Shown: positions 1 through 64,000 of the stretch, one piece after another | Position numbering within the stretch: position 1 is the stretch's first letter | Layout of the letters: the number at the start of each line of letters is the position of its first letter | Source: a virus | Lineage: Duplodnaviria; Caudoviricetes | DNA: 64,000 nt | Reading direction: 5' to 3' (one strand) | IMG/VR virus record: IMGVR_UViG_3300028327_000538 | Location: 1-64,000 of that record | Translations under genes and position numbers: made by a program | The notes under the pieces: generated by a model | Told to the model about the DNA's origin: nothing | Databases searched by the model: none | Seen by the model: the letters and a program-made list of their open reading frames with translations, nothing else

Positions 1-816
1 CGCTTTGTAAGAGCGCATCCCGCCGTAAAAATCATCCTCAGCGGCGTAAAGTCGCGTGAAGAACTCAACGAAAATTTGAGAGGATTTGCGGAGACCAGTA
101 CCGAGCCTGACGAAGAACGCCTTATCCGCGTCGGCAATCATGTCCGCGAGCTTCGCGGTTTTTGCACTGGATGCAATTATTGCGCGGGCTGTCCAGCGAA
201 AATACCTGTTTCTGAAATCATGAAGAAGCGCAACGCGCTGCTCTTTCCCCCCACCGAGGCGTACAACCGAAGCGAACCTGAGCTTGTGCGGAATATCAAG
301 CTCTTTTACTCACACGTCAGCGCAAATGAATGGTTCCCGGACAGCGATGAGAACCCTTGCACGAGGTGCGGACAGTGCGAAGCCAAGTGTACGCAAAAAC
401 TGAAGATAATTGGCGGAATAGCCGATATGTACAACAGGGCGGGTAGTGTGGGCTTCACGCTGGAAGCACGCAGGAAACGCCTTGGCGAACTGCTTGCCGA
501 CAAGGGATTCTCAAAAGTTGGAATTTATCCCAACGGCGGTTTTGCTAATTTAATCGTGGAAATGTATGGCAAATATTTCGGAAAGACAGATTTTGAATGG
601 TTACAGTTTAATAGTGACAAAAAGATGTGGGGCGAGATGTCGGGGGGGCTGCCGGTATATTCGCCAGATGAGATAACGGCTTTGAGGCCGGATATAATAA
701 TAGTCAGTACGTACAAATACGACAATGAGATTTATGAGGGCTTAAAACATTATGAGAACGATGGCATCCATGTTGTCAAGCTGCATCGGGAAACTGATGT
801 GCCTTGGGTATTCTAA
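1..816 (+). CDS. Aldo/keto reductase with C-terminal 4Fe-4S domain (5'-partial)
   Basis: Frame is open from base 1 (RFVRAHPAVKIILSGVKSREELNENL, AKR C-terminal motif); CTGCNYCAGCP and CTRCGQCEAKC ferredoxin motifs. Confidence 0.85.
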   Translation, partial: RFVRAHPAVKIILSGVKSREELNENLRGFAETSTEPDEERLIRVGNHVRELRGFCTGCNYCAGCPAKIPVSEIMKKRNALLFPPTEAYNRSEPELVRNIKLFYSHVSANEWFPDSDENPCTRCGQCEAKCTQKLKIIGGIADMYNRAGSVGFTLEARRKRLGELLADKGFSKVGIYPNGGFANLIVEMYGKYFGKTDFEWLQFNSDKKMWGEMSGGLPVYSPDEITALRPDIIIVSTYKYDNEIYEGLKHYENDGIHVVKLHRETDVPWVF

Positions 817-827
817 GGGATAAAAGG

Positions 828-2165
828 ATGCTGTACGGATTGATTATTGATTTTGGTCAGACCTTTTGTAATTATGGAGACTTGATTCAAAGCGTTGCTA
901 TTGAACGCATATATCAAAAAATGAATATTCCGCCGGAACAAATCGTGCGACTCACAAAAAAGGATTTGTCTTCTTACGATGGCGAACCGATATTGCTTCC
1001 GTTCAGCTACACAATATATTACCTTATCAATTTTGAAACGGGTGAATTGGCGTTATCAGACAGGATTATTCCTATTTTTCTGGGTGTCAGCATTGAATCA
1101 ATTATGATTTATAACTGTATTTTACCAGAGGATTTCGCGGCGACTGGATCGAAATGGATGGGTATTTTCAGAAAGAATGCGCCCGTCGGTTGCCGCGACC
1201 ATTTCACATTGCGATTTATGAAAGAACATGGTATCGCCGCGTATCTCCAGGGTTGCATAACGAATACGCTCCCGCGAAGGGAGAAAGGCGACTACAATAA
1301 AACACTGCTCATTGACTGCCCTCAGAGTATATTGCCACATATACCGCCGGAATTACTCACGAATGCGGAAGTTATGAGCAATGTAGCGCCTATGGGAAGT
1401 TGTTCCGTTGAAGATAACTACCAGCGTGTCATGGCTCGTTACGAATACTACAAGAATAATGCAGCGTTTGTTGTAACATCGCGTTACCATGTTGCTCTCC
1501 CCTGTAACGCGATGGGGATACCCTCTGTCATCGTCAAACCGCAGGTTAGTAAATATTCCGAGGATGTACGCTGGGATGCCCTGCCCCCGCAGGTTCAGAT
1601 GTGCGCGTCTGAGAGAGATTACTGGAATGTGAGATGGCATTCTGAGTATGAGGATTTTCCTGAGTTTAAGGAAACAATACTCAAAATAGCGTCGGCGCGG
1701 ATTATGGAGGCATTTATCCGGCATGACGCGGAAAAAACAGTGAGCGTTTTTTTTGCGCCCCAGTTTGACGTGTACAATAAAACAAGAGAGCAGCATGAAA
1801 GCTATGCAGACCTTTTACGTGCGTATCTACAGCGCCATCACGCACAGGGGCAAGGGAGATTTTATATATGGGGTGCGATGGATATTTTTTGCCGCAGAGA
1901 CCGAGTAGAACTTTCCGAGATAATATTTGAAATAAATCCTGACCTGGAGTTTGCGGGATGGATTGATTCATTCAGGACAGGAACACTGGCAAATAAAAAA
2001 ATTGAAAAAATAAGCGACGTAATTTTAGGAAAAGATGATTTTATCGTTGTCGCGGCGGAAAGCGCGACACATTACGCATCTTCGTACTTTGCCGGGATGG
2101 GCTTAAATGAACGTAATTATCTGCTTTTGGGCAATAGAACACTGGTATTGGATATTGAAAAATGA
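828..2165 (+). CDS. Polysaccharide pyruvyl transferase family protein
   Basis: NYGDLIQ, VGCRD and VVTSRYH motifs; ATG at 828 preferred over TTG at 804. Confidence 0.75.
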   Translation: MLYGLIIDFGQTFCNYGDLIQSVAIERIYQKMNIPPEQIVRLTKKDLSSYDGEPILLPFSYTIYYLINFETGELALSDRIIPIFLGVSIESIMIYNCILPEDFAATGSKWMGIFRKNAPVGCRDHFTLRFMKEHGIAAYLQGCITNTLPRREKGDYNKTLLIDCPQSILPHIPPELLTNAEVMSNVAPMGSCSVEDNYQRVMARYEYYKNNAAFVVTSRYHVALPCNAMGIPSVIVKPQVSKYSEDVRWDALPPQVQMCASERDYWNVRWHSEYEDFPEFKETILKIASARIMEAFIRHDAEKTVSVFFAPQFDVYNKTREQHESYADLLRAYLQRHHAQGQGRFYIWGAMDIFCRRDRVELSEIIFEINPDLEFAGWIDSFRTGTLANKKIEKISDVILGKDDFIVVAAESATHYASSYFAGMGLNERNYLLLGNRTLVLDIEK

Positions 2166-3172
2166 AAGCCAAAAATGTGCAGATGAACGCTACGGACAAG
2201 GTGCCTCTCCATAAACATGTACCACTTAGTACGCCTTTTGTGTTAGCGATTGAACCATCTGGCCTGTGTAATTTAAAATGCGGCTTTTGTGTGCATTCCC
2301 TCCCGATTGAATCTGGGAATGGCGCGCGTGGACATACAAAAATTTTAATGAGTGAAACTATTTTTGAAAAAATCATACTGGATTTGAAAGCATTTGATAA
2401 GCCATTGAAATTGATCTATTTCAGTCAAATAGGTGAACCGCTTTTGAATGCCAGATTGCCGGATATGATAAGGCGGTTTTATACGGAAAAGCTGGCAGAT
2501 AGAACAGCCATTTTTACTAACGCGATACCATTGACGGAAGAAAAATCGCTCGCTATGGTTGACGCGGGTCTATCAAGTATAAAAATATCGGTAAATGGGC
2601 TGTCATCTGAAGATTATTCCAAAAATTGCGGAACACCTATTGACTTTAACAGACTTGTTAGACAGATAACATATTTGTATAATAACCGCAAAAATCTGGT
2701 CATTCAAATAAAAATACTTGATAAACTTTTGAATCATGGGGATGAAAAGCGATTTTACAATATTTTTGGGAACATTTGTGACCAAATCAATGTTGAAAAA
2801 TTATTTCCAATATTTGATGGTGTTGACTACGACAACTTGTATTTCCACGGAGAGACAAAGCCCGTAAGTCGTTTTGAATCCGCGCGAAATGATGTAAAGA
2901 TCTGCGCGCTGCCGTTTTACAGGATGGCGGTCGCGGCTGATGGTATGGTAAGCCTTTGTTATTCCGAATTAGTTGATCGGAATATCATAGACTGTTCCTT
3001 AAAGGAAATCTGGAACGGCGAAAAACGAAAAAGCCTCTTGATAAATCTTTTGCAACAAAAATACGAAGGAATATCAAAGATGTGTGATGTGTGCACTTGC
3101 GGTCACGAGCAAGCTAGTGAACAAGATGACTTGTATCCTCACAGAAATAAAATATTGAGTAGATTGCGGTAA
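2162..3172 (+). CDS. Radical SAM / SPASM-domain protein
   Basis: CNLKCGFC (CxxxCxxC), GEPLL, C-terminal CALPF...DG.VSLC...CDVC. Confidence 0.9.
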   Translation: MKAKNVQMNATDKVPLHKHVPLSTPFVLAIEPSGLCNLKCGFCVHSLPIESGNGARGHTKILMSETIFEKIILDLKAFDKPLKLIYFSQIGEPLLNARLPDMIRRFYTEKLADRTAIFTNAIPLTEEKSLAMVDAGLSSIKISVNGLSSEDYSKNCGTPIDFNRLVRQITYLYNNRKNLVIQIKILDKLLNHGDEKRFYNIFGNICDQINVEKLFPIFDGVDYDNLYFHGETKPVSRFESARNDVKICALPFYRMAVAADGMVSLCYSELVDRNIIDCSLKEIWNGEKRKSLLINLLQQKYEGISKMCDVCTCGHEQASEQDDLYPHRNKILSRLR

Positions 3173-3184
3173 GGGGATAGGAAT

Positions 3185-4252
3185 ATGGGAAAACAGCGGG
3201 TTGTTTTCTGGACTTGTGCGTATAACGCGGAGAAGACAATCTGCCGTGCCATGGAGAGCGTACTGAATCAAACTTGCGCGGATTTTACATATTATTGTCT
3301 GGACAATGGTTCCAGTGATAAAACCGGCGAAATCATCAAGAGCTATGCAGAACAAGATTCAAGAGTTGTCCACCTTTCTGTTCCAGAAAATATCAACCCC
3401 GGCGCCACAGCGATATACTTACCTACTATTCTTTCACATGGTGACGATGGGTATATGGTCTGGCTCAACGCGGATGATGAATACGCTCTGGACTTCCTTG
3501 AGAAAATGTTCGGATTCGTCACCATCAACAATCTTGACGCCGCTGTATGTGGAACAGAGTATGTAACCTCGGACGGCACATCAAGACTTGATACTCCGGC
3601 TAAAACGCTGATTCTTGTGGGTAGCGGGTTTGCGGAGTACCTAACAATTTATTATAAATACATAACGCGCATGTGGGGGGGACTGTATTCGCTAAAGCTT
3701 GTCAAAAAGATGGGACTTCCGACTCACGACAAGTTCTCTGATAAGGGAGGAGCATTTTATGATGTCATGTGTTCGCTAAAAGCGTTTAGCGAATCTGAAC
3801 GCGCCGGAGTTCTCGCCGACTCCCTGCATAAATACTATCATACGCCAGCGCAACTCTCGACCAAATATACGCCTTACTGGTTCTGGTGGGTGAACAAAGC
3901 GCAGGCGCGGCTTCGTGATTTTATTCTGAGTTTTGGTCCTATCAGTAAGGAAAACGAAAATTTCCTGCACACACGTTTCCTGATTTGGCTCAAATACATC
4001 ATGCCGCGATTACAAAACGCTGACGTATCCCTTGAAATCAGAATGAATGATCTGTATGCGATTTTTTCCGATAAAAAAGTGCATGAACTGCTTTCACTTG
4101 ACTGGAGCGCGATTGGAATATATTCGGACAAGGCGGAATTTCTGCGGGAAACTCTTGACTGGGTACTCGCGCAAGCTAAATGTGACGGGACAAATACCGC
4201 TCCGGCGCAAAAACTGATAGACCTGATAAACGGCTGTCTGGATAAAGTATGA
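3185..4252 (+). CDS. Glycosyltransferase family 2
   Basis: AYNAEKTI..AMESVLNQT, DNGSSD, LNADD. Confidence 0.9.
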   Translation: MGKQRVVFWTCAYNAEKTICRAMESVLNQTCADFTYYCLDNGSSDKTGEIIKSYAEQDSRVVHLSVPENINPGATAIYLPTILSHGDDGYMVWLNADDEYALDFLEKMFGFVTINNLDAAVCGTEYVTSDGTSRLDTPAKTLILVGSGFAEYLTIYYKYITRMWGGLYSLKLVKKMGLPTHDKFSDKGGAFYDVMCSLKAFSESERAGVLADSLHKYYHTPAQLSTKYTPYWFWWVNKAQARLRDFILSFGPISKENENFLHTRFLIWLKYIMPRLQNADVSLEIRMNDLYAIFSDKKVHELLSLDWSAIGIYSDKAEFLRETLDWVLAQAKCDGTNTAPAQKLIDLINGCLDKV

Positions 4253-4283
4253 AACTATTACTTATAATTGTACAGGGGAAAAA

Positions 4284-5219
4284 ATGGGTGGAGTAATCAT
4301 TTTTACAGTGGCCTACAATGCCGAAAAAACTATGGCGCGCACTATAGAGAGCGTCTTGTCTCAAACCTGCGGGGATTTTACATACTACGTTGTCAATAAT
4401 GGTTCGCTGGACACAACGGGGACGATAATCAAGGCGTACGCTGACAAGGATCAGAGAATCAAGGTACTGTCTAATGCCGTGAACCATGTCTGGGAACAGG
4501 GAAACAACCTGTCTCACGATATTTTTCCGAAGTACGACGACAGTCACTTTTTCTGTGTGCTGGACGCGGATGATGAGTACAAGCCAGATTTTATTGAAAA
4601 AATGCTGAAGTTTATGCGGGAAAATCAACTGGATATCGCCGCCTGTGGCAATGACTTTATAAGTGTGTCATCGGGAATGACTTTGGGTGTCCGTGGCTTG
4701 GATCGTGATCTTATTTTGGAGGGCGAGTCCTTTGGTACGCAATTTCCTATTTACCACGAATTCATGCGCACTGTTTGGGGTAAGTTCTATTCTCTTCCTG
4801 TGATGCGCGAATATGAGGCGGACAACCCTGAGGGCATTTGGTACGGTAGCGACACTCTCATAACGCAGGGCGCTTTCCGCCGTGCGAGGCGCGTGGGCAT
4901 ATTGGCCGGGTCGCTTCATAAATACTACATAAATCCTCAATCCGTCTCCTATGCTATTATTGATGCCAAGCGGATTCGGGGCGACCGCGTGATGTTTGAC
5001 GCGGCCAAGGAGTTCCTGATTGCAAAGGTTGGTCACGTAAGCCCAGGGAATGAACACTTTTTATACAGTGTCTATCTGAATGCCATTAAGGACACGCTGC
5101 AGGTTCTCCTGAAAGCGGAAATACCAGACGCGGAAAAGATGGAGCATGTTAAATATCTGAAAGTCGAGATGGACGAGATCCAGAGATTCTTTGCGGCTTA
5201 TTCGGGGCCTAAGTCATGA
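4284..5219 (+). CDS. Glycosyltransferase family 2 (paralog of the upstream gene)
   Basis: AYNAEKTM..IESVLSQT, NNGSLD, LDADD; same domain order as 3185..4252. Confidence 0.9.
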   Translation: MGGVIIFTVAYNAEKTMARTIESVLSQTCGDFTYYVVNNGSLDTTGTIIKAYADKDQRIKVLSNAVNHVWEQGNNLSHDIFPKYDDSHFFCVLDADDEYKPDFIEKMLKFMRENQLDIAACGNDFISVSSGMTLGVRGLDRDLILEGESFGTQFPIYHEFMRTVWGKFYSLPVMREYEADNPEGIWYGSDTLITQGAFRRARRVGILAGSLHKYYINPQSVSYAIIDAKRIRGDRVMFDAAKEFLIAKVGHVSPGNEHFLYSVYLNAIKDTLQVLLKAEIPDAEKMEHVKYLKVEMDEIQRFFAAYSGPKS

Positions 5220-5233
5220 GCCGCGGGCTACAA

Positions 5234-5259
5234 TACGTATAAATTGTTGAACTGCTATA
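5234..5259 (-). repeat. IS/MITE-like terminal repeat, copy 1
   Basis: TACGTATAAATTGTTGAACTGCTATA is the reverse complement (24/26) of 6599..6624. Confidence 0.7.
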
Positions 5260-5496
5260 CTTTGCATAAATAGACTTCACGGCTATCCATTTAGCTCAGC
5301 AAGGGTAATACAGCTAGAGCCACTTGTAAAACTTCAGTTTTGCAAGTCAAACGGAGTTGATGGCTGCGCCCAACCAGAGCAGGCTCTGGCGTAAAATATT
5401 GCCAGCAAACAAGTTGTGAAATCAAAGCCAGAGACGGTAGAAGGTCGGGAGCAGACGTACCGCAGAGTTTTTCAAGAAGCTCAATCAAATGTTTTG

Positions 5497-5700
5497 TCAG
5501 ACCGAAACTTTGCTCCTGTCTCTGCAATAAGGGTTTGGAATTGCTTTTGCCCATCTTTCAGGAGTAATTTCGGGACTGTCGGTCAAGTCAATCTCGCTGT
5601 CGGGCATGTTTCTGAATTTTTCCTCCAGTGCCCTAAGTTCTGCCCTGTCTGCTTCTGTAAGCGGGGACAACATCTCTCGTGTGTAGCTAACCATGCTCAT
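5497..5700 (-). CDS. brnA: BrnA-like antitoxin, probably C-terminally truncated
   Basis: Overlaps the brnT stop; PDSEIDLTDSPEITPERW N-domain; the usual C-terminal RHH segment is missing. Confidence 0.6.
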   Translation of the reverse strand: MSMVSYTREMLSPLTEADRAELRALEEKFRNMPDSEIDLTDSPEITPERWAKAIPNPYCRDRSKVSV

Positions 5701-5974
5701 AAAGCCTCCGTTCTTGCTTGGTGGGTGTTCTAGCGTTGATAATCCTTACAATTTCTGTATCGGCCATTTCTAGGTAAGTGTGAGCAACGATTACAAACAA
5801 ACAGCCTTCAACCATGCCGATAATTTGCCAGCGTTCCTCACCATCTACGATTCTATCCTGAACTGTTTTTGCGAGTGGATCATCAAATACCATGATGGCT
5901 CTCTCAAAAGCGATGCCGTGCTTACGGAGGTTGCTTTCTGCCTTTTTTTCATCCCAAACAAATCGGCGATTCAT
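5687..5974 (-). CDS. brnT: BrnT family toxin
   Basis: FVWDEKKAESNLRKHGIAF...EERWQIIG...RIINAR..TKQERRLY; TGaTACAAT 6 nt upstream of ATG 5974. Confidence 0.92.
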   Translation of the reverse strand: MNRRFVWDEKKAESNLRKHGIAFERAIMVFDDPLAKTVQDRIVDGEERWQIIGMVEGCLFVIVAHTYLEMADTEIVRIINARTPTKQERRLYEHG

Positions 5975-6141
5975 ATTCAAATTGTATCACTTGGTATCCA
6001 GTTTGGGTTGTCTTTTATATAGCAATTTTAGATGGCGTAGTCCATTCTCATGACTTCTGAATCCAATTTTATCGATATGTTTCGCATGAATGTATTGCAC
6101 ATTTTGGACTACGAAAACTAAAACTACTATAATGGATATTT

Positions 6142-6183
6142 CTTATACCAATTTGCATTCATCAGAATGCAAATTGGTATAAG
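6142..6183. repeat. Perfect 19-bp inverted repeat (minimal MITE-like remnant or hairpin)
   Basis: CTTATACCAATTTGCATTC-atca-GAATGCAAATTGGTATAAG. Confidence 0.85.
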
Positions 6184-6275
6184 GCGGCGGGAAGCGATAC
6201 CCGCATAATGAAAGTGAATACGGAAAAAGCGGATGTGCTATCATCAGAAACAATAAAGGATGAAGGGGAAGCGAC

Positions 6276-6500
6276 ATGGAAAAAATAATCGCCGTGCGCG
6301 TGGATTATTTGCCAGAAGGTTGCTATCTGGCTACTTCAGATGCCATACAAGGGCTTGTGGCTCAGGGGCGGACCATTGAAGAAACTCTACAAATTGCCCG
6401 TGATGTCGCCAAAAAACTTCTTGAGGCTCAGGAGGGTTTATTGCCCCAACTGCCGGAAGCCAACAGCCGCACAGAATACCAGCTTATAGTCGGCGTATAG
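6276..6500 (+). CDS. hicB: HicB-like antitoxin
   Basis: EGCYLATSDAIQGLVAQGRTIEETLQIARDVAKKLLE; RBS GAAGGGG; followed by hicA. Confidence 0.8.
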   Translation: MEKIIAVRVDYLPEGCYLATSDAIQGLVAQGRTIEETLQIARDVAKKLLEAQEGLLPQLPEANSRTEYQLIVGV

Positions 6501-6501
6501 T

Positions 6502-6603
6502 ATGGGGCGTTTGTCGGGGTTTTCATACGCCCAGATCGTGCGTACACTCAAGCGACTTGGCTTTGAATTTCATCGCCATGCCGCAGGAAGTCATGAAATA
6601 TAG
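6502..6603 (+). pseudogene. hicA: HicA toxin truncated at 33 codons
   Basis: MGRLSGFSYAQIVRTLKRLGFEFHRHAAGSHEI* (GSH motif); stop supplied by the repeat at 6599. Confidence 0.8.
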
Positions 6604-6624
6604 CAGTTCAACTATTTATAGGTA
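6599..6624 (+). repeat. IS/MITE-like terminal repeat, copy 2, interrupting hicA
   Basis: TATAGCAGTTCAACTATTTATAGGTA; inverted match to 5234..5259. Confidence 0.7.
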
Positions 6625-6976
6625 GATCGCACCTACCTTGTAGCATTTACTGGCATTCGTTCTAGGTAATGCGATCTAATGGTTTCAGGTGGTTCCAAGA
6701 CCCCAAATTTCAAGGTCGTTGATTTTATTGCGTTATTTTGATGTCGTTTTGAGAAGAATTTGATCCGTGTCCGAAATATGTCCCAAACACGTTTTGGCCG
6801 CTCACCGTAGCGTCACTGTTCATGCGGAGTTTGATACAATTCTGATGTCCAAAATGCGTGAGAAAATACTATTAATTTTCGCAGGACGCAAATGATAGGT
6901 TTATTGAATGATTATTTTTGGCGAAACCACCAAAACACCCCAAAAAATATTAACCCCAAACGCAAAACAAGGCAAC

Positions 6977-7471
6977 CTAAAACGCCCTGACACCAGGCGC
7001 TAGTGATGAAAAAGTCCAGACGGTGAATTCTGATGACACTATCGCGCCTGTGACAAGCCCAATATTCATGCTGTATTTAAGCTCTTTTTTCTTTTGCTCC
7101 AGCCTGGGGAGGTTCCGATCTATTATCGCTTGGTACATGGGGGCTTTGTCATACTCCTCAAATTGGCCGCCGCCATCGCTGTAGGCCACATGATTGGCGA
7201 TGTTTTTGTTTATCAGCATCTCCAGGCACCTGATAACGGTCATGTCTATTAGCCAGTTCGGAACATAAAATTTGTCCTTTGCCAAATCCATCGCGTAAAT
7301 CGGCGGCGGCGTGGTGTTCCAATCGTCAACGGCCATGTTCAGCGCGACAAGTATCTCGTCATCGCTAAATTCAAAGGAGTTCTTGATCTCGTTGTGGATC
7401 GGGGAGTCGCGCAGAATCGCTCTGACCAGCGTTATGGCAGTGTCTTTGGTGAGCTTATTGGAGTTCGGCAT
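6977..7471 (-). CDS. Putative head-completion/neck protein
   Basis: VRAILRDSP...EFSDDEILVAL...WNTTPPP pattern; last gene of the head operon. Confidence 0.45.
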   Translation of the reverse strand: MPNSNKLTKDTAITLVRAILRDSPIHNEIKNSFEFSDDEILVALNMAVDDWNTTPPPIYAMDLAKDKFYVPNWLIDMTVIRCLEMLINKNIANHVAYSDGGGQFEEYDKAPMYQAIIDRNLPRLEQKKKELKYSMNIGLVTGAIVSSEFTVWTFSSLAPGVRAF

Positions 7472-7937
7472 AGAAAGGCCATTCCATCGCTGGCAATTTA
7501 ACTTTTAAGGTATCGAAAGTTTCGGGGGGTTCAAAGGCAGACAGTTTTTCAAACTGCGCCCACACTTCATCTCTAACCTTTACGCAATATTCAGCCTGCA
7601 TTTTCCATGTGGGGTTGGAGCTTGAGATATAAGTGCAGGCTTCATCAATGCTGTCAAAATCTCGTTCTTTTGCGAAATTGTCGAGCATTTCCTGTGTGCA
7701 TCTCTTATAGTATTCCCACGTCTTTTCGTTGTTGTAGCCATACATCTTTTTGACTTTTTCGAGGTCGTCAGGGGTGTAAATATTGATTTTGTCGTATTGG
7801 AAAATGTTGACCTTGCCCCCCTCTGTTCCCAAAAAGATAGTCCCGCAAGTATTCGGATCAAGCTGGTGGCGAGACAGTATCTCTTCAGCCGCTACGCCAT
7901 TGATGGGGCTGGTCTTATCCCAAATTGTGTATTCCAT
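7455..7937 (-). CDS. Phage tail-fibre-associated/assembly-like protein
   Basis: LDNFAKERDFDSIDEACTY...VRDEVW...LPAMEWP resembles phage fibre chaperone-like families. Confidence 0.5.
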   Translation of the reverse strand: MEYTIWDKTSPINGVAAEEILSRHQLDPNTCGTIFLGTEGGKVNIFQYDKINIYTPDDLEKVKKMYGYNNEKTWEYYKRCTQEMLDNFAKERDFDSIDEACTYISSSNPTWKMQAEYCVKVRDEVWAQFEKLSAFEPPETFDTLKVKLPAMEWPFYAELQ

Positions 7938-7938
7938 T

Positions 7939-8514
7939 TTAATTGTCCTTTCGTAATGCTACCAATTTCTTTTCGGCCCATTTGACAGCCTGGGAAATCG
8001 TGACGGAAGTCGTTGCGCTTCGCCCCTCCATGTCAAAAGTAACTATCTTTACATCCATGCGCTGAGTGGCATTGGGATCGAAGCCGCTGTCGAGCTTTCC
8101 GCGAATTTTCAGTGAATTCCAGCTCGCGTGAATCCAACCCGACCTTGGGTTGGCCGCAGACGCCCCCTCGATCAACAATTGATCATAGACAAAAGTTTCT
8201 GAGGTTAAGAGTTTCAGAAAAGCCTCGAAAATGTTCTCCCCCGGCTTCATTCCCACGTCTATCGCGGACGCGGCCATATGCTGACTTGTGGCCGATGCGC
8301 CGGGTGTAATCGCGTTCAGCTTCGGATTTCTGTATCCACTGTTGATTGTTCTGGGCACGCCACCCAAGATTGCGCGTATTGGCTCAAATACTCTTTCAGC
8401 GCATAGACGTGCACTAGGCATGAGACTTTGTGGAACGGAGTTATCAATCTTATTTTGGATAGCTCTGTTGGAGTAAATAAACTCACTTACAGTGAGATTA
8501 GGTGAGAGATTCAA
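7939..8514 (-). CDS. Peptidase M15A family endolysin
   Basis: INSGYRNPKLN...SQHM..AID...DQLLIE...WIHAS Zn-peptidase motifs. Confidence 0.88.
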   Translation of the reverse strand: MNLSPNLTVSEFIYSNRAIQNKIDNSVPQSLMPSARLCAERVFEPIRAILGGVPRTINSGYRNPKLNAITPGASATSQHMAASAIDVGMKPGENIFEAFLKLLTSETFVYDQLLIEGASAANPRSGWIHASWNSLKIRGKLDSGFDPNATQRMDVKIVTFDMEGRSATTSVTISQAVKWAEKKLVALRKDN

Positions 8515-9134
8515 CGCTTACCTCCCCTGTGTCCGCCACCGCTGTGTCCGCTGTGTCCACCGCCATGCCCCCGTCCGTGCCCATCGCCGCCATGAACACG
8601 TCCACTCTCATGTTTGTGATGCGGCTGTGCTTGTGGCTGCGGTTGAGGAATATCAACTATTTGAGGTGTATGTATTTCCGGCAGATTTCTCAACATGATG
8701 TTGTTGTTCGGGTCGTTGAGGAATCCGCAGGCGACACAGGTAAAGCAGGTGTCTGCTGTTTTGGTCTGGCTCTGTTTGATTGTGAGCAGGTCTTCCGAGA
8801 GGTCTATGGTTTCTCTGCCCTGCGTTTCGGCTGACTTGCGCAATACGAGATGGCGCTTGTCGGGGTCAGAGAGGCGGCGCAGTTTACTGTCAGTGATATT
8901 GCTTTGCGCTTTGCTTGCCGCCACACCCCCAAGAGCAGCCAGACCGGCGGCAATGCTCCAACGCGCAGGCATCTTCAAATTGGGCAATTGCTTACGCAGT
9001 ATCCGCTCGCCCAGCAAGCCTGAAAGGACAGCGCCAGTGCGAAAGGCTCCGCCCTCTTTGGCCTTGCGGGACATGTTTTCTTCCAGTATGCTCTGCATAC
9101 GCTCGGATTCATTGAGTTTACGAAAGCCGATCAT
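8511..9134 (-). CDS. K-x-A motif protein with Gly-rich helices, CxxCxxC and His/Gly tail
   Basis: LRKSAE, QTKTAD; CFTCVAC; HHKHESGRVHGGDGHGRGHGGGH. Confidence 0.6.
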   Translation of the reverse strand: MIGFRKLNESERMQSILEENMSRKAKEGGAFRTGAVLSGLLGERILRKQLPNLKMPARWSIAAGLAALGGVAASKAQSNITDSKLRRLSDPDKRHLVLRKSAETQGRETIDLSEDLLTIKQSQTKTADTCFTCVACGFLNDPNNNIMLRNLPEIHTPQIVDIPQPQPQAQPHHKHESGRVHGGDGHGRGHGGGHSGHSGGGHRGGKR

Positions 9135-10211
9135 TTAGAAGTCCCATTTGATGTCCATTGAGAACGTGCCTAGCCTGTAGTAGTCCGTCCTGTAGATGTT
9201 GTAGGGGATTTTGTTGTTGTAGAGGACGCTCTGCGAAAGCGAGAACCATCCGCCCTGGAGCGCTCCCGTCACTTCCCAGAACTGCGGGAATCCCCAATGG
9301 GCGGGAGCGGCAAACCAGCCGTAGTCTTCGTCAGTTTTCGCCGTGAAAGTATAAATTCGGCGGCTTCTGTCGAAATGCTCATGCTCAAAATTGAAATCAA
9401 AACTTTTCCCGCCGCCCCAAAAAATCATGTGTTGCGCCGAAAATGTGATATTCTTGGATGTGCTCTTCCCGTCAGCGCTAACGGCTGTCAACGTAACCGG
9501 CACCCAATCGCTTTCAATCAAGATGCTCTGTGGCAGCAGAAAAGGGAAACTGCTAACGCTGATGGGGGGACCATTGGAAATGGTGATCTGCACAAGCGCC
9601 GGTTCCTCAGAAAAGGACGCGTCAATCACGATGTTTTTGAGGGATGTGCCGTAGGGTATAGAGGCGTTGGAGCTTGTTGAGCCGCCTGGTATTCCATCGG
9701 CGGATATGACAAATCTTTCGATTGCCACTGAGGACAAATCCTTTTTGAAGGGTATCTGCGGGTCAAAGATGAAAGTGTGCTCGTCAACATAACGGCCAAC
9801 AATTACCGCCCAAATCCCCTCCGGCTCGGCTTTCAGATAGCTGTCGCGCCCCAGCCAGAGAACTCCGTTGCTCTTGGGGAGGGACATGGCGTTGCGGGGG
9901 TCAACATCGCCCAAAGCGCCTACAGTAGGATTTTGAGTCCTGATCTTTTGGGGCAGTTCTTTGGTGATGTTGTACATCAGCCCCTGCTTCATGGCGACGC
10001 GGATGACATCTCCGACTTCGCCGTCCTCAAGAGCCACCGCGTCAACCCAGGGGAGTGTTCTGTTGACTGTGCCCACCCAATTGGAATTGAGTAATTGGGC
10101 GGAATCGCCCATGACTATCAGGCACTGTCCGGCCTTTGCCCTATGGAACAGACGCAGGGTTGATTCGGGATTTCTCATTACAGCCAGCCCCAGGAAAAGA
10201 GACGCCGCCAC
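9135..10211 (-). CDS. Putative virion structural (decoration/fibre) protein
   Basis: 358 aa, beta-rich, inside the head operon; start uncertain. Confidence 0.45.
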   Translation of the reverse strand: MAASLFLGLAVMRNPESTLRLFHRAKAGQCLIVMGDSAQLLNSNWVGTVNRTLPWVDAVALEDGEVGDVIRVAMKQGLMYNITKELPQKIRTQNPTVGALGDVDPRNAMSLPKSNGVLWLGRDSYLKAEPEGIWAVIVGRYVDEHTFIFDPQIPFKKDLSSVAIERFVISADGIPGGSTSSNASIPYGTSLKNIVIDASFSEEPALVQITISNGPPISVSSFPFLLPQSILIESDWVPVTLTAVSADGKSTSKNITFSAQHMIFWGGGKSFDFNFEHEHFDRSRRIYTFTAKTDEDYGWFAAPAHWGFPQFWEVTGALQGGWFSLSQSVLYNNKIPYNIYRTDYYRLGTFSMDIKWDF

Positions 10212-10444
10212 CAGGGTTTGTGCTGGGGAATAAGCGGCTCTATATCCTCTGGATTCTTTCTGGCCCGTTCACTGGCTTTCATAAGCTCGTCATGGGTGAA
10301 CAAAAACGGATCGTTTTGCAGATACGGCCAATCCAGGATGTCGCTCGGCATTTCGGCTGGGCGCAATCTTACCGCGTAATAGTATTCATTGCTGCCGAAT
10401 TTTCGGCCAGCGTTTTTAACTAAATGGTAAATACCATAAGACAT
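10178..10444 (-). CDS. Hypothetical phage protein
   Basis: 88 aa with AAGGA RBS; in operon. Confidence 0.6.
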   Translation of the reverse strand: MSYGIYHLVKNAGRKFGSNEYYYAVRLRPAEMPSDILDWPYLQNDPFLFTHDELMKASERARKNPEDIEPLIPQHKPWWRRLFSWGWL

Positions 10445-10453
10445 GGCGCATCC

Positions 10454-10960
10454 TTATTTGTTCTTGCGTCCCTTGCCCTTTTTAGAAGCAGTCTCGGCGT
10501 CTTCGGATTCTTCAGTTTCTTCGGCGCCGTCTTCTTCGGTTGTAACTTTAGGCAGGGCAAAGTTTTTCTCAAGCTCCAAAAACTTGTCAGTTACATCGCC
10601 GGATGGAGTAATCAAAGCGTTTTGGTTGTCCTCTTCCCACTGGCGCTTTTCTCTCTCGTGCTGTTTTTGCAGTTTTTCTTTATGAGCTTCCGTCGAGTCT
10701 TCGGTGAATTTGGGCTTTTGCGGTTCTTTACCGACCAGCGCCGTTATAGACACCTCGGCTTTACGGGCTAAGGGCATATATTTATAATTTTTCATTGATT
10801 GTTCGTCTGTAAACGTCTTTACCCGATTGGCCTTTTCATAGGTTTGTATTTCCGGCGTCAGCGGCAGAATGCGATATTTACCCTCGCTTAAAAGCTGCCC
10901 TTTAATTATTACGTTTCCATTGATGGCTTTAACGTAAACCATAGTTTCGTTTCTTGGCAT
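10454..10960 (-). CDS. Hypothetical protein downstream of the major capsid gene
   Basis: AGGAG RBS; acidic/basic low-complexity tail. Confidence 0.65.
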   Translation of the reverse strand: MPRNETMVYVKAINGNVIIKGQLLSEGKYRILPLTPEIQTYEKANRVKTFTDEQSMKNYKYMPLARKAEVSITALVGKEPQKPKFTEDSTEAHKEKLQKQHEREKRQWEEDNQNALITPSGDVTDKFLELEKNFALPKVTTEEDGAEETEESEDAETASKKGKGRKNK

Positions 10961-11005
10961 ATTTGCTCCTGTTGTTTAATTAAGTTTAACACATTTTTTT
11001 TAAAT

Positions 11006-11035
11006 AAAAAACGGGATTAAATATAACCCCGTTTC
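11006..11035 (-). terminator. Rho-independent terminator after the major capsid gene
   Basis: Minus strand AAACGGGGTTA-tatt-TAATCCCGTTTTTT. Confidence 0.6.
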
Positions 11036-11056
11036 ACTTTAAATTAGTCGCTTGAA

Positions 11057-12100
11057 TTAGTCTATGAAATCAATTCTTACGACGCTTCTTATGTTGCCTA
11101 TTCCGGCTCCCTGTACTGACCATGCCCACCACTCAAGCTGATTTGTGCGGCGCTTGAATTCCTGCTGAACATCTCTATATATGAAGTTAGAGCCTAAGAA
11201 CTCCGGCGCTGTAATAACGTATATAGAATTAACCGGCCAAGCCGAGCCTTCCGTTCCTTCAGGGTCGTTTTCCGGGGCAGTAACAAAACTGGCCGACATA
11301 TCGTTGTCTTGCGGCTTGATGTCGGGATTGTCTTCGTGCAACGCGCCAGTGCCCTTTCTGGAGTTTATGGAGGTAACAAGTTCCAGCCCCGTAAAGGTCT
11401 TAAATGCGCGAGCAGTCTCAAAAGTAGCGTTGCTTGTGAGGGTGCCCAACTGCATGATGTCGAGCAGCCCAATATCCAGTTGTCGGCTCTCGGTCATGAT
11501 TGCGCGGGTTGCACGTCTGCGGCCATCACTGCCGCCCAATTTTTTATTTCCAGTGCCGTCCAGAATCATTCTTTGGGCCTCAGTAATAATGGCTTTTAAA
11601 TCCTTGGGGACATAACCGGCAATTGTAATAACCTGCCCGGAAAGCAGGGCGGCGGCGTCAAGGATCTTGCGAAAATCCTTGTCAAGGGCTTCCTGGATGT
11701 CCATGATAAAGTTGTTCTCGACTACCTGGCGCACGGGATAGTCCATGGTCGCCATTTCTTCCATAGTGTGCTGGAAGTGCTCGCTCTCGTATTTATTGAA
11801 GTACACTTCATAGCGGGAGCCTTCAAACCACTTGCCTTGACCACGGTTGCGATAGCCCATGGAAAGAGCTTTACTGTCAGGCTCAATATCAATGCGCTTC
11901 AAGGGGTAGAGATCGTTGGTGTTACGTTCAACTTCGCCATCGCCAATAGAGATAGGCGGAATAACGCGATTAAGAACCGACGTCTCACGAAGTCTGTCGC
12001 GCAAAAAGGTCTGCGTGGCGGACGCTGTTTTTACCTGAGCTTCAGGATGGTCTAATATATCCCAGAGCTGTTTTACAAGAATAGAGTTTTCATTTGCCAT
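11057..12100 (-). CDS. Major capsid protein
   Basis: 347 aa from ATG 12100 (AGGGGAAG RBS); follows protease, scaffold-like and decoration genes and precedes a terminator; C-terminal GAGIGNIRSVVRIDF; N-terminal VKTAS site. Confidence 0.75.
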   Translation of the reverse strand: MANENSILVKQLWDILDHPEAQVKTASATQTFLRDRLRETSVLNRVIPPISIGDGEVERNTNDLYPLKRIDIEPDSKALSMGYRNRGQGKWFEGSRYEVYFNKYESEHFQHTMEEMATMDYPVRQVVENNFIMDIQEALDKDFRKILDAAALLSGQVITIAGYVPKDLKAIITEAQRMILDGTGNKKLGGSDGRRRATRAIMTESRQLDIGLLDIMQLGTLTSNATFETARAFKTFTGLELVTSINSRKGTGALHEDNPDIKPQDNDMSASFVTAPENDPEGTEGSAWPVNSIYVITAPEFLGSNFIYRDVQQEFKRRTNQLEWWAWSVQGAGIGNIRSVVRIDFID

Positions 12101-12111
12101 GCTTCTTCCCC

Positions 12112-12504
12112 TTAGATTGTTTTGAAACGGATCATGTCGCCATTGACGGATAGAACAAACCACCTGGCCTTTGTTTCGTCTGTGGTCACAACTAATTTGC
12201 CCCCGTCGGAAATCGCCAGATAGTCGTCGGGTTCCGGTGTGCCCTCATAAACATTGGTCTCGAATTCGCCGTCATTCCATATCGTAGTAATGGTGCCCGA
12301 AGACTGGCGATTCTTTAACTCCCAAACGAATTCGGCCAAACGCTCATCACCAGGGCCAGCAAGTTCATATTTGCCTTTGGATGGCTTAACCAGCATCGCA
12401 AGTGTCAAGCCGTCGATATTCTTAGCCAATGTCCTGGCACAAGTAATCGCGCTGTAAACCCCGTCATGGAACCCCGCTAGAACATTGAAACGAGCTACTG
12501 ACAT
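12112..12504 (-). CDS. Putative capsid decoration/cement protein
   Basis: 130 aa, beta-rich, directly upstream of the capsid gene; AGGAG RBS. Confidence 0.5.
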   Translation of the reverse strand: MSVARFNVLAGFHDGVYSAITCARTLAKNIDGLTLAMLVKPSKGKYELAGPGDERLAEFVWELKNRQSSGTITTIWNDGEFETNVYEGTPEPDDYLAISDGGKLVVTTDETKARWFVLSVNGDMIRFKTI

Positions 12505-12513
12505 TGTGTTCTC

Positions 12514-12804
12514 CTATTTGTAAAAAATTTCTAAAATTTCGGCTTCCGCAGCCATCATTTTTTCAGTGCCGTCTTCTTCGTCAGAAAAAGCCGTTTTAGT
12601 GTAAAAATCGTTGCCAACAGCCTGGCAAAAGCTATGTCGCGCAGACGACTCACCCGCCACTTTCTCAGACTGTTGCTGTTGCTGCTGTGGCGGTTGCTTG
12701 GGTTCGGGCTGATACTGCTGCCCCATCATCTGCTGCCGTTCATCCAGTAACGCCTGAATGACAATGGCGGCGTCTTTTAGCAGTTGGAGTAATTGGGGAT
12801 CCAT
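12514..12804 (-). CDS. Scaffold/internal head-like protein (K-x-A)
   Basis: Gln-rich and acidic; EKVA, TKTA. Confidence 0.55.
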   Translation of the reverse strand: MDPQLLQLLKDAAIVIQALLDERQQMMGQQYQPEPKQPPQQQQQQSEKVAGESSARHSFCQAVGNDFYTKTAFSDEEDGTEKMMAAEAEILEIFYK

Positions 12805-12806
12805 CT

Positions 12807-13112
12807 CTACCTCCCCATCATGCGTAAAAAGGCTTCGGCCTGTTTACCGGCGGCTGTTTTGGAGACACCGTAATTGATATTGATTACGGGGGCGCCAGAG
12901 CCACCCTGAGCGCCGCCGGCAACGGGCGGCTGAGATTCTTCCGAAGGCTCGCCATTGGCTTCCAATACCTCGCGCAACTGGGTCAAGACCCTTTCGGCGG
13001 AAACAGCCAAATCATCCTGCGGGGCTTCGCTGGGCTGCATGGGAGCTTCGCCGTCGGCGGTCTTCATGACTTCCTCGGCTTCGGCCATTATTTTGTCAAA
13101 CCACGTAGTCAT
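12807..13112 (-). CDS. Scaffold/internal head-like protein (K-x-A)
   Basis: Acidic; MKTA, SKTA. Confidence 0.55.
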   Translation of the reverse strand: MTTWFDKIMAEAEEVMKTADGEAPMQPSEAPQDDLAVSAERVLTQLREVLEANGEPSEESQPPVAGGAQGGSGAPVININYGVSKTAAGKQAEAFLRMMGR

Positions 13113-13122
13113 CTAATTCGGC

Positions 13123-13587
13123 CTATTGGATAAAAGACGAAATCGCGCTTTTAAGAGTGTCGCTGGCAGCTTTATCCATCTCTGAATCCTGCTCAATCAG
13201 GGAGAGAGCTATATCGGCGTAACTTTTAGCCAGCTCAGGATTTTGGTTGAGGCCCGATCTGACCAGCTCCACGACCAAATCGCTTCGCCCGTCATTCATG
13301 GCCTGTTCCATCGCCTGATAGATTGTCTGATAATCTCGCGTGGGGTCTGTGGAAGCATCTTCCTCCGCACGAACAGCGGCTTCGTCCACAGTGCCTTCAG
13401 CATTGCCCATTTTTATGAGCATTGTATTAATCGCTTTTTGCGCGGCCTGATGCGCGACCTTTTCCATCATGGGAGTAATAACGGCTGCTATCTTTTCTAT
13501 AAGCTGATCCTGCATATCCGAGGCTTCTTTTATACGATCCTGCTCAGTAATAGCATCAGTAAGTTTCTGATAAGGCTGTTTTTTCAT
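13123..13587 (-). CDS. Scaffold/internal head-like protein (K-x-A)
   Basis: Helical and acidic; IKEA, EKIA, EKVA, DKAA. Confidence 0.55.
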   Translation of the reverse strand: MKKQPYQKLTDAITEQDRIKEASDMQDQLIEKIAAVITPMMEKVAHQAAQKAINTMLIKMGNAEGTVDEAAVRAEEDASTDPTRDYQTIYQAMEQAMNDGRSDLVVELVRSGLNQNPELAKSYADIALSLIEQDSEMDKAASDTLKSAISSFIQ

Positions 13588-13611
13588 TATTAATACTCCG
13601 GTGTTTATTTA

Positions 13612-15072
13612 TTATCTCAATAAAATATTAGGGGCGCAAGTTAAATTTGAATTTGACAGGTATATATCCTTAAAATCCGCGATTTTATTTAAATCCGGCG
13701 CTTCGGATGTCCCCAGGAGAACCTGTCTTAACCCCAGTCCTATGGCCGCGCTCATAACCGGATGCTCCTTGACCTGGTTTCTATATAATAGATACAAACC
13801 GGTAAGAACAGCCCCGACGCCAAGCTCACGATTAAACTCAGCGGAAGTCTTGATAAGTTTTCTCGCTGAATCGTAAATGCGATCCTCAAGGGTATGGATT
13901 GACCGCATGTTTATGGAGTCTTGCCTTATTCTTTCGGCGAGCATTTCAACCTTTTTACTCGCTGATGATGGCGTTGACAGCTCAAAGGTATCGGGGATCT
14001 TTGGATTACTGTCTAAAACAACTTTTGAGCCAATTACTTTTTTCGCTATTTCCTCTTGTTTGAGACATAAAAAAACGAGCGCGGCATATTCGTTTGGCTT
14101 CAATACAATACCCTTGCTGGCGTATGCTCCTAAAATATCCTGGAGATTATGATTAGCCGCCCTGACCATCGTTTTGAGTTCGCCAAATTCTATTGTGTCC
14201 TCCGCATTGGAGACGCGCTCAATAGCGTCCAGCATGTGCTGGGGAATCGCTATTGTCTCCGGTTCCTCCTCGGCCAGCTTGTCGAATCTGCCGATGTCGA
14301 AATAATCAGCCAGGTCGACATTGCCCGCTATCTTCTCCAACTGCATCCCGGCCAGAAACGCCGGGCGCGTCACTTTGGAAATGTCGAAAAATCTTGGGTG
14401 GAGATTAATGGCGGCGACACGCCTGCCATCCGCGAGAATTTTGTTCTTCTGGTACTGCAGGTGATTGCAGTAGCGCAATATGCTCGGAGCTTTGTTCCCG
14501 CAGATGGAGCAGACGTCATAGGGCACCGTGCATCCCATTGAAAATGACAGGGGGGTGTTCCTCGCTATCGCTTCCGCGGTTTCGGGGTCTTTTTTGTTAT
14601 TAACCTCAAGAATAAGAAGTATCGTGCCCATTTTAGGAAACCAAAACGAGTTTCTTACCTTACCAAAGGACGGATCTCGTTCTATCTTGTTCTTGTGATG
14701 ATGAAAAAAATGCGCGTCTTCAAAGGTCTTGTACCTGACTTTTGGTTCGCTTGATTGGTCAAGGCGCTCATCTTTTGACGGTTCATAAGATACGGAACCC
14801 CATTTTGTGCTGCTGTTCTGCTTACCGAGCAACGCGGCGACGGGAAAGTGATCGGCGTTGTTGTTCGCACCCCAAATATCACCGGCGCCCATAGCCGTCA
14901 GAAGCAGATAGCTATGCCCGTCTTTCTTTTTCAGACCTTTTATGGCCTCGTCAACTTCTTTCGGAAATTCCCTCTCATTCGCAACTTTATTAAAAAGAGA
15001 CCTGTCCCTATCCGCCAGGGAGAGTGAGATGCGATCTCTTTCGTTGAGGTTGGTGTCCAAGAGTTTGTACAT
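13612..15072 (-). CDS. Prohead maturation protease with Zn-finger insert
   Basis: NNNADHF, FHHHKN (candidate His), FSMGC (candidate Ser) followed by CSIC...CNH, then FFDISKV; upstream of scaffold and capsid genes. Confidence 0.7.
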   Translation of the reverse strand: MYKLLDTNLNERDRISLSLADRDRSLFNKVANEREFPKEVDEAIKGLKKKDGHSYLLLTAMGAGDIWGANNNADHFPVAALLGKQNSSTKWGSVSYEPSKDERLDQSSEPKVRYKTFEDAHFFHHHKNKIERDPSFGKVRNSFWFPKMGTILLILEVNNKKDPETAEAIARNTPLSFSMGCTVPYDVCSICGNKAPSILRYCNHLQYQKNKILADGRRVAAINLHPRFFDISKVTRPAFLAGMQLEKIAGNVDLADYFDIGRFDKLAEEEPETIAIPQHMLDAIERVSNAEDTIEFGELKTMVRAANHNLQDILGAYASKGIVLKPNEYAALVFLCLKQEEIAKKVIGSKVVLDSNPKIPDTFELSTPSSASKKVEMLAERIRQDSINMRSIHTLEDRIYDSARKLIKTSAEFNRELGVGAVLTGLYLLYRNQVKEHPVMSAAIGLGLRQVLLGTSEAPDLNKIADFKDIYLSNSNLTCAPNILLR

Positions 15073-15147
15073 AGCGTATCTACCAAAAGCGCGTCAAAGA
15101 TCATTTGACGCGCAGTGTGAGTGAGTGATTGGGCTTATAGCGTTTTA

Positions 15148-15885
15148 TTAATTGGCGTTTTTCAGACGATGGATGCCATAACCAGCAGTACCCAGGGCAG
15201 CCGCTGCCGCCGCAATTACACCGGCTTTACCGCCATTGCTACGATTGCCCCACAACGGGCCGACAATTTTATTAACTAAGCGTTTGTTTCCCATCTCTTT
15301 AATTCCAGATGTTATTCGCTTCGTCTCATGGACTTCATTGCTATTTAGTGTACTTAATAAACTATTATATTGTTTATTGGAAAGCTCTCCACTTGCGTGT
15401 CGTCTAGCTAAAGCCTTTGCATCGCTAGAGTAATCCGCCTTCTTCTCCATATAGACCTGATTCACATAGTCTTCGCCAATCTCATCAATAAGTCCGCCGC
15501 AAATCTCAGTGGCGACTTTGATATACTCCGCAAGAACCTCATTTTGAGCAGTTTTATTCATCTCTTCCATATAGCCGGCAATGTCATACAGGTCGCAGGC
15601 CATGTCGGCATAATCAAGGCTGACGTCATATGTCTCAGCCGCCATTTTCCCCAGACCGCCACACATACGCTCACCAATGCCAATCAAATCATTGCCAAGG
15701 GCTACAAGGTGTTCTGAATCAACGCCTTCCTGAGCGGCTTCCTGCGCGTTCTTCAAAAAGTCCTCCCCAATCTCAACAAGCGCCTGACCTTGCTGAACGG
15801 CCTCAAAAATCCCGTTCAATTGCTCTTCAGCGATTTTGTCGTGACCATAATTTTGGTTGATGAGTTGCTCTATTAAAAGCGGCAT
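15148..15885 (-). CDS. K-x-A motif internal virion-like protein
   Basis: DKIA, GKMA, NKTA, IKVA, EKKA; acidic N-part, basic C-part with Ala/Gly helix. Confidence 0.6.
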   Translation of the reverse strand: MPLLIEQLINQNYGHDKIAEEQLNGIFEAVQQGQALVEIGEDFLKNAQEAAQEGVDSEHLVALGNDLIGIGERMCGGLGKMAAETYDVSLDYADMACDLYDIAGYMEEMNKTAQNEVLAEYIKVATEICGGLIDEIGEDYVNQVYMEKKADYSSDAKALARRHASGELSNKQYNSLLSTLNSNEVHETKRITSGIKEMGNKRLVNKIVGPLWGNRSNGGKAGVIAAAAAALGTAGYGIHRLKNAN

Positions 15886-15952
15886 AAGATTCTCCTTGAG
15901 AGTAAAAATTCAACATTGAATTATTAGGTTGTCTTAAATATCATAACATAAT

Positions 15953-17134
15953 TTAACGCTTATGTGCCGAAGAAACTTCAAGTCCACCAGGCCCTTTTAT
16001 TTTGAATTCGTTTTTCGCGCCGCCGCCAATATCGCGCATCATCTTAATGGTGTTGAGATCAATACCGTCAAAGGTATTAAATTGATTCAAAAGAACTGAA
16101 AGAGTATTGGGGTCTTTTGCTAGATCGGGTGCGAAATTTGATATTGTTTCAAAGTAAGAGCGGGATTTTGGATTTGCGGCAATTTCAGGTTCCAATTGCA
16201 TTACGCTTTGAAAATTCTGCTCCATCTCTTTGCGTTCTTTGTTTCTCGTGTAAGCCCCAATTATTTTTTTCGCGCCATAGCTTAATCCGCCAAGAACTGC
16301 CGCGCCAACCAATTTAGGGGCGTGGTCAATGGCGTTTTGCTTGAGACTCTGCACAAAGCTGGTATTAAGAGGGATATTCATGGACGCGCTTTTTATATAC
16401 GTCCCCTTGGGGCCGATTACTCGTCCGGCGTGTTGAAGCGGCTTCCTTTTGATTGTATTGCCTATGGTTTTTGGCGCTGCCCTCATAGTCTGCTCCATAA
16501 AACCATTCAATGTTTTCGGTGGTTCCAGGGCTTTCTTTTCGAGTAGTTTTCTGTCATTGCATAGCTGATTTATGTGCTGGTATACGGGTATAAGTGTTTC
16601 CGCGAGTTTTGTGTTGGTTTTGCCGAGATATTCCAGCGCTTCATCGTAGGTCATGTTGCGGACGCGGGGATCATGCTCGGCGATTTTACGAATCCAGCCG
16701 TCGAATTTTTGCGTCGTGTCACGGAGTTCTTTGTTTATGTCTTTCAGATGCTCCAGGCGCTCATCGTTGGCCGCTTTCTGCATAGACAGTCTTTGATGGT
16801 AAGGGCTGCCGAAGATACCCAGACCCAATGCCCTGGATGGAGCAGGGTGGGGCTGTTGGGACAGACTGGCCGCTTTATCCATAGCAGGTTCGTCGGGCGA
16901 CAGTATTTCCGTGACTTTATTATAATCGGCGACATCAAAAACCTGCTGTCCGGTTCTGCGATAATGCTCAAGATAACAGGCTTTATTGGATTCCTCTATC
17001 AATCGCTGTGTCTGCTCTCTATTGAGATTATTGTCGGACGCGAAATCGGCGATTTTGGTATTTATAGCAGAGGTATCTGCGGCGCATGACACGCCAATCT
17101 CTTTACCGGCTGTAATTAAATCTATATTGGGCAT
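15953..17134 (-). CDS. K-x-A motif virion-associated protein
   Basis: Seven K-x-A sites, Gly/Ala hydrophobic helix, leaderless promoter. Confidence 0.6.
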   Translation of the reverse strand: MPNIDLITAGKEIGVSCAADTSAINTKIADFASDNNLNREQTQRLIEESNKACYLEHYRRTGQQVFDVADYNKVTEILSPDEPAMDKAASLSQQPHPAPSRALGLGIFGSPYHQRLSMQKAANDERLEHLKDINKELRDTTQKFDGWIRKIAEHDPRVRNMTYDEALEYLGKTNTKLAETLIPVYQHINQLCNDRKLLEKKALEPPKTLNGFMEQTMRAAPKTIGNTIKRKPLQHAGRVIGPKGTYIKSASMNIPLNTSFVQSLKQNAIDHAPKLVGAAVLGGLSYGAKKIIGAYTRNKERKEMEQNFQSVMQLEPEIAANPKSRSYFETISNFAPDLAKDPNTLSVLLNQFNTFDGIDLNTIKMMRDIGGGAKNEFKIKGPGGLEVSSAHKR

Positions 17135-17348
17135 ATGGATATTATATCATGTTTATGCTGCCGCGGTCTCGCAAAACGTTCACCACTGCATCTTCTCGCA
17201 CTCTTCCCAAAATTCAGGGTCGAAGCGGAAAAATTCTGGAGTCATTGGCTTAGGTTCTCTGCTTGGCAGTGCTAGTGGCTGAGGTTTGGTATCCAGAATC
17301 TTTTGTATTTCAGTCAGAATCGCATCAAGATCATCTGTAGCCTTGTCT

Positions 17349-18920
17349 TTAATCATTTTTATCTCCCCTCGGATCAAATGTCGTAATCCGCTCGTTGTTG
17401 TTGCACCCAAGATACATCAAATAGGCGTAAAGCAGCGAGTGGAAGCCGTCATCGGGCAGAGCGTGAGTATATATCATTTTACCCGTCTTATCAGAAAAGT
17501 CTTTGCTGATAGCGAGATAGTCCTTGCCGTATTGGGAAAACTCTTCCCATCTGAACGGGACTACATCGCCGTTTGTCAGCTTGTTAAAGAGGTCTGTCAT
17601 GACTTCTGTTCTGTTCGTGCGGTAGGTGCGCTGTTTCTTGTCCCAGGCCATGAAGTCCTTGATGTATTCATGGCGGATACGTGCCAGACGCGGCGGATCT
17701 CCCAGGCGCTCGTTAATTTCCTCGTTCTGCCCCCACCCGAAACCGTAGTCGGCGCCCACCATTCTGACGTTGAACTCTCTGCATTTTTTGACAATGAATT
17801 CCTTGATGTATTTGGGGTCGTTCTCTGAACCGCCGAATCTTTTGCAATAGACTATCCTGAGTTTTTCCGCGATTCTGTCGTGCCAGCAGATTGTCAGGAA
17901 TGTATAGCCTGACGATCCCGTCGTTTCATTTCCCATGCCCCAATCTATTCCAGCGTAATAAGCATGATTTTTAAGTTTTGCCGGAGGCTCCTCCCACATG
18001 GGGCGGGATTCTTCGCATAAGGCTATAAGCTGTTCGCGTGTAAGCGGCTTGACTCCGTAATCGTAAGGCAACCCAAGCACTTCATTAGAGAATCTCGCGG
18101 CGCTGTATGTGCGCTTGTTGCGGAACAGTTCGTCAAAATCAATGTACTGCGAGGGGAGCATCATGTATTGAAGGTGGATCCCCAAAAAGTCCTTTACATC
18201 CGGCTTGGCGGCCACCCAGATACCATCTAATGTATTTATCAGCCTACGACACTTTTCACACCAGATGCCAGGCTTGTCCATAATCATGTTGTCCTCACCA
18301 AGCTGATTCCAATGCGAGCAAGACCTGCACTTGATAAACCAATGGCATTGATTTGTCTGCTCCCAACTCAGATATAGAGTATTGTCACAAGTCTTTGGCG
18401 TTCCGGTGTAGAAAAACTTTTTCCTTGGCTTATGCTGAGAGCAGGTCTCAATGACGGGGACGAAATCCGCGTCAATGTCCTGGTATTCGTCAAAAAGAAT
18501 CAGTTCCGCTGTTACACCGCGAATGGAGTCAGGAGAGTGAAACGTTGAACGAAAGTGCATGTCCGAATAATTGCGGAGGTATTTGTCCTTGACGTTCATG
18601 ATCCCCTTGCGTCCTGGGTGAAAATTGTTTTTCAATAGAGGAGAGGCGAGCAAAATATCGTCTATTTTTTTTCGGCTGTAAATCTCCATTTGCTTGTGCG
18701 TTGGTGTAACATATAGACTTGAATGATAGCTGTTCATACAAGCCTCTGATAAATGGATACCCGACAACATTGTTGACTTCTCAGCCTGGCGGCTCGACAT
18801 CACCAAGGTACGCTTACACTGACTGTTAATAAAATAGAATATATACGGGCGGTCGGTAAAACGCCAGGGCTGCCCCTCAAGGTACATAGTCCGCTGAATA
18901 AAATCTGAACGTGAAATCAT
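17349..18920 (-). CDS. terL: Terminase large subunit
   Basis: SRQAEKST Walker A variant, IRG...ILFDEYQD Walker B, GTPKT motif III, NEVLGLPY, AGIDWG nuclease, DDGFHS; ATG 18920 preferred. Confidence 0.9.
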   Translation of the reverse strand: MISRSDFIQRTMYLEGQPWRFTDRPYIFYFINSQCKRTLVMSSRQAEKSTMLSGIHLSEACMNSYHSSLYVTPTHKQMEIYSRKKIDDILLASPLLKNNFHPGRKGIMNVKDKYLRNYSDMHFRSTFHSPDSIRGVTAELILFDEYQDIDADFVPVIETCSQHKPRKKFFYTGTPKTCDNTLYLSWEQTNQCHWFIKCRSCSHWNQLGEDNMIMDKPGIWCEKCRRLINTLDGIWVAAKPDVKDFLGIHLQYMMLPSQYIDFDELFRNKRTYSAARFSNEVLGLPYDYGVKPLTREQLIALCEESRPMWEEPPAKLKNHAYYAGIDWGMGNETTGSSGYTFLTICWHDRIAEKLRIVYCKRFGGSENDPKYIKEFIVKKCREFNVRMVGADYGFGWGQNEEINERLGDPPRLARIRHEYIKDFMAWDKKQRTYRTNRTEVMTDLFNKLTNGDVVPFRWEEFSQYGKDYLAISKDFSDKTGKMIYTHALPDDGFHSLLYAYLMYLGCNNNERITTFDPRGDKND

Positions 18921-18933
18921 AACTATATGATAG

Positions 18934-18968
18934 CGCAAATTTTAGTGAGTTTTTGTTATAAACAATAT
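18934..18968 (+). promoter_or_regulatory. Bipartite phage promoter-like motif, copy 1
   Basis: CGCAAA-N11-TTTTGTTATAAACAATAT, then hairpin GAGGAATAA-ttg-TTATTCCTC and TAAGGAG RBS. Confidence 0.7.
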
Positions 18969-19014
18969 GGAGAGGAATAATTGTTATTCCTCATTTCTTT
19001 TTAAGGAGAGACAT

Positions 19015-19248
19015 ATGTCTAATTTTATCTTGATTCATAGAGTGACGAGTCATAAAGCGTGTCTACTGAATACGTCTTATATTAAAAAGATAGAGGGCGA
19101 TTTCGATAGTGATAGGAAAGAACGTGGGGTCATCTATTTAGATTCATCATCGAAATCGTACTCTGGCGTTGTAGATGCAGAAGAACGCATAGAAACACGC
19201 GAAACATTTAACGAAATAATCACTAAATTGTCAGGAGGACTGCTATGA
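19015..19248 (+). CDS. Small early-like hypothetical protein
   Basis: ATG 19015 after TAAGGAG. Confidence 0.6.
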   Translation: MSNFILIHRVTSHKACLLNTSYIKKIEGDFDSDRKERGVIYLDSSSKSYSGVVDAEERIETRETFNEIITKLSGGLL

Positions 19249-19442
19249 GCGAAAACCAAGACTATAGCTGGATCTGGGGTATGGCGCAAATCATACCAAA
19301 CGACCACGGATATGATGTCTTCGTGGAGGGAATAGAGAGAGGTGTTTTTATACGGTCAGAACGAGCGCTGAATTTAGCGGAGGTTCTTGAGGAAACAGCA
19401 AAATACCTGCGTAGAAGAACGCCCGATTTAATCTCGGCTTAA
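19245..19442 (+). CDS. Hypothetical protein
   Basis: GGAGG RBS; ATGA overlap with the previous gene. Confidence 0.6.
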   Translation: MSENQDYSWIWGMAQIIPNDHGYDVFVEGIERGVFIRSERALNLAEVLEETAKYLRRRTPDLISA

Positions 19443-19460
19443 AACAAAAAGAGGCGCTCA

Positions 19461-19865
19461 ATGGTTCAAGGTACAATCGTCTTAGTCTCCGAATCAGAGG
19501 AGCGATTCAAATTAGATGAGCCAGTCCGCAAATTACTGTATCAACTCGAACTCGCAGCAAAACAACTGGGTCAGCTTAAACTCATTTTTAATGTACCGTT
19601 AGAGGAACTCAGAAATGCGCTAAACAAACTGACAGTCGCCTATGAAAAAGACTATGGGCATGAGCTACCGTTTTTCCTCAATGAGAGAACACAGACTCTC
19701 GAATGGAAACGACCCGAAAACGGCTACCCGATACCCAAATATGTTTCATACCAGGGGTGTACTGCAAGAGGCGCACATGCCCTGGAACTCATAGAATATT
19801 TGCGAGAAACTCGTCGTCGCTGGTGCTATGCGGGCCAAATAGCCCACCTTTCCAAGCGCCCCTAG
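19461..19865 (+). CDS. Hypothetical protein
   Basis: GAGG RBS; followed by a hairpin. Confidence 0.55.
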   Translation: MVQGTIVLVSESEERFKLDEPVRKLLYQLELAAKQLGQLKLIFNVPLEELRNALNKLTVAYEKDYGHELPFFLNERTQTLEWKRPENGYPIPKYVSYQGCTARGAHALELIEYLRETRRRWCYAGQIAHLSKRP

Positions 19866-19873
19866 TTCCAACA

Positions 19874-19897
19874 AAAGAGGCGTAAGCCTCTTTTTTA
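19874..19897 (+). terminator. Hairpin terminator
   Basis: AAAAGAGGC-gtaa-GCCTCTTTTTT. Confidence 0.7.
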
Positions 19898-19911
19898 ACC
19901 TTTGGAGAAAA

Positions 19912-20559
19912 ATGCAATATACAATCTTCAAAACATACGACAACAACACTCCCGAAGAAGACAAGGCTCTACAAGAATATTGGGAAAGCGACAAACTCGA
20001 CAGACTGCAATCACAATTGGACTTTGATCTTCCAGAGAGACTGGACGATGACACAGTACTGACACTGACAATGGCGCAATGGAGACAGCTACACGAAGCG
20101 TTGGAACAAGAAGATTACGATGAATGGTACGCCGAAGATGAATCTAGTTCCCTTGAATGTGCAAAGGGCAACCTCAAGTCATCAGGTATGAATGAAATCA
20201 AGGGAACTCTGGTCGCGTTTGTGCGTGGGGTGAGATGGAACGGAAGCGGCTCAAGATGGGAAATAAAGAGCAACGAATTAACGTCCATATTCGACTTTGG
20301 CAAAAACGAGGAATCGCTGAATATCTGGTATGACGATGCCGACGAAGAAATAAGATCAATAGGAATACACCACGATGGCAGAAGCAATTACCTCTGGAGA
20401 GAGCTGCCGCAAAACATTGCCCCGGAAGAATTAGAGGAAAAGTTGTATCAGGCCGGCAGCACCGCGAGAGCGGAACAGGTGTTCATGGAGATGACAGTAT
20501 CCATAGGGCCGTACTTTGAAAAGTTGTACGGCTGGAAACAGAAAGCGATTAATCTTTAG
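19912..20559 (+). CDS. Acidic hypothetical phage protein
   Basis: GGAG RBS; WNG..G and HHDGRSNY motifs. Confidence 0.65.
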   Translation: MQYTIFKTYDNNTPEEDKALQEYWESDKLDRLQSQLDFDLPERLDDDTVLTLTMAQWRQLHEALEQEDYDEWYAEDESSSLECAKGNLKSSGMNEIKGTLVAFVRGVRWNGSGSRWEIKSNELTSIFDFGKNEESLNIWYDDADEEIRSIGIHHDGRSNYLWRELPQNIAPEELEEKLYQAGSTARAEQVFMEMTVSIGPYFEKLYGWKQKAINL

Positions 20560-20569
20560 AGGAAAACAT

Positions 20570-21052
20570 ATGCAATTTGTTGATAGTGTTGCAATGCACG
20601 ATCTGGCTACCCGTTACATGGCTGGGAGCGAATGGAACAACATAAACGATTCCGCTGAACAAGACTACAAAAAAGCCGCTCACCTGTATTTCAAAGCAGC
20701 GGAAGCGGGCAATGAACATTCGTTGTACAAACTCGGATGTATGTACCTTGAGTTACCTGACCTGGGGAATCTAACCGAAGGGATGAGTAAAAAAGAACGC
20801 AAAGAAAAAGGACTGGAATGCTGGCTCAAGGCGGCGCAATTGGAACACACATGGGCCATAGAAGACATCGGTTCCTGGTATGCTGCATCAAAAAACGAAG
20901 AGATTTACAATGAGGGCGAAAAGATCGAATGGTATAAAATGGCGATAGAATCCGGGGACATCAAAACAATCTGTTTGTCGGGCTTTAATTTGGATATACA
21001 TCCCAGATGGAATTTATACAAAGACCTGATTGCAAAACCTCTTAATCAATGA
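20570..21052 (+). CDS. Sel1-like repeat protein
   Basis: QDYKKAAHLYFKAAEAGN..SLYKLGCMY; WLKAAQ; ATG 20570 with GAGG. Confidence 0.75.
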   Translation: MQFVDSVAMHDLATRYMAGSEWNNINDSAEQDYKKAAHLYFKAAEAGNEHSLYKLGCMYLELPDLGNLTEGMSKKERKEKGLECWLKAAQLEHTWAIEDIGSWYAASKNEEIYNEGEKIEWYKMAIESGDIKTICLSGFNLDIHPRWNLYKDLIAKPLNQ

Positions 21053-21909
21053 GGCGTTTTAACAACACCATTCAGATCTTCCAATGTGTATGCTATCGGG
21101 TCTTGATATTCCGCCGGCGCCCCCAGAGTTTCAAACAGGCTCTGCATATTGGCTTCCGTGCCGCCGACGCCAAGCAACGTGTGATACTTCTCTATACCCG
21201 CCATCTTTATTTTAGTCCAGCTTTGAATATCTGCGGTTTTGTTTGAGCGTATGGCTCTCGTCAACTGCATGTCAATAATAACAAGAACCTTCTCCATTTC
21301 GGTCAGCGGACATCTCTCGACTGTTCCGTGGTCGGGCAGCTCAAGCAGCATCAGGATATGTTTACGGGAGTTATAGTCCAGGACTTGCTCAAAAACGGTT
21401 TTAAAGACAGTGTCAAACACGTACTTGCCGACCCAGGCGGACGGATCGCCTATCCTTGAGAAATCGGCAAAATACTTCAGATAACACCTGAGCACTTCTT
21501 CGTTCACCTGATCTTTCAGCAGATTGAGGATCGTCGGAGAGGGGCCGGGGTTTCTTCGGTTGTTGAAGACGGAACTCATCGCGAGCGCGTCCACTTTTAC
21601 GCGCATATCCGTATCGTACAAAAATTCGGAGAACGCCTCGCTGTCAATCATTGAGTCAATATCAATGTATCCGGCGTCCCTCAGAAATATTTTGAACTCC
21701 TTGTCAGTCAAGGCAAGGCTATCGTGCACGGCGTCCTGGACTGACATCGCGCCCAACAGCTTTTCGGCTATCGCCAGGTTTGCGGGGCCGTCAATGATGT
21801 AATATGGGAACAGATCAATAAGTATGCGCGAGAAATCGTATTTGTATCTCCTGCTCGCCACGAGCAGATAGGGCAGTAGCGACTTATAGATACAATCCCT
21901 CGATTCCAT
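21046..21909 (-). CDS. Hypothetical phage core protein
   Basis: MESRDCI start at 21909 coupled (TAATG) to the upstream stop; 287 aa. Confidence 0.6.
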   Translation of the reverse strand: MESRDCIYKSLLPYLLVASRRYKYDFSRILIDLFPYYIIDGPANLAIAEKLLGAMSVQDAVHDSLALTDKEFKIFLRDAGYIDIDSMIDSEAFSEFLYDTDMRVKVDALAMSSVFNNRRNPGPSPTILNLLKDQVNEEVLRCYLKYFADFSRIGDPSAWVGKYVFDTVFKTVFEQVLDYNSRKHILMLLELPDHGTVERCPLTEMEKVLVIIDMQLTRAIRSNKTADIQSWTKIKMAGIEKYHTLLGVGGTEANMQSLFETLGAPAEYQDPIAYTLEDLNGVVKTPH

Positions 21910-23597
21910 TACGCCGCCAGAATATTGAGTTTTGTGATGATCATATCCAGGGCGTTGATAGCGTCCAGAAGCTGAGATTCTTCGATCTTGATCTCTTTGC
22001 GGTTCAGTCTCTTCAGGAACAGTATCTGGCAAAGCCTTTCGAGGGTCTTCGCGAAATCGCCGGACAGCAGACACATCTTGCGAATTGTCGCCGGGGTTAC
22101 GGCGTGAATCTCAAGAGCCTGATCAACGCTTGTGGGATCAAGCTCGCTGATGTCCAGGGCTGTTTTCAGCAGGTTGGCGTCTTCGGCTATTTTGGCTATT
22201 TCGGCGGCAAGTTCAACGTCTTCCGCTGAAGCTGTTTTTTCTTGCCTGCCGGGTCTGCCGGTATAGGCGAAGTTGGCGGAGCCTGTGGCTTGCGCCTGCT
22301 GCACAATCTTTTCGGCGTCCATCGTGTTGAGACCGGTCTTGGTCAGTACCATCAGAGCCTTGACTTTGCTCGTGCCGGTAAGCATGTGCTTATCCAGGCC
22401 GGTGACGCCCTTTTCATCGACATCATACACTCCGGTGGGCGAGTAGCGGACAACGATATTCGTTGAGGCCGTGACTTCCATGTCTGGAGTGTTTCTCTCT
22501 CTACCAATTTTCCTCATTCCCAGAATTTGGTAGTAGTCGGGGATTAAGATAGTGTTATCAATGATCTGCATCTTTTTTAATCCCTCGACAGGTTTAATTA
22601 CGACGTTTCCGTCTAAACCGTCACGTATAGCCAGATACGACAGTTGGTTCCCTATGCGGTCAACTGATTTAAGCGTATAAGGCCCACTGACGAGATCGCC
22701 GTGTTTGATAAAGAAGTCGTCTCCAATACCGGGTGTAAAGCCTGATATGTCAGGTCTGCTTTCACCAAGCACCTTGATGTAAAAATTATTAACCCCCATA
22801 TCGTAATAACCATCGGTAGTCAGAGTTACCGGTGAATTATCGTGGAGCTGGAAAGCCTCTCCACGATACTCTGTGCCTCTTGATACGAAATGTCCCCAAT
22901 TCTTATTTGGTTTATAGGACGGCGCGGGGGCGCTTACATTTTCAAGCCTGGTAAAGGGCGGCAAGTCAGATAGAATGACGTAGCCTCTCCGCATCGCCAT
23001 TTTGAGTATTTCGGGGCCATAGGTATGGGCAAACTCAGGTATTGTGCAGGACGCTTCTTTTTCAAACGTGGTGATGGTGACTGGAAGCGCGTTTTGTGAG
23101 TTCACCGTTATTGTTCTAACGCCACCATCATATGTTTCGTGAGGGCCGACACCCTCCAGTAATTCAGGGTGAAGCATGGCGATTTTGAGCAATGTGTCAT
23201 GATGCTTGTCGAGAAAATCCTGCGAGTAGGTTCGCGCAGTCTTAAAAAGCTGCGCTCTATCCTTTTTAGGAACCGACTTAAAGGGCCATGAGCCTTGTTC
23301 GAGAAACTTTATTGTTCTCTCGTTAAGCGGAAGCATCGTTTTTTTGTCGGTATACAAGTCAAGCGGCGACATTTTATAACGGTTAATAACAATCGGAATG
23401 CGATATTTGTTGCTTAAAAGGATATACCCAAGGGCAGTCCCTGTGCTTTCGTCAATCTTGGGGCACTCAAACCGCTCGATCTTACCTCTGAGTCCGGGAT
23501 ACTTCGCCGTCAGCTTTGTTATGGCGATGTCCCCCCACTGTTGTGTGTCAGGAGGCAGAGTAATTTCGGATGTTGAGTTGAAAAGTTCTTTAAGCAT
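21909..23597 (-). CDS. Large K-x-A motif virion-associated protein
   Basis: FKTA, LKIA, EKEA, LKMA, EKTA, AKIA, LKTA; ATG 23597. Confidence 0.65.
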   Translation of the reverse strand: MLKELFNSTSEITLPPDTQQWGDIAITKLTAKYPGLRGKIERFECPKIDESTGTALGYILLSNKYRIPIVINRYKMSPLDLYTDKKTMLPLNERTIKFLEQGSWPFKSVPKKDRAQLFKTARTYSQDFLDKHHDTLLKIAMLHPELLEGVGPHETYDGGVRTITVNSQNALPVTITTFEKEASCTIPEFAHTYGPEILKMAMRRGYVILSDLPPFTRLENVSAPAPSYKPNKNWGHFVSRGTEYRGEAFQLHDNSPVTLTTDGYYDMGVNNFYIKVLGESRPDISGFTPGIGDDFFIKHGDLVSGPYTLKSVDRIGNQLSYLAIRDGLDGNVVIKPVEGLKKMQIIDNTILIPDYYQILGMRKIGRERNTPDMEVTASTNIVVRYSPTGVYDVDEKGVTGLDKHMLTGTSKVKALMVLTKTGLNTMDAEKIVQQAQATGSANFAYTGRPGRQEKTASAEDVELAAEIAKIAEDANLLKTALDISELDPTSVDQALEIHAVTPATIRKMCLLSGDFAKTLERLCQILFLKRLNRKEIKIEESQLLDAINALDMIITKLNILAA

Positions 23598-23623
23598 AAT
23601 TATTACCGCCACGGAAGGTCGTA

Positions 23624-23725
23624 ATGGGAATAGTCGAAATCATAGGAAGTATTGTACTTTTCTTCGTGGTAAGAACACCCGAAGACGAAGAGGCAGTGCG
23701 CTTCTTCCGCAATATCTTCAAATAG
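23624..23725 (+). CDS. 33-aa hydrophobic peptide, copy 1
   Basis: MGIVEIIGSIVLFFVVRTPEDEEAVRFFRNIFK*; GGAAGG RBS; paralog at 39766..39867. Confidence 0.7.
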   Translation: MGIVEIIGSIVLFFVVRTPEDEEAVRFFRNIFK

Positions 23726-23838
23726 CCGTAAAGCTCCCCGCTGTCGTATGATACGCGGGGAGCTAACGGATCTTTTTTATAACTTGCTGGCATATATATG
23801 ATTATAGCATAATGGCTTAAACACAGAAAGGAAGGCGA

Positions 23839-24375
23839 ATGAGCATCAACTTTTTACCGACTCATCATATGGTTGAGGGCGCGATAAATATAAAACTGAT
23901 AAATATTAATCCAGAATACAATACTCTGCCTCTGGAAACGCCTTCAAGATCATATTATATTGAAAAAGAAACTCCTGAAAATCTAACTCCAATGGCGCAA
24001 TGGCTGGCTGACAATGTTCCCAACGCCACAAGGAACAGAGGTTTGTTTACAGTCAAGGTTATTGATGACACGCGGACGCAAGGCGACATCAACAGAGAAC
24101 AGAACGCAAGAACTCGTTGGGGATGGGGCCAGTATTTTAGCACCCCCGAACAGGCTCTTGAATCAACAGAAAAAATGATCAGAGCATATAACCTGGACGC
24201 GGAACCGGCTACAATAAAAGACTTCGACTTTCCTTTATACAATGGAGAGCCGGTAAGCGAATATTGGGAAAAAATCGCAAGCCATCTACAGTCGCAAGGG
24301 ACAACGAGAATTATAATAACAGACCATAATCAGAATAAGGTTTGCTACCCGCCCAGCAGCGAGCAACGCACATGA
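23839..24375 (+). CDS. Hypothetical protein
   Basis: AAGGAAGG RBS; 178 aa. Confidence 0.6.
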   Translation: MSINFLPTHHMVEGAINIKLININPEYNTLPLETPSRSYYIEKETPENLTPMAQWLADNVPNATRNRGLFTVKVIDDTRTQGDINREQNARTRWGWGQYFSTPEQALESTEKMIRAYNLDAEPATIKDFDFPLYNGEPVSEYWEKIASHLQSQGTTRIIITDHNQNKVCYPPSSEQRT

Positions 24376-24581
24376 ACATCAAATCAATCAAATTTGCCAT
24401 TAGGATTTACTGGAAAGAGATATTTGGAGACGATCCGTTTGTTCCTATAGTGATTGGGACTGCGATTGCCGCTACAATTTTAGGTGTAATTCTTTATAGG
24501 CTGTATGGACATCCATTTGACTATATTCTTGTTGGACTAGGTCTATTGGGGCTTGTTTACGCAAAGTGGGGAAAATACTAA
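24372..24581 (+). CDS. Small two-TM membrane protein (paralog of 53463..53687)
   Basis: KSIKFAIRIYWKEIFGD...YGHPFDYI. Confidence 0.7.
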   Translation: MNIKSIKFAIRIYWKEIFGDDPFVPIVIGTAIAATILGVILYRLYGHPFDYILVGLGLLGLVYAKWGKY

Positions 24582-24922
24582 CCGCATATTGTTTGTCGAG
24601 ACGGTTTCAGACTGTTTTCTTCTTCCTCTTCTCGTCGTCTTGCCTCTACAACGCCCTCAGAAAAACGATTACCTAAAGTGGCGGCGATTGTTGGCGGTAT
24701 GCCAACTTTGGCGCCTAACACCACTCCAACGCCAGACGCAAGAATGCCAGCGGCCAATAGAGCGTCTCTACGCTTTTTGCGTTTCTTCGCTTCGGCCATT
24801 TTTACCAAGAAATCGGCTACAACTATCTGTCGATCATATCTCTCAACTACACGTTGAGCCGCTATCTTGAGTAGCTCTCTTTCCCTAGGGCTGAGGTCGG
24901 CAAGTCTGAAACAATTGATCAT
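24578..24922 (-). CDS. K-x-A protein with basic patch and Gly-rich hydrophobic helix (paralog of 53671..54039)
   Basis: RLADLSPRER...VERY...LVKMAEAKKRKK. Confidence 0.7.
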   Translation of the reverse strand: MINCFRLADLSPRERELLKIAAQRVVERYDRQIVVADFLVKMAEAKKRKKRRDALLAAGILASGVGVVLGAKVGIPPTIAATLGNRFSEGVVEARRREEEEENSLKPSRQTICG

Positions 24923-24984
24923 AGATCAATTATCTCACAAAAGAGGCGGCAACGCTTCTTTTTAGCTATTAGAGGCAGTCTTTA

Positions 24985-25296
24985 TCAGCTTCTGCTCGCT
25001 CTTTTGAACATAGCCAAAATCCTGGCCCGGCTCTCATCGTCCTGAGCGGCTTCGCCTTGGCGCACGGCATCAGCAAAACTTTCACCAGGGCCTCTTCTTT
25101 TGTAAAATATGGCGTTCAGAATGTCCTGACCGTTACTAAGCCCCTCTACTATGGAACCTTCACACATCGCGTCCGCAAAGGTCTGGTCGGGGCGTCTGTA
25201 GGGTTTGTTGTCTGCACATCTGTCTCTTGACGCAGCATATCGATCATATCCCTGTTCAATTTGGAGGGCGAGTTCTTCTGGGATTGAATCAGTCAT
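24985..25296 (-). CDS. Hypothetical protein with an internal repeat
   Basis: RRPDQTFADAM / RRGPGESFADAV. Confidence 0.55.
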   Translation of the reverse strand: MTDSIPEELALQIEQGYDRYAASRDRCADNKPYRRPDQTFADAMCEGSIVEGLSNGQDILNAIFYKRRGPGESFADAVRQGEAAQDDESRARILAMFKRASRS

Positions 25297-25495
25297 TTGG
25301 ATGCCTCAAGCGTTCTATTACTCTTTTGTATTGACCATAGACAGATGGCTCGCGCCTGGACGCAAGGAGCTTGTCCAATTTTATTTCTTTGCCGGCATTA
25401 GGAGTGCGACTTTCCACCCATTCCAGATCGCTGGTGCTTTGTTCCAGTTGCTCTATACAGCTAAGAGATTTTATTTCTTCTGGGGTCAAAGTCAT
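25289..25495 (-). CDS. Small hypothetical protein
   Basis: AAGGA RBS; coupled to the next gene. Confidence 0.5.
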   Translation of the reverse strand: MTLTPEEIKSLSCIEQLEQSTSDLEWVESRTPNAGKEIKLDKLLASRREPSVYGQYKRVIERLRHPND

Positions 25496-25940
25496 CTTGT
25501 ATCCTTCAAATTACTTTCTTAAAGTTCAAATCTTTCAAACGAACCACCTATTTCGTTTAGAGCAGAGATAATTTGAGGGTTATTTACCGTCCTACGAAAA
25601 TCTTCAGGTTGCTGTTTGTCGTCGAGCAAATCTTTAATCTTATGCGAATCAAATATTTTAGGGTTTTTGCATATACGATAAATTACAGAAATCGCTAAAC
25701 ATATAGCATACACAAGCACTGCCATATAGAGATAAAAGACAATATCAATAATTCTAATTATCATTTCTCACCGCTCCGCTTTAATTGAAGTGATTTTCGC
25801 AACATTGCAGGGTTACTAATCCTTCGATTTTAGACAAAACTTCTATGACTGAGGCAATTTTCTCATCAACATAGGCATTTACTTTCACACAGACTGTCTT
25901 GTGCATATTTAACTAACACCAATACCATTAGTGTACATCA

Positions 25941-26561
25941 TCACACGTTCAACAAGGCTTCCATTGCTTCGGCATACCTGATCTTAATGTTAGGCTCTAT
26001 TTCCGTTAAATAATTAGCATATGAGGCTGCCTCGTCCTTGGTCATTAAGGGTTTTGTCGTAGGAGCTTCTCGCAGCGCCTCAAATATACTACATAAACTG
26101 AGGGGCTTGCGTTCTGTATCTTCGGAGTCCTCACCAGGGCCATCCCATTCTTTAAGATCATAAGTATAATCAACCAAGTCTTCCCAATCCCAGGCTCCGA
26201 AATAGTCATACACCTTAGCCATAGTCACCATTTCTTGATAGGCGAATAGGTTGAAATCACTGTCTTTTAACTCTCTGGTGAGTTTGAGATTGCCTTCATC
26301 GTCCTTTTTGCATATCCATAAATCCCATTCGGCTTGGTCTGCGGAATTTGCTATGCCCTCGAATAAGTCCAGCACTTTTTCGAGCGCCGGCCCTCGTTTC
26401 ATTGAGAGGTAAGAGTCATCGCTGATCGGAAACCTGTACGTAGCCAAAGCTCGTCTATCCGCCAGATACATCAGCTTCATAAGTTTGGCATGGTGCATTG
26501 AGCCGCCAGCGCGGTAGAGAAAGTAAGCCGCCATCTGTGCTACTTTGCGTACTTTATACAT
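25941..26561 (-). CDS. Panacea-domain (DUF4065/SocA-like) antitoxin
   Basis: AAYFL...KLMKLMYLADR...PISDDSY.SM..GP...EW; GGAGG RBS. Confidence 0.85.
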   Translation of the reverse strand: MYKVRKVAQMAAYFLYRAGGSMHHAKLMKLMYLADRRALATYRFPISDDSYLSMKRGPALEKVLDLFEGIANSADQAEWDLWICKKDDEGNLKLTRELKDSDFNLFAYQEMVTMAKVYDYFGAWDWEDLVDYTYDLKEWDGPGEDSEDTERKPLSLCSIFEALREAPTTKPLMTKDEAASYANYLTEIEPNIKIRYAEAMEALLNV

Positions 26562-26613
26562 TCTCTCCTCCTGTCTAAAACTATTTTATCAGTATGTAGA
26601 GAGGTTTTGAGGC

Positions 26614-27072
26614 TTAAATTATTTTCCCATTACCCGAAACAGCTTTATTCAATCTATCCAACATCATAAAGGTATAAAACATCTGTTTGGGACTGGTGTC
26701 GCGGTAGTAAAGACTATAAACAAACTCTTCCGTGAAACTATCGCTTATTCGTTCTATGTTAATATCCAACAAGCGCATAGCAAGCAAAAACGCAAAATAC
26801 TCATTAACTGTTATATATTTTGTGTGCTTTTGAAACGGTTGAATGGCTATTGGCTTTACTTTTGATAGCCAATAGACCAAAAACGCGGCCTGTTTATGTA
26901 ATTCAGAATTGTCGGAATCATGGAAAGTTTCAAAGCGCTCCAAGTCTTGTGCTAGTGATTCACTTGCAATGTCAACTAGGATAGGAACCATCCGCAAACC
27001 AGAATTTCTATCGCGTGTTCTGAAAATTTCAAACTGGTTGTATATCGTTGCGGCAATACTGGTAGCGTTCAT
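26614..27072 (-). CDS. Hypothetical protein upstream of the Panacea antitoxin (possible toxin)
   Basis: KQAAFLVYWLSKVKP...NEYFAFLL loosely recalls Doc/Fic helices but lacks HPFxDGN. Confidence 0.45.
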   Translation of the reverse strand: MNATSIAATIYNQFEIFRTRDRNSGLRMVPILVDIASESLAQDLERFETFHDSDNSELHKQAAFLVYWLSKVKPIAIQPFQKHTKYITVNEYFAFLLAMRLLDINIERISDSFTEEFVYSLYYRDTSPKQMFYTFMMLDRLNKAVSGNGKII

Positions 27073-27308
27073 TTATTGTCTGTCGAGTGTGGTTTGGACG
27101 CAAAAAGCCTGTTAAATTTTTTTACGCAGGCATCCATAAACTCAGGGGTCATTTCTAGCGACTCACGGGTGAGTTCCTTCCCTTTGTTTGGTCGAGTTTC
27201 CGCTCCCCAATTATTGTAGTCTGGACTTGCCCTCAACTCTTGAATCTCGGCTAAACATTCATCATAACTCTTTGGGTGGTCTTCTGCATCCATTGCCGTA
27301 TACCTCAA
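27069..27308 (-). CDS. Small hypothetical protein
   Basis: Coupled by ATGA overlap to 26614..27072. Confidence 0.5.
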   Translation of the reverse strand: MRYTAMDAEDHPKSYDECLAEIQELRASPDYNNWGAETRPNKGKELTRESLEMTPEFMDACVKKFNRLFASKPHSTDNK

Positions 27309-27467
27309 AATAGGTCAAGAATTATCTTACCCTAGATTTGTTTTTCTCGCCAATTTGTTCTGCTTATCCAATCAAGCATTCCAAATTTTAGCTGTTTGAC
27401 AAGCACAATGCAACAAATACTGCTCTCTATCCTGTGAGAGAACACATTTATGTTACTTCTACAAACA

Positions 27468-30400
27468 TTAATACCTCCCCTCACCGGAATCAGCAAGGTT
27501 TCCCGACACGAATGGGAGTACGGGATTGTAGCCGTGAATGTCGGATTTGTAACCGTAGGCGGCTCCTTCCTGCAGCCCTTTCTTGAGATAGCGGTATCCA
27601 AGGTGCGCGGCCCAATCACGGCTTTTGAGCGGCGCCTGTGTCACTCCCTCAAGGTGCGGCGTGTATGAAATGGGCTGGTGCATGGCTACTATCTTTTTGC
27701 CCTTCAGCTTCTGTATTTCATCCTCGCCAAGCCTCGTGCCCTTTTTGAAACCGGCGACGGGCTTGGCGAGAACCATTCCGTAAGCCTGTTCCGCCTGGAC
27801 GTTGTAGGGCTTCATGGCTTTTTGGTTCCATGTGTTTATCGTTGAGAGCGGGAGGACTTCGTTCATAACGGCTGTCGGGTTTGTTCCGGCGTCTGTTACC
27901 TGACCGAAGCCGGCCATGCCGCGCACTACTGTCTCTATGTTCCTGCGGTCGGTTTTGATGCCGGTGCCCTGATATAACTTTTGAAGCGTGGAGGAGATGA
28001 CATTGAGGCCCTTGTTGACGCCCAGGAGTTGCAGGGCCTGTTTGGGATGCGGCAGACCATGTGACAGCAGAGTTCCCTTTTCAACGGTGTCACCCGGTTT
28101 TACCAGGGGTTCCTTGTCGGTGAAGTGCTTGGTGTTGTCCACGAATATCTCGTATCCGCCCGCCGCGCCCTTGTTCACTTTTGTGACCCTGCCGTTGGTT
28201 GTCGCCATCGCCGCCTGTTGCTTGAATGTCTTGGGGGCTTGCAGGAACGAGGCTATGTCCTCGAATCCGCCGAACACACCGCCGCCGCCTGATGTCGTGC
28301 CGCCAAGGTGGAATGTCTTCATGGCGGCCTGTGTCAGAGGTTCCGATATGGCCTGTGCCGACTGGACGCCGATATTGTGGCCTATCTGGTAGAGGTTGCC
28401 CGTGCTGTCATGCCCCGCGCATTTCCGGCATATACCGTTGGCGGACTGGCAGGTGGCGGGCGACCTGACAATGACGGGCGCTTTTTTCTTAGCTATCTGG
28501 ACTGCCATCTCTTTTGTGATGAGCTTGCACTCCTTTGCGAGATAGCGTCCGGCCAGATACGGGTCGTCCGCCGGAAGTTCCAGCCCCTCTTTTGTCTTGC
28601 AGTCCTCCTGCGAGACAACGATGGACATTGACGTGTTGACTATCTCTTTGTTGAGGGCACCGGGCTTGCTCGTCATCAGTTGTTTGTCCAGTGAGCCTTT
28701 ACGCGCTCCGTAGAGCGTAGTCCAATAATCGGGGAAGCTCATGCCCTGGGCGTAATTCGACAGCACCGGACGTTCTATCGGCTTGCCGTCATGATCCTGC
28801 AAAATACCGGGGGCGTAGAGTATCTGTTTGACCTGCTCCGCCGACCCTCTGGCTCCGCTGGCTGCCATGACCACAAAGTTGTTGGTCTTGTCGTCAAGCG
28901 CCTGGGCTTTCACTTTCGCGTCGGCGGCCACCATCTGAGGAAGTGTCCTGGCTCCTTTGTAAGCCTGCGTGACAACGCCGCGGTCTGCCTCAAGGTCTTT
29001 GAGCGACAGTGAAAAGCCTACGTCCGTGGCGGCCTGGTCTCCGATACCCTTGATGGAAGTAACTATGCGGTTGTAGTATTCGGGGTATTTCTTCGCTATC
29101 TCCTCAAGGCGCTTCTCCACATCGGCCTTTGTGATGCCAGCCTTGAATTTGGATACGCGCTTGGGGAGCAGTTTGTTGATTTTACTGAGGCCGTCCTTGC
29201 TTTGGGACATGAGGTGCAGCCCCAGAATGGCCTCCTGATCAGGTGTGTAGTTGAGCCTGTTGTCTCTGGGGTTATAGAGGTTCTTGCTCGGCATCATTTC
29301 AAAGGCTTCTTTCCGGGCTGCTTCTGTGGCCGGAACATGAAGCGTCGCGGTGTCGCCATCAAAGTCCATGCTGAAGGGTTTGACTATAGTGCCGGGCACT
29401 TCGATTGACAGCCCCTTGGTCAGGGTTGGCTGAAAGCCCATGATGGAAAACTTATGCAGAGACGGCGCACGGTTCATCAATACCGGGCGATCAGACATGG
29501 CTGCTTCCAGGGACTTGCGGCCAATGTCGTCCAGCTCCTCAATATGCTTTTCGGCCTCTTTGTGGGCATAGCCAATGTTTTTGAGGTTCTTCATGGCAAA
29601 GGGCTTGTAGATTGTCTTTGCTATCTTTTCAGGTATTGCTATCTGATCCATGTTCAAATTGTTGTTCAGCACGACGGTTGCGCGTCCGGTGAGGTCGACC
29701 TGCTTTCGGACTACCTTTGACTGGAACATACCGCGCTTGGGGCTGCCCTCGCCGGTGATGATTCTTAGAGCGCCTTTCGCGCCCATCTTGCCTGTCTGCT
29801 CCGAAACCGGAGAGGCGACGCCCTGGATCGCGCCCAAACTCTGATACAGTGTCTGTGTCAGTTCAGGACTTTTAGTTCCGCTCTTGAGGGCTTCATTTGT
29901 CACGCCGAGATCGCGATACAGCATATTGAGCGACGAGACTTCCACGTTGCCGCTGGGAAGCTCGAAAGCCGGTCTGAACTGGGGCGGCATGACGGGGACA
30001 ACGCTTGTCATGTAGGCTTCTTTCGGCTTCATGCCGAGTTCTTCAAGGGCTTTAAGCAGCTTCAGCTCCTTTAGCATCGCTTCTTGTTTTGTCTTTGGGG
30101 CGGTCTTGATGCCCTTTGTGATCTGGTCAATCTTGCCTCTGACGTTGATGCCGGACAGCTTTTCGGATATTGCCTTGTGCCCGTCCTCGTCTTTTATGGC
30201 TTCCTGAAACTGTTTCTCAGTCATGCCAAGCAAGGTCTTTACCGGCGAGGCGAACATTGGGTTCACAATCGGATGCGCCAGTGTAATCTTCGACCACTTC
30301 TGCCCGTTTGAGCCGCCTGTCAGAAAGCGGTCAAAGAGTCCGCCCTTGATGGGGTTGCGTTTGTGGTCTAGCATCTTGAAGTTACGCAGCTCGTTTGTCC

Positions 30401-33392
30401 CCGCGTAATCAAGAGCGTCCTTGTCGGTCATGGGGGCCAGTATGCGCTTTGAGCCGTCCGTCCTTACGTTTACACCGGCGGCGTTAAGCGTGGCCTCAAA
30501 TTTGTTGTATATAAAGGGAACCTGCGGCTTGGGAAGCGGCAGGCCGTTTTCGAGGTTCTGCCAGTAATCCGCGTTCCCGTCGCCGCGGACAGTGGAAATC
30601 TCGCTGACGACATTGCGCTTGCCGTGGGAAAGCAGACTGTACAATGTCAGCGGGTCAACGGCCTTTGAGCCGTCCTCGCCGCCTTTGATTGGCTTGTTGT
30701 CCATGTCATACATTCCGACATCCCTGGCTGACACATTCGCTGTAGCGGTTTTGAACAGCTTCTGTATGACGGGCCTGCCGACAAGCACCTTGCCGTATTC
30801 TTTTTTGGTCACTGGGTCTATGAGCGTCTCGGTGTCTGAGATGCCGTGTTTCTTTAGGTCTGCCTTGACTTTTTCCAGGGACTTCTCGTCAAAGTTTTTG
30901 ACTAGGTAGGGCTTTCCCGTCTTTTCGGCTATCTTGCTCGCGGCGGTCTCAATGAGCTGGCCGGGGGTCATGCGTGTGATTACGCTGGCGGGTGAGATTA
31001 TCACCTCGGTGGACGCGCCGCCGGCTGTCTGGGGCATTTCTTTGTCGGCCACTATCGCGGTTATCACGCCCTTGTTGCCGTGACGCATTGAGAGTTTGTC
31101 GCCGACGATGGCGGGGGATTTGGTCTTTATGCTAACCTTGGCGTTGCTTCTGTTGACCGTGGCGGCGACTACCTCGCCGGGATTGAGCGCCGTCCATGTC
31201 TGCGAGGCGTCCTGGTATGGCTGCACAAGCGACCTGTGGAGGCGGTTGAACATCAGGTCTTCATTCGTGCCTGTGGTCTTTTGCAGCGTGAGAGCTGTCG
31301 GGTCTCCGGGTTCGAGGATAACGCCCGGTTTCGCCAGTCCGTTGTCGTCTATCTTTGCCAACTGCTCTTTTGTGTACTTTGTCGGGTACAGGGACATGAA
31401 CTTTTTCTTGTCTATTATAACGTCCTCGCCGTCTTTGGCGATATGAGTCTGAATCATGTGGTTGGACGTGAGCTTTTTGGCGGCTGTTTCTGAAACAACA
31501 ATGCCGTCCTCGAAATTCAATCCTTTCCAGGGCATGTAGGCCACTCTGAGATTGGAGCCGAGGGCCAGTGTGCCGTTCTTTGTGAAATTGGAATCCGCTA
31601 TCAGCTCGTCCTTTTTGAATTTCTGCCCGACTTGCAGCTTGTCTATGCCCTCGTGTGTTAGATAGGATTTGTTTTGCAGTTCAAAGTCTTTGTAGTAAGG
31701 TATTTTTATGTCGCCTTTGCTTGTAGAGAAGATGATATGTGACTTGCTTATCTGCTTAATGGAACCATTTTCGGGCGCTTTAATAGCAAAGCTGGCGTTT
31801 CCTGAGTTGGCTGTTAAGGATTCGATTGATTTTTCGCCCGCCAGCGAAGTTTGAACCAACGGGGCTTCCCTGTTTTCAAGGGATATTGCCTGGGCTATCT
31901 GCCTTGTAGCCATGCCGAGGCGATTGCCCTGGTCGTGGTGCTGAAGCGGTATAAACTGGCTGGCTATGCCAAAGGCTGAGGCTGTGTCGCGCAGTTGGTG
32001 CGTCACTTTGGCGGCGTCAATCTGCACCTGCTTGCCGCGGTGTATGGCCGTGACCTTGCCTTTGAGTTTCTGCTGGGGCAGTGCTATAACTTTGTCAAAA
32101 GCCTGAAGCGCGGAGAGTTCCTCAACCTTGTTGGTCTTGACGTTCTTGAATTTGGATACAATCTCATTGCCTCTTTTACTGGCGTCAACGGTCATATTGA
32201 GGACAACGCCGATCTTGTTGGACTCCGGCGTGTTCACGGGATCAAGGAAGCCAAGGTGCGTGGGGTGCAGGGCCTGGCTGTCGGGCATTATCGCTTCGGG
32301 ATTCTCTATGCCGCCCTCGCCTGTGATTGTGACCTTATCGTTGCCTTTGAGCATCGCTATTGGGTTTATCTGGCTTGGATTTTCTGAGAGCGCGGCGGAG
32401 TTGAAGAACGAGTTGATTGGTTTGCTGAAATACTGAGACGACACTATTTTTGTCAGGTCGTCGGACTTGCGGAGTCTGCTCGCGAGCTGATGGCGGATAC
32501 CGTTCTGGCTTCTCCTGAGCTTCTCGGTGACAAAATCCGGCGTTGAATGCAGTGTCTTAAATGCCAGGGCGTCGCGGTCGTCGGAGTCCTCTATCTTGCG
32601 GCTCACGTTCAGAACCTTTTCCAGGCCGCGGAGAATGAAACCGCCGTCAAGTCTGTCAAACTTCTTGCCCATCGTTATCTCTGTAACCTTGGGGTCGAGC
32701 TTGGCGTTCTTCATTGCCTCGGAGAGTTCCTGAGCCATTTCAGCGACGGACTTTTGTTCGGCGCCGATTGCGTATGGGTTGACCGAGCGGTAAAATCGCC
32801 TGATTTCATCGGACATCTTGGCGTCCGTCAGCTTTTCGGTATTGGCCTTATAGACATCGGCGCCAAATGTGCGCTTCATCTGCTCGTGCGATACGCCCAG
32901 GGCGGACAGAACCGGTATGGCGTTGATTTTGGCCTGATTCACATTGATGGAGAGGTTCTTTGTCTCAGGGTCTATGCCAAGCCTGATTTGCTTGAATCCG
33001 TCGGGATTGACGTGGGCCTCAATCTCGCCGTTCTGCTTGGTGCGGGAATAGAATCCGGGGCGGAGCCGCAACTGGTTGTTGATTTGATACTGGACGCCCT
33101 GCACCACGTACGTTCCGTCGCCGGTCTGCGTGGGGACCGTCGCCAGCTTCATTGTCTTGGTTTCTGTCTTGCCATTGGCCTGTGTAAATGTGACGTCGCC
33201 CATAATCGCCACGCCATAGGTCTTGTCCAGACGCTTGGCCCTGGAAATGGCGTGGTAATTGGTCGGGTCGGCGTTCTCGGTATTGGATACACGCAGGTTG
33301 GAGACGGTGAGTGTCTTGTCGCCCGATTTAATCGGGAATGTGCTTTTTATCTGGTTGATAACAGAATCAATCAATGGCTGGGTTTGGTTCAT
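27468..33392 (-). CDS. Phage DNA-directed RNA polymerase, fused beta + beta' (probably virion-packaged)
   Basis: beta: TPE..KIG, HHDQGNRLGM, AYMPWKGLNFEDGIVVSE, GDKLSMRHGNKGVI, RMTPGQLIE; beta': GGLFD, VPVMPPQFRP, RKQVDLTGR, NRAPSLH, DFDGD, SGARGS, GARKG, RSPATC..IC..C, AQAISEPLTQAAMKTFH. Confidence 0.97.
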   Translation of the reverse strand: MNQTQPLIDSVINQIKSTFPIKSGDKTLTVSNLRVSNTENADPTNYHAISRAKRLDKTYGVAIMGDVTFTQANGKTETKTMKLATVPTQTGDGTYVVQGVQYQINNQLRLRPGFYSRTKQNGEIEAHVNPDGFKQIRLGIDPETKNLSINVNQAKINAIPVLSALGVSHEQMKRTFGADVYKANTEKLTDAKMSDEIRRFYRSVNPYAIGAEQKSVAEMAQELSEAMKNAKLDPKVTEITMGKKFDRLDGGFILRGLEKVLNVSRKIEDSDDRDALAFKTLHSTPDFVTEKLRRSQNGIRHQLASRLRKSDDLTKIVSSQYFSKPINSFFNSAALSENPSQINPIAMLKGNDKVTITGEGGIENPEAIMPDSQALHPTHLGFLDPVNTPESNKIGVVLNMTVDASKRGNEIVSKFKNVKTNKVEELSALQAFDKVIALPQQKLKGKVTAIHRGKQVQIDAAKVTHQLRDTASAFGIASQFIPLQHHDQGNRLGMATRQIAQAISLENREAPLVQTSLAGEKSIESLTANSGNASFAIKAPENGSIKQISKSHIIFSTSKGDIKIPYYKDFELQNKSYLTHEGIDKLQVGQKFKKDELIADSNFTKNGTLALGSNLRVAYMPWKGLNFEDGIVVSETAAKKLTSNHMIQTHIAKDGEDVIIDKKKFMSLYPTKYTKEQLAKIDDNGLAKPGVILEPGDPTALTLQKTTGTNEDLMFNRLHRSLVQPYQDASQTWTALNPGEVVAATVNRSNAKVSIKTKSPAIVGDKLSMRHGNKGVITAIVADKEMPQTAGGASTEVIISPASVITRMTPGQLIETAASKIAEKTGKPYLVKNFDEKSLEKVKADLKKHGISDTETLIDPVTKKEYGKVLVGRPVIQKLFKTATANVSARDVGMYDMDNKPIKGGEDGSKAVDPLTLYSLLSHGKRNVVSEISTVRGDGNADYWQNLENGLPLPKPQVPFIYNKFEATLNAAGVNVRTDGSKRILAPMTDKDALDYAGTNELRNFKMLDHKRNPIKGGLFDRFLTGGSNGQKWSKITLAHPIVNPMFASPVKTLLGMTEKQFQEAIKDEDGHKAISEKLSGINVRGKIDQITKGIKTAPKTKQEAMLKELKLLKALEELGMKPKEAYMTSVVPVMPPQFRPAFELPSGNVEVSSLNMLYRDLGVTNEALKSGTKSPELTQTLYQSLGAIQGVASPVSEQTGKMGAKGALRIITGEGSPKRGMFQSKVVRKQVDLTGRATVVLNNNLNMDQIAIPEKIAKTIYKPFAMKNLKNIGYAHKEAEKHIEELDDIGRKSLEAAMSDRPVLMNRAPSLHKFSIMGFQPTLTKGLSIEVPGTIVKPFSMDFDGDTATLHVPATEAARKEAFEMMPSKNLYNPRDNRLNYTPDQEAILGLHLMSQSKDGLSKINKLLPKRVSKFKAGITKADVEKRLEEIAKKYPEYYNRIVTSIKGIGDQAATDVGFSLSLKDLEADRGVVTQAYKGARTLPQMVAADAKVKAQALDDKTNNFVVMAASGARGSAEQVKQILYAPGILQDHDGKPIERPVLSNYAQGMSFPDYWTTLYGARKGSLDKQLMTSKPGALNKEIVNTSMSIVVSQEDCKTKEGLELPADDPYLAGRYLAKECKLITKEMAVQIAKKKAPVIVRSPATCQSANGICRKCAGHDSTGNLYQIGHNIGVQSAQAISEPLTQAAMKTFHLGGTTSGGGGVFGGFEDIASFLQAPKTFKQQAAMATTNGRVTKVNKGAAGGYEIFVDNTKHFTDKEPLVKPGDTVEKGTLLSHGLPHPKQALQLLGVNKGLNVISSTLQKLYQGTGIKTDRRNIETVVRGMAGFGQVTDAGTNPTAVMNEVLPLSTINTWNQKAMKPYNVQAEQAYGMVLAKPVAGFKKGTRLGEDEIQKLKGKKIVAMHQPISYTPHLEGVTQAPLKSRDWAAHLGYRYLKKGLQEGAAYGYKSDIHGYNPVLPFVSGNLADSGEGRY

Positions 33393-33429
33393 ATATTAAT
33401 TTTAACACGCATTGATGTATAATATAGTT

Positions 33430-33871
33430 ATGCGCTATCCACAATCAAATCAGTTGCCTATACCTTTAACAGGGGGGGCTTCCAGAGGTCGATTGGGGCA
33501 GAAAGATAGTTTTTGGCAAATATATCCGAGGCGAGGCTGATAACGGATACTTTCCCAAAACATTTGCCGCAGATCAAAGCCGCTCTTGCCCCGTCTTCAA
33601 AGCCCCCGAAAACGGGCTGGTCATGTGTGTCTTCCACAACGACACAGTTAGTAGTTACATATCTTTTTCTTTTTATATAAACAGAGACAAAAACAATTTC
33701 GATTGGCGTGACCGCGTATGCGTCGCGCGCGCGGTTAAATCAGACTCCAAAAGCATATGGATACCAATCAACAAAGACGATGTGTTTAGCGTGGATATAT
33801 TTTCGTCCAACGCGATAACAGTGGACTGGCAACACGCCTTCGCTATGTTTTGGCCGTATAGGACAAGCTGA
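33430..33871 (+). pseudogene. Fibre-tip-like gene frameshifted at a G7 tract (candidate phase-OFF allele)
   Basis: MRYPQSNQLPIPLT-G7(33472-33478), then the +1 frame LPEVDW...DNGYFP...FKAPENGLV...IPINKDD...AFAMFWPYRTS*, homologous to 57613..58167; G6 or G9 restores the frame. Confidence 0.75.
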
Positions 33872-33874
33872 CAC

Positions 33875-33909
33875 CGCAAAAAATAAGGGCGTTTTGTTAT
33901 AAACACTAT
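33875..33909 (+). promoter_or_regulatory. Bipartite phage promoter-like motif, copy 2
   Basis: CGCAAA-N11-TTTTGTTATAAACACTAT. Confidence 0.65.
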
Positions 33910-33976
33910 TATTTTTAGCTATTGCTTGCAGGGGGGCAGTGCGGTAGAATATAAATACATATTAAAAGGAGAAAAT

Positions 33977-34813
33977 GTGATTACGAAGGTTGGAAATATT
34001 CTAAAAATTGCTGATATTTATCAGTTCAACACTAACTCTAGTGATGATTATTTAGAAGGTTATGATAGCTATGGCGGTAGAATATGGAAAAACAATAAAT
34101 ATCATAGCCCGAACTGGTCGCTACTTGCTAAAGAAGACCCAAGCGGCAAAGAATTAAATTTTGAACCGATTGAAAAATTCAAAAAAAACAAAAAAATATA
34201 TAACATGGCATCAAAATTAGTAAATGGCGCGTATTCGCCCTCATATTATGATCGCGTTCACGACGTGTATGCCATTAATTACGATGAGATTCCTCCTGGT
34301 GATACTCCTGTATTAATTAGGCCGTCTAATGATTCATCTAATGCTAAAAGTTCTGTGAAAGGAATAGTAAAAGGCGTTGCTCTAGGAGGGGTTAGCGGGG
34401 CAATTCTTGGCAGAGCGTTGTCCGGCAGTATTCGCGGCGCTGTTAGTGGCGCTGTTTCAGGTAGCATTCTTGGAGGAGGGATAGGCGCTCTCCACAAAAA
34501 AGCCAACGAGTTGTCCCGTAAAGAGCGCAGAGACGCTTTTGAGAGTAAAATATTAAATCCGCAAACGACTAAAGATTACGCAAGAACTTTTGGAATGTTC
34601 GGTGCAGGTATAGGTGCTGGGCAGTCACTCAAGAAGATAATTGAACACCGCAAAGAAATAGGCGAAATGACTCGACATTTACCAGGCGGAAGAAAGGCTG
34701 CTATTGTTGGTCTTGGTATCGACACCCTTGCAAATGCTGCGTTATTAGGCGGTATCGGTGCTGGTGTTGGCGCTGCTACCGGAACATTCATAAACAGAAA
34801 ACGTAAGACCTAA
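33977..34813 (+). CDS. Glycine-zipper cargo-like protein with (M)ITKVGNILKIA leader
   Basis: GTG 33977 after AAAGGAG; several GxxxG helices; HKKA. Confidence 0.7.
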   Translation: MITKVGNILKIADIYQFNTNSSDDYLEGYDSYGGRIWKNNKYHSPNWSLLAKEDPSGKELNFEPIEKFKKNKKIYNMASKLVNGAYSPSYYDRVHDVYAINYDEIPPGDTPVLIRPSNDSSNAKSSVKGIVKGVALGGVSGAILGRALSGSIRGAVSGAVSGSILGGGIGALHKKANELSRKERRDAFESKILNPQTTKDYARTFGMFGAGIGAGQSLKKIIEHRKEIGEMTRHLPGGRKAAIVGLGIDTLANAALLGGIGAGVGAATGTFINRKRKT

Positions 34814-34834
34814 TAATATTTTAAACAGTAAGGA

Positions 34835-36316
34835 TCATTGAGTTGGCAACTTTGCCGCTCTCTGTTCTAAAGCATCTAGCCTGACAACAAGACTTTTGAT
34901 TTCATCAATCTCTTTGTCTGCTATGCCGCTCCACAGTTTTGTGTGTTTATCCAAAATCATCCATTTGAGTGCAGGAACACCATTCCAAACAAGCCCCATC
35001 CAAGCTGGATAGTTGAGGGTAAGCGGGTTCCTGTTACTAGCGATAAACTTACCTGCGTTCACAGCAGCAAATGCGCCATATGCGATTGACAACATCACGC
35101 GAAAACGTGGGTTTAAGTTTAGTGGCAGAGTATCGTTCACTATGGTTTTACAAAAATCAGCATCATAAAAATATAGTTGCTTGGCGGCATATAGAACCCT
35201 CATAAGCACTTCCATAACGGTCACGGGAAAACTCATAGTTACAAAATGCCGAAAATCGTATCCATGAATATACATCCACTCAACTTGTGCGCCAAAAGTT
35301 GAATCGCTAACCGGAACAAATTCGACCATTCTTAGCAAAGACATAAATGGGACTGGTAGTCCCATGCCCCTATTACCCATTGCTGATGGAGCGTTCACAT
35401 CAGAAGCAAGATGTCCTAACATTAACCGCATTTGCGCCCAGGGTGAATTGTAGGGCATAGTTACCGCATCGCTCTTAAACCTCTGTAATTTACCATTATA
35501 CACTGCCGTAAGGGTATTGTTCTTCATATCCAACGGGCCGAATAAAAAGCCTAGTATCGGATCGTGTGAGAGGGCGCGAAGTCTGTGATTGGTGGGGCTA
35601 ACAACCTTACCCGGTGAACCAATTAGATTTTGACTAACTGATGTATCCGCCGATCCAATTTTGAAGCTGTTACTTAATTTGGCTGTCTTATCGGGAGGGA
35701 AGATTGCATTAAACATTTTTTGTGTTGCTTTGTTAAATGGGCCATTAACGGGCGTAGTAAACTTTGTTATGAAAGGCGTTGGCATACCAACGTAAAAAAA
35801 GTCCAATCCCCCGCCAATAATTCCGCATAAACCGGCTATAGCATAGTCATATACGTCCAAACCATAACGAGCATTAAAATCCTCGATAGACTTATCAATA
35901 CCTTGCTTGACAGCAGCAAGATCATCAATAGATAAAATGTCTTCTATCTTTACCTTATTAGGGTAACGTGCCTCAGCTTCAGCCAATATCTTTTCGGGTT
36001 CAATATAACATAACTGAATGCTTTGGCTCATTTCATCATATATTTTTTGTCTGCGTTCTTCTATTAATTTTGGCAATATATTTGTATTTTTGGTCAAGAC
36101 GGCTAATCGAGTCTTTAATTCTTTTATTTCTATGTCAATTTCATCATGAGATGACTCTATAGATTTTTGGCGCTCCTGTAGAAGTCGAATAGCCTTCATC
36201 GTTTTTTGGATTTCGGTATTATTCGACTTCTGTGACTTTTTGTTCTTTTGTTGTGCGTTACTTAAACTGCAACCACAAATTATAGATAGCGTTATGACGG
36301 TTATCAAAAACTTCAT
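34835..36316 (-). CDS. Putative lipoprotein/membrane protein with coiled coil
   Basis: MKFLITVITLSIICGC lipobox-like start; AT-rich moron; HRLRALSHDPILG. Confidence 0.6.
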   Translation of the reverse strand: MKFLITVITLSIICGCSLSNAQQKNKKSQKSNNTEIQKTMKAIRLLQERQKSIESSHDEIDIEIKELKTRLAVLTKNTNILPKLIEERRQKIYDEMSQSIQLCYIEPEKILAEAEARYPNKVKIEDILSIDDLAAVKQGIDKSIEDFNARYGLDVYDYAIAGLCGIIGGGLDFFYVGMPTPFITKFTTPVNGPFNKATQKMFNAIFPPDKTAKLSNSFKIGSADTSVSQNLIGSPGKVVSPTNHRLRALSHDPILGFLFGPLDMKNNTLTAVYNGKLQRFKSDAVTMPYNSPWAQMRLMLGHLASDVNAPSAMGNRGMGLPVPFMSLLRMVEFVPVSDSTFGAQVEWMYIHGYDFRHFVTMSFPVTVMEVLMRVLYAAKQLYFYDADFCKTIVNDTLPLNLNPRFRVMLSIAYGAFAAVNAGKFIASNRNPLTLNYPAWMGLVWNGVPALKWMILDKHTKLWSGIADKEIDEIKSLVVRLDALEQRAAKLPTQ

Positions 36317-36317
36317 A

Positions 36318-37280
36318 TTATTTTTGTGAAATCGCACGAGCTTCTAGCATAAATATTTGTCCTTTCAGGATAGCTATCTCATTTTTATAATATTCCGCAT
36401 TCGCAATTAAACGATCTTGTACGCTATACAACCGTGAAATCGCTACATTTAATGCGGCGGATAGTTTAGCCATTCTCTTCTTATCTTTGTAATAATCGTG
36501 CGCGATGTAAGCTCCACCTCCAAGAACAACAACTGGAATCACTACCACGCCCACGCCAGTTGCCATGCCACCACCAGCAATACTGCCAAGTGTCGCTAAC
36601 CCACTTGTAAGACCTGCGGCGGAAAGTCCATTGACCCCCGCAAACCATAACGCTGTATATGATATTGCTCCGCCTCCAACCAGCCCAGTAATTCCAGCTA
36701 AAGCGGTATCAAGACCAGGGGCAGACCTTTCGAGTTCTTGAAAAATAGCGAGAATCTTTTCGTTAGCCTCCTGAATTTCTGCCGAGACCTGTGCGCTATT
36801 TAGGGTGTCAGTCTTCCCTGATGCTAGAACCTGTAACCTAATCACTGCGGATGAGTTGCCATTCTTAGCCGCCATAGCATAGTATTTCGCTGCTTCTTGG
36901 CGATTTTTCCCTATCCCGTCCCCAAGATCGTACATCAAAGCCAATGAAAATTGTGCGGTCGGATGTCCTTTTTCAGCCGCTTTTTGATACCAGTAGGCAG
37001 CTTTTGGCTTGTTCTGTTGTGTCCCCTCGCCTTTCTCATACATAGCTCCAAGAGTGTACATTGCCATCAAATCGCCGTCTTCCGCGGCAAGCAAGCACTG
37101 TCCAAAGATTTCCTGTGGTGTGGGGTTGGGCGCTTCTTCTCCCTTTGAAGACTGTAGCTGTTCTTTAGTTTCTTTACTTTGTGCGCGAGAGCATCCCCAA
37201 TGACTACCAGCGCAACCAACACAAAGCAATAACGCGATTAGAGTTACAGAAACGCACGACTCAACTTTTCTTTTAGACAT
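36318..37280 (-). CDS. Exported Sel1-repeat protein with C-terminal Gly-rich membrane domain
   Basis: LLCVGC signal; AMYTLGAMYEKGEG..KAAYWYQKAAEKGH..AQFSLALMY; GGAGGAGAGG RBS. Confidence 0.8.
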   Translation of the reverse strand: MSKRKVESCVSVTLIALLLCVGCAGSHWGCSRAQSKETKEQLQSSKGEEAPNPTPQEIFGQCLLAAEDGDLMAMYTLGAMYEKGEGTQQNKPKAAYWYQKAAEKGHPTAQFSLALMYDLGDGIGKNRQEAAKYYAMAAKNGNSSAVIRLQVLASGKTDTLNSAQVSAEIQEANEKILAIFQELERSAPGLDTALAGITGLVGGGAISYTALWFAGVNGLSAAGLTSGLATLGSIAGGGMATGVGVVVIPVVVLGGGAYIAHDYYKDKKRMAKLSAALNVAISRLYSVQDRLIANAEYYKNEIAILKGQIFMLEARAISQK

Positions 37281-37293
37281 ACCTCTCCTCCTT

Positions 37294-37544
37294 ACCAAGA
37301 GACGTACATCCTACCAGAAATGCCTTATGTTTTCTCCCTGGATTGTTTCAGGGCGATCAGGATGGACGAGAGACCGGTCAGGAAAGCGGCGCCGTCGTCC
37401 AGCCATCCGACTACAGGAATGACATCCGGGATAAAGTCTACAGGAGAAACAATATATACCAGGCTGGCTATGGGGATTAAATATCTTGTGACGATTTTAC
37501 GCATGTCTCTCACCAAGAGACGTACATACTACCAGAAATGCCTT
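37294..37544 (-). repeat. 33-bp direct repeat (1 mismatch) flanking the DUF1232 gene; contains an extended -10
   Basis: ACCAAGAGACGTACAT(C/A)CTACCAGAAATGCCTT at 37294-37326 and 37512-37544; minus strand TGgTAG(G/T)AT. Confidence 0.85.
37325..37516 (-). CDS. DUF1232/YkvA family membrane protein
   Basis: YIVSPVDFIPDVIPVVGWLDD signature. Confidence 0.9.
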   Translation of the reverse strand: MVRDMRKIVTRYLIPIASLVYIVSPVDFIPDVIPVVGWLDDGAAFLTGLSSILIALKQSREKT

Positions 37545-37553
37545 GTATTTTCT

Positions 37554-37961
37554 TCACTTCTTTGTCACGAGAGACGCCATTATTGAGTCAATCCACGATT
37601 TAATACGATCTTCCGATTGTTTGAGCATGTCGAGTATTTCTTTTTGTGTTGGGATTTCTTTCATACGGTGTCCAATGCTTTCCAGTTTTGCCGTGAAAGC
37701 CCCGCGCATTTCCTTAATTTCAGAAATCGCTTCGTCGTGCGCTTTTAGCTTATCCCAAAGATCCTTGTTGCGCTTATCATCTCTCGCTTTTATTTCCAGT
37801 ATTTGCATCTCAAAGTGTTTCTTCTGCGCTTCAAGCTGAGACTCAAAGGATGCTTCCATTTTTTCCATAGCGCGTGAGTTAGAATTCCAAATATAGGCGG
37901 CAAATATGCCCAATAGACCAACCGCGCTGTTCATTATCCATTCGGTGTTAATCGTTGACAT
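37554..37961 (-). CDS. Single-TM coiled-coil protein of the lysis cassette
   Basis: N-terminal TM and coiled coil; follows the spanins. Confidence 0.5.
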   Translation of the reverse strand: MSTINTEWIMNSAVGLLGIFAAYIWNSNSRAMEKMEASFESQLEAQKKHFEMQILEIKARDDKRNKDLWDKLKAHDEAISEIKEMRGAFTAKLESIGHRMKEIPTQKEILDMLKQSEDRIKSWIDSIMASLVTKK

Positions 37962-38271
37962 TGTCTCTCCTTTGTTGTGTTTGTGTCTGGTTTAGATACG
38001 CCTTGAGACGTGTTTCCAGATCCAGCCCCCAGGCCGTAAGAAGTTCTCTGTCAGCGAGCAGTATCTTTGCGAGGTCTTGGATTGTGAGTTCTTTAAGGTC
38101 TTTGAGATTCGCGCTTGGCAGAAGCGGGCGCGGGGGTATGGTTGGTTCCGGTGCGGGGACGACTATGTATTCCCGGATTACCAGTGTTTCAGGCTTCGGC
38201 GCGGGAGGGCACGGTTTGACGCAACCGAGAACGCCAATAGCCAAACATATAATAGTTATCACGCTTTTCAT
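37948..38271 (-). CDS. o-spanin (Rz1-like lipoprotein)
   Basis: Lipobox VLGC, Pro-rich mature part, directly after the i-spanin. Confidence 0.7.
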   Translation of the reverse strand: MKSVITIICLAIGVLGCVKPCPPAPKPETLVIREYIVVPAPEPTIPPRPLLPSANLKDLKELTIQDLAKILLADRELLTAWGLDLETRLKAYLNQTQTQQRRDNVND

Positions 38272-38280
38272 ATCTATCCC

Positions 38281-38652
38281 CTAATTGGGCGCCAGACGAT
38301 TGACTACAACTTGAGCTTCGGCAACGGCCCAGGCTATAAACTCTTCCGCGTCGTCTGATACGGGCTTGTCTAAGATTGCCTGCGCGTGCAGTTCGCCTTT
38401 GACGCGATGCGTGGCGGCTATAACGGCGGCGTTTGAGATTGCTTCGGACTGCGATTTGGCGTCGGCTTTTATACTCTCTATCAGTTCGGCTTGAGGAACA
38501 ACGAGGCGGGCCAGTTGGTCTTTTTCGGCCTGTAGTTTCCCAATCTCGGAGTTTAGTCCGGCTATGGTTTTGTCCTGTTTGCTGGTGCGCCGTGCGCTCA
38601 CAACCACAATGGTTATGAGAATGACAATTAGAAGCAGCCATATTTTATTCAT
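38281..38652 (-). CDS. i-spanin (Rz-like)
   Basis: N-terminal TM anchor followed by a coiled coil. Confidence 0.65.
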   Translation of the reverse strand: MNKIWLLLIVILITIVVVSARRTSKQDKTIAGLNSEIGKLQAEKDQLARLVVPQAELIESIKADAKSQSEAISNAAVIAATHRVKGELHAQAILDKPVSDDAEEFIAWAVAEAQVVVNRLAPN

Positions 38653-38891
38653 TTTTTACCCGACTCTGCCAACATAGTAAGCATCCCATTGCATTGCGCT
38701 TTGTATATATCGCGTTCTTCTTTCAGATTTTCGTTTTCTCGCCGCAAACTTATGATTTGAAGCTCAAGCTGCTCTGCTCTTGCTTTTATCTCTTCGAGCG
38801 CCCGCGCTTTAACTAAAAGTTCGCAGACAAATCTGTTGTGTCTGTTACGAAACATCCAAAGGCTATCCATTATCCATCTCAAAAATTTCAT
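38649..38891 (-). CDS. Coiled-coil hypothetical protein
   Basis: Coupled within the lysis operon. Confidence 0.5.
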   Translation of the reverse strand: MKFLRWIMDSLWMFRNRHNRFVCELLVKARALEEIKARAEQLELQIISLRRENENLKEERDIYKAQCNGMLTMLAESGKK

Positions 38892-39256
38892 TGTTCTTTT
38901 GCCTCAGCAAAGTTACCTGCCGTAAGCATTCCAAAAGAGCCAATAATAATAAAAGTAGCAAAATCTCTAAGAGGGCCGTTTATTTCAAACCACAATCCCA
39001 AAATACACAATACAGCCCCCAAAAGAAAAGCGAAGAAAGCAATCATCCGCTTAGTGCTTGGAGCGTTTGGACGTTCACAAAGTCCTCTTAAAACAAATGG
39101 AATAATACCAGGGGGCAAAGAGGGCCATTCTTCTTTAGAGTGAGCCTCCTCTTCTTCTTTAATAATTTCCTTTGGAGGATTATTTAAGGCGTCCTCCAAA
39201 GGCGGAAGAAAGGCGAAATCATCCCCTTCCGTTTTCTTTTTATCCTGGCGTTTCAT
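38888..39256 (-). CDS. Putative holin (2 TM)
   Basis: PSTKRMIAFFAFLLG...two TMDs; first gene of the spanin operon; leaderless promoter. Confidence 0.55.
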   Translation of the reverse strand: MKRQDKKKTEGDDFAFLPPLEDALNNPPKEIIKEEEEAHSKEEWPSLPPGIIPFVLRGLCERPNAPSTKRMIAFFAFLLGAVLCILGLWFEINGPLRDFATFIIIGSFGMLTAGNFAEAKEQ

Positions 39257-39282
39257 ATGGTTTATTATAGCACGGCTATACC

Positions 39283-39317
39283 CGCAAAAACACTGGATAT
39301 TTTGTTATAAACATTAT
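39283..39317 (+). promoter_or_regulatory. Bipartite phage promoter-like motif, copy 3
   Basis: CGCAAA-N11-TTTTGTTATAAACATTAT, then GGGAA..TTCCC hairpin and TAAGGAGG RBS. Confidence 0.7.
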
Positions 39318-39356
39318 GAGGGAATAATAACTTTCCCCATTTTATAAGGAGGTTTT

Positions 39357-39707
39357 ATGCAAAAATCCAATAACGAACTGGTTCACGAGATTGTCCACGA
39401 ATTTGAACAATCCTGCGATAACCTGAATCGCGCTATTGATTTCGCGTTGACGTCGTTTGCCGAGAAGCTCGACGAAATGCACATTGACAGCAATGATGTG
39501 CAGGAAATCAAAAACATTCTGTCCACCCAGACAAGCGCGCTCCTGAAAATCGTCAAACTCGGCGACTACAGCAACGTGCCGGACAGAGAGGAACTGATTG
39601 CGCTGACGACGGAAGCAAAGGGTCTGGCGACATCGTTCAAAGACATGACGCGCTTATGCCGAATCGGCATGAAAGCCCTGGTTCACTTCGTCAAAACGCA
39701 GTTCTGA
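39357..39707 (+). CDS. Monocistronic helical early-like protein
   Basis: Perfect RBS; own promoter motif and terminator. Confidence 0.7.
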   Translation: MQKSNNELVHEIVHEFEQSCDNLNRAIDFALTSFAEKLDEMHIDSNDVQEIKNILSTQTSALLKIVKLGDYSNVPDREELIALTTEAKGLATSFKDMTRLCRIGMKALVHFVKTQF

Positions 39708-39717
39708 AGCAAAACAA

Positions 39718-39745
39718 AGGCCGCCAACATTGGCGGCCTGTTCTG
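39718..39745 (+). terminator. Hairpin terminator
   Basis: AGGCCGCCAA-ca-TTGGCGGCCT followed by GTTCTGTT. Confidence 0.65.
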
Positions 39746-39765
39746 TTGTTCCTAAGAGATTTTGA

Positions 39766-39867
39766 CTATTTGAAGATACTACGGAAGAAGCGCACTGCCT
39801 CTTCGTCTTCGGGTGTTCTTACCACGAAGAAAAGTATTATGCTTCCTACTATTTCGACTATTCCCAT
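39766..39867 (-). CDS. 33-aa hydrophobic peptide, copy 2
   Basis: MGIVEIVGSIILFFVVRTPEDEEAVRFFRSIFK*; GGAG RBS. Confidence 0.7.
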   Translation of the reverse strand: MGIVEIVGSIILFFVVRTPEDEEAVRFFRSIFK

Positions 39868-40149
39868 TTGAGGCTCCACAAAAACAATGGTTGGGAAAGG
39901 ATTTAGCAGCAACTAACTGTAAGTTGCCGCCAAGTATGTAACGGTATATATCTCTTCAGAGTGTTCTTGTCTGTTCCTTCTATTAGTTTTATCTTGTTTC
40001 CTGCGCGACCACAGCCTCTACGGGCTGTCGCTTTACCGGGTCGTCGTTGTCAGCCACGTTACCTCCTGTAAAAAACACATGGTAACAACAATATAGAAAG
40101 GGGGAAGCCCCTTTCTTTTAGCTATAATTAAAACAGAAAGGAAAACTAT

Positions 40150-40635
40150 ATGTTAAGCAACTTGATTGTTATATTACTGATTGTTGGGGCGGCGTCACTT
40201 TTTTATTGGAATGTCGCGCAACCGGTTCTGTTGCGCCCCCATGTCTATCGTTTATCATCTCTACGTGACAGTCTACGTTGGGAGATGATTGAAGGCCGAC
40301 TTGACATAGACGACAAAAACGCCGCGACCCTAAGCCGCATTATTGAAGCAATCACAGCCAATGCTCAAACGATGAGCATATTGCATTTCTTTTGGTTCCG
40401 CTTCGTAAACCGCAATAGGGAGATGCCCGATAATATTAAGCGATACTGCCGCGATGCGCCCGATACAATCAAAAAGCTGAATCGTATCGCAATGGAGACA
40501 TCTATCGCTATTATGTTGATCAACGCTCCTGTGTTCAGCGTAATCTTTTCGACAGCGCTGTTGCGAAAGCGGCTAAAGGCTCTGGGCACTGCTGATGACT
40601 TTGTTGTGCTCTTTAATAATCCAGGAGTTGTTTAG
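40150..40635 (+). CDS. Membrane hypothetical protein
   Basis: N-terminal TM; AAAGGA RBS. Confidence 0.6.
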   Translation: MLSNLIVILLIVGAASLFYWNVAQPVLLRPHVYRLSSLRDSLRWEMIEGRLDIDDKNAATLSRIIEAITANAQTMSILHFFWFRFVNRNREMPDNIKRYCRDAPDTIKKLNRIAMETSIAIMLINAPVFSVIFSTALLRKRLKALGTADDFVVLFNNPGVV

Positions 40636-42777
40636 CGTCTGGTCTTTGGCGGCGTCAACTATTGAAGTCGAAAGCATTCGTTCTCCGGCGGAGCTGTCCA
40701 TTAAGCGCATCAGGTTTTTAATGGGTTCGGTGTCCAATCTCCGGCCCTTTTCATCGCGAGAAAGATCGACATACAGCTCATTGGCTATCCTTATTCCTGA
40801 ATAGTCGGATATTTTCATTATGTTGTAGGCGTCTGGAGGGTTGGGGCCTACGCAACTGTGGAAGATGGCGAAGTCCTCGAAAGATGCTATTTTTCTTTTT
40901 GTGTTTTTTCTGTAATCCTCTTTGAATCTGCTTTTGTATATCTTTGCAATTTCTTCCGCCTGTTTTGTTGGTTTTTTGAAGTCGCCAACCGCCATAATCG
41001 GCTCACTGCCAATCAGAGCCATAGAATAGTCAAGCGAAGTCTTAGCTTGCCCGGTCGGGGAACCAAGTATCGGGTCGTGCGCCAGGGCCGTATTCGTTAT
41101 GTCTTCATGGCAGTAACGCGGATAGCTAAGTTGCAAAACGATTGAATAGCTGCCCTGGGCGCTCCAGGACTTTGAGCAGCTCTCGCACCAGGCCATGATG
41201 TGAGGGCCGCTGTCGCTGATGATAAGAACACTGTGGCCGGGCACAATATCAACCGTTGACGTGACCTGGACTGAAATAGAGCGGTTCTTGAAATAGGATT
41301 GGAGGAATTCATAATTCAGAAGATTTTTAAGTGTGGAGAGTTGTTTTTGGGTTTTCTCAAAATCTTCTGAGGTCGAAAATTTTTTGACTTCGGCTTCTGC
41401 TTTGGCAATGTCTTCTTTCTTCGCGTCTTTTTTTTCTTTTAACGTCTCAAGTCTTTTTTGCGCGGCGATATACTCCGGGAACGAGGCCCTCATGCTGGAC
41501 TCAAGACTGTCAAGCGATTGCTGGTAGGCGGTGTTAAACTGGACGTCAAAATGGCTCGCGCCGTATTCATGTTCGTACGGGGAATATCCGCGATCCGTCC
41601 TCCATAACATATGTTCGCTTTTCGGCGCGGAGAATGAGCGAAAATGTCCGTCCGGGTCGTCGAATTTAGGCCCCACAACCACTGTGGTTGTGAATGGCGC
41701 ATCCACGAATGGAATCCTTACTTTATACCTGTCCCGCGTAGGCTCGCTTAAATAATTGTAGCTCATTGACATGGAGACAACTTGATCCGGGAACAGGATA
41801 TTGCATTTTGGAGGTATGGCTATTATAGACTTTGGTTTTACAAAAAACTCGGCCATGCCGGGGTATTTGCGGTTATTTAAAGCGAGAATGTCTGCTGTGG
41901 CGCTGCCTTTGCTACTGCTCTCATAGTCTTTGGAAGCTCCGAGCGTCATTGGTAGAAATGTGGCTCTCGGAATATTGTAGATGTCGTAATATCCATACGA
42001 AAGCACTCTGAACGCTATATCAAGGTACGAGTTCAGCCCCTGAAGGTCTCCGCAGTTAAGAGCCGTTTCGCCAATAATGTCAAAGGTCTCCTGGGTGTTT
42101 AAGAACTTCTTGGTGAACTCATTCGTGGGCACACCATACAATTTACGATTCAGGCCGTAATTCGTCAGAAACTTTCTGTACCACCAGGGGTTTGCCCGTT
42201 CTGTTTGCTCCAGCAACGGCTTGGCTCCGTCTCTGCTACAGATAAAGCCCTTGCCATTATAGAAGTAACGGTATCCCGTTATGCCGTCGCTTTTTTTGCC
42301 GTACGGCTCGTTGGTCAATACGCACGCGGTCGCCATCCCGACATCGTACGAGTTCTGCTTTACGATCTGGGAGAAGTAATTCGTAAGAACGCCGTCGATC
42401 CTGATATTGAGTGAGGTGTCCATTCCTCTGTTGTCCAGCATTTCAAGCTGAGTGATATAGGCGTCCAACTGTTTGCGCTGGCTCCATATAATTCCGTCTG
42501 TGTAACCGGTAAAATTAAACTGAACGCTTCCGTTGACGTCTTTGCTTTCGCTCTTGGCTACAAGCGCTCCGTCAAACTCCAATTCTGACGGGCTGCTTTC
42601 CGTGTCCTGGCGCCATATCTGGAACTTTGTATAGCGTCTGAGATTGATAATCCACGGAGAATAGGGAATACTTACATCGCATCGCGCCAGTGTGTTAAAT
42701 CCGCTATGCACCTGAAAAGCAATCATAGGGGTTTTAACACCGGCTATGAATAGGTGGAATTTTGGGGTGTGGATCAT
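40573..42777 (-). CDS. Putative baseplate hub/tail protein
   Basis: 734 aa; N-terminal LFIAGVKTP...FDG; C-terminal DIVPGHSVLII..G.H...CSKSWS beta-barrel pattern typical of hub proteins. Confidence 0.5.
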   Translation of the reverse strand: MIHTPKFHLFIAGVKTPMIAFQVHSGFNTLARCDVSIPYSPWIINLRRYTKFQIWRQDTESSPSELEFDGALVAKSESKDVNGSVQFNFTGYTDGIIWSQRKQLDAYITQLEMLDNRGMDTSLNIRIDGVLTNYFSQIVKQNSYDVGMATACVLTNEPYGKKSDGITGYRYFYNGKGFICSRDGAKPLLEQTERANPWWYRKFLTNYGLNRKLYGVPTNEFTKKFLNTQETFDIIGETALNCGDLQGLNSYLDIAFRVLSYGYYDIYNIPRATFLPMTLGASKDYESSSKGSATADILALNNRKYPGMAEFFVKPKSIIAIPPKCNILFPDQVVSMSMSYNYLSEPTRDRYKVRIPFVDAPFTTTVVVGPKFDDPDGHFRSFSAPKSEHMLWRTDRGYSPYEHEYGASHFDVQFNTAYQQSLDSLESSMRASFPEYIAAQKRLETLKEKKDAKKEDIAKAEAEVKKFSTSEDFEKTQKQLSTLKNLLNYEFLQSYFKNRSISVQVTSTVDIVPGHSVLIISDSGPHIMAWCESCSKSWSAQGSYSIVLQLSYPRYCHEDITNTALAHDPILGSPTGQAKTSLDYSMALIGSEPIMAVGDFKKPTKQAEEIAKIYKSRFKEDYRKNTKRKIASFEDFAIFHSCVGPNPPDAYNIMKISDYSGIRIANELYVDLSRDEKGRRLDTEPIKNLMRLMDSSAGERMLSTSIVDAAKDQTLNNSWIIKEHNKVISSAQSL

Positions 42778-43733
42778 AGGTTTTGCTGGAATGTGCGGCC
42801 AATTCTCTTTGCGCCGCCCAGCAGTCTCGAATTTGAATTCGCGAAACTCTGTTTCCAGGTCAGACCGCCGCCAACACCTTTTGCAACGGAATGTCCGTAA
42901 TCAAAAGCGCCCCCCATTATGGCTCCCCGGCCAAAACCCTTGCCGAAAGCCCCTAATCTGGACTCGCCCGGCTGGGCGGTTGCCGCTGAAACTGTTCCGT
43001 CCAGAGCGCCCCATCCCAATGCTGATTTTGCCGACCCGGCAAACAAGCCTTTGTTTTTATACAGGGCTTTGCCTGTCGTCGCTACAGCACCAAGAAGCGA
43101 AGATACTTTGGAAAACGCGGGAAGAGCTTCTTTATAAGTCTGGTTAAGCCGCTGGAATGGAGTGAACTGACCCTTGGGCATCGTAGTTCTTTTGATGTGG
43201 TCCATGTGCGACCCCACTCCCATTGCTCCACCAAACACAGCGCCCCATTTGGCTCCGCTCAACGCGCTCTGCATTTTCTCGCCGCTTGGTGCTGAAATGG
43301 CGTTTATGCCGGCATTAACGCCGGCGTCGACGGCTCCGTGAGCTATGACTTTTTTAGTTACGGGATTTGACCACAATCTAGTTCCAAGCCTCGCCAATTG
43401 GGGAACAAAGGCTTTCTTTTCTATTGACCCTTTCGGGCCAAGCGCTCTATAGGCTAAGGCTCCTCCCAATACACTGGCGCCAACACCTAACATGTATCGA
43501 CCATATCGTTGATGTAGTTTCTTTGGATCATAAGAGAACCCCAAAATGGGCTTTGCGTATGACGTGCCCTTTTCTGTTTGATCGAGTAAATCTCTAATGG
43601 CAAAAGCCGCTGTGCCAGCGGCCAAAGCTGAACCAACATTACGGGCATTGAGTGCGCGATGAGAAGTTTCCTTGACGTTGGACGAGTCACCCAAGCGCTT
43701 GATAGGATCTGGCAACTTCTCTTTGATGGGCAT
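42774..43733 (-). CDS. Glycine-zipper K-x-A cargo-like protein with two internal repeats
   Basis: IEKKAFV; ISAPSGEKMQSALSGAKWGAVFGGAM / ATAQPGESRLGAFGKGFGRGAIMGGAF. Confidence 0.65.
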   Translation of the reverse strand: MPIKEKLPDPIKRLGDSSNVKETSHRALNARNVGSALAAGTAAFAIRDLLDQTEKGTSYAKPILGFSYDPKKLHQRYGRYMLGVGASVLGGALAYRALGPKGSIEKKAFVPQLARLGTRLWSNPVTKKVIAHGAVDAGVNAGINAISAPSGEKMQSALSGAKWGAVFGGAMGVGSHMDHIKRTTMPKGQFTPFQRLNQTYKEALPAFSKVSSLLGAVATTGKALYKNKGLFAGSAKSALGWGALDGTVSAATAQPGESRLGAFGKGFGRGAIMGGAFDYGHSVAKGVGGGLTWKQSFANSNSRLLGGAKRIGRTFQQNL

Positions 43734-44200
43734 TAAATTCTTCCGACAAGGGACTGGGCTTTTTTTGCGAGATTCCTTGAGCTTTGAAGCATGGCAGCGC
43801 TGTTTTGCAGGTTGTCTATTTCGTTTTTAGAGAGCGCTTTTGACACTGTTTCAGCGGTTTTGACTTTACCTAGTCCCAATTTGTTATTAACCTTAGCTGA
43901 TCCCATAGCACCACCGGCGGCTCCGCCAATAACCGCTCCTTTTAATGCACTCTTTATTCTGTGGTCTTTATCGCCAAGAGTACCGCCTATAATCGCTCCC
44001 GGAACGGCTCCTTTAATAACGCCCAAACCAGTACCGCCAATCAATGAGGCGGTTGCTCCTTCCGCTCCCATTCTGGTTAATCCAGCGGCTGAACCAAGAA
44101 CTCCGCGCCTTCCAAGCCAAGCTCCTATTTGTCTAATTAAAGACTCTTTAACAGCGGCTTCTTTTGTTAAGGATAATATATTGCCAACTTTTGTTATCAT
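43733..44200 (-). CDS. Glycine-zipper cargo-like protein with MITKVGNILSLTKEA leader
   Basis: Leader shared with 33977..34813; GAGG RBS. Confidence 0.7.
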   Translation of the reverse strand: MITKVGNILSLTKEAAVKESLIRQIGAWLGRRGVLGSAAGLTRMGAEGATASLIGGTGLGVIKGAVPGAIIGGTLGDKDHRIKSALKGAVIGGAAGGAMGSAKVNNKLGLGKVKTAETVSKALSKNEIDNLQNSAAMLQSSRNLAKKAQSLVGRI

Positions 44201-44232
44201 GATTTACCTCTATTATAAGAATAGCCTAACAA

Positions 44233-45027
44233 CTAAAAAATAGCAACTGTCTCCGGCTTAAAAAATTCCTCTTTTACCGGGCATTCAAAAATCTGGTGGA
44301 ATTCATTGGTGAGCGGGGCAAGGTCTAAGGAGCCGTCCAGGGGGACGTAATAGTAATCATATGGGAGGCTGTTATATAAGATACGGCTTGTTTCGGCTTC
44401 GGCGTTGGTATTGATAAACAGAACAGGGCTGTCCAATCTGTCAAGTACCGGATTGGAATAGTTATGTCCCGCCGAGAGCCTGACTGTGGGCATATCGCGC
44501 ACGGGGGTCTTGTAGGTGACAGTTGCCACGGGGAAGATTTCCGGGTGATACGGGGGCCACTTCACAGAAAACACGTCATTTTGAAGCGCGGGGGTTAATT
44601 CAACCCGCTCATAATTTACCAGGGTCAGGACGCCCGACGGGGTATGCGGGGGTATGGGCGATTCCAGATCGAGCCTGTATATTCCGTTGGCATTGTAAAG
44701 AACGCGCCCCACAGGAATCGCAAAGCCTGCGCTCATCACTGTGAGCGGCACGTCTCGGCGCCCGGAATAGTACTGGTTAAGGAATATCGTTTTTGAGCCG
44801 GGGATGGTATTTATATTGGCAAATATATCCTGAACCCGCCATATATATGCTTTGAGAATTATATTATTGACATCATGGGCGGGGTGTGGAAGAGTGAACG
44901 TATCAGATGTAACCCAAGTCGGACTAACGCTTTGACGTTCAAATAGCTTGCCAATCAAAACCAATCCAAAACCGTTTGAATCGGACGATTCCGGTATAGA
45001 TAACTGTTCCCTTAACGTAATTTCCAT
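44233..45027 (-). CDS. Putative tail/baseplate protein
   Basis: ATG 45027 with TGtTAAAAT 7 nt upstream; beta-rich. Confidence 0.5.
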   Translation of the reverse strand: MEITLREQLSIPESSDSNGFGLVLIGKLFERQSVSPTWVTSDTFTLPHPAHDVNNIILKAYIWRVQDIFANINTIPGSKTIFLNQYYSGRRDVPLTVMSAGFAIPVGRVLYNANGIYRLDLESPIPPHTPSGVLTLVNYERVELTPALQNDVFSVKWPPYHPEIFPVATVTYKTPVRDMPTVRLSAGHNYSNPVLDRLDSPVLFINTNAEAETSRILYNSLPYDYYYVPLDGSLDLAPLTNEFHQIFECPVKEEFFKPETVAIF

Positions 45028-45058
45028 ATAACCCATTTTAACACAAAGGAGTGAAACG

Positions 45059-46708
45059 ATGGAATGTTGTGCCATTGATACTACGGCTGATTATGATATA
45101 GAGGCAGAGACAGTAAATATATGCGACATTTTAGACGTATGCGATGATGTAGAATACACGGTACGCGCAGTTAGAAATATCGTAAAAGAGAGTTTGGGCA
45201 GAAAAGAGGGATTGCGGAATATTTTAAGGGTTGACGCTAATTGGAATGAAGAGCGCCAAGCTGTTATCCTTCCGGCTGACAGCGTAAAAGCTGACAACGC
45301 AGAATTTGACCGCGACTATCGCGATCTAAACAACGTGTTAGAGGCGGCTTTTAAATTCCGTCGCAATAACCTTGACAATGATCATTATGAGGCGATACGT
45401 GAGGTGCTGTCATACAATCGCCGATTAATGCAAGGCGACGAGGAACTCAGTTTTCTTGAAAAATACAATCTAAAGCCCCCCCAAAATGGGCAAAAGGCTT
45501 CTCGTCTTGTCAATAAGATTTTGCGCCACGCTCATTATGACAAAGACAACGCAGAGGCGTATAAAAACATTTTTCCGCTTGTGGCCGACTTGTTAAACAT
45601 AGAAAAGCAAAACGTAGATATTGTCCTTTCAATCAATCCTTACGATTACCTCACAATGTCTCATTATCATCGCAATAGCTGGAAATCGTGTCATGACATA
45701 GAGAGCGGTTCGTATAGAGCTGGGGTTATAGACCTTATGTTAGACAAAACAACGATGGTGCTGTATACCTGTAAAGATTTTTTTAATAATCATTATCCTA
45801 AAATGCTGACAAGGGCGCTAATGTCATACGAAAACGGGATATTATTACAAGGGCGCATCTATCCTGATCGTGAAAATTACCAAGAAAAAACAGCCGCATA
45901 TTACAGATTAATTGTTGGGAAAATCATATCGAATGGACTTGGAGTGACGAACTTTTGGCGTGCGCCCCAAAAAGCCATCTTAAACAATAAGATGATTTGT
46001 AGCCACAAAGATAGTCTGCATTATCCTGATTATCTGCATTTCAACAACTGTTGTATCACAACACATAAAACCTTATTTAATGAGGAGGGGGTTATTAATA
46101 TTGGCTCGGCCCCTCTTTGTCTAAACTGCGAGGATACAGTAACAAACACTGAGAGTTTAACATGCTGCGGTTGTAATGGTAGTTTGAAATGTTGTAAATG
46201 CGACTGTGATCTAGAAGATGATCGAGGGAACTTTATTAATGGAAGTCTTTACTGTAGCAATTGCTCATATTGCTGTGATGATTGCGATAATTGGTTTGTA
46301 GGGAATGGAACTGAAGTATATAGAGGGACAGGGAATTCGATCTGCGTCTGCCCTAAATGTGCGGATAATCATTATTTATGCGACAAATGTGCGCAGCTTT
46401 TTTCTGGAGATCTAACAATAAACTATATAGATGAATATGGTATTAACGAGTGCGTATGTACAGAGTGCTGGGAAGAAATAAGCATAAATTACGAGGAATG
46501 CGGAATATGTCATGAATACAGACACCTTGGTCAACTCACCGAAGTTGGTTTTGTAGATATATGTCCAGATTGTTTGTCCAACGAAATCGCTAATAGGAAC
46601 ATTGCCCTATGTTCTCATTGCAAGCAGTATTTCTCTACAGAAGGAGTAATCGCCGATTTGTGCCCAGACTGCTTTGACAGACATCGCAAAGAGGTCTGTC
46701 ATGAATGA
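45059..46708 (+). CDS. Multi-CxxC Zn-ribbon phage protein
   Basis: LSINPYDYLTMS...SWKSCH...YRAG...GRIYP core plus many CxxC pairs; AAAGGAG RBS. Confidence 0.65.
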   Translation: MECCAIDTTADYDIEAETVNICDILDVCDDVEYTVRAVRNIVKESLGRKEGLRNILRVDANWNEERQAVILPADSVKADNAEFDRDYRDLNNVLEAAFKFRRNNLDNDHYEAIREVLSYNRRLMQGDEELSFLEKYNLKPPQNGQKASRLVNKILRHAHYDKDNAEAYKNIFPLVADLLNIEKQNVDIVLSINPYDYLTMSHYHRNSWKSCHDIESGSYRAGVIDLMLDKTTMVLYTCKDFFNNHYPKMLTRALMSYENGILLQGRIYPDRENYQEKTAAYYRLIVGKIISNGLGVTNFWRAPQKAILNNKMICSHKDSLHYPDYLHFNNCCITTHKTLFNEEGVINIGSAPLCLNCEDTVTNTESLTCCGCNGSLKCCKCDCDLEDDRGNFINGSLYCSNCSYCCDDCDNWFVGNGTEVYRGTGNSICVCPKCADNHYLCDKCAQLFSGDLTINYIDEYGINECVCTECWEEISINYEECGICHEYRHLGQLTEVGFVDICPDCLSNEIANRNIALCSHCKQYFSTEGVIADLCPDCFDRHRKEVCHE

Positions 46709-47639
46709 TAAAATAGTGTCGGCATTCGTTAAATTATGTAAGATGTCTCAACCAAGATTAAAAGAGTATTTGTTTAATATACTTAAAAACAAGGGGTTAG
46801 ACCCGATTGACGCGCCTGGTTATTTATACGCTGAGGGGTCTGTTCCAATACTTTTAACGGCACATCTTGATACCGTTCATAGCCAGACCGTCCAAGATGT
46901 ATGTATAAACCAAAATAACAGCTTGGTTTGGAGTCCACAGGGAATAGGCGGAGACGACCGCTGCGGAGTTTGGATAATCCTCGAAATCCTTAAAACAATC
47001 CCATGTCACGTACTCTTTTGTGAAGACGAAGAAATTGGGCGAAAGGGAGCAATTCAATTTGTCAAAAGCGGGATTTGTCCGTCTGTAGATTTTATTTTTG
47101 CCTCTGACAGACGCGGAGAACGGGACGTTGTGTTCTATGACTGCGATAATCAAGATTTTGAGAGCTGGATCACCACAAACTCTTACTTCAAAACCAATAT
47201 TGGCTCCGTTTCTGACATCTCTGTGCTTGGGCCGAAGTTAAAGACTGCCGCCGCAAACTTCAGTTCCGGGTATTTCTCGGAACACACGCACGCTGAATAT
47301 GTGGACATAGAAATAATGAAGCGTACTGCGTCAGAACTATCTAAATTGATTAAGAACCACAAAATTGGAACTTTTTATCCATATACTGAAACCGTCTACG
47401 CCTATAATGATGAAATCGACACCCTCTGCGAAAAATGTATTAAATGGGACGACTTTTTTCGGGTTTGTAGATGCGATATATATACGGATTGCAACAATTG
47501 CGTGATGTTTGAGGATTGTTTTGACCGCTTTGACGATGATAACGACATCGAACTCTACAAGCCATTAAAAGATGCTTGCGCTGGGTTTAAACCAATTAAA
47601 CAAGGAGGATACAAACTTTGGGATTGCAGAGTCAGATAA
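46701..47639 (+). CDS. M28/M20-like Zn metallopeptidase
   Basis: AHLDTV, GGDDRCGV, EEIG, DRRG, SDIS, GY..EHT..E. Confidence 0.85.
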   Translation: MNDKIVSAFVKLCKMSQPRLKEYLFNILKNKGLDPIDAPGYLYAEGSVPILLTAHLDTVHSQTVQDVCINQNNSLVWSPQGIGGDDRCGVWIILEILKTIPCHVLFCEDEEIGRKGAIQFVKSGICPSVDFIFASDRRGERDVVFYDCDNQDFESWITTNSYFKTNIGSVSDISVLGPKLKTAAANFSSGYFSEHTHAEYVDIEIMKRTASELSKLIKNHKIGTFYPYTETVYAYNDEIDTLCEKCIKWDDFFRVCRCDIYTDCNNCVMFEDCFDRFDDDNDIELYKPLKDACAGFKPIKQGGYKLWDCRVR

Positions 47640-47976
47640 TAAATTGCCCCGAATATCTTGTCAGGAGGAAAATTGAGAAAAGCGCCAGGCAAAGGATATT
47701 TCTTGCAAATCGGCATTAATAAACACAGATTTGGGTATTGCATTGCGAAACCCATATGCAAGAAAGTCATAGAAGCCTACAAAAAAGAAAATTTAAACCC
47801 AGAATACTTTATGGAAGACGCAGGTGCATATAACTGCTTTTGCGAATTAATGGGAATGCCCATAAGAAAGCAAAAGGAAATTAACAATTGGGGAGCAGGT
47901 TCGTTTTTAGCAGTAAAAGACACATATTACGAACTCATGCTGGCAGCCAAATTATAGCAATTTTAGGAGGTGCTGG

Positions 47977-48420
47977 ATGACACATGAAAGAAACAGAATT
48001 GAACGGCTAAAAATCATGGACTCACATATTGAGTCAGAACTAAAGCGAGAAATTATCTGCGATAGCGAATTTGTAGAGTATTGCAAAGAGCTAACTGGAC
48101 CGCCTCAACAAATTATAGATATGCTATCCGGCCAGAAAAATCGCTTAATGCTTGCGTTTCAGGAGCATAAAGAAGAAATTGCCGAACTGAAAATTCAGTT
48201 ACAACTCGCTAATGAGAGAGCCGACGCAAGCCACGAGCGGGAACGCAAGATCGCTGCTATGGCGAGCTGGCTGGTGGAAGTGATCGTTAAGAGTCGAGAT
48301 GTTTGCCTTGAATGCAACATTGAGGACTCTTACTGCGGCTGTGCCTTTGACCGCTGTGGAGAAAAAGACTTTTGGCTTGAACAGGCAACCAAACATACAC
48401 AGGAGCTGACCAATGACTAG
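47977..48420 (+). CDS. Hypothetical coiled-coil/Cys protein
   Basis: AGGAGG RBS. Confidence 0.55.
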   Translation: MTHERNRIERLKIMDSHIESELKREIICDSEFVEYCKELTGPPQQIIDMLSGQKNRLMLAFQEHKEEIAELKIQLQLANERADASHERERKIAAMASWLVEVIVKSRDVCLECNIEDSYCGCAFDRCGEKDFWLEQATKHTQELTND

Positions 48421-49131
48421 CGCTTTAATACGCTTTACTACTGAAGATGATGGTTCGATAGAAATCTCTCTTGCATCTGATCCACCTCTTCCAAAAGATC
48501 CAGACACAAAGATGAGCACCGCTCAAGCCTTTGCGCTCTATACATTTGGGTTTACTCAACTCTATAGCATTGACGATGATTTTAAAAAAGCATACGACCA
48601 GTTAGCTGAAACCGCGAAAGCAAGGAAGGTCGTCACGCTTGCTAATTGGGAGGTGTCCAATGGATAAAGTATGCGATATTGAAAAGTTTACAAAATACAC
48701 GAGATCGCTAGAAAGCGCATTAAAGTTTGCCGAGGCCGCAGACCATTATCTGAAAGACAAAAAACTGACGGTCGAGTCGCCGATGCACACCCCTTTGATC
48801 AGAGACGCGCTAATTCGGGCAATCAGAATATTAAAACATGTTGCTTGTAACATGAGCGCGGATTTAGGCGGTGTAAAGCTGGAAGCGTTGGAAGCCGCAA
48901 AAACACAGACTGCAACACTGACCATCACATCAAATAACGGGGTTATAGAAGTGGTCACAAACTGCCCGGATACAGAGGACAAAAGTGCTCGCGTTATATG
49001 CAATATTATGCGAATCACTGAAGAATTAATTATTTGCATGGATCAGAACAAAAAATTTCAAACAGACGTTTTGGAGTTGCTTAATCAAGCGAGCGAGCGA
49101 ATAAACGTGAGTGTTAGTGGGGGAGGTGCCA

Positions 49132-50430
49132 ATGAAAATCATTAATTTACAAGCCGAGAATTTTAAGAGAATCCAGGCTGTTGATATTACACCAAAGGAC
49201 AATTTGGTCGTGCTGAGCGGCGCGAATGAACAAGGAAAATCAAGTGTTTTAGACGCGATTATGGCCGCTATTTCGGGCGGACGCGGAATAAGGGATATTT
49301 CGGAGCCTATCCGTAAAGGGCAGGAACGCGCCGAAGTCAAACTCGACCTGGGCGATTTAAAAATCAGGCGTGTCTGGCAGGATGGCAAAACACCGCGAAT
49401 AGAGGTTACAAGCGCCGATGGGAAGAAGTATCCAAGTCCACAGGCCATGCTTGACACCTTAACAGGCACGCTGACATTTGACCCGCTGGAATTTGCGCGG
49501 ATGCCGCCCAGGGAGCAACGAGCGACACTCCTGCGGCTTGTTGAATTACCTTTTGATCCCGATGAAAACGACGCAGAGCGCACCGTGCTTGTACAAAAGG
49601 AGACGGCGGCGAAACAGGAAGCGAAGCGCCTGGATCAAAGCGTATCCGCGTTGACGCAAGTGCCAATCGACACGCCGGACGAGGAAATCTCCGCGGCGGA
49701 AATCTACGAGGAGCTGACAAAGGCGCAGGCGGTTGTGGATGAGAATAAGCGTAAGAGATCGGAACTTGAAGAAGCCAAGAACGCATACCGCCAAGCCAAC
49801 GAGGGCATAAAAGATATAAAGCGGCACATAGACGAGCTAAAAAAAGAACTTGAAAATATGGAAGCCGCCCTTGTAAGCAAACGCGAAATCGGGGAGAGAT
49901 TAAAAACCGAGGTTGACGCGCTCATCGACCCCGATACTTCCGAGCTTAAAGCGAAATTGGCATCACTGGACAAAATCAATCGCAACGTCCGGCAAAAGCA
50001 ATCAAACGAACAGACTCTTGAGAATTACAAAGCGGCACAGATTCTCGAAACAGCCGCAAAGAAAGCTGTGGCCGCCCACGACAAAGCCCGCGCCAAAGCT
50101 CTCGCTGAAGCCAAGTTCCCTGTCGATGGGTTAGCGTTCTCCCAGGACGGCGTAACTCTCAACGACCTGCCATTCGCGCAAGCCTCCGAAAGCCAGCGGA
50201 TTATGACTTCCGCGGCGATGGGCATGGCTATGAACCCGGAATTAAAGGTCATGTTTATACGTGACGGCTCAATGCTGGACAGCAAACGAATGGAAGCATT
50301 GTCAAAGATGGCCGAAGAACACGAGTTTCAGATTTGGATCGAGCGTGTGGATGAGTCCGGTGCCGTAGGAATCGTCATCGAGGACGGATTGATACAGGAG
50401 AAAAAACATGCAAGTAGAAGCCTTGATTAA
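49132..50430 (+). CDS. SMC/Rad50-like ABC ATPase
   Basis: GANEQGKSS Walker A, long coiled coil, ASESQR signature, FIRDGSMLD; ATG 49132 after GGAGG. Confidence 0.85.
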   Translation: MKIINLQAENFKRIQAVDITPKDNLVVLSGANEQGKSSVLDAIMAAISGGRGIRDISEPIRKGQERAEVKLDLGDLKIRRVWQDGKTPRIEVTSADGKKYPSPQAMLDTLTGTLTFDPLEFARMPPREQRATLLRLVELPFDPDENDAERTVLVQKETAAKQEAKRLDQSVSALTQVPIDTPDEEISAAEIYEELTKAQAVVDENKRKRSELEEAKNAYRQANEGIKDIKRHIDELKKELENMEAALVSKREIGERLKTEVDALIDPDTSELKAKLASLDKINRNVRQKQSNEQTLENYKAAQILETAAKKAVAAHDKARAKALAEAKFPVDGLAFSQDGVTLNDLPFAQASESQRIMTSAAMGMAMNPELKVMFIRDGSMLDSKRMEALSKMAEEHEFQIWIERVDESGAVGIVIEDGLIQEKKHASRSLD

Positions 50431-50986
50431 CAGTCTGAAGAACACGGACAACCCTACAAGAACAATTGAGATCATCCCTGAAACATTCAAAAAAAGCAGC
50501 GTAGGACTTTACAACGGAAGAAAATACACGGCCTTGTTTAACCCTTTCAACGGCTGTGTGTATTTGGATGACTTGTATGGCGATATAGAAAGAATTACAG
50601 AAGCGGAAGCAGAAGTAGAGCGAACATGCAATCTGAACATAACCAAATCGGTAGTGCTTTGGATTGATCCGTCATCAAACAATGCCTGGGACAGTATTTA
50701 CTGGAACGAGTTCGATACTGTCACTGAAGCGTTGGATTATTTCAAATCGTTAAACCTGGTTTTTTACAGCGACGGATTAGACCGGAAAGATTATATCTAT
50801 CTGGTTTCAATTAACGAAAGAATACCTGGCTCCAAATGGTTCAGGCGAGTTCTGGAAACCCATGACGGAGAAAGGTGGAAAATGGGCAAGCCTGACATAA
50901 AAATTGACAGCTATGGATTGCCAAAAATCACGAGGAGCTTAATTGAACACTTCCAAAGGAGGGGGAATGAGTATCGAAGCCTTTGA
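50408..50986 (+). CDS. Hypothetical phage protein
   Basis: AGGAG RBS; ALFNPFNG..YLDDLYG. Confidence 0.6.
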   Translation: MQVEALINSLKNTDNPTRTIEIIPETFKKSSVGLYNGRKYTALFNPFNGCVYLDDLYGDIERITEAEAEVERTCNLNITKSVVLWIDPSSNNAWDSIYWNEFDTVTEALDYFKSLNLVFYSDGLDRKDYIYLVSINERIPGSKWFRRVLETHDGERWKMGKPDIKIDSYGLPKITRSLIEHFQRRGNEYRSL

Positions 50987-51128
50987 AGAATTGGTCTGCT
51001 CAGACGATATAACATTTTGCCCGATATGCGGTATGCCAAACGAACCAATAGACCAATTGGGGCGTCTGACACATTTTTGTTGCCAAGCCTGTGGCATGTG
51101 GTACAGCCACGACGCAAGGGAGGACTAA

Positions 51129-51479
51129 TTGAAAACACCTGAAGAAATTGAAAGCGCACTAAACCAAATGAACGGAACCGAGTGCTATTATTTGTACACA
51201 AAAGGATTTAAATTAACGGACGGAGTGAAGCTGATGGCCGAACTAACCGGAGGCTTTTGGCTGCTTGATGTAATTATCAGTTACCAGGGAAATGAGAAGC
51301 GCCTTGACCCGGATTTTCAGGTCTGGACTTTGAAAGTTGATGGAGACAAAGCAATAGTCTATGGGAAAAACGATATTGAAAACGTAGTGGTTCAGGAAAT
51401 AGAATACACCGATTTCCCGTTAAAAGAAATCACTGTCTGGGTTGAGGGCGACGTGCTGTTGTTGCCGTCGGAGCGCTGA
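51129..51479 (+). CDS. DUF6876-like protein
   Basis: GTECYY..LTDGVK...WLLD..S.Q...FQVW.L...QEIEYTDFPL...LLLPSE. Confidence 0.75.
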   Translation: MKTPEEIESALNQMNGTECYYLYTKGFKLTDGVKLMAELTGGFWLLDVIISYQGNEKRLDPDFQVWTLKVDGDKAIVYGKNDIENVVVQEIEYTDFPLKEITVWVEGDVLLLPSER

Positions 51480-51487
51480 TAAGGAGG

Positions 51488-52009
51488 TTGCCCATGATTA
51501 TTGTAAATCCAATTATGGGATTAAAATGCCCTTTGTGTAATAGCCCAACACGATTGGTGATGGAAAAGGATGATCGGGGCAACTGGTTTCGTGTTGAATG
51601 CTCTAATTGCAACTGTTCTTCTAATCGCAGGATCGAACTTGATTATAAAGCGATAGAGACTTTTAAAAATGGGGCTTTTGGAAGAAGAGTTGTTCATCCC
51701 TGCGGACATGTCAGATGTTGGGATAACGAACCATACGAAAAACAAATTGCCCATGAAGATCCACAATTAAAAATGTGTCCTGATTGCGAAAGAGAATCTG
51801 CTAAAGCAGAAAGAAAACGAAAATTGAAAATATTTCGGTCTTCCCGCAAACGGCTCATTAATCAATTCGGAACCGACGCAGAAACGGATGTTTTTCTTAA
51901 AGACTGTGGAAGTGTAATCTATTTTTGCTACAGAGCAGGTCCCGATCGAGAACTAATGGAAGTCAGCCGCGAGTTTTACGACGCGTGGGTAAAGGAATTC
52001 GGCAATTGA
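51488..52009 (+). CDS. Zn-ribbon (Lar-like N-terminus) protein
   Basis: LKCPLCNS...VECSNC; AAGGAGG RBS. Confidence 0.55.
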   Translation: MPMIIVNPIMGLKCPLCNSPTRLVMEKDDRGNWFRVECSNCNCSSNRRIELDYKAIETFKNGAFGRRVVHPCGHVRCWDNEPYEKQIAHEDPQLKMCPDCERESAKAERKRKLKIFRSSRKRLINQFGTDAETDVFLKDCGSVIYFCYRAGPDRELMEVSREFYDAWVKEFGN

Positions 52010-52542
52010 ACGACGAAGTAGTGTACATGCGATTGCCGCCGGAACTATTAAAGGAGTTGAGAAATGCAGGTGTCTCTTATACTGGAGAACCCACGAATCC
52101 CAATGGGGAATCTGTGTAGAAGATTTGACAAAGAGCAGGGGCACGTAATCAGCGAATGTCAGTTCTTATATCGCCCCGGCCCAGAAATATGGTGTTGGCT
52201 TTTTGATGCGAGGCTCGGCTATAGCTACAGTAGCTCAGACAAGCGGATCAAGAAATGCCCCAAGTGCTTGGAGCGCACACAAGACTTCAACGTTACAAAA
52301 GTGAGCAAAAAACACGATGTGCCCGACAACAATTCGTGCAGAGAGTTCAACGAAGAAACGGGTGAAGAAATCAGTTCCTGTCGGTACATATTAAACGAAA
52401 GTATCAAAAGGTGCTACTTCTTCAGAGAGCGCCTGGAAGATGGAAACCGCATAAACGACACAGTAAAGTGCAAAAGCTGTGCAGCCAGTTTAAAAGCGGC
52501 AAAAACAGAAAGCGAAGTAATTATTTTTACTGAGGAAGGCAT

Positions 52543-52908
52543 ATGCTCTTAAAAATTACGGAAGAAGAACGGGATATACTCATATCCCTATTGCAGAACA
52601 CGCCTCACAAAGAACTGCTGGAGAACGTATCCAGGGCTGAAGAAACCAACTGGAAAAAACTGGGCGAGATAACCCTGGAAGTTGACAACCATTATTTCGT
52701 TTGGCCTAAAGACGCAAGAGACGCAATCGAGGCTATTTACTGTGCGGAAGATGAATTTCTGGGGGAGCCAACAGAACCATACTTCTGCGGATGTGGTTAC
52801 TACCAGGACGTACATTATGACATGGACGAAGTGGAATATGTAGCTGAAACAGATGGCATATGTGAATCTCCTACAAGAACACCTGAAGAACAAGGACTAG
52901 GCGAATGA
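52543..52908 (+). CDS. Acidic hypothetical protein
   Basis: In operon with overlapping neighbours. Confidence 0.55.
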   Translation: MLLKITEEERDILISLLQNTPHKELLENVSRAEETNWKKLGEITLEVDNHYFVWPKDARDAIEAIYCAEDEFLGEPTEPYFCGCGYYQDVHYDMDEVEYVAETDGICESPTRTPEEQGLGE

Positions 52909-53339
52909 CTACAAAATCACGCCCTGTAAAATACATGCCTCAACACCCCTGGCTTGACAGCATCTTCTTTAACAGACTGTTGCAAGCGCTGGAGAGAGCG
53001 TTTAGCCAAAATACGGAGATACTACCCGAATATGACAAAATCGCCATAACAGATCTCAACTTTCCCTACCACTGGCTCAGAGAAACTGACCGAGCAATTA
53101 GCTTGGTGGTTGACGTTATGTGCGCGAGAGAATCAGAAATTTTCTTCGTAGAGGTAACTGAAAATGGGGATTTCCTTGTGCGAAGTATAGGCCCAAGAAC
53201 AAACCCCTACCGCAATAGAAGCAAGCTGAAACCAATCCACACACATATGAAAAACGAAGAATTTCCCGATAATATAGACTGGTCCGCTCGTAACCACCCA
53301 TGGAACCACTACCTGACAAAAGAGCCTTTGAATGGCTAA
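52905..53339 (+). CDS. Hypothetical protein
   Basis: ATGA overlap with the previous gene. Confidence 0.55.
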   Translation: MTTKSRPVKYMPQHPWLDSIFFNRLLQALERAFSQNTEILPEYDKIAITDLNFPYHWLRETDRAISLVVDVMCARESEIFFVEVTENGDFLVRSIGPRTNPYRNRSKLKPIHTHMKNEEFPDNIDWSARNHPWNHYLTKEPLNG

Positions 53340-53462
53340 AGGACAAAATCTGCGCTGGAAGCTGTTTAAGTTCTGTCGAATACTCTTCAATATATTACTT
53401 ATTGTTGCGATAATATATTTTGCCAAGGACTTTTGGCGCTTGTTTTTGCGCTGGGTATCCTC

Positions 53463-53687
53463 ATGAGTTTCAAATCAATCAAGCTCGCCCTCAAAATATA
53501 TTGGAAAGAAACTTTCGGAGATACAACGCCCACATTTGTCTTTTCATGGGCAATAGGGGCTATAGCTCTTACCGCTATAGCCATTTATTTGATTATAAAA
53601 TACGGCCATCCCTGGGATTACATTTTTGGAGGTATGGCTCTGTTGGGCATGGTATGTGGGACAATTCTTGCTAAGAAAGGTTACTGA
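53463..53687 (+). CDS. Small two-TM membrane protein (paralog of 24372..24581)
   Basis: KSIKLALKIYWKETFGD...YGHPWDYI. Confidence 0.7.
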   Translation: MSFKSIKLALKIYWKETFGDTTPTFVFSWAIGAIALTAIAIYLIIKYGHPWDYIFGGMALLGMVCGTILAKKGY

Positions 53688-54039
53688 TATTTTGACCAGA
53701 TAGCCTGGATATTCTTTTACGCTTTCTTCTTTGCCTTTCGGCTTCAGCATAGCCATCTAAAATGTCATTGCTGGGAATTGTCGCAACTGACACTGGAACC
53801 CCGGTTTTAACCGCATTCGCAATGGTAAATCCGGTTCCAAGCAACCCACTGGTCAAAATTATGGTTTTGCCTAAACCGGCCTTTCGTCTTTTCTCTTCCG
53901 CCAACTTCTCAAAATATCGCTCCACCAGCATCCGCCGGTAGTTCTCCTGTCTGTACCGCTCAACCATGTGTTGAGCGGCCAGCGTGAGGCGGTGTCTTTC
54001 TTCTGGACTGAGATCGGCAAGTCTGCGATGGTTATTCAT
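53671..54039 (-). CDS. K-x-A protein with basic patch and hydrophobic helix (paralog of 24578..24922)
   Basis: RLADLSPEER...VERY...FEKLAEEKRRK. Confidence 0.7.
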   Translation of the reverse strand: MNNHRRLADLSPEERHRLTLAAQHMVERYRQENYRRMLVERYFEKLAEEKRRKAGLGKTIILTSGLLGTGFTIANAVKTGVPVSVATIPSNDILDGYAEAERQRRKRKRISRLSGQNISNLS

Positions 54040-54385
54040 TTTTAGCTATCATCTCTTGCTCACACAAAGAATCGTAAGGGCACTCAAAGTTGCTATCCTC
54101 GTTCAGCGGGCATTGCGGGTCAAGCCGACATTCTTTACGCGCCGCCTCTTTGAGACGCTCCATGAACTGCTCGCTGCTAATAATATGGATGCCTTTGTGT
54201 ATCTGGTATAGCTCAGGGCACACCGGCCCGTTCGACCATGCCTGGAAGTCTTCCTGAAACAGCGGCTTCTCGTCCCAGACCAACGACCATGCCTGGGCGT
54301 AGTAGCAGAGCTTTTGCAGCTTCCAGACGCTCATCGGGCCGAGCTTGTCCAAAAAATACTTCGCTACATGGAATATAGTCGCCAT
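54032..54385 (-). CDS. Panacea-domain (DUF4065) antitoxin with atypical Cys-rich C-terminus
   Basis: VAKYFL...KLQKLCYYAQAW...PLFQEDFQAWSNGPVCPELY. Confidence 0.85.
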   Translation of the reverse strand: MATIFHVAKYFLDKLGPMSVWKLQKLCYYAQAWSLVWDEKPLFQEDFQAWSNGPVCPELYQIHKGIHIISSEQFMERLKEAARKECRLDPQCPLNEDSNFECPYDSLCEQEMIAKNE

Positions 54386-54388
54386 ATA

Positions 54389-56032
54389 TCACCAGTTCAG
54401 TTTCTTAAACTGTATGTCTTCCGGGTTAATAAAGTAGCGGCATGTACGATATGTGGCGCTCAGACCCTCGACGGGTATGGGATATATCTGTCTGGTTGAC
54501 AGGTAGGTGATTGTCGAACCGTCGATATTATCCATGTGCAGGACGGCATATGTGGGGATGCCGCTCTTGCCCTCGCATGTCTCAGTGATTACGCCGTTGT
54601 CGGCGAGTTTGTATGGCAGGTTGTTTCGGTCTTCCCATGTTTCCTCAAACTTGACGGGGACGCCGATTCCATCAAAGAGTTCGTTGAAGCGCAGGTTTGT
54701 CGGTGACGACCATGTGTTTATGCGATTGGCTAGAATTGCTGTCCAGGCTTCTTCATCAAGGCTGCCCTCATACACCACGACGAGCTTTTTAACCTGAACA
54801 GGGATGAAGGATTTGAAGAGCAGGTCGCAGTTCAGCAGGCGCGAGGAGTTTGCCGATTCCTGAATATTCTCCATGTTTGAGTATGTTTTGTATGACAGCG
54901 TGACGGTATTGTCGGTTGCGCGTTCAGTGGTTCTGACGCTGATCCGCAGACGCTCATAGATTGAATACCTGTAGTTCTTGCCCCAGGCTATGTCGGGGAG
55001 TATCTCTACTGAATAGTCAACGTCGCCGTTGGGCTTTTTGGCGAGCTTGCTGTAATCAAGGCCGCCTATGGACGACTTTTCCCAATCAATCAGCACGATT
55101 GGCGTCACCGGGATATTGCCCTCGCACAAGCGCCAGCTACACACGGTGCCGTTGTAATTAATGCCGCTGTATCTGGCAAAATCGAAAGAATAGACGTTGC
55201 CGCCTTTGTCGGTAATGTTGTTTGTCGTAAACTCGGCGTCAACCAGGGGGCTTTTGATGTAGGCGTCTATCCGGCTACCGATGTGCCCCGACCAGCCCCG
55301 CGAGGCCACTGAGATGTCGCGCTGCATTTCGGGGTCTCCGAAGCCGACGGCGAGTATGTCAAAGATGTCGTAGGCACTCTTGTAATTGGCGATTATTGAG
55401 GCGGAATTGACGTCGTTCCTGGTTGAAAGACTGTTTTGAATGGTGGTGAAATACTCTTCGTTGGTTTCGGCTGCGATGGGAGCGGACGAGGCGTTTTCGT
55501 TTCTGACAAAGGCCAGCCCGTTTGCGATGACGCTCGTTTGTGTAACCGCTCCGGCGGGGACGACCCCTGAGCCGTCAAACTTAACAGTAATCTTGGCGGC
55601 ACGATATTCCGCTCCGTCTATGGTCACTTTCGGCATTGAACCGTAAACAAGAATATACTCGCGCAACGGATACCCGACTGCGTTTGAGCTTGTCCGAAAC
55701 GTGTCGGTTGTATTGACGACAATAGGCTCCGCGTTGCCGGACTTAAAGTACATCGAAACCTCAACAGTAACGCTGTTCGCCGTGCGTCTCGGCGGAGCCA
55801 TCAGCATTTTGCCGATGTTGTCCAGTTGTTCCTCGCCGAGCTGACTCGGATCTGAAAACAGCAGGTATCGCTGAATCCACTCCACGACATCCCAGGTGGC
55901 CTTGCTCAGCATGGCGAATGGAAGCACAGACAGGTTGAACGTGGCTGAATTGGGCGAGAGGTCAACATTGGCGAATCTCTCATCGTCCTTGAGCGTGTTT
56001 ACGGCAAATGTAATGGCATCCTCAAATCTCAT
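54389..56032 (-). CDS. Baseplate J-like wedge protein
   Basis: EEQLDNIG, ETNEEY..IQNSLS.R, VGFGDPEMQRD, HIGSRIDAY; follows a gp25-like gene; ATG 56032. Confidence 0.7.
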   Translation of the reverse strand: MRFEDAITFAVNTLKDDERFANVDLSPNSATFNLSVLPFAMLSKATWDVVEWIQRYLLFSDPSQLGEEQLDNIGKMLMAPPRRTANSVTVEVSMYFKSGNAEPIVVNTTDTFRTSSNAVGYPLREYILVYGSMPKVTIDGAEYRAAKITVKFDGSGVVPAGAVTQTSVIANGLAFVRNENASSAPIAAETNEEYFTTIQNSLSTRNDVNSASIIANYKSAYDIFDILAVGFGDPEMQRDISVASRGWSGHIGSRIDAYIKSPLVDAEFTTNNITDKGGNVYSFDFARYSGINYNGTVCSWRLCEGNIPVTPIVLIDWEKSSIGGLDYSKLAKKPNGDVDYSVEILPDIAWGKNYRYSIYERLRISVRTTERATDNTVTLSYKTYSNMENIQESANSSRLLNCDLLFKSFIPVQVKKLVVVYEGSLDEEAWTAILANRINTWSSPTNLRFNELFDGIGVPVKFEETWEDRNNLPYKLADNGVITETCEGKSGIPTYAVLHMDNIDGSTITYLSTRQIYPIPVEGLSATYRTCRYFINPEDIQFKKLNW

Positions 56033-56417
56033 TTGAATCTCCCAGGGGCAGCTTGATATAGCGCACGCCATAGTCAGTCTTAACCGAAATGTTCACGGTT
56101 GCGCGTTTGGACGCGACATTGAAATCAACGGCGCCCAGGACGACATCCTGCAGGTCTGGATGGCTGCCCTTTATCTGCTCGGCAATCATGGACAGGCGGC
56201 TGGACATCTCAACCGAAAACTGCGACTTGTCGCCATAGGTCGTGAGGTCTTCAACGTCGCCACCAAAGAAGCGGCCCCACTCAAAATTTCTGGTGTTTGA
56301 CAGAATGGCGACACAGAGCTGCTGAAGCAGCAGTTCAAAGCCGCTGACTTCTTCGCCAGTCCAGCCAAAGGTGATAAAGCCGTCGTCGGCGATTTTGATA
56401 ATTTTCAGGTCAATCAA
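56022..56417 (-). CDS. gp25/GPW-like baseplate wedge protein
   Basis: VSGFELLLQQL..ILS...FGG; 131 aa directly upstream of the J-like gene. Confidence 0.6.
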   Translation of the reverse strand: MIDLKIIKIADDGFITFGWTGEEVSGFELLLQQLCVAILSNTRNFEWGRFFGGDVEDLTTYGDKSQFSVEMSSRLSMIAEQIKGSHPDLQDVVLGAVDFNVASKRATVNISVKTDYGVRYIKLPLGDSNEI

Positions 56418-56856
56418 ATCCGGTCTCCAACAATTTGGCTAACTCCGCTACCTTGATCAAAAGATTGTTCTTATTCAACTGCGGCGCCAGGCTGTCCTTG
56501 TGCTCGTCCACTTCTTCGGCCCTTCGTAACAGGCTTTCGAGAAACGCTTTGTTGTCTTGCAGGTCTATCTTTGTCGAGACTGTGTAATCAAGGAAATAGT
56601 CGCCGGGCTGTTTGTTGATTTCAGCGATGGTGCGGTTATAGCCTATCTGATCCCAGATGGACGCGGCTATTTCCGTGAGCTGTCCGATGCTGCTGGCGTT
56701 CACAAAGAAATTGGACAGAGCGGAAAAGTCTGTTTTTTCTTCCGGCGTGTTGGGGACGTTGGGAGTTCCCTTCTGGGCTTCCAGTGTGTTCTCGTTCTGC
56801 TCAATGTCCTGGCTGATAAAACTCTGTTCTTCGAGGCTCTTGGTCAGGGGCATCAA
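56410..56856 (-). CDS. Hypothetical tail-region protein
   Basis: Coupled in the baseplate operon. Confidence 0.55.
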   Translation of the reverse strand: MMPLTKSLEEQSFISQDIEQNENTLEAQKGTPNVPNTPEEKTDFSALSNFFVNASSIGQLTEIAASIWDQIGYNRTIAEINKQPGDYFLDYTVSTKIDLQDNKAFLESLLRRAEEVDEHKDSLAPQLNKNNLLIKVAELAKLLETGFD

Positions 56857-57230
56857 AGCACCATGTTTACTGACAGGGAAACGTCGTCAACAGTGTCGCG
56901 CAAGAGTTCCAGTTGATTTTGTATCTGCAACTGAATCGCGTCGCCCCAGAGCTTTGCCTTATATATCACGGCCTCGATGGGCAGGCGGGAGTCGGCAAAG
57001 TGCCCCTCGATTTTTCCGCGCTCAAATAATGCTATATCCGGCCCGGCGTTATGATAGAATGGCGGATACTTTGAATCGTGCGGATCACCAAACATGCCGC
57101 TTACACGAATTTTAATATCTCCGAACTTTTGCAGTTTCGCGTCGTCATCAAGACCTTTCTGAGCCACACGAAAAGTCACGACAACAACACCGTCGTTTAT
57201 TGTTTGAGAACGCTGTATAATTGTGGACAT
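56853..57230 (-). CDS. Hypothetical tail-region protein
   Basis: First gene of the baseplate operon; TGcTATAAT upstream; ATG 57230. Confidence 0.55.
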   Translation of the reverse strand: MSTIIQRSQTINDGVVVVTFRVAQKGLDDDAKLQKFGDIKIRVSGMFGDPHDSKYPPFYHNAGPDIALFERGKIEGHFADSRLPIEAVIYKAKLWGDAIQLQIQNQLELLRDTVDDVSLSVNMVL

Positions 57231-57287
57231 ATTAGCCTCAAACAATTATAGCATAATATCCAACACTCTTATACTAAAGGAGAATCA

Positions 57288-57620
57288 ATGATCCCATCAT
57301 CCATGACAACACCAATATTATTGTTCGCTCATTGTGTATGCGACTTTTCGTTGCAAACAGAATGGATGGCTAAAAACAAAAAAGAACCTAACATTATAGG
57401 ATCCATCGCTCTTATAGCTCATTGTTTCATTTGGGCCGGGGGGATCTCGCTGGCGCTAATCTATCTGAATATGTTTGAGCCTTGGAAATGGTACATGCTT
57501 TACATTGGACATTGGTTAATTGACGCATGGAAAGTGAACCAAACTTCTATTGAGCCAAAGAAGTCATTTGCGATAGATCAGGCGCTGCACGTATTGCAGT
57601 TGTCGATTTGTCTTACATAG
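57288..57620 (+). CDS. DUF3307 membrane protein
   Basis: AHCVCDFSLQT.WMAKNK...AH...HWLID.WK...DQALH. Confidence 0.85.
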   Translation: MIPSSMTTPILLFAHCVCDFSLQTEWMAKNKKEPNIIGSIALIAHCFIWAGGISLALIYLNMFEPWKWYMLYIGHWLIDAWKVNQTSIEPKKSFAIDQALHVLQLSICLT

Positions 57621-58167
57621 TCTTTTTGTAGGGTTGAAATGTAGCCCAGGCTTCGTAGAACTTAAATGTTTGGGTTGCGTCCGTCCAGATGCGACAAGTA
57701 ATTTCTTCGCCCTTATTGACCGGCACTAGTGTCATCTGCCACTTGTTTTGAATCATTGTTCCTAAACCATTAACTAGAGTGTTATTGGAAACATCGCCAG
57801 TCCATATCCAAAGATTCATGGCGTTAATGTTAGTCCCTTGATCTGCATACCACCAAACTCTGACTATGCCATTATCCGGCGCTGTATATGCTGAGCCGGT
57901 TACGGTAGCATTTTTAACCAGGCTCGATGGGAAGAAACCGTTATTCGTGTTGTCGGATCTGCGTTGTCTTCCGATCCATTCAGTCTTGTCTCGATCCAGA
58001 CTCCCGTCAATCCCGCCTTTGGGAACCGCGAAATTCAGGTAATACCCGTCGTCTCTTGTTTCAACTGTTACGTCCGCCGGCTCTCCCGCTCCCAATGTCG
58101 TCACGTTTCCTATCTTAATAGGGGGGGGGGGGCTGCCAGGTAATTGATTGGACTGAGGGTATCTCAT
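57613..58167 (-). CDS. Short fibre/receptor-binding-like protein with an in-frame C12 tract
   Basis: MRYPQSNQLP, C12 (plus-strand G12 at 58121-58132), IGNVTTL..GEPA.V...LNFAVPKG fibre knob, YTAPDNG...VPVNKGE tip domain. Confidence 0.7.
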   Translation of the reverse strand: MRYPQSNQLPGSPPPPIKIGNVTTLGAGEPADVTVETRDDGYYLNFAVPKGGIDGSLDRDKTEWIGRQRRSDNTNNGFFPSSLVKNATVTGSAYTAPDNGIVRVWWYADQGTNINAMNLWIWTGDVSNNTLVNGLGTMIQNKWQMTLVPVNKGEEITCRIWTDATQTFKFYEAWATFQPYKKTM

Positions 58168-59008
58168 GTGTTATATTTTATCATAAATATATGGAGGAGA
58201 ATATGTCAAACATAGACATAGATGAAGCTAAAGCTATTATTGAGGCTCTTGCTAAGATCTCACGTAAAAAAAGTGGTATCAGAAAATTGATGCTTACCTA
58301 CTTTTGGCGATTGTTTCTTTACTGATTTCGGTTACGGCGTTTCTTGTGGCTCTTCGTAACGCTGGGTTGATATAAATAACCAGTCGCAAAACAAATATGT
58401 AGTAGTAGGGTTAGTAAACGAAAAAGTTAAATGGTTTGCACATGCAACAGGGAAAGTTCTTAGCGAAAGACCCCAAAGAGGCGCCTGCATGAAAACCATC
58501 AGCGCCGCAGAGAAGCGATGGGAATACATAATGCAAGAAAGAAACAGCGGAATGGACTATTCACCAGACGGCGACTACAACAACGGGCCAACAATAACAT
58601 GGAAAATAGCCAAAATACTACCGCAAACAAGAAAAGAATTTGCCTACGAAATCATTTCAAGGATGCCCAATGGTTATTAGATGTGAGTTTTGTGGTATTG
58701 AGATTACAGATTCTGTATTAAATAAGAATTCTCCAGATTCTAACCTTTATGTATGTAAGGTATGCTTTAATAAGAAAATAACAGTTGAGACACTAAAGCG
58801 GAGGTTGAAAGATGTCTAAGTGTATACGCTGTAACAGCAATGCCATAAATCCTAATCTTCATGGCAGAGAGTCTGATGTCGATCTTGATTTGTGTGATGT
58901 GTGTTATTGGAGAAAAAGGGCGGAAGATTGTTCTTATGCGCTTGAAAAGTGTAATGATCAATTAGATTATTGGAGGAGTCTATCAAGACGGTATGCCAGG
59001 AACTTGAT

Positions 59009-59230
59009 ATGATTGTAGGTGATAGCCGATATAGAGATGGTATTCTTTCTGATGAGAATTTACTATGTGATTGGGAAGCAGATATTTTTGCCAGGGCATT
59101 TCTAATGCCTTCTAATAGAGTAAGGAAGTTTGTTGAAAAGAATGGTATTGATGTATTCCAAATTGCTAGTTATTTTAAAGTTCCTGTAGGCATAGCGTCT
59201 GAGAGATTGAAAGAATTGGGGTTACTGTAA
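59009..59230 (+). CDS. ImmA/IrrE-like C-terminal fragment
   Basis: EADIFARAFLMP...IASYFKVP..ASERLKEL; no HExxH. Confidence 0.55.
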   Translation: MIVGDSRYRDGILSDENLLCDWEADIFARAFLMPSNRVRKFVEKNGIDVFQIASYFKVPVGIASERLKELGLL

Positions 59231-59398
59231 AGTGTATAATATTAAAAACGGAGAAAAACATGTCGAACATTGATGAAATAATTGAGCGTTTCAGGAAGTC
59301 CCTTGAAGAATCTATAAAGAGGAAGGGCCGCCTTCATTGGTTTTTTGAAGTGTCTTACAAGAACAAAATGGAATGTTCTTCCCCAACTTCTGATAAAT

Positions 59399-59965
59399 TT
59401 AAGGGGGTGTCTCATGGTATATAACATTGCAAACAGGACATTGAAGCCACCAGCCACAATATTCCGTTTCAACTGGAATCAGTATGGCTTTTCTTATGCC
59501 GTTTTTGGTATCGTCGAAACATGGTTGGCAAAGATAGTGAAGTTCCTTCCGATTTTCCACGCTAGGTTGATACGCATAAACAGTCGTCCCGTTGGGGAGT
59601 TTCTTCAGCCTGTAATTCGATCTATCAGTCACAATTGCGTTAAGCTCAGTTTCTTTCTGGGTGATCTTTGCACTTTTTGCATTAAGCGCCAAATATTGCT
59701 CTTGCACCGTAAGGCTGGCGCTACGCAACTCCAAAAACCTTTGCTCTAGCTCATTTGCCGCCGCAGCTAATTTTTTCTTATTATTAGCAGACACTGCCGC
59801 CTTAATCAACGAAACCGACTCTTTGACGGCGGCGATAGCCGCTGTCAAAGTCTCTATGTTAAGCAAATCGCTCATTCCTTGCATCCTAGGCAATACCCAA
59901 GCATACCGTACTTTGGGTATTGCCTTTTTTACTTTTATGTCTAAACTATCCCTCTTAGGAGTCAT
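59399..59965 (-). CDS. Coiled-coil + Zn-ribbon hypothetical protein
   Basis: HYLCQPCF...LQCPVC; true start probably downstream (MSDLLN). Confidence 0.6.
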   Translation of the reverse strand: MTPKRDSLDIKVKKAIPKVRYAWVLPRMQGMSDLLNIETLTAAIAAVKESVSLIKAAVSANNKKKLAAAANELEQRFLELRSASLTVQEQYLALNAKSAKITQKETELNAIVTDRSNYRLKKLPNGTTVYAYQPSVENRKELHYLCQPCFDDTKNGIRKAILIPVETEYCGWWLQCPVCNVIYHETPP

Positions 59966-59967
59966 CT

Positions 59968-61284
59968 ATGAAATTCCATGCAATCTTCCTCGCTCTGTTG
60001 CTTCCGCTGGTTTCGTGCGGAAGTGGCGATAAGAATGAACCTGTAGTAACTCCGACGAGTATTACATTGGACAAAACGAATATCGTGCTTGCACCGCGTC
60101 ATATTACAACGCTCACTGCCACTGTTATCCCATACAACACAGCAACATGGACAAGCAACAACCCAGAAGTGGTTACAGTGAATGCAGCGGGGCAACTTAC
60201 AGCGGTATCAAAAGGAACATGCGATATTATTGTTACAGCTAAAGAAGGTAGAGCGGAGTGTAAAGTGATTGTGCCTGGGGGGTCGCCTGATTTTAATTGG
60301 TTGGCTGTGGGAGAGGATCAGGGGCAAGCTGTCATCTGGACAGACAAAGGGGCGCATAACCTTGGGAGCGGCGTGGCAAAATCAATCTCCAAATCCAACG
60401 ATGGCACATTATTTGTAGCTGGAGAATCAAATGATATTCCGGTGATTTGGGTGGGCAACAACTTTGAAAAGCAACCGTTAAGTAATGCTAAAGGCAAAGC
60501 AAACTTTTCTTATATCTCCAACAACGACCTGTATATTGCGGGGCAAACAAATCAACAGGCAGTATATTGGAAGAATGGGGGAGAGGTTGTATTGTCTAGT
60601 CCGTCTTCGGGCCATGTGTTACTAAATTCAGAAGCTACATCTATAACAATAACTCCAGAAGGTGTATATGTAGTCGGTTCAGGCGAATTCAGTCGTTTGC
60701 TTGACTATGTGCCAGAAACAGGCAAGATACAAACTGCCCAGAGATGGCTCCCTGGGATTACATACGCCCTCACAACATATGCTTCAATGCCTAACGGCGA
60801 AGTTGTAGAAACCATAATGTATAAAATCAGAAGTATCAATGATGGCTCTATTATTTCATTGTATAATTACTATGACATACATAAAACAAACCGCTATACA
60901 ACTTTAAAGAGTGTACGAGGAGATAACCTCAGTGGTGTTGAAGCAAGAATAGACTACAATAGAGACGACATTTGGGGGTATGATCTAACCCCTTACGGAG
61001 ATTTCAAAACCGTAGCATCCAGAGACAACACTGTTTTGGTCGCTACAAATATTGGGGTTTATAAAGTAACTCAAGTGCCAAATAAAGCATATGTTCAGCT
61101 TTATGGGGGATTTGACACGTCCCTGTTCCAATCAACTCTATTGCCTGGCTACGGCTATTCAAGAGTGGTCAGATTATTGGGTAATGATATTTATGCGGCT
61201 GGCAAAAACATCATCTACAAGAACGGAGCTATCCTAAATACATTAAGCCCCACTGCCGAGATTTACTCTTTGTTAGTCCAATAA
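59968..61284 (+). CDS. Lipoprotein with Big_2 Ig-like domain and beta-propeller-like repeats
   Basis: LVSC lipobox; TWTSNNPEVVTVNAAGQLTAVSKG; repeated YIAG...AVYWKNG. Confidence 0.8.
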   Translation: MKFHAIFLALLLPLVSCGSGDKNEPVVTPTSITLDKTNIVLAPRHITTLTATVIPYNTATWTSNNPEVVTVNAAGQLTAVSKGTCDIIVTAKEGRAECKVIVPGGSPDFNWLAVGEDQGQAVIWTDKGAHNLGSGVAKSISKSNDGTLFVAGESNDIPVIWVGNNFEKQPLSNAKGKANFSYISNNDLYIAGQTNQQAVYWKNGGEVVLSSPSSGHVLLNSEATSITITPEGVYVVGSGEFSRLLDYVPETGKIQTAQRWLPGITYALTTYASMPNGEVVETIMYKIRSINDGSIISLYNYYDIHKTNRYTTLKSVRGDNLSGVEARIDYNRDDIWGYDLTPYGDFKTVASRDNTVLVATNIGVYKVTQVPNKAYVQLYGGFDTSLFQSTLLPGYGYSRVVRLLGNDIYAAGKNIIYKNGAILNTLSPTAEIYSLLVQ

Positions 61285-61686
61285 CTACCTAAACACCCGC
61301 CAGTTCCCATATAGCACTGATTCTTCCAGGCCGGCGAGAACTTCTTCCATTGAAGCACCGGATCTTTCGGTTGAGGTAAATTTAATGCCCATTTCTTTTT
61401 TCAAGTGGGTTATCTTATCTTCAGTTGTAATAAGGGAAAGGAGGCGGTTTGAATAATACTGTGGGAACTGCGCGGAGTCGGTAATTTCGCTCAGTTGCGG
61501 AGCCTCTTTGTGCTTATCTGCATAGTCTTGATTGCATTTGTCACAGTCGTATGGGGTTGTATCGTCAACATAAACCACCAGCGGACCTCCAGGATATTCG
61601 GGTTTGGGGCCATACGGACACTCATACTTGTCATCCCAATCCAACGGGCACAAATCATCATGAAAAGTTTTGTTCATTTCTTCCAT
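61285..61686 (-). CDS. Hypothetical Cys-containing protein
   Basis: CPLDWDDKYECPY...CDKC. Confidence 0.55.
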   Translation of the reverse strand: MEEMNKTFHDDLCPLDWDDKYECPYGPKPEYPGGPLVVYVDDTTPYDCDKCNQDYADKHKEAPQLSEITDSAQFPQYYSNRLLSLITTEDKITHLKKEMGIKFTSTERSGASMEEVLAGLEESVLYGNWRVFR

Positions 61687-61738
61687 CCTTGGGGATATGA
61701 TAATATGTTATGATAACATTTTTTATAAGGAGTTTTAT

Positions 61739-62176
61739 ATGAGTAATAAAATTATGAAGCGCTATGCTCTGGTCGCAATCTTTTTTGTGTTTATCATAAT
61801 CGCTTCTCGCTTTTACCCCACCAACATCTCTTTAATAATTCTTTCCACTGCAACGGCTATTCCATTTACTATTATGAATATAGCTCTGTTACGGAATATC
61901 TTCAGGGAAATATCGGCACGCAGAATTTTTGTCAAGCGTATAGAATCTCTTTCTGTTTATGAGAGGGAGATATTAGATACCTACATCAAAAACCAAACAT
62001 GGTCGCTTTCTTATGTGAATCTTTCCCCTAATTTAACAAGGCTTATTGATGAAGGTATTTTGAAGCGTCTCGTTATGCCTTCCAAAGACATTGTGATAAG
62101 CGTTTCCGAGGCGACTATAGAATACTTCAGAGAATACGAGCGAGCGTCATTTGATCGCGTTACGGGAAAGGAATAA
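61739..62176 (+). CDS. Membrane protein, superinfection-exclusion-B-like
   Basis: Two TMDs, then IESLSVYEREIL...LIDEGIL winged-helix-like tail; TAAGGAG RBS. Confidence 0.45.
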   Translation: MSNKIMKRYALVAIFFVFIIIASRFYPTNISLIILSTATAIPFTIMNIALLRNIFREISARRIFVKRIESLSVYEREILDTYIKNQTWSLSYVNLSPNLTRLIDEGILKRLVMPSKDIVISVSEATIEYFREYERASFDRVTGKE

Positions 62177-62789
62177 AAGGCGATGTCTTTACCGCCTCGG
62201 CCTTTGAGCTAGAACTTCTAAAATCAACTATACAATTCCGATCTGCATTTTCCCAATACTGTTTTTTATGCAGAGGATTTTTGCTTTCTGTATTAACTAT
62301 CACAAGTTTCTGTCCAACTACGGAAACTGTATACGGTCTTGTTTTCATCTGATACGAACGTGCCGCTGTTTTACTCTTTGCGAAAAGCCTGCGGAATAGT
62401 TCGCGTATACTCATGTGAACCTCTCAACCTTTCGGTTAAAACAATCAACTTCAGAATAACAGCAACAAAATTAAGTGCCAACTAAAATGAAAACGTTCCT
62501 TTAAATCCTCGACACTGTTTGTTCGTACAGCACTGTATCCCCCTCCGGGTTCATCACGCGGATGATGTCATAAAAGTCAACCTGAAACGTGGCGTTGTCG
62601 CGGTTGTTGCCTGGTAGCGTGCAGATGAACTTCTTGTCCGCGTAGCCGACAAACAGCGCGTCCAGTATTGACGGGGATTTTATATACGCGTAATTCAGCG
62701 GCTTGAGCGTTATTATTGAGTTCAGTTGCAGGTTCTCGGCCAGGGCTTTTTCCGAGTTGTATGGGAATCTGTTGTCGAATAGCATGTCA

Positions 62790-63584
62790 TCACCATGTGT
62801 CAAGCGGTCTGCGTTCAACGACGGCCAACTGCAAACTGAACTGCGCCACCAGGTCGTTGCCCGCCTGGATTGAGAGCGCGAAATTTACAGGGTAGCCGCG
62901 ATAGAGCGCGTTGTTGCAGTAGAACTCGGCTATCCAGTTATTCTCGGCCAGCTTGGTTCCCCTCATGTAGTTTTCCCAGAGGTAAATCATGTTGGTCGTC
63001 CAGGGGTTCTCAATGGAGTTCTTCAGCATCCCGCTGATGGGGAGCATCTTGAGCCTGTCGCCAAAGAAGTTTATAACCGGCTTCTCAGATGTCTCGCTTA
63101 TTTGAACCCGCTCCTGGAAAGTGTCGTTGATGCCTGTGAGTATGAACTGCTTGAAGCGGTTATGATGGCTGGACGTGCCTGTGGTCATACCGGAATAACC
63201 CGCGCCCCGCTCAAGCTCGGTTCGGCTGAGCAAACTCGGAAAGACGACCTTCCCCTTGTCGTCATTCCGCACTATGCGTAAATAACTGATGCGCGGGGCG
63301 TCATCGCTGTCGTACGGACTGTCCGGCATGAGGTAACGAGCGCGGTTGTCGTCGTATTCGGCGGTGTCGAAAGAGCTTTTCCGCGGCAGCATGGAGTTTA
63401 TATCCGGGATGACCATAGCATTCGGCAACCCGGATATATAATCGCTCATGTCAGTTACCGGCATCTTCGGCGGCAACATGGAGTTTATATCAGGGATAAC
63501 CTTCGGCACCCTTGATATATAATCGCTCATGTCAGTCACCGGCGGACTGAGCCGCGATTCCATTAACGATTTAGGTTCGGGCAT
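62790..63584 (-). CDS. Tail/baseplate-associated protein with N-terminal tandem repeat
   Basis: FILTGI...QERVQI..T...FFGDR...ISGML...YRGY pattern. Confidence 0.55.
   Translation of the reverse strand: MPEPKSLMESRLSPPVTDMSDYISRVPKVIPDINSMLPPKMPVTDMSDYISGLPNAMVIPDINSMLPRKSSFDTAEYDDNRARYLMPDSPYDSDDAPRISYLRIVRNDDKGKVVFPSLLSRTELERGAGYSGMTTGTSSHHNRFKQFILTGINDTFQERVQISETSEKPVINFFGDRLKMLPISGMLKNSIENPWTTNMIYLWENYMRGTKLAENNWIAEFYCNNALYRGYPVNFALSIQAGNDLVAQFSLQLAVVERRPLDTW
63383..63543 (-). repeat. Two-copy in-frame tandem repeat (unit ~27 aa)
   Basis: PVTDMSDYISRVPKVIPDINSMLP / PVTDMSDYISGLPNAMVIPDINSMLP. Confidence 0.85.
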
Positions 63585-63940
63585 TAAGATGTCTCTCTTC
63601 TCCCGTTATTGTTGCTGAGAAGTTTGCTGCCCAAATAAAGACCGCCGCCTATAAGTCCGGCCTTACCCAAAGGAGTTTTCCAAGTTTTGGATAGCCAGCC
63701 CTCTGCGGCAGCCGGAGCAGCCGGAGCAGGCGGAGCAGCTTTAGGCTTGAGGACTAACTTCCCATAACGCTTTCCATTCTTAGTGACAGATTTAGCGGCA
63801 GCGGCAGGAGCAGGAGCAGGAGCTTGGGCAGCGGCAGGGTTGCTTTGTGTAGTATTCACGATAACACCTCCGCCTCTTTTCCCTTGTGGCAAATCATTTT
63901 TTAATCTGGAAGGAGCTTTTGGCTGTTCAATTCCAAACAT
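63584..63940 (-). CDS. Ala/Pro-rich protein with C-terminal Gly helix (may begin upstream)
   Basis: APAPAPAAAA linkers; GKAGLIGGGLYLG. Confidence 0.55.
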   Translation of the reverse strand: MFGIEQPKAPSRLKNDLPQGKRGGGVIVNTTQSNPAAAQAPAPAPAAAAKSVTKNGKRYGKLVLKPKAAPPAPAAPAAAEGWLSKTWKTPLGKAGLIGGGLYLGSKLLSNNNGRRETS

Positions 63941-64000
63941 AGATGTTCTATTGGGTTGAGTTCCCAGCGATCTGGTTGCTCGGTCGGCGCTTGCCCAGCC

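What the first reader, a model, noticed from the sequence alone, without database searches (positions are those of the whole stretch)
24372..54039. Twice-repeated convergent pair: K-x-A effector-like gene facing a small membrane gene (toxin-immunity-like)
Seen: 24372-24581(+)/24578-24922(-) and 53463-53687(+)/53671-54039(-). The minus-strand genes share RLADLSPxER...VERY...K(M/L)AE-basic patch, then a divergent Gly-rich hydrophobic segment. The plus-strand genes share KSIK.A..IYWKE.FGD...YGHP(F/W)DYI with two TMDs. The tail-to-tail linkage is kept in both copies despite divergence, and both lie near a Panacea antitoxin gene. Inference: a virion-processed membrane-active peptide plus an early-expressed cognate immunity or exclusion protein.
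Basis: partly seen in the sequence, partly recalled or inferred. Interest (0 to 1): 0.8.

Follow-up and report, generated by a model that had tools for sequence, protein, structure and literature searches.

The report
Duplicated convergent small membrane-gene cassette
A large, poorly related phage carries two old, diverged copies of a two-gene cassette (a 114-122-aa protein with a glycine-rich hydrophobic segment facing a 69-74-aa two-helix membrane protein); it looks like a toxin plus membrane-immunity pair, one copy wired behind half of a Panacea antitoxin gene, but nothing shows that it is cut up in the virion.

Summary
A1/A2 (24578-24922 and 53671-54039, minus strand) are paralogues (36% identity, E 2e-21). 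B1/B2 (24372-24581 and 53463-53687, plus strand) are too (52%, E 4e-18). Homology stops at the edges of the two genes. The 3' ends overlap in both copies (4 and 17 nt). Synonymous sites are saturated while all four frames stay open. So this is an old two-gene cassette under purifying selection.

Both families are near-orphans. The only outside relative of A is one 98-aa metagenome protein; B has none.

A2 overlaps the stop codon of a Panacea gene. That gene keeps only the first half of the domain, and its close relatives in ten other phage contigs pair with an unrelated soluble protein. A1 lies 1 kb from the other Panacea gene and has its own leaderless extended -10 promoter, of the class that also precedes the phage RNA polymerase gene.

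Best reading (about 0.4): a membrane toxin (A) with a membrane immunity partner (B). It resembles PanT membrane toxins and the opposite-strand immunity genes of pore-forming colicins. Virion processing at K-x-A has no support. A's membrane insertion is itself uncertain.

The parts
24578..24922 (-). A1, 114 aa: N-terminal helical head (RLADLSPRER...VERY), KMAE plus a basic patch, a Gly-rich hydrophobic segment (residues 54-83, GxxxGxxxG), and a charged C-terminal helix
24923..24945 (-). Leaderless extended -10 promoter-like site TGAGATAAT-N6-ATG directly in front of A1, preceded by a weak hairpin plus U-run
   Evidence: the same motif class precedes 6 other gene starts, including the RNAP gene; 8 observed against 2.5 in shuffles
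24372..24581 (+). B1, 69 aa: amphipathic N-terminal helix, TM1, YGHPFDY loop, TM2. Its start overlaps the stop of the 178-aa gene 23839-24375 (ATGA); its stop overlaps the A1 stop (CTAA)
53671..54039 (-). A2, 122 aa, paralogue of A1. Its start overlaps the stop of the half-Panacea gene by 8 nt (ATGAATAA)
53463..53687 (+). B2, 74 aa, paralogue of B1. Its start overlaps the stop of a 44-aa TM ORF (ATGA); its 3' end overlaps A2 by 17 nt
54032..54385 (-). PanA2, 117 aa: N-terminal half of a Panacea domain (profile positions 1-64 of 113) plus an unrelated 50-aa tail with four Cys
25941..26561 (-). PanA1, 206 aa, full Panacea domain; 1.02 kb upstream of A1 on the same strand with four small ORFs between. 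Probably not in one transcription unit with A1
25519..25764 (-). 81-aa ORF with a strong N-terminal TM helix, two ORFs downstream of PanA1: a better candidate partner for PanA1 than A1

Best explanation
A and B form a self-contained two-gene accessory cassette of the phage. A is a small membrane-active toxin-like protein: a cytoplasmic helical head, a basic patch, a glycine-zipper-like and marginally hydrophobic segment that would insert or oligomerise in the inner membrane, and a charged C-terminal helix. B is a two-helix integral inner-membrane protein with both ends in the cytoplasm. B would act as A's cognate antagonist (immunity), probably through contacts between the membrane segments. 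The two copies would then be two diverged specificities. In copy 2 the cassette has additionally been placed behind, and translationally coupled to, a recombined half-Panacea antitoxin gene. Copy 2 may therefore work as a PanA-PanT-like module with a third, membrane partner. Shown: paralogy, block boundaries, overlap, purifying selection, the Panacea domains, the promoter motif. Inferred: toxicity, which protein is the toxin (A over B about 60:40), membrane insertion of A, and any physical A-B or A-PanA2 contact.
For: Homology covers exactly the two genes and nothing else. pS is 0.74 (A) and 0.86 (B), which is saturated, against pN 0.40 and 0.31, with all four frames open. Both 3' overlaps are kept. 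B is the only partner conserved beside both A copies. Conservation sits in the soluble heads and in B's loop, while the hydrophobic segments of both proteins diverge. That pattern is what is expected if cognate specificity lies in the membrane parts. A's architecture (charged N-terminal region and helix, then a hydrophobic segment) matches validated membrane-disrupting PanT toxins, and PanA binds the N-terminal region and the helix before the TM segment of B. choladocola PanT (PMC8832971; PMC10440598). A2 overlaps the PanA2 stop by 8 nt. PanA2's relatives sit in classical bicistronic PanA-toxin operons. Immunity genes of pore-forming colicins lie on the opposite strand with their own promoter (PMC9517006).
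Against: There are no functional data and no homologue of known function: Pfam, PHROGs, NCBIfam, PADLOC and PDB all came back empty or below threshold. The linkage rests on one duplication or transfer event, so keeping the arrangement is inheritance rather than independent evidence. A's hydrophobic segment is marginal for membrane insertion: summed Hessa scale +0.5 (A1), +3.1 (A2) and +2.2 (P0003) kcal/mol. AlphaFold2 models it as low-confidence strands (pLDDT 41-46). That segment weakly resembles the FadB/FadJ Rossmann beta-alpha-beta. PanA2 lacks the C-terminal half of Panacea, which holds a residue needed for neutralisation in B. choladocola PanA (H120). A1 is not adjacent to a Panacea gene and has its own promoter. 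B is translationally coupled to unrelated upstream genes, not to a promoter of its own.
Confidence: 0.4

Rival explanations
1. Copy 2 is simply a PanA-PanT type II toxin-antitoxin pair (PanA2 antitoxin, A2 a new membrane PanT family). Copy 1 is a paralogous toxin gene. B is an unrelated small membrane protein that happens to be the last gene of the converging operon and was co-duplicated.
For: The 8-nt overlap of PanA2 and A2. Panacea passes Pfam's cut-off. Relatives of PanA2 lie in bicistronic toxin-antitoxin-like operons, and Panacea is known to swap toxin partners (PMC8832971). Many PanT are small TM peptides with a charged N-terminus. Both A copies lie downstream, on the same strand, of Panacea genes of different lineages: PanA1 and PanA2 share 28% identity, while PanA2 is about 60% identical to foreign PanA.
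Against: PanA2 keeps only profile positions 1-64 of 113 and loses homology after residue ~67, so it may be a remnant. A1 has its own promoter and sits four ORFs and 1 kb from PanA1, which has a nearer TM candidate partner. The published criterion of conservation in two or more species cannot be met. This reading does not explain why B is kept intact beside A in both copies.
Confidence: 0.22
2. There is no toxin logic. A and B are two ordinary small accessory or membrane proteins (for example superinfection exclusion, lysis timing of the holin/antiholin kind, or membrane remodelling). They were duplicated together because they are neighbours. Alternatively A is not a membrane protein at all.
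For: Small hydrophobic proteins are common at operon ends in large phages. B has the size and two-TM topology of class II holins and of T4 Imm-like exclusion proteins (own knowledge). A's TM propensity is marginal and its model has low confidence. One duplication event explains the shared arrangement.
Against: None of the neighbours scanned (the 178-aa gene upstream of B1; the 121-, 144-, 162- and 173-aa genes upstream of B2) matches an endolysin family in Pfam or PHROGs (not every gene was run in both libraries). B gives no PHROG holin match. B's C-terminus is only 4-6 residues long, unlike the charged tails of holins. The block boundaries coincide exactly with the pair.
Confidence: 0.28
3. 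One reading: A is packaged in the virion, cut after K-x-A by the head protease, and its C-terminal membrane-active fragment is delivered on infection. B protects the infected cell.
For: K(M/L)AE is invariant in all three known A-family members. A head-maturation-protease-like gene exists at 13612-15072. Hydrophobic-x-K-x-A is mildly enriched genome-wide (58 against 40, z 2.8). A2 ends an operon containing large genes with no family match that may be structural.
Against: A has no similarity to any virion protein. A lacks the ITKVGNIL leader of the phage's other Gly-zipper proteins. Plain K-x-A is not enriched (z 1.6). A1 is a separate transcription unit with the same promoter type as the RNAP gene. 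A2 is coupled to an antitoxin-type gene.
Confidence: 0.06

Closest known systems
PanA-PanT (Panacea) type II toxin-antitoxin pairs with membrane-disrupting PanT (clusters T3/T12; E. coli STEC O31, Bartonella apis/choladocola; Kurata 2022 PMC8832971, Ernits 2023 PMC10440598)
   Same: [quoted passage not shown] It is phage-borne. The toxin partner has been swapped relative to the antitoxin's closest relatives.
   Different: The antitoxin here has only half of the Panacea domain plus a new tail. The second copy (A1) is not adjacent to a Panacea gene. A has no sequence match to anything (I could not fetch the published PanT sequences to compare them directly). A conserved convergent third gene (B) is not a described feature. 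No conservation across species can be shown.
Pore-forming (ionophoric) colicin operons with an opposite-strand immunity gene (PMC9517006)
   Same: A membrane-active protein gene faces a small integral-membrane immunity gene on the other strand, tail to tail. Diverged cognate pairs exist.
   Different: A is 114-122 aa with no colicin pore-forming, translocation or receptor domains. B has two rather than three or four TM helices. B is translationally coupled to an upstream gene instead of having an obvious promoter of its own. The coding regions overlap.
Type I toxin-antitoxin loci with convergent, 3'-overlapping transcripts (for example bsrG/SR4 and txpA/ratA of Bacillus prophages; own knowledge, not checked here)
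   Same: A small hydrophobic protein gene whose 3' end is overlapped by a convergent transcript. Located on a prophage or phage.
   Different: Here the convergent partner is itself a conserved protein-coding gene. No antitoxin RNA family was found (Rfam). No terminators or unusual structure lie at the junction.
Phage T4 Imm/Sp superinfection exclusion proteins and class II holin/antiholin pairs (own knowledge)
   Same: Sizes and topologies are similar: a two-TM protein of about 70-83 aa and a single-pass protein of about 100 aa.
   Different: No sequence similarity. No endolysin family was detected in the neighbouring genes scanned. Those genes are not arranged as a convergent overlapping cassette.

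Membership tests
PanA-PanT toxin-antitoxin (Kurata 2022 criteria) | Antitoxin carries the Panacea (DUF4065, PF13274) domain | tested here: inconclusive
   PanA2 passes the Pfam cut-off (50.8 bits against 25.7) but covers only profile positions 1-64 of 113. Homology to full-length relatives ends at about residue 67. PanA1 has the full domain.
PanA-PanT toxin-antitoxin (Kurata 2022 criteria) | The two genes lie at most 100 nt apart in one operon | tested here: inconclusive
   Copy 2 meets it (8-nt overlap, same strand). Copy 1 does not: 1.02 kb, four ORFs, and A1 has its own promoter.
PanA-PanT toxin-antitoxin (Kurata 2022 criteria) | [quoted passage not shown] | tested here: not met
   The only outside A relative is P0003, on a 2,237-bp contig that could not be fetched. 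The ten PanA2 relatives pair with a different, soluble protein.
PanA-PanT toxin-antitoxin (Kurata 2022 criteria) | The toxin is toxic and is neutralised by the cognate PanA | not testable with these tools
   Needs expression assays.
Pore-forming colicin / immunity pair | The toxin has a colicin pore-forming domain | tested here: not met
   No Pfam or NCBIfam hit for A at E <= 0.1 other than noise.
Pore-forming colicin / immunity pair | The immunity gene is a small inner-membrane protein gene on the opposite strand downstream of the toxin gene | tested here: met
   B is convergent to A and has two hydrophobic helices. This is a likeness of layout only.
Holin (class II) with lysis cassette | Adjacent endolysin or spanin genes; a charged C-terminal tail | tested here: not met
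   The neighbouring genes scanned (178-aa gene upstream of B1; 121-, 144-, 162- and 173-aa genes upstream of B2) match no lysin family, though not every gene was run in both Pfam and PHROGs. B's C-terminus is 4-6 residues. No PHROG holin hit. The genome is only about 58% complete, so the real lysis cassette may lie elsewhere.
Type I toxin-antitoxin | A non-coding antisense RNA antitoxin overlaps the toxin mRNA | not testable with these tools
   The coding 3' overlap makes antisense overlap of the transcripts unavoidable. There is no Rfam family, and no transcript data are available.

The most novel reading that the evidence does not exclude
A new phage-borne membrane toxin/immunity cassette: two protein genes that converge and overlap at their 3' ends (so each transcript is antisense to the other), present as two diverged specificities in one genome. 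One copy has captured the N-terminal half of a Panacea antitoxin as a third, cytoplasmic controller. That would make it a three-part hybrid between type II toxin-antitoxin and colicin-style immunity logic.
Probability: 0.2. Interest if true: 0.6.

Novelty: new variant of a known kind. Interest (0 to 1): 0.4.

Why it matters
If A is a membrane toxin controlled by B, it adds a new toxin family and a new membrane immunity family. It would also add an unusual layout for a phage toxin module: two protein genes converging with overlapping coding ends. If PanA2 also acts on A2, then half a Panacea domain with a new tail can still serve a new toxin, which bears on how this 'hyperpromiscuous' antitoxin swaps partners. 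Two diverged copies in one genome would give a ready-made cognate versus non-cognate test. If it is only a pair of accessory membrane proteins, the finding is ordinary. The weight of the evidence is limited by there being one genome and no relatives.

Tried and rejected
Searches for relatives of A and B found only the window's own genes plus P0003:
- IMG/VR pattern scans with single sequences and alignments.
- JGI metagenome contigs.
- GTDB genome contigs.
- tblastn against 50,697 phages and 72,556 plasmids.
- The 5.8-billion-protein word search.
- A full HMMER search of 1.84 billion representatives, for A only.

Other dead ends:
- Relatives of the phage itself, sought through the two large neighbouring genes, gave none.
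- PanA1 has no close relative in IMG/VR.
- ESM Atlas gave only sub-threshold hits.
- Both AlphaFold2 models (pLDDT 58 and 68) were too weak for a fold search.

Ideas rejected:
- A's N-terminal head is the missing C-terminal half of Panacea: hhalign probability 0.5%.
- The duplication included the Panacea gene: PanA2 is about 60% identical to foreign PanA but 28% to PanA1.
- Shared upstream DNA or promoter between the two A copies: no alignment.
- A CGCAAA phage-promoter motif inside B1 firing antisense into A1: the second half of the motif is absent.
- Intrinsic terminators or unusual RNA structure at the junctions: not above chance.
- A is a Rossmann protein: the GxGxxG motif is not conserved and E is 0.002-0.2.
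- A belongs with the phage's other glycine-zipper proteins: E >= 0.2 and no ITKVGNIL leader.
Full report
**Setting**

The window is the first 64 kb of a 96,165-bp IMG/VR virus record that CheckV rates about 58% complete. The record encodes:
- a fused beta-beta' RNA polymerase of 1,974 aa (27468-33392, minus strand);
- a large terminase (17349-18938) and a head-protease-like gene (13612-15072).

It has no near relative among 50,697 phage records. Its neighbouring large genes find no relative in IMG/VR.

**Observation**

- A1 (24578-24922, minus, 114 aa) and A2 (53671-54039, minus, 122 aa) align end to end at 36% identity, E 2e-21.
- B1 (24372-24581, plus, 69 aa) and B2 (53463-53687, plus, 74 aa) align at 52% identity, E 4e-18.
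- An all-against-all comparison of the ORFs of the whole record finds exactly two copies of each and no further paralogue.

Homology stops at the borders of the pair.
- The genes upstream of B (178 aa against 44 and 144 aa) are unrelated.
- The gene upstream of A1 (103 aa) is unrelated to the gene upstream of A2.
- At DNA level only two short conserved-motif stretches still match.

Synonymous differences are saturated (pS 0.74 for A, 0.86 for B). Non-synonymous differences are 0.40 and 0.31, and all four frames are open. The unit is therefore an old two-gene cassette with all four genes under purifying selection.

In both copies the coding 3' ends overlap:
- CTAA in copy 1 holds both stop codons (4 nt);
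- copy 2 overlaps by 17 nt.

The two transcripts must therefore be antisense to each other at their ends. No terminator or unusual RNA structure lies at the junctions. No Rfam family or tRNA lies in the window.

**Anatomy of the proteins**

B:
- It has a basic amphipathic N-terminal helix, a clear TM helix (Hessa-scale sum -1.2 and -2.0 kcal/mol), a short conserved loop YGHP(F/W)DY, and a second hydrophobic helix that is weaker, marginal in B1 (+3.5 and -0.1). It ends in 4-6 residues that include lysines.
- AlphaFold2 gives three helices at 3-18, 23-47 and 51-71, with pLDDT 68.5.
- By the positive-inside rule both ends would be cytoplasmic (inference).

A:
- It has a conserved head (RLADLSPxERxxLxxAAQxxVERY), a long helix ending in K(M/L)AE and a basic patch.
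- A roughly 30-residue Gly/Ala-rich segment follows, with an invariant K-x-G-(V/I)-P turn.
- A charged helix (EGxxEAxRR) ends the protein.
- The hydrophobic segment is only marginal for insertion (+0.5, +3.1 and +2.2 kcal/mol for A1, A2 and P0003).
- AlphaFold2 models it poorly (pLDDT about 41-46).
- The same segment gives weak hits to the NAD-binding beta-alpha-beta of FadB/FadJ (NCBIfam E 0.002; PDB 1wdk E 0.07). GxGxxG is not conserved among the three family members and the protein is far too short for a Rossmann domain. I treat this as compositional, but it is a warning that 'membrane protein' is an inference for A.

**How isolated the families are**

A and B match nothing above threshold in Pfam, PHROGs, NCBIfam, PADLOC or PDB sequences. 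They find no relative in any of the following:
- phage or plasmid records;
- IMG/VR, JGI metagenome contigs or GTDB genomes;
- the 5.8-billion-protein index.

A full HMMER pass of the A profile over 1.84 billion representatives found a single outside relative. This is P0003, 98 aa, E 1.4e-10, from a 2,237-bp JGI contig. It keeps K-M-A-E, the Gly-rich segment, K-V-G-V-P and EGLAEAKRRRR, but not the RLADLSP head.

**The Panacea link**

Both neighbouring genes are real Panacea (PF13274) genes. A third, truncated copy lies outside the window at genome 78015-78263. The two links to A are of very different quality.

Copy 2:
- The A2 start overlaps the PanA2 stop by 8 nt (ATGAATAA), the usual layout of a toxin-antitoxin operon.
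- PanA2 matches only profile positions 1-64 of 113.
- Ten IMG/VR contigs carry close relatives (49-64% identity). These are full 144-aa Panacea proteins, each followed by an overlapping, conserved, soluble protein of about 150 aa with weak NsnC/HNH-like matches.
- Homology of PanA2 to them ends near residue 67. Its last 50 residues (with CRLDPQC...CPYDSLC) are new.
- So a foreign panA gene was recombined. Its 3' half and its toxin were replaced by a new tail and by the A-B cassette.
- This is either partner swapping of the kind described for Panacea (PMC8832971; appended neutralising elements in PMC10440598) or a remnant left by an insertion.
- Against a working antitoxin: a residue required for neutralisation in B. 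choladocola PanA (H120, at the end of alpha-5) lies in the half that PanA2 lacks.

Copy 1:
- PanA1 is 1.02 kb and four ORFs away from A1.
- One of those ORFs (25519-25764, 81 aa, strong N-terminal TM helix) is a nearer partner candidate for PanA1.
- A1 is preceded by TGAGATAAT-N6-ATG. The pattern TGn[T/G]A[T/A]AAT-N4-9-ATG occurs 8 times in the record against 2.5 in shuffles.
- Seven of those sites sit exactly at gene starts on the minus strand, including the RNA polymerase gene. A1 is therefore most likely its own leaderless transcription unit.

PanA1 and PanA2 share only 28% identity, so the Panacea gene was not part of the duplicated block. Two A copies downstream of two Panacea lineages is suggestive. 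However, accessory genes cluster at operon ends, so I give it little weight.

**Interpretation**

The partner that is conserved beside A in both copies is B, not Panacea. Conservation is highest in the soluble heads of both proteins and in B's loop. It is lowest in the hydrophobic segments of both. That pattern would be expected if cognate recognition lies in the membrane.

The layout has a known analogue: a membrane-active protein gene facing a small inner-membrane protein gene on the other strand. Immunity genes of pore-forming colicins are arranged this way (PMC9517006). A's architecture resembles the validated membrane PanT toxins, which have a charged N-terminal region and then a hydrophobic segment, and PanA contacts the region before the TM segment.

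My best reading, at about 0.4, is a toxin (A) / membrane immunity (B) cassette. Copy 2 is additionally coupled to a half-Panacea gene. Which of the two is the toxin is unresolved; I favour A at about 60:40.

Rival readings:
- A plain PanA2-A2 toxin-antitoxin pair with B as a bystander: 0.22.
- Ordinary accessory membrane proteins with no toxin logic, including exclusion or lysis timing, or A not being membrane-bound: 0.28.

The virion-processing model has little behind it.
- K-x-A is seen 167 times against 149 expected (z 1.6). Hydrophobic-x-K-x-A is seen 58 times against 40 (z 2.8).
- A has no virion-protein similarity and lacks the ITKVGNIL leader of the phage's other glycine-zipper proteins.
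- A1 shares its promoter type with the RNA polymerase gene.
- In its favour, K(M/L)AE is invariant in all three family members and a head-protease-like gene exists. It is not excluded.

**Verdict**

The cassette is real, old and selected. It is made of two near-orphan small proteins in a layout that is unusual for phage toxin modules. Function is inferred only from architecture and neighbourhood, in one genome. I class it as a new variant of a known kind (toxin-antitoxin / toxin-immunity modules), with moderate interest (0.4).

Noticed in passing
window 54032-54385 (-); genome 78015-78263 (+), outside the window; window 25941-26561 (-): Three Panacea genes lie in 96 kb, and two of them are N-terminal fragments. 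PanA2 keeps profile positions 1-64 of 113 plus a new Cys-rich tail. The third copy is 82 aa and 56% identical to the PanA1 N-terminus. Either half-Panacea proteins are functional in this phage or toxin-antitoxin loci decay here repeatedly.
   Followed up: partly
L008-L017, about 3001-3900 in each locus: The closest relatives of PanA2 (10 IMG/VR contigs) are each followed by an overlapping, conserved soluble protein of about 150 aa (motifs ...VWxFD..D..G.F.F..., THD.GKSKHH, SFA..N..RIIG). It gives only weak NsnC / MAG6450 / HNH-like matches. This may be an uncharacterised PanT toxin family.
   Followed up: partly
window minus-strand gene starts 58167, 45027, 39256, 33392, 24922, 23793, 17134: An extended -10 motif TGn[T/G]A[T/A]AAT lies 4-9 nt before the ATG (leaderless mRNAs). 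Seven gene starts carry it, all on the minus strand, including the phage RNAP gene. There are 8 sites against 2.5 in shuffles.
   Followed up: partly
window 18934, 33875, 39283 (+); genome 80754 (+): A bipartite motif CGCAAA-N11-TTTTGTTATAAAC occurs four times, always on the plus strand in front of genes. It is a second promoter-like class, and it is absent from the two cassettes.
   Followed up: partly
window 25519-25764 (-): An 81-aa ORF with a strong N-terminal TM helix lies two small ORFs downstream of full-length PanA1. It is a candidate membrane PanT for PanA1.
   Followed up: no
window 53332-53466 (+): A 44-aa ORF with one TM helix is translationally coupled (ATGA) to B2 and overlaps the preceding 144-aa gene by 8 nt. 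It may be a third small membrane protein of locus 2.
   Followed up: no
window 33926-34813 (+), 43733-44200 (-), 42774-43733 (-), 36318-37298 (-): Several larger proteins are rich in GxxxG glycine-zipper repeats. Two of them share an ITKVGNIL N-terminal leader. They are not detectably related to A.
   Followed up: partly
window 23590-23793 (-) and 39656-39871 (+): A 36-residue stretch is 86% identical between two small ORFs at distant sites (all-against-all BLAST). One of them lies just upstream of the B1 operon.
   Followed up: no

Follow-up and report, generated by a model that had tools for sequence, protein, structure and literature searches.

The cellular-type RNA polymerases of phages so far are assembled from many pieces (phiKZ and AR9), encoded by two genes (mReC and Arash), or are diverged single chains (crAss-like gp66 and YonO). 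The multisubunit enzymes of phiKZ and AR9 need no alpha or omega, and the natural RpoBC fusions of Helicobacter and Wolbachia are full-length cellular enzymes of about 2.8-2.9 kaa with alpha2 and omega. Phages of the phiKZ/AR9/YerA41 type encode beta and beta' homologues distributed over 4-5 polypeptides, usually as two sets (virion and non-virion), with no sigma70 factor reported among them (PMC7598289, PMC7824862). The mReC polymerases (Weinheimer & Aylward 2020, PMC7481178) belong to uncultured large tailed phages and consist of bacterial-like, deeply branching beta and beta' proteins; in the shorter type these sum to ~1000 + ~905 aa. At least within parts 9-11 of Supplementary Data 2 of that study, beta and beta' are separate in all entries, and some of the contigs described there carry two sets (PMC7481178). 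On the other hand, crAss-like gp66, YonO, and the TMP-fused RNAP of P23-45 place both catalytic barrels on a single chain, which in some cases the virion delivers, but they are too diverged to be detected by beta/beta' family models (PMC7481178). The only cultured relatives found for the polymerase of this study were Salmonella phage Arash (Gp206 and Gp216, with sigma Gp10; OQ632216.1; PMC10585845) and Vibrio phages D69, D148, and D181, which have genomes of 180-187 kb, a sigma70-family factor of their own, and a polymerase in two genes, whose products comprise beta with the front part of beta' (~1525 aa) and the remainder of beta' (~607 aa).

The gene that was the focus of this study is the opposite extreme: one compact chain, clearly collinear with beta and beta', with hundreds of family members. 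It is located in a 64,000-nucleotide stretch of DNA (referred to as the window), corresponding to positions 1-64,000 of IMG/VR virus record IMGVR_UViG_3300028327_000538 (Duplodnaviria; Caudoviricetes; 96,165 b, rated 58% complete). Since the window encodes a large terminase subunit (17349-18938) and a head maturation protease (13612-15072), and since the record is a virus record, the DNA was assigned to a phage. A sequence-only reading of the window had described a single ORF in which beta motifs run into beta' motifs, joined near 30440-30500; the ORF proved intact, Pfam found beta and then beta' families along it, and the junction was mapped to nt ~30440-30465, inside the proposed range. The features of the gene are as follows.

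27468..33392, minus strand: whole gene, single-chain beta-beta' RNA polymerase, 1974 aa (P0001; ORF and Pfam)
30462..33392, minus strand: beta module, residues 1-977 (alignments; AlphaFold2 pLDDT 89.4; bacterial beta fold, TM 0.75)
32316..32408, minus strand: equivalent of rifampicin-pocket cluster I, residues 329-359 (alignment)
31227..31274, minus strand: equivalent of the flap-tip helix, residues ~707-722, kept (alignment)
31068..31103, minus strand: beta double-psi barrel motif GDKxxxRHGNKG, residues 764-775, family-invariant (alignment)
30423..30479, minus strand: beta-beta' junction, residues 972-990 (family alignment and AlphaFold2)
27471..30461, minus strand: beta' module, residues 978-1974 (alignments; AlphaFold2 pLDDT 91.0; bacterial beta' fold)
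30294..30317, minus strand: site of the Zn-ribbon deletion (E. coli ~68-99), flanks joined by GGSNGQKW (alignment)
29808..29945, minus strand: lid and clamp helices, residues 1150-1195 (alignment)
29352..29372, minus strand: catalytic loop SMDFDGD, residues 1341-1347 (alignment)
28611..28748, minus strand: bridge helix, residues 1549-1594 (alignment)
28419..28601, minus strand: second Zn site, kept, C1598, C1648, C1655, and C1658 (alignment)
28281..28388, minus strand: trigger loop, residues 1669-1704, without the SI3 insert (alignment)

The ORF begins with ATG and runs through 1974 codons with zero internal stops. Pfam families of beta (Rpb2_3 and Rpb2_6) covered residues 341-904 with an E value of 1e-43, and those of beta' (Rpb1_1, _2, _4, and _5) covered residues 1083-1837 with an E value of about 1e-24, while the top matches in a sequence search against solved structures were all bacterial beta' chains (E values down to 1e-87). 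BLASTP, a family-profile alignment, and MAFFT revealed collinearity with beta and then beta' across the full series of conserved regions, although the identity to any bacterial beta or beta' was 22-30%. Residues were mapped by alignment to the enzymes of E. coli, S. aureus, and a member of the Saccharibacteria, and the catalytic elements were kept relative to both E. coli and the small bacterial enzymes. When the chain was modeled with AlphaFold2 as two overlapping parts, residues 1-1000 and 800-1974, the pLDDT values were 89.4 and 91.0, respectively, and the best Foldseek matches of the models were bacterial beta and beta' chains (E values of 1e-71 and 1e-54; TM 0.63-0.76). These results suggested that the most likely product of the gene is the catalytic core of a bacterial-type RNA polymerase, complete and in a single chain.

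In the beta module, SI1 and SI2 of E. coli were absent and the lobes were trimmed by about 55 residues, while the NFED motif (residues 626-629) was kept. Three positions of the rifampicin pocket were substituted (D516 to S, H526 to G, and S531 to T in E. coli numbering), from which it may reasonably be inferred that the polymerase is rifampicin-insensitive. The near-universal beta motif GGQRFGEME was replaced family-wide by a conserved G-x-Q/K-x-x-G/D-x-L-x-L-Y (residues ~904-925; nt ~30618-30683).

The beta' module lacked SI3, the N-terminal Zn ribbon, and several loops; rudder, switch 2, and the C-terminal conserved region were kept. The Zn ribbon was cut out precisely, and the stretch contained no cysteine in 76 of 77 family members and a single one in the 77th. 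The three aspartates of the catalytic loop are invariant in the family; the loop reads NADFDGD in 65 of the 77 members, and in the subclade of the query the first position is S or G and the second M, L, or A. The segment of the lid and clamp helices measured 46 aa in this subclade versus 50-56 aa in the remaining family, and no correlation was observed among relatives between the length of the clamp helices and the presence of sigma.

The C-terminus of beta lies near residue 977, and the N-terminal strand of beta' begins near residue 983: the last beta strand (GVNVR) passes through a turn of ~5 residues (TDGSK) into the first beta' strand (RILAP). This stretch was conserved without gaps in 77 family sequences, and AlphaFold2 folded it as a tight hairpin with pLDDT of 95-97 across it. 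The RpoBC fusions of Helicobacter and Wolbachia are likewise joined head to tail, beta C-terminus to beta' N-terminus; however, those proteins fall inside the bacterial radiation, whereas the query, at about 1.97 kaa, belongs to a phage clade.

The sequence-only reading had also called the enzyme compact, and this description is fair: the smallest bacterial beta and beta' pair in the sample totals 2253 aa against 1974 aa, and the phage chain was 280-790 aa shorter than the sampled bacterial pairs. The compactness is due to the absence of lineage-specific inserts and of the beta' N-terminal Zn ribbon, and to trimmed lobes.

A family profile search detected relatives at at least 570 loci of IMG/VR, and among the best 80 of these, 76 carried an uninterrupted ORF of 1984-2235 aa spanning the whole profile. 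More than 100 clusters of ~2000-aa proteins were found in the protein database, on contigs of up to 215 kb, some of them with inteins. Full-length members also occurred on contigs of 55-176 kb binned into MAGs of unrelated phyla, which are probably mostly mis-binned phage genomes. In an unrooted maximum likelihood tree (IQ-TREE quick search, LG+G4; 42 rows and 2022 columns) with a small bacterial sample of 12 beta and beta' pairs from Proteobacteria, Bacillota, Actinomycetota, Bacteroidota, and Patescibacteria, these pairs formed one clade (SH-aLRT 100), and the query was placed within a separate phage clade of 27 rows (SH-aLRT 100), outside the bacterial rpoB/rpoC radiation and therefore not clustered inside host rpoBC. 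Arash and the three Vibrio phages grouped with the fused forms, to the exclusion of bacteria, as a sister clade, and YerA41 formed a very long separate branch. Exactly one polymerase gene per genome was present in the two relatives that are 100% complete; one of these has terminal repeats.

The resemblance to Arash and the D69-type Vibrio phages extends to about 30% identity over the whole length, a slimmed architecture, and the loss of the Zn ribbon, but their enzyme is divided into two genes, whereas that of the query is one chain. The polymerase pieces of Arash are 4.8 kb apart; in D148 and D181 an annotated homing endonuclease underlies the match, and only small hypothetical ORFs lie between the pieces in D69. 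Although the summed length of the shorter mReC type is close to that of the query, the criterion for mReC was separate beta and beta' genes of at least 800 aa each; the query, with its single gene, does not qualify and is set apart from mReC by the descriptions only (PMC7481178). Furthermore, the complete relatives of the query had one fused gene, in contrast to the two sets on some of the mReC contigs described. The query differs from the phiKZ/AR9 type in being one chain with one copy per complete genome, and from the crAss gp66/YonO type in matching six Pfam beta/beta' families collinearly with the bacterial subunits. No description of the fused form was found in the literature (open-access text searched), including two reviews (PMC7598289, PMC7824862). 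As far as could be found, this is a large and undescribed fused variant of the cellular-type RNA polymerases of phages.

Several candidates encountered in these comparisons were set aside. P0140, considered as a possible mReC sequence, proved to belong to the fused clade, and the splits elsewhere in this clade (L083 and P0140) look secondary; P0130 was cut by a contig end; and P0193 and P0219 were cellular split beta' genes, not mReC. Further fused beta-beta' ORFs were observed on short MAG-binned contigs: L108:1572-7691 (2039 aa, Jettenia), which was sister to bacteria in the tree, and L107:6965-13918 (2317 aa, Bacillus), which was sister to the phage clade. These fusions may be independent or older. 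Members of 2.4-2.9 kaa (P0058, P0060, P0077, P0079, and P0085) contained intein and LAGLIDADG domains, and the polymerase genes of Vibrio phages D148 and D181 (H1 and H2) were interrupted beside a homing endonuclease; the polymerase gene is repeatedly targeted by mobile elements.

The statement of the sequence-only reading that no alpha, omega, or sigma gene is found in the window held for the whole 96-kb record. Neither alpha (PF01000) nor omega (PF01192) gave a match anywhere in this record, nor in any of 10 near-complete relatives (each at least 91% complete), which fits, but does not prove, a core independent of alpha. With sigma (PF04542, PF04545, PF08281, and PF04539), there was likewise no match in the 96-kb record, and profiles built from the sigma factors of relatives, applied in searches that included six-frame translations, detected no counterpart in it. 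Using Pfam sigma regions 2 and 4, a sigma factor was found in about half of the near-complete relatives and in none of the query's subclade; the conclusion that this subclade is sigma-less was overturned by a divergent sigma seen through region 3. A 232-aa ORF, 4.2 kb upstream of the polymerase gene of the nearest complete relative, matched Sigma70_r3 above the curated cut-off of Pfam, and this divergent sigma70-family gene (~225-232 aa) was conserved in each of the four nearest relatives at a distance of 4-9.5 kb upstream of the polymerase gene, as follows.

L020:5076-5774: sigma70-family gene
L004:5105-5773: sigma70-family gene
L005:5590-6258: sigma70-family gene
L066:372-1040: sigma70-family gene

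A profile of this divergent sigma matched chains of RpoD, SigA, and RpoS across regions 2 to 4, with an E value of about 1e-8; since Pfam sees only region 3 of it, scans with regions 2 and 4 miss the gene. Sigma70_r3 was matched in 9 of the 10 near-complete relatives. With this and the genes in the four nearest relatives, the idea that the polymerase also works independently of sigma is not supported, and the lack of sigma in the query's record does not extend to the family at large. Two other region-4-like matches were not sigma factors: the one adjoining the polymerase gene in G002 was a LAGLIDADG endonuclease, and the one at 73.3 kb of the query's own record was a SieB protein.

The query retains the flap-tip and clamp-helix docking sites for sigma. 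The simplest reading, which we adopt as an assumption, is that its own sigma gene lies in the missing part of the record, since the record covers 58% of the genome and the surroundings of the polymerase gene are rearranged in it. Compared with the four nearest relatives, in which a 567-aa gene (own copy, 21909-23612) directly follows the polymerase gene, the two genes are separated here by ~4 kb of small genes (window 23600-27400), so that this block, which includes a SocA/Panacea antitoxin-domain protein at 25941-26561, looks like an insertion. The 567-aa gene and a 560-aa gene (54389-56071), both conserved as neighbors of the polymerase gene, were also considered as counterparts of the Arash/D69 portal; however, the hhalign probability was 0.1 for each, and an argument from adjacency of the polymerase gene to the portal is therefore unavailable.

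We propose, with a probability of roughly 0.75, that the single-chain core functions with a phage sigma, without alpha, omega, or the host enzyme, and that some of it is carried in the particle. The beta module would continue through the turn of ~5 residues into beta', bringing the double-psi barrels, bridge helix, trigger loop, lid, rudder, and clamp into one chain. The small sigma70-family factor of the phage would pair with this chain via the retained flap tip and clamp helices, and the two proteins would read phage promoters without the host enzyme. The covalent beta-beta' link may stand in for the alpha dimer and omega, which assemble the bacterial core, and alpha and omega would be dispensable because such a linkage can replace the assembly platform. 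By analogy with Arash, a portion of the enzyme probably travels in the particle so that early transcription can start. Against this proposal, the sigma partner is assumed (none in the 96-kb record, 58% complete), the clamp-helix segment of the subclade is ~6 residues shorter than in the rest of the family, and the Zn ribbon is missing from the entire family. In bacteria, the clamp helices and the beta' Zn ribbon touch sigma or promoter DNA.

The alternative that survives best concerns the last step: the polymerase may be a non-virion enzyme only, made by the host polymerase after infection for middle and late genes and never injected, as are the non-virion enzymes of phiKZ and AR9. Bearing on this, the region upstream of the gene was inspected.

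33393..33925, no strand assigned: region upstream of the polymerase gene, 533 nt, with one weak sigma70-like match (9/12) at 33448-33421

That single match would suit transcription by the host polymerase, but matches to the consensus in this region were not above the shuffled expectation. No clear Shine-Dalgarno sequence was present in 33393..33925, and neither intergenic k-mer enrichment nor a fuzzy search with the 31-mer upstream of 33926 revealed a promoter-like repeat in common with the polymerase gene. No class of promoter emerged from these analyses, including the late type from which the sequence-only reading had argued for virion packaging. The packaging evidence is indirect and comes from Arash, a relative with ~30% identity: Gp206, Gp216, and sigma Gp10 were detected in purified virions, Gp206 with the most spectra, and the authors allowed that abundant enzymes may co-purify with particles as contaminants (PMC10585845). 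In spite of this caveat, the polymerase pieces and sigma were among the most abundant proteins of the Arash particle (PMC10585845), and the polymerase gene is single-copy in the complete relatives of the query. Taken together, the Arash proteomics and the single gene per genome make virion delivery of the fused polymerase plausible, and an exclusively non-virion enzyme appears rather unlikely.

It is quite improbable that the fused chain forms a hybrid with the host, in which the host alpha dimer (and omega) would be needed for assembly or for the response to activators. In favor of such a dependence, these phages encode no alpha or omega, and the beta' C-terminal conserved region, which binds omega in bacteria, is retained. 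On the other hand, the multisubunit enzymes of phiKZ and AR9 work without either subunit, alpha loses its main role in assembly once beta and beta' are covalently linked, and the identity to bacterial beta or beta' is low (22-30%). A single ORF produced by assembly or gene calling, or a recent capture of host rpoBC, is refuted by the same uninterrupted ORF in 76 of the best 80 independent IMG/VR contigs, the gap-free and conserved junction, and the fully supported branches between the query and 12 bacteria of several phyla.

Returning to the single-chain core with a phage sigma, a chain that is active with sigma alone would be a minimal holoenzyme of the bacterial type with simple genetics, suited to studies of structure and mechanism, a natural test of the need for alpha, omega, and the Zn ribbon, and a candidate orthogonal transcription system. 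In its strongest form, the proposal would be a self-sufficient machine of two proteins, the ~2000-aa beta-beta' chain and a ~230-aa sigma, carried in the particle and working with no alpha, omega, or host factor at all. We advance this form tentatively, with the odds somewhat against it; if true, it would be the smallest natural bacterial-type holoenzyme, with a fusion stable across hundreds of phage lineages. In addition, surveys that demand separate beta and beta' matches can miss much of the diversity of phage RNA polymerases.

The record also contained other genes of note. At one end of the window (1-5219, plus strand), a cluster encodes a 4Fe-4S protein, a polysaccharide pyruvyl transferase, a radical SAM/SPASM enzyme, and two GT2 glycosyltransferases, and no homologue of the GT2 at 3185-4252 was found in five related phage records; the cluster may represent an accessory cassette, or host DNA if this end is chimeric or the border of a prophage. 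SieB genes usually reside in temperate phages, and a protein with a SieB superinfection-exclusion domain is encoded in the query's own record, outside the window (G000:C1:72989-73546; L096:1216-1773). Among the relatives, G030 (the record behind L059) is classed by IMG/VR as a provirus and three others have direct terminal repeats, and the lifestyle may not be uniform across this phage group.

Follow-up and report, generated by a model that had tools for sequence, protein, structure and literature searches.

A large uncultured tailed phage carries two genes, A and B, that begin with the same ten residues, MRYPQSNQLP, and that each have a G/C run close behind this start, which raises the question of whether the runs act as switches on proteins that bind the host. 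The stretch of DNA analyzed here (the window) comprises 64,000 nt of a 96-kb virus record. The phage encodes its own RNA polymerase, a fused beta-beta' (single-chain) enzyme, and its terminase is 26% identical to those of the nearest cultured phages. A reading made from the sequence alone had interpreted the locus as two paralogous fiber-tip genes with phase-variable host range, and re-reading of the sequence bore out the common start and the adjacent runs. Paralogous fiber-tip genes gated by run slippage, with B on and A off in this record, are the explanation that we favor, with about even confidence. The features of the two genes are listed in the table.

Features of genes A and B (coordinates refer to the window)
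Feature	Coordinates	Strand	Description
TATAAT -10-like hexamer of gene A	33418..33423	+	6 nt upstream of ATG
Gene A	33430..33871	+	Short-form family member, frame broken by G7
G7 run of gene A	33472..33478	+	Out of frame; codons 15-17
Gene B	57613..58167	-	Long-form family member; ATG 58167; 184 aa in frame
AGGA then GTG	58102..58111	-	Directly behind C12; start of 163-aa ORF
C12 run of gene B	58121..58132	-	Coding strand C12 (G12 on +); Ser-Pro4; codons 12-16
Sigma-70-like promoter of gene B	58175..58209	-	TTGACA 58209-58204, 18-nt spacer, TATGAT 58185-58180

A search of the rest of the element for further genes with the MRYPQSNQLP start found three, at genome positions 68519, 69055, and 69469 of the 96-kb record. 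They lie outside the window in a tandem cluster (genome positions 68519 to 69852). The earlier description of two paralogous genes therefore held for the paralogy and the shared decapeptide, but the family has five members, three of which have no run. The five proteins (127 to 184 aa) consist of the near-invariant N-terminal decapeptide, a short variable linker, and a divergent jelly-roll domain. When the phage's own genome was searched with gene B, gene A was matched with an E value of 3e-6, and two alignments contained invariant residues common to both C-terminal domains; these domains are homologous and, as had been proposed, alignable but divergent. Pairwise comparisons of the decapeptide codons yielded 34 synonymous versus 8 non-synonymous differences (7 versus 0 between genes A and B), which supports conservation at the protein level, under selection on the peptide. 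An inverted repeat or recombination site was also considered for the shared 30 nt and was rejected, given that seven of nine codons differ between A and B, all synonymously, and that each gene has a promoter of its own.

No related or near-identical phage DNA was found in the phage collection. In IMG/VR, with near-identical records left out, nothing was found with proteins B and P0006 (an ortholog of B) or with the exact flanks of both runs, and three matches to a degenerate DNA pattern for the decapeptide were all judged to be due to chance. A metagenome scan, also with near-identical records left out, recovered one mosaic contig (L010), which contains a remnant of a gene like that at 68519 and a fused gene like that at 69055, has no runs, and carries no information on A or B. 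Among other scanned windows, nothing resembled B in sequence.

Gene B encodes the decapeptide, a Gly-Ser-Pro4 linker, a three-stranded beta module (residues 17 to 49), and the jelly-roll domain (residues 53 to 184). Its C12 run, correctly described before as being in frame, exceeds every other G/C run of the 96-kb record in length and is located within the first 50 nt of the gene. In an in silico series of run lengths, C9, C12, and C15 gave the full-length protein and all others gave 16 to 19 aa, with stops 1 to 4 codons past the run in both wrong frames; the run acts, in silico, as an on/off gate of gene B. The run is an expansion, since GSPPPP of gene B corresponds to only two residues in the ortholog P0006 (TP) and in the paralog P0002 (LT). 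CCC accounts for only 26% of the Pro codons, yet three consecutive CCC codons occur in gene B. A misjoin at a poly-G read tail was considered for this site and was rejected, as the flanks of the run are collinear with the homologs and in frame.

Any out-of-frame length of the C run leaves exactly one 163-aa ORF with a GTG start, which lacks the decapeptide. This protein (P0001) was found as an exact match on a separate 2,492-bp JGI contig. Alternative starts appear in JGI records with their literal V or L, so that P0001 can be taken as a complete gene call starting at GTG; it suggests that an off variant of gene B exists and that the C12 run would differ in length between populations. Its source may be a low-coverage assembly with a miscalled 12-mer. 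Switching of gene B is well supported in principle, and the length of an ENA contig described below adds further indirect evidence.

The switching case is weaker for gene A. From its ATG at 33430, the frame as read ends after 36 aa. The claim that G7 is out of frame and that G6 would give 146 aa was confirmed by the run-length series, in which G6 gave 146 aa, G9 gave 147 aa, and all other lengths gave 25 to 37 aa. A jelly-roll domain of 130 aa is encoded in the +1 frame from 33479, the probability of 131 open codons behind the run by chance being 7.5e-4, and the model of this C-terminal part was confident (pLDDT 84; pTM 0.76). With the downstream frame intact and the predicted fold confident, gene A would have been switched off recently, or it would be a young pseudogene. 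The run is homologous to GGT GGG (Gly-Gly), which is kept in paralog E, and on this alignment it is derived from two Gly codons. A G7 run is at the low end of the range of run lengths in contingency loci.

We compared the G/C runs of the whole genome with first-order Markov simulations. Ten runs of at least 7 were observed against 4.95 +/- 2.2 expected; apart from the runs of A and B, six G7/C7 runs lie within long ORFs, none of which is broken, and two further G7 runs are part of a repeated non-coding element. Runs of at least 10 were expected only 0.05 times per genome, which supports a non-random origin for the C12 run. The simulations bear on the strongest alternative, which we consider unlikely but which retains appreciable weight, namely, that the runs are incidental and serve no adaptive switching. 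The C12 run would then be a slippage-expanded poly-proline linker that is tolerated, and gene A would be a pseudogene in a redundant five-member family, inactivated when one base was inserted into a pair of Gly codons. The absence of runs from three paralogs, the derivation of the G7 run from codons of the GGT GGG type, and an excess of runs of at least 7 of only about twofold genome-wide are all in keeping with this, as is the finding that repeats of at least 6 bases are widespread in phages and under-represented in coliphage tail-fiber genes. Incidental runs do not readily account for a 12-mer, expected at most 0.05 times per genome, that sits near the start of a gene with stops in both wrong frames, or for the fact that two family members have their runs at the same place, immediately behind the decapeptide. 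The undecayed domain of gene A and the off variant of gene B suggested by P0001 also argue against them.

The jelly-roll domain of all five paralogs belongs to the TNF/C1q/BclA/XepA fold class. The models of A and B (pLDDT 80 for the latter) are compact 8- to 10-stranded jelly-roll sandwiches that match BclA_C, C1q, TNF ligands, Ena, and XepA with Z scores of 7 to 10, which are middling values for a very common fold. Within the same middling range, the gene B model matched Ena (Z 9.3), XepA (Z 8.2), a TNF-like lectin (Z 7.9), BclA_C (Z 7.8), and a Bdellovibrio fiber tip (Z 7.6), as well as YomS, and the best match of gene A was XepA (Z 10.2; rmsd 2.9 over 108 residues). A search of a viral fold library returned C1q-like, minor tail, and receptor-binding proteins (E values of 1e-8 to 1e-4). 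Profile searches located the domain in duplicate in P0007 (a 545-aa collagen-repeat protein), in P0014 (1606 aa, with a BppL_N anchor), and next to a BclA_C-like domain in P0016. The long forms (gene B and the gene at 68519) have a small beta module like that of "minor tail protein" families, and residues 12 to 55 of B, P0002, and P0006 weakly matched PHROG families of this kind (E values of 8e-5 to 9e-3), the hits of gene B covering residues 12 to 51. None of the five proteins matched a Pfam model even at E values up to 10, aside from one chance-level hit (E value of 0.099). The Pfam models for C1q (PF00386), BclA_C (PF18573), and BppL_N (PF18338) had no match among the proteins of the window; BclA_C gave a sub-threshold hit only in the remote homolog P0016, and BppL_N was found only in the remote homolog P0014. 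Among solved structures, there was no sequence match to the family. Given the remote relatives in collagen-bearing and BppL_N-bearing fiber proteins, it is plausible, though not proven, that the family proteins are fiber tips.

The same folds could belong to proteins of another kind, such as decoration proteins of the capsid or, like XepA and YomS of PBSX, secreted proteins associated with lysis, in which case the decapeptide would be a different sorting or assembly tag and the switches could still operate. XepA, a protein of a prophage lytic cassette and not a fiber, is the best match of A, and both XepA and YomS match B. Moreover, an M23 peptidase gene lies within the block between gene B and the tandem cluster. 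None of the neighboring genes tested was recognizable as a baseplate or fiber-shaft gene, and sequence searches of the large neighboring proteins (560, 915, 762, and 734 aa) against PHROG, Pfam, and PDB, intended to identify a docking partner or a fiber shaft, gave nothing usable. Against such a role stand the sequence-level relatives in fiber proteins with collagen repeats or BppL_N, the match of the long-form beta module to minor-tail PHROGs, and the tail and receptor-binding proteins retrieved from the viral fold library. We regard a non-tip function as rather unlikely, at roughly one chance in four.

Errors of sequencing or assembly would remove the switch altogether: gene A would truly be G6, both genes would be on, and the odd calls at gene B would be homopolymer read errors. 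Assembly errors classically include frameshifts at homopolymers, and at the 12-mer the assemblies do seem to break off or to differ. One ENA contig, with the window genes between 7939 and 56417, has a length of 58,124 bp, and coordinate 58,124 falls inside the C12 run, a match that assumes a common left end of the ENA and JGI contigs, which may also share reads. ENA is not among the listed sources of either form of gene B. However, the six other 7-mers in long ORFs were read with no break of frame, for which reason an assembly error is not the default reading of gene A, and the run of gene B keeps frame between two conserved flanks. In addition, no assembly on record has an intact 146-aa gene A, despite an ENA contig covering the neighboring gene. 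An artefact thus appears improbable.

The neighbor of gene A is the RNA polymerase gene (ATG at 33392, minus strand), whose divergent promoter faces that of gene A. Both promoters had been described as leaderless, which is plausible but not proven. For gene B, the promoter hexamers match at 11 of 12 positions, the -10 element ends 12 nt before the ATG, and a TAAAAT (58180-58175, minus strand) overlaps the TATGAT; the predicted transcript has a leader of 0 to 6 nt and no Shine-Dalgarno sequence. Upstream of gene A there is the -10-like hexamer with neither a -35 element nor a Shine-Dalgarno sequence. Similar TATAAT-like hexamers recur 6 to 7 nt before the ATG of other genes of the phage, including those for RNA polymerase and terminase.

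Recoding has very little probability. Full-length A would then be a product of the G7 template, through +1 ribosomal frameshifting or through slippage of the phage RNA polymerase during transcription. The unusual polymerase is encoded next door, and GGG GGG G would let Gly-tRNA re-pair in the +1 frame. However, the slippery site is accompanied neither by the stimulatory structure of programmed frameshift sites nor by an evident slow codon: the 82 nt past the run have a fold energy z of +1.25, weaker than most shuffles, and GCT, which follows in the zero frame, is no stop codon and bears no sequence mark of slowness. Transcriptional slippage is known from long A or T runs, and gene B stays in frame with its longer run, so that no recoding is required there.

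The phase-variable fiber-tip reading is thus partly supported, by the fiber-tip-like fold, the non-random C12 run, and the ORF expected of an off form in a second assembly; it is less secure for gene A, whose run is only G7. The family is a bank of putative tips with two members gated, not a simple A/B toggle. Under the favored explanation, the proteins would form the distal end of a virion fiber, as alternative tips or binding heads attached to one partner through the common decapeptide. Replication slippage that adds or removes one base in the C12 run would stop translation of gene B 1 to 4 codons later, and only the 163-aa ORF, with its GTG start and its own AGGA, would then be open. The shorter run at the equivalent place in gene A (G7; G6 when on) could reflect a slower switch in its off position or mark a very recent pseudogene. 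Progeny would be mixed, differing in which of the gated tips they display.

A more elaborate version has a low probability in our estimate: five tips would share one socket through the 10-residue peptide, two of them would be gated independently, and the off state of B might be a free form and not a null. With two tips gated independently, one burst would contain up to four virion types. The AGGA-GTG behind the run could direct synthesis of the 163-aa form, which lacks the docking peptide; if so, the C12 run would switch B from anchorage on the virion to a free state, for instance as a soluble decoy or receptor blocker, and back.

The slippage mechanism is already known. To our knowledge, slippage switching of host-binding proteins has been shown experimentally only for Campylobacter phages. 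If the runs vary, it extends to unrelated, uncultured large phages with their own RNA polymerase, and the two runs flag positions at which assemblies of such phages will disagree. The compact 10-residue tag and the previously unnamed jelly-roll family together form a candidate modular docking system.

In their architecture, the proteins resemble tips of the BppL type from the lactococcal phage TP901-1 and the C1q/BclA_C-like tips of collagen fibers, which are small and combine a short N-terminal attachment segment with a C-terminal jelly-roll head, and their remote homologs carry BppL_N, collagen repeats, or BclA_C-like domains. They differ from these tips in matching none of the BppL_N, C1q, and BclA_C Pfam models and in having an anchor of only 10 residues. 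In the contingency loci of T2 and T4, repeats of at least 6 bases mutate reversibly by polymerase slippage and generate bet-hedging heterogeneity; most of these loci are in non-structural genes, agt and rIIA among them, and simple repeats in coliphages are under-represented in tail-fiber genes (Gomez, Barrick and Waters, bioRxiv 10.1101/2025.10.21.683753). With its G6/G7 run, gene A fits the class of repeats of at least 6 bases; unlike those loci, the gated genes here are fiber-tip-like, and one run has 12 bases. The closest parallel lies in the Fletchervirus phages of Campylobacter, in which genes for receptor-binding proteins contain hypermutable poly-G tracts (Sorensen et al. 2021, Cell Rep 35:109214, as cited in PMC10579305 and PMC10877375). 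In both systems, a phage of lytic type has a G/C homopolymer within the coding sequence of a gene whose product probably binds the host, and a change of one base turns the protein on or off (here according to in silico frames), which in the present phage would likewise yield mixed progeny. The present phage differs from Fletchervirus in that length variation is something we infer, in its unrelated lineage, and in the placement of the run, which lies in the linker behind a 10-residue start shared by a family of five genes for very small proteins.

The arrangement proposed in the sequence-only reading was confirmed and extended to five genes, and the overall interpretation placed on it was partly supported. 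In the 96,165-bp record (IMG/VR; CheckV completeness, 58%), whose first 64 kb make up the window, gene A carries an out-of-frame G7 run and gene B an in-frame C12 run, as had been claimed. When the A run was set in silico to G6 or G9, the frame was open to 33871 (146 or 147 aa, respectively). The alignment of the two C-terminal domains also held: when the record was searched with B as the query, the out-of-frame part of A was recovered (E value of 3e-6), together with three further family members whose start is of the MRYPQSNQLP type, none with a run.

Features of the record discussed here (genome positions; L008 and L009 are handles for record DNA beyond the window, and L010 is a related metagenome contig)
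Feature	Position	Strand	Remarks
Gene A	start 33430	+	Reads MRYPQSNQLPIPLT, then G7 at 33472-33478; stop after 36 aa
Gene B	start 58167	-	Reads MRYPQSNQLPGS, then Pro4 from C12 (58132-58121); in frame, 184 aa
Family gene	68519		179 aa; outside window; tandem with 69055 and 69469
Family gene	69055		132 aa; outside window; tandem
Family gene	69469		127 aa; outside window; tandem
RNA polymerase gene	27468-33392	-	One 1974-aa protein with both Rpb2 (beta) and Rpb1 (beta') domains
ATGs of real genes with a TATAAT-like hexamer 6-7 nt upstream	window 17134, 18920, 23793, 33392, 39256, 45027; genome 74977	- (all)	TG often just before hexamer
~50-nt element, copy 1	75125-75170 (L008:11125-11170)	+	Outside window
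~50-nt element, copy 2	77500-77560 (L008:13500-13560)	-	Outside window
A19 runs	80148-80166 and 80196-80214 (L009:148-166, 196-214)		Outside window
SieB-like gene	72989-73546 (L008:8989-9546)	-	Outside window
Tip-cluster relative	L010:449-1000 (Ga0268262_10001330)		Related metagenome contig

Simulating the genome 100 times under a first-order Markov model gave 4.95 +/- 2.2 G/C runs of at least 7 nt (10 observed) and 0.05 runs of at least 10 nt per genome; the C12 run is therefore exceptional, whereas a lone 7-mer is not. Six other G/C 7-mers sit within long open reading frames (ORFs), all intact, so miscounted 7-mers are not a general fault of the assembly. Nor are the runs what codon usage would produce, since CCC accounts for only 26% of proline codons and GGG for only 17% of glycine codons. 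The GSPPPP of B is matched by just TP in P0006, its closest relative from elsewhere, and by LT in a family paralog (P0002), so the B run is an expansion within a linker. In another family member, paralog E, GGT GGG (Gly-Gly) stands at the site of the A run.

Two of the genome's G7 runs lie in a CU-rich/G-rich element of about 50 nt, unrelated to the A/B family, that is present in two inverted copies, each immediately 5' of an ORF (near 75.1 and 77.5 kb). Its layout, a CCTCC-rich arm, CTCATCACCGT, and then AGGAGGTGGTGGGGGGGTGG, looks like a hairpin able to mask a Shine-Dalgarno sequence. The longest homopolymers of the record are two A19 runs, 30 nt apart, in a region without ORFs of at least 60 aa.

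Both genes had been read as candidates for phase variation; for B the case is strong in principle, and for A it is weak. In an in silico length series, C9, C12, and C15 yielded the full B protein, and all other lengths led to a stop 1 to 4 codons past the run because TAA and TAG occupy both wrong frames within TATTAAGATAG. With the run out of frame, exactly one ORF is left, of 163 aa, starting with GTG at 58104 behind AGGA. A different JGI contig, of 2,492 bp, is the recorded source of exactly this protein (P0001); the only recorded source of the 184-aa form is the 96-kb contig, on which the ATG was chosen as the start by the same pipeline. Because JGI/IMG entries in the protein collection leave V or L unchanged where translation starts at GTG or TTG, P0001 looks like a complete gene call with a GTG start. 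Most simply, the run is out of frame in that second assembly; the alternative, that the 2,492-bp contig happens to end no more than 3 nt from the GTG, has a much lower prior probability. ENA, which is not among the listed sources of either form, holds a 58,124-bp contig with the window genes from 7939 to 56417 that ends inside the run if its left end is shared. Together, P0001 and the ENA contig point to instability at the B run, which would reflect either true heterogeneity or homopolymer trouble in sequencing; the ENA assembly may share the same reads. ENA writes M at alternative starts, and the same gene of this phage consequently appears as two sequences; knowing this convention helps when start residues are read in this database.

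No protein of at least 71 aa resembling the A domain is on record, though the ENA contig covers the neighboring gene; every available assembly thus seems to have A off. Beyond the run, A retains a 131-codon open frame (chance, 7.5e-4), and the model of this part is as confident as that of B (pLDDT, 84; pTM, 0.76). The open frame, the kept family motifs, and the confident fold argue that the break is young or reversible, and a slow switch caught in its off state and a fresh pseudogene are about equally likely. Switching would be modest in rate, as the on-length is only six; T2 repeats of at least 6 bases average about 3e-4 per read (Gomez et al., bioRxiv 10.1101/2025.10.21.683753). Ribosomal frameshifting at A is very unlikely, since the 82 nt that follow the run have no more folding stability than shuffled sequences (z, +1.25) and nothing there would stimulate it.

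Neither Pfam nor the Protein Data Bank yielded a sequence match to the family proteins, and profile searching across 1.84 billion representatives returned only 18 proteins. These included P0006 (179 aa, from another phage, beginning MRQPQPNQLP), P0007 (545 aa, the domain twice and then collagen repeats), P0014 (1606 aa, with a BppL_N anchor), and P0016 (with a BclA_C-like region). As modeled by AlphaFold (pLDDT, 80), B comprises a three-stranded beta module (residues 17 to 49) and an eight-stranded sandwich (53 to 184). In structure searches, the sandwich matched Ena pilins (Z, 9.3), XepA (8.2), BclA_C (7.8), and Bdellovibrio fiber tips (7.6), as well as TNF-like lectins and ligands and C1q; for the A domain, the matches fell in that fold class too, and XepA scored highest (Z, 10.2). 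Matches to B in a viral fold library were C1q-like proteins, minor tail proteins, and one receptor-binding protein, and the beta modules of B, P0002, and P0006 gave weak, repeated matches to PHROG minor-tail families. We lean toward regarding the family as small fiber-tip or binding-head proteins; the fold is a common one, and among the neighboring genes none was recognizable as encoding a shaft or baseplate protein. A SieB-like superinfection-exclusion gene (Pfam E value of 3e-11) lies 3 kb downstream of the tandem cluster. L010 is about 83% identical across the 68519/69055 junction, retains just the last 43 codons of the 68519-like gene, and has its 69055-like gene fused C-terminally to unrelated sequence; this junction is a recombination scar in a relative's tip cluster.

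Pairwise comparison of the five decapeptides gave 34 synonymous versus 8 nonsynonymous codon differences; between A and B, 7 of 9 codons differ with zero amino acid changes. Because identity elsewhere among the family proteins is only 20 to 50%, it is the peptide that is constrained and not a DNA site. Genes 69055 and 69469 lie inside an operon, where one has a stop-start overlap and the other a Shine-Dalgarno-like sequence, so the decapeptide is not a feature of leaderless initiation. The simplest reading is a common docking or assembly tag. The earlier proposal that tips dock through the shared start is, like the fiber-tip role, plausible but unproven.

The proposed leaderless promoters fared similarly. 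Upstream of B is TTGACA-N18-TATGAT (11 of 12 matches), whose -10 element stops 12 nt short of the ATG, and no Shine-Dalgarno sequence is present; A has TATAAT 6 nt before its ATG and no -35 element. Similar hexamers 6-7 nt before the ATG precede the RNA polymerase, terminase, and several other genes, with 7 occurrences at that spacing versus about 1.2 per offset elsewhere. This recurrence suggests that many transcripts of this phage may be leaderless and makes leaderless or near-leaderless starts a plausible, though unproven, habit. The RNA polymerase ATG lies 37 nt from that of A and has TAAAAT-N6-ATG, an arrangement like those of A and B.

Slippage switching of receptor-binding genes is established in Campylobacter Fletchervirus phages (Sorensen et al. 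2021, as cited in PMC10579305 and PMC10877375), contingency loci have been demonstrated for phages T2 and T4 (bioRxiv 10.1101/2025.10.21.683753), and homopolymers at gene 5' ends are documented in bacteria as a gene-inactivation device (PMC2831843). The switch design itself is therefore already known. Distinctive of the present case are the very short shared tag, the bank of five genes of which only two are gated, a previously unnamed jelly-roll family, and a phage of a little-studied lineage with its own RNA polymerase, whose terminase is 26% identical to those of the nearest cultured phages.

Follow-up and report, generated by a model that had tools for sequence, protein, structure and literature searches.

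Why do two otherwise dissimilar proteins of an uncultured phage begin with the same nine residues, and could this shared N-terminus be a tag that loads them into the capsid? We addressed these questions in a window of 64,000 nucleotides (positions 1 to 64,000 of IMG/VR record IMGVR_UViG_3300028327_000538). The scanned record comprises 96,165 bp, and 58% of the whole genome of approximately 165 kb is available. The two genes, hereafter A and B, their leaders, and the candidate processing sites at the leader ends are located as follows:

33977..34813, plus strand: gene A, 278 aa, net charge +15
33977..34003, plus strand: leader of A (start codon plus ITKVGNIL)
33998..34012, plus strand: ILKIA at the leader end of A, candidate head-protease site
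43733..44200, minus strand: gene B, 155 aa, net charge +14, glycine-zipper protein
44174..44200, minus strand: leader of B (Met plus ITKVGNIL)
44156..44170, minus strand: LTKEA at the leader end of B, candidate head-protease site

The start of gene A is the GTG at 33977, which is preceded by an AAGGAG Shine-Dalgarno sequence and was also chosen in two independent public gene calls; that of gene B is the ATG at 44200 on the minus strand, with GAGGT upstream. The product of A consists of a 12-residue leader, a domain of approximately 100 aa without detectable relatives, and three glycine-zipper stretches, and the leader of B comprises 15 residues. A preliminary description of the locus had claimed that the proteins are alike in the eight residues after Met and that both leaders end in K-x-A. 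Indeed, the octapeptides are identical, and the leaders end in ILKIA (A, residues 8-12) and LTKEA (B, residues 11-15). The first motif-like element of the leader, ITKVG, has Gly at its end, not Ala. Both genes are also carried by a second contig.

The likeness of the leaders is not due to chance, since among 2,504 candidate starts the A/B pair scores 43/42, compared to 22 for the runner-up. No third copy of M-ITKVGNIL was found when the 96,165-bp record was scanned in all six frames. At the DNA level, 7 of the 27 leader bases differ between A and B; within ITKVGNIL, this affects 6 of the 8 codons, all synonymously, and non-synonymous differences are absent. Purifying selection acts on the ITKVGNIL peptide of A and B. 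Conservation at the RNA level instead (a translational operator or a structure in the start region) would fit the observation that the conserved stretch starts exactly at the start codon, but this explanation is highly improbable and was rejected on the substitution pattern, with only synonymous differences inside the eight codons, unrelated DNA upstream of the two start codons, and different start codons (GTG versus ATG).

Searches for homologs of A and B yielded nothing useful in 50,697 phage records (tblastn) or in the ESM Atlas (scores of 0.82 or lower), none in five related viral genomes, and only A and B themselves in a word search of 5.8e9 proteins. An exhaustive HMMER search of 1.84e9 representatives matched A only to itself and to generic glycine-zipper segments. 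As A and B are without detectable homologs, the evolution of their leader cannot be traced. The exact octapeptide was absent from the starts of other proteins in IMG/VR and the JGI metagenomes, and its spelling is therefore private to this phage; DNA scans for the exact leader gave 19 IMG/VR and 6 JGI matches, all of which were protein-internal, lay in short ORFs, or fell in an unrelated protein and are attributable to chance.

The leader ends conform to hydrophobic-x-K-x-A, a motif that we also found in head-assembly proteins of this phage and of its cultured relatives, Salmonella phage Arash and Vibrio phage D69. Further genes in the window whose products carry the motif are:

11057..12163, minus strand: major-capsid-protein-like gene, likely true start ATG 12100
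12807..13587, minus strand: two scaffold- or core-like proteins, small and acidic, with dense motif sites, encoded downstream of the protease
13612..15072, minus strand: head maturation protease, 486 aa, phrog_18299, 37-40% identical to its counterparts in Arash and D69
15148..15885, minus strand: head-block protein, four motif sites (p 0.001), one Gly/Ala-rich segment at the C-terminal end
15953..17134, minus strand: head-block protein with four motif sites and a conserved glycine-zipper segment in its C-terminal part
21909..23612, minus strand: protein of 567 aa, six motif sites (p 0.0005)
63584..64000, minus strand: 3' part of the gene for a 165-aa basic protein, which begins at 64081, beyond the window

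The protease harbors four sites, two of which (the N-terminal one and one just past the catalytic domain) are aligned with sites of the Arash and D69 proteases. In the capsid-like protein, which corresponds to Arash gp226 (annotated as the major capsid protein), V-K-T-A forms an N-proximal site (12023-12037); at the aligned position, the Arash protein has LVKEA and the D69 protein LTKEA. The C-terminal part of the 15953..17134 product is homologous to Arash gp221, and the 165-aa basic protein combines an N-proximal FEKQA site, the third-ranking one in the proteome, with a C-terminal Gly-rich segment. In this phage, Arash, and D69, the motif is dense in the protease and its neighbors (per-protein shuffles, p <= 0.0005-0.003), and the enrichment is gone when the K is swapped for E, R, Q, or D. 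No such enrichment is seen in this genome for hydrophobic-x-E, a T4-like code (z 0.2-1.0). Of 61 IMG/VR head loci, all but a few have a 3-5-fold excess of the motif, mostly with z of 5-13; five short or distant loci reach z of 1.9-2.9, and an unrelated-phage control z 1.6. A phmmer search against all PDB chains gave no match to the protease, and its relatives by tblastn (Arash, D69, Gordonia phages, and cluster C mycobacteriophages) are without mapped cut sites; therefore, the specificity of the protease is not readable from characterized relatives. In the literature, we found neither a published head-protease cut in any member of the lineage nor a paper on a Lys-x-Ala head-protease specificity. 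From its distribution, hydrophobic-x-K-x-A is probably the recognition motif of the head maturation protease of this lineage.

Individual sites were scored with a matrix for which 76 sites of Arash and D69 served as the sole training set. LTKEA, the first of three sites in B (residues 11, 61, and 144), reaches 16.3 bits and ranks first among 27,431 proteome positions, a score that was attained at any position in 4 of 100 shuffled proteomes; the D69 capsid protein has the identical five residues at its N-proximal site. The score of ILKIA in A is modest (6.4 bits, rank 39 of 27,431), with 13 sites of this strength per shuffled proteome, and the residue following it is Asp, which is uncommon in the training sites. 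While residues 3-30 show an enrichment of the simple motif pattern (z 3.4), a hand count gave no excess of top matrix matches in the first 25 residues; N-terminal enrichment is therefore not clear-cut and is not relied on here.

Past the leaders, the two proteins had been described as diverging into membrane-like GxxxG helices. They are rich in GxxxG, but the hydrophobicity of these stretches is just borderline for a membrane helix (19-residue Kyte-Doolittle maximum of 1.5-1.6). An alternative is that A and B are host-membrane proteins, acting in the infected cell, for example in lysis control, superinfection exclusion, or envelope remodeling, whose K-x-A ends are coincidental and whose common N-terminus is a cytoplasmic interaction or regulatory motif. 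In line with this, B passes the gathering threshold of Pfam PF05433 (Glycine zipper 2TM), albeit narrowly (24.8 versus 24.2 bits), and A, B, and the gene following B (gene C) weakly match glycine-zipper lipoprotein models; A and C have no Pfam matches, and their NCBIfam matches are far below the cut-offs. Gene A adjoins a membrane/lipoprotein gene cluster, not virion genes, and is convergent with a run of genes (34835-39256) predicted to encode lipoproteins and membrane proteins, some of them spanin-like by eye. However, A and B lack a Sec or lipoprotein signal (a hydrophobic core or a lipobox in the first ~25 residues), neither leader contains a Cys, and the first 19-residue windows above 1.0 start at residue 125 of A and residue 44 of B. 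Furthermore, no site in the proteome fits the matrix, which was derived from other genomes, better than that of B, the combination of leader, site, and basic glycine-zipper body recurs in relatives, and the translation of B is linked to that of a probable virion gene. We consider a host-membrane role improbable.

The genes linked to B are the following:

42774..43733, minus strand: gene C, 319 aa, net charge +27, glycine-zipper protein; its start overlaps the stop of B
40573..42777, minus strand: 734-aa protein; its start overlaps the stop of C

The stop and start codons of B, C, and the gp8-like 734-aa gene thus overlap successively. The 734-aa protein is probably the counterpart of Arash gp8 and of a 760-aa protein of D69, with HMM matches at an equal map position in both phages (hhalign probability 60%, E 8.7e-5, 234 columns). 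Arash gp8 is a virion protein according to mass spectrometry (PMC10585845). For the 734-aa protein, only two homologs, both on tiny contigs, and no related loci were found; single-sequence AlphaFold models were uninformative, with a pLDDT of 35 for this protein and 49 for B. The product of gene C has a single strong motif site (residue 104), and one of the leader-bearing proteins of a complete relative, G001, is its homolog (BLAST, 57% over 30 aa, E 6e-7; Smith-Waterman z 9.8). Helices like those of A and B had also been proposed elsewhere in the window. This holds true for gene C (42774-43733); the products of 15148-15885 and 15953-17134 are head-block proteins with one Gly/Ala-rich segment each, and 8511-9134 as well as the gene ending at 63584 encode generic Gly/Ala stretches, whose similarity does not exceed that of shuffled sequences.

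Leaders with the motif at their end recur in relatives, and their wording is distinct in every genome compared. In G001 (168.6 kb), at least 17 genes start with MIIKLA or near variants; the encoded proteins are all net basic, 9 of them are rich in glycine zippers, and BLAST reveals no relationship among them. Smaller leader pairs are present in G002 (MWTKEA), G003 (MNALLKIA), and D69. In Arash, gp97 (439 aa, +64) is rich in glycine zippers and has an N-proximal LVKAA, and gp221 is a head-block glycine-zipper protein; both were found in virion preparations by mass spectrometry (PMC10585845). Since the Arash virion list of 116 proteins includes ribonucleotide reductases and helicases (PMC10585845), presence in this list is weak evidence. 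Homology of A and B to the gp221 family was rejected (hhalign probability <1%).

The common nine residues and the presence of the Lys-x-Ala motif of the lineage's head-assembly proteins lead us to propose that A and B are precursors with an N-terminal propeptide (12 and 15 residues, respectively) for capsid loading, T4-like but with a different protease code, a reading to which we assign a probability of roughly 55%. A cleavable, T4-like loading tag is the best reading because of the motif at the leader ends, the leaders of the relatives, and the Arash virion proteins, and the same three observations speak for the capsid-loading tag of the preliminary description. The propeptide would consist of M-ITKVGNIL followed by a hydrophobic-x-K-x-A site and would recruit A and B to the prohead during assembly, possibly through docking to the protease or the scaffold core. 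Its removal would follow inside the head, at a putative bond, and would leave small, very basic glycine-zipper proteins in the capsid beside the DNA. We infer that the protease cuts at K-x-A, that A and B are packaged, and that the octapeptide contributes targeting beyond the cut site; mature A and B may, in addition, be ejected, insert into membranes, or form a channel for DNA or RNA polymerase, as the preliminary description had proposed.

A and B have a short N-terminal peptide in common and are otherwise dissimilar, as in T4-type targeting, and they may also be old paralogs. It is possible, although we regard it as unlikely, that A and B are diverged paralogs in which the nonapeptide is simply the best-kept part, i.e., a clipped propeptide without an address, and that targeting is conferred by the site or the body. 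Past the leader, A and B retain a weak likeness (z 3.7 versus window-shuffled controls, 1 of 200), and A and C, compared with the leader excluded, reach z 3.1 versus such controls; as the octapeptide has only two carriers, which are weakly alike past the leader, it could be the best-kept part of such paralogs. Moreover, the whole leader in G001 is Met plus motif (MIIKLA), with which MITKVG lines up, so that the site alone may suffice. However, the leftover likeness may equally reflect a common GxxxG spacing, which is lost on shuffling, and eight residues upstream of the P5-P1 positions were kept perfectly through saturating synonymous change while everything behind them diverged, which exceeds the normal need of a protease site.

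A broader version of the propeptide reading, which is speculative and quite unlikely as a whole, extends to a whole lineage of phages of approximately 165-200 kb, Arash and D69 included, in which a Lys-x-Ala head-protease code and short leaders ending in it would load ejected, envelope-inserting glycine-zipper proteins and the octapeptide would be a second, genome-specific address. The fast-evolving, very basic cargo, with A and B as the pair of this phage, would open or line a path for the genome and a virion-borne RNA polymerase or, alternatively, would act as membrane-active effectors.

If the propeptide reading is true, packaged proteins of a large, mostly uncultured lineage would be readable from sequence through leaders ending in hydrophobic-x-K-x-A, the head protease of this lineage would cut beside Lys-x-Ala, not after Glu, and the leader could serve to load foreign proteins into Arash-type capsids, as with the capsid targeting sequence (CTS) of T4. 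The glycine-zipper cargo also raises the question of whether internal proteins of contractile-tailed phages are membrane-active on entry. The gain from A and B alone is modest, as their leader is restricted to this phage and to two genes.

Among known systems, the CTS of the T4 internal proteins IPI, IPII, and IPIII is removed by the prohead protease gp21 (PMC3012670; Mullaney and Black 1996, as cited in PMC10052503). As in T4, the short N-terminal peptide is found on otherwise dissimilar small basic proteins and ends in what is, here, the probable head-protease motif; this motif is dense in scaffold/core proteins, and both the capsid protein and the protease itself contain it. Unlike in T4, the motif is hydrophobic-x-K-x-A instead of (L/I)-x-E, the A/B leader is not known to resemble the T4 CTS in sequence, the cargo is rich in glycine zippers, and this particular leader is carried by two genes only. 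Membership in the T4 family proper was rejected, with no PDB match for the protease and a hydrophobic-x-E z of 0.2-1.0.

In phiKZ-like phages and SPN3US, the cut motif ends in Glu (A/S/G-x-E). Similar to the present case, these are large phages with many head and internal proteins that carry N-terminal propeptides with repeated protease motifs (protease gp175/gp245), and they also have a virion RNA polymerase and ejected proteins (PMC10052503, PMC5694885, PMC7411985). Their propeptides are long and not common between proteins, unlike the A/B leaders, and the RNA polymerase is split and not a single fused beta-beta' chain.

The cargo-loading signal of the Myxococcus xanthus encapsulin is LTVGSLRR (PMC5959871). 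Encapsulin signals resemble the proposed tag in being short peptides that dock cargo inside an HK97-fold shell, and a loose likeness of [IL]-T-(K)-V-G-[SN]-[IL] to LTVGSLRR over five or six residues is a lead only; unlike the A/B leaders, these signals are usually C-terminal and uncleaved. Finally, the leader sets of G001, G002, and G003 are like A and B in their protease family, their motif, and their basic, often glycine-zipper cargo, whereas in the phage studied here a conserved octapeptide precedes the site and is carried by two genes in the available 58% of the genome.

Two genes of the window encode proteins that begin with Met followed by ITKVGNIL:

33977-34813, plus strand: gene A, GTG start with a strong ribosome-binding site upstream, 278 aa
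44200-43733, minus strand: gene B, ATG start, 155 aa

As the preliminary description had it, the eight residues after Met are identical in A and B, each leader reaches a K-x-A ending (Lys-x-Ala; ILKIA in A, LTKEA in B) within a few residues of the divergence that sets in beyond residue 9, and GxxxG-rich stretches follow further along in both proteins. The GTG start of A was also chosen by two independent public gene calls. Six of the eight common leader codons differ between the genes, exclusively by synonymous changes, and the DNA upstream of the two starts is unrelated, which together indicate conservation at the peptide level, kept through long divergence. In all six frames of the 96-kb record, A and B are the sole carriers of the leader, even loosely, and when 2,504 possible starts were compared, the two scored 43 and 42, with 22 for the next best. 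B lies narrowly above the Pfam threshold for Glycine zipper 2TM. Both proteins are strongly basic, with only borderline hydrophobicity; this basicity matches DNA-binding internal proteins, and the glycine zippers, too, are only borderline hydrophobic. No homologues of A or B were found in any protein or phage collection searched, so that both are orphans, and scans of IMG/VR and JGI metagenomes with the back-translated exact leader returned chance matches only, none of them leading a comparable protein. The wording of the leader is untraceable elsewhere.

The window covers the first 64 kb of a record of 96,165 bp, whose completeness of 58% (CheckV) implies a genome of approximately 165 kb, with the following landmarks:

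7939-8514: endolysin
13612-15072: head maturation protease
17349-18938: large terminase
27468-33392, minus strand: single-chain RNA polymerase, fused beta-beta', 1,974 aa

The RNA polymerase shares approximately 30% identity with its counterparts in the Vibrio phages D69, D148, and D181 and in the Salmonella phage Arash, where its subunits rank with the most abundant proteins detected when virions were analysed by mass spectrometry. The region is split over two or more genes in D69 and Arash, compared to one fused chain here, and homing endonucleases lie close to it in D181 and D148. The window phage also has its terminase and protease in common with Arash and D69, together with a capsid-protein-like gene and a handful of virion genes, but hardly anything more.

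In the proteomes of these three phages, the pattern hydrophobic-x-K-x-A is over-represented, while no over-representation was found with E, R, Q, or D substituted for K. The excess is located in the head-assembly block: in each of the three genomes, the protease, the two preceding genes, and the small genes that follow stand out in per-protein shuffles (p 0.0005 to 0.003), with up to nine sites per approximately 300 aa. The sites occupy aligned positions across the three phages. The capsid protein carries one approximately 25 residues in (LVKEA in Arash, LTKEA in D69, V-K-T-A in the window phage), and the protease has one aligned site near its N-terminus and another directly after the catalytic domain. 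It is at such places that the head proteases of other phages act on their substrates and on themselves. Furthermore, when IMG/VR was searched with a profile built from the three proteases, 61 related head loci emerged; most of them exceed shuffles 3- to 5-fold in motif frequency (z 5 to 13), with flat control patterns, compared to a z of 1.6 in ORFs of unrelated viral contigs. Hydrophobic-x-K-x-A, with the consensus L-[E/V/T]-K-x-A-[S/A/G], is thus very probably the processing motif of this protease family; our literature search yielded no paper reporting a cut at it for this family.

A position matrix, for which 76 sites were taken exclusively from Arash and D69, was then scanned over all 27,431 positions of the window phage's proteins. 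The end of the B leader was the top match with 16.3 bits, a score reached or exceeded anywhere in just 4 of 100 shuffled proteomes, and B contains three motif sites in its 155 aa (nominal p 0.025). The A leader end ranked 39th (6.4 bits); the real proteome has 38 sites scoring at least as high, whereas shuffles yield 13 and unrelated ORFs 19. By these results, each leader consists of the conserved octapeptide followed by a probable protease site.

The proposed pattern search across related phages, though fruitless for the exact leader, did reveal other leaders ending in the motif. The closest complete relative, G001 (IMGVR_UViG_3300022863_000014; 168,567 bp, protease 37% identical), has at least 17 genes whose leader, made up of Met and the motif, reads MIIKLA or nearly so: 14 clustered at 43.7-53.9 kb, 1 at 65.6 kb, and 2 in the head block (155.8-156.3 kb). 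Their products are all net basic (17 of 17, +3 to +44), and 9 are glycine-zipper rich; BLAST detected no mutual relatedness among them, and their leader codons differ at synonymous positions. Loci L113, L114, and L118 are listed together with G001 for this leader family. The first six residues of A and B, MITKVG, align with MIIKLA, and gene C (42774-43733, minus strand), which overlaps the stop codon of B, is homologous to the leader-bearing G001 protein at 65569 (E 6e-7; z 9.8). Moreover, two further uncultured relatives carry gene pairs starting MWTKEA (G002) and MNALLKIA (G003), and G003 and D69 also have pairs with a common leader of approximately 14 residues ending in L-x-K-x-A; the bodies of these paired proteins are mostly basic and Gly-rich. 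Judged by these families, a short leader, a probable site, and a basic glycine-zipper body together form a lineage trait, of which A and B are the local form. The G001 family is far larger than that of the window and offers a better system for studying the tag.

The leader could also be a propeptide without an address role, A and B being old paralogues or the site alone being what counts. Without their leaders the two proteins still align slightly better than shuffles (z 3.7), and in G001 the site alone makes up the leader; however, the eight residues upstream of the site were perfectly kept through saturated synonymous change, which argues for a function beyond cleavage. A role of A in the envelope of the infected cell, suggested by the adjoining run of genes (34835-39256) predicted to encode lipoproteins and membrane proteins, is less likely, since A is without any signal sequence and its leader fits the protease motif. 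This run (minus strand) includes two predicted lipoproteins, one of 500 aa and one of 326 aa with Sel1 repeats and a glycine zipper, as well as a small membrane protein of 63 aa from a PHROG family of unknown function. Its genes 38281-38652 and 37948-38271, distant from the endolysin, look by eye like an inner- and outer-membrane spanin pair, for which PHROG searches gave no support.

Loading into the head would be consistent with the particle proteome of Arash. Its gp97 (439 aa, net +64, thirty glycine-zipper triads, N-proximal LVKAA) was seen with 24 peptides and 1,060 spectra, and the head-block glycine-zipper protein gp221 was also detected (PMC10585845). The C-terminal part of the window protein 15953-17134, including its glycine-zipper segment, is homologous to gp221; this 393-aa head-block gene (minus strand) is matched by a pair of neighbouring genes in Arash (gp220, gp221) and in D69, through fusion here or splitting there. 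Since the Arash list comprises 116 proteins (PMC10585845), some of them surely contaminants, it is supportive only. Stops and starts of B, C, and the 734-aa gene (40573-42777, minus strand) overlap, and the 734-aa protein probably corresponds to gp8 of the Arash virion, judging by HMM matches at the equivalent map position and by hhalign (60% probability); a search of 5.8e9 proteins gave just two homologues of it (42% and 32% identity). Arash gp8 has gained two cell-wall hydrolase domains, which are absent from the 734-aa protein and D69.

Four proteins of a separate family begin with MRYPQSNQL, one of them only nearly:

57613-58167, minus strand: family gene in the window
68495-69852 of the record, plus strand: family genes beyond the window
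33412-33871, plus strand: broken copy, a frameshifted remnant between the RNA polymerase gene and gene A

Because its members are alike over their whole length, this family is a case of ordinary paralogy and not of leader grafting; a faint match to a minor tail protein was obtained for one of them. A two-gene unit is duplicated at 24342-24922 and 53433-54039, and one gene of each pair (24578-24922 and 53671-54039) has strong hydrophobic-x-K-x-A sites in its first 45 residues. The 207-aa protein beside the endolysin (8511-9134, minus strand), with two short hydrophobic segments rich in Gly and Ala and a His/Gly-rich C-terminal tail, contains zero such sites and may act in lysis instead of belonging to the leader system.

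The A/B leader is well supported as an observation, while the mechanism, a loading tag as in T4, is what we infer from it; the mature proteins may in addition be ejected and inserted into membranes, as the preliminary description proposed. The T4 capsid targeting sequence ends in a gp21 site (PMC3012670), and the A/B leader resembles it in layout, with conserved residues preceding a probable head-protease site. The likeness of the A/B leader to an encapsulin loading peptide (PMC5959871) is loose and a lead only. Closest in mechanism would be the T4 targeting system and the propeptides of phiKZ-like phages; however, motif, leader, and protease family all differ, so that the A/B system is a sequence member of neither.
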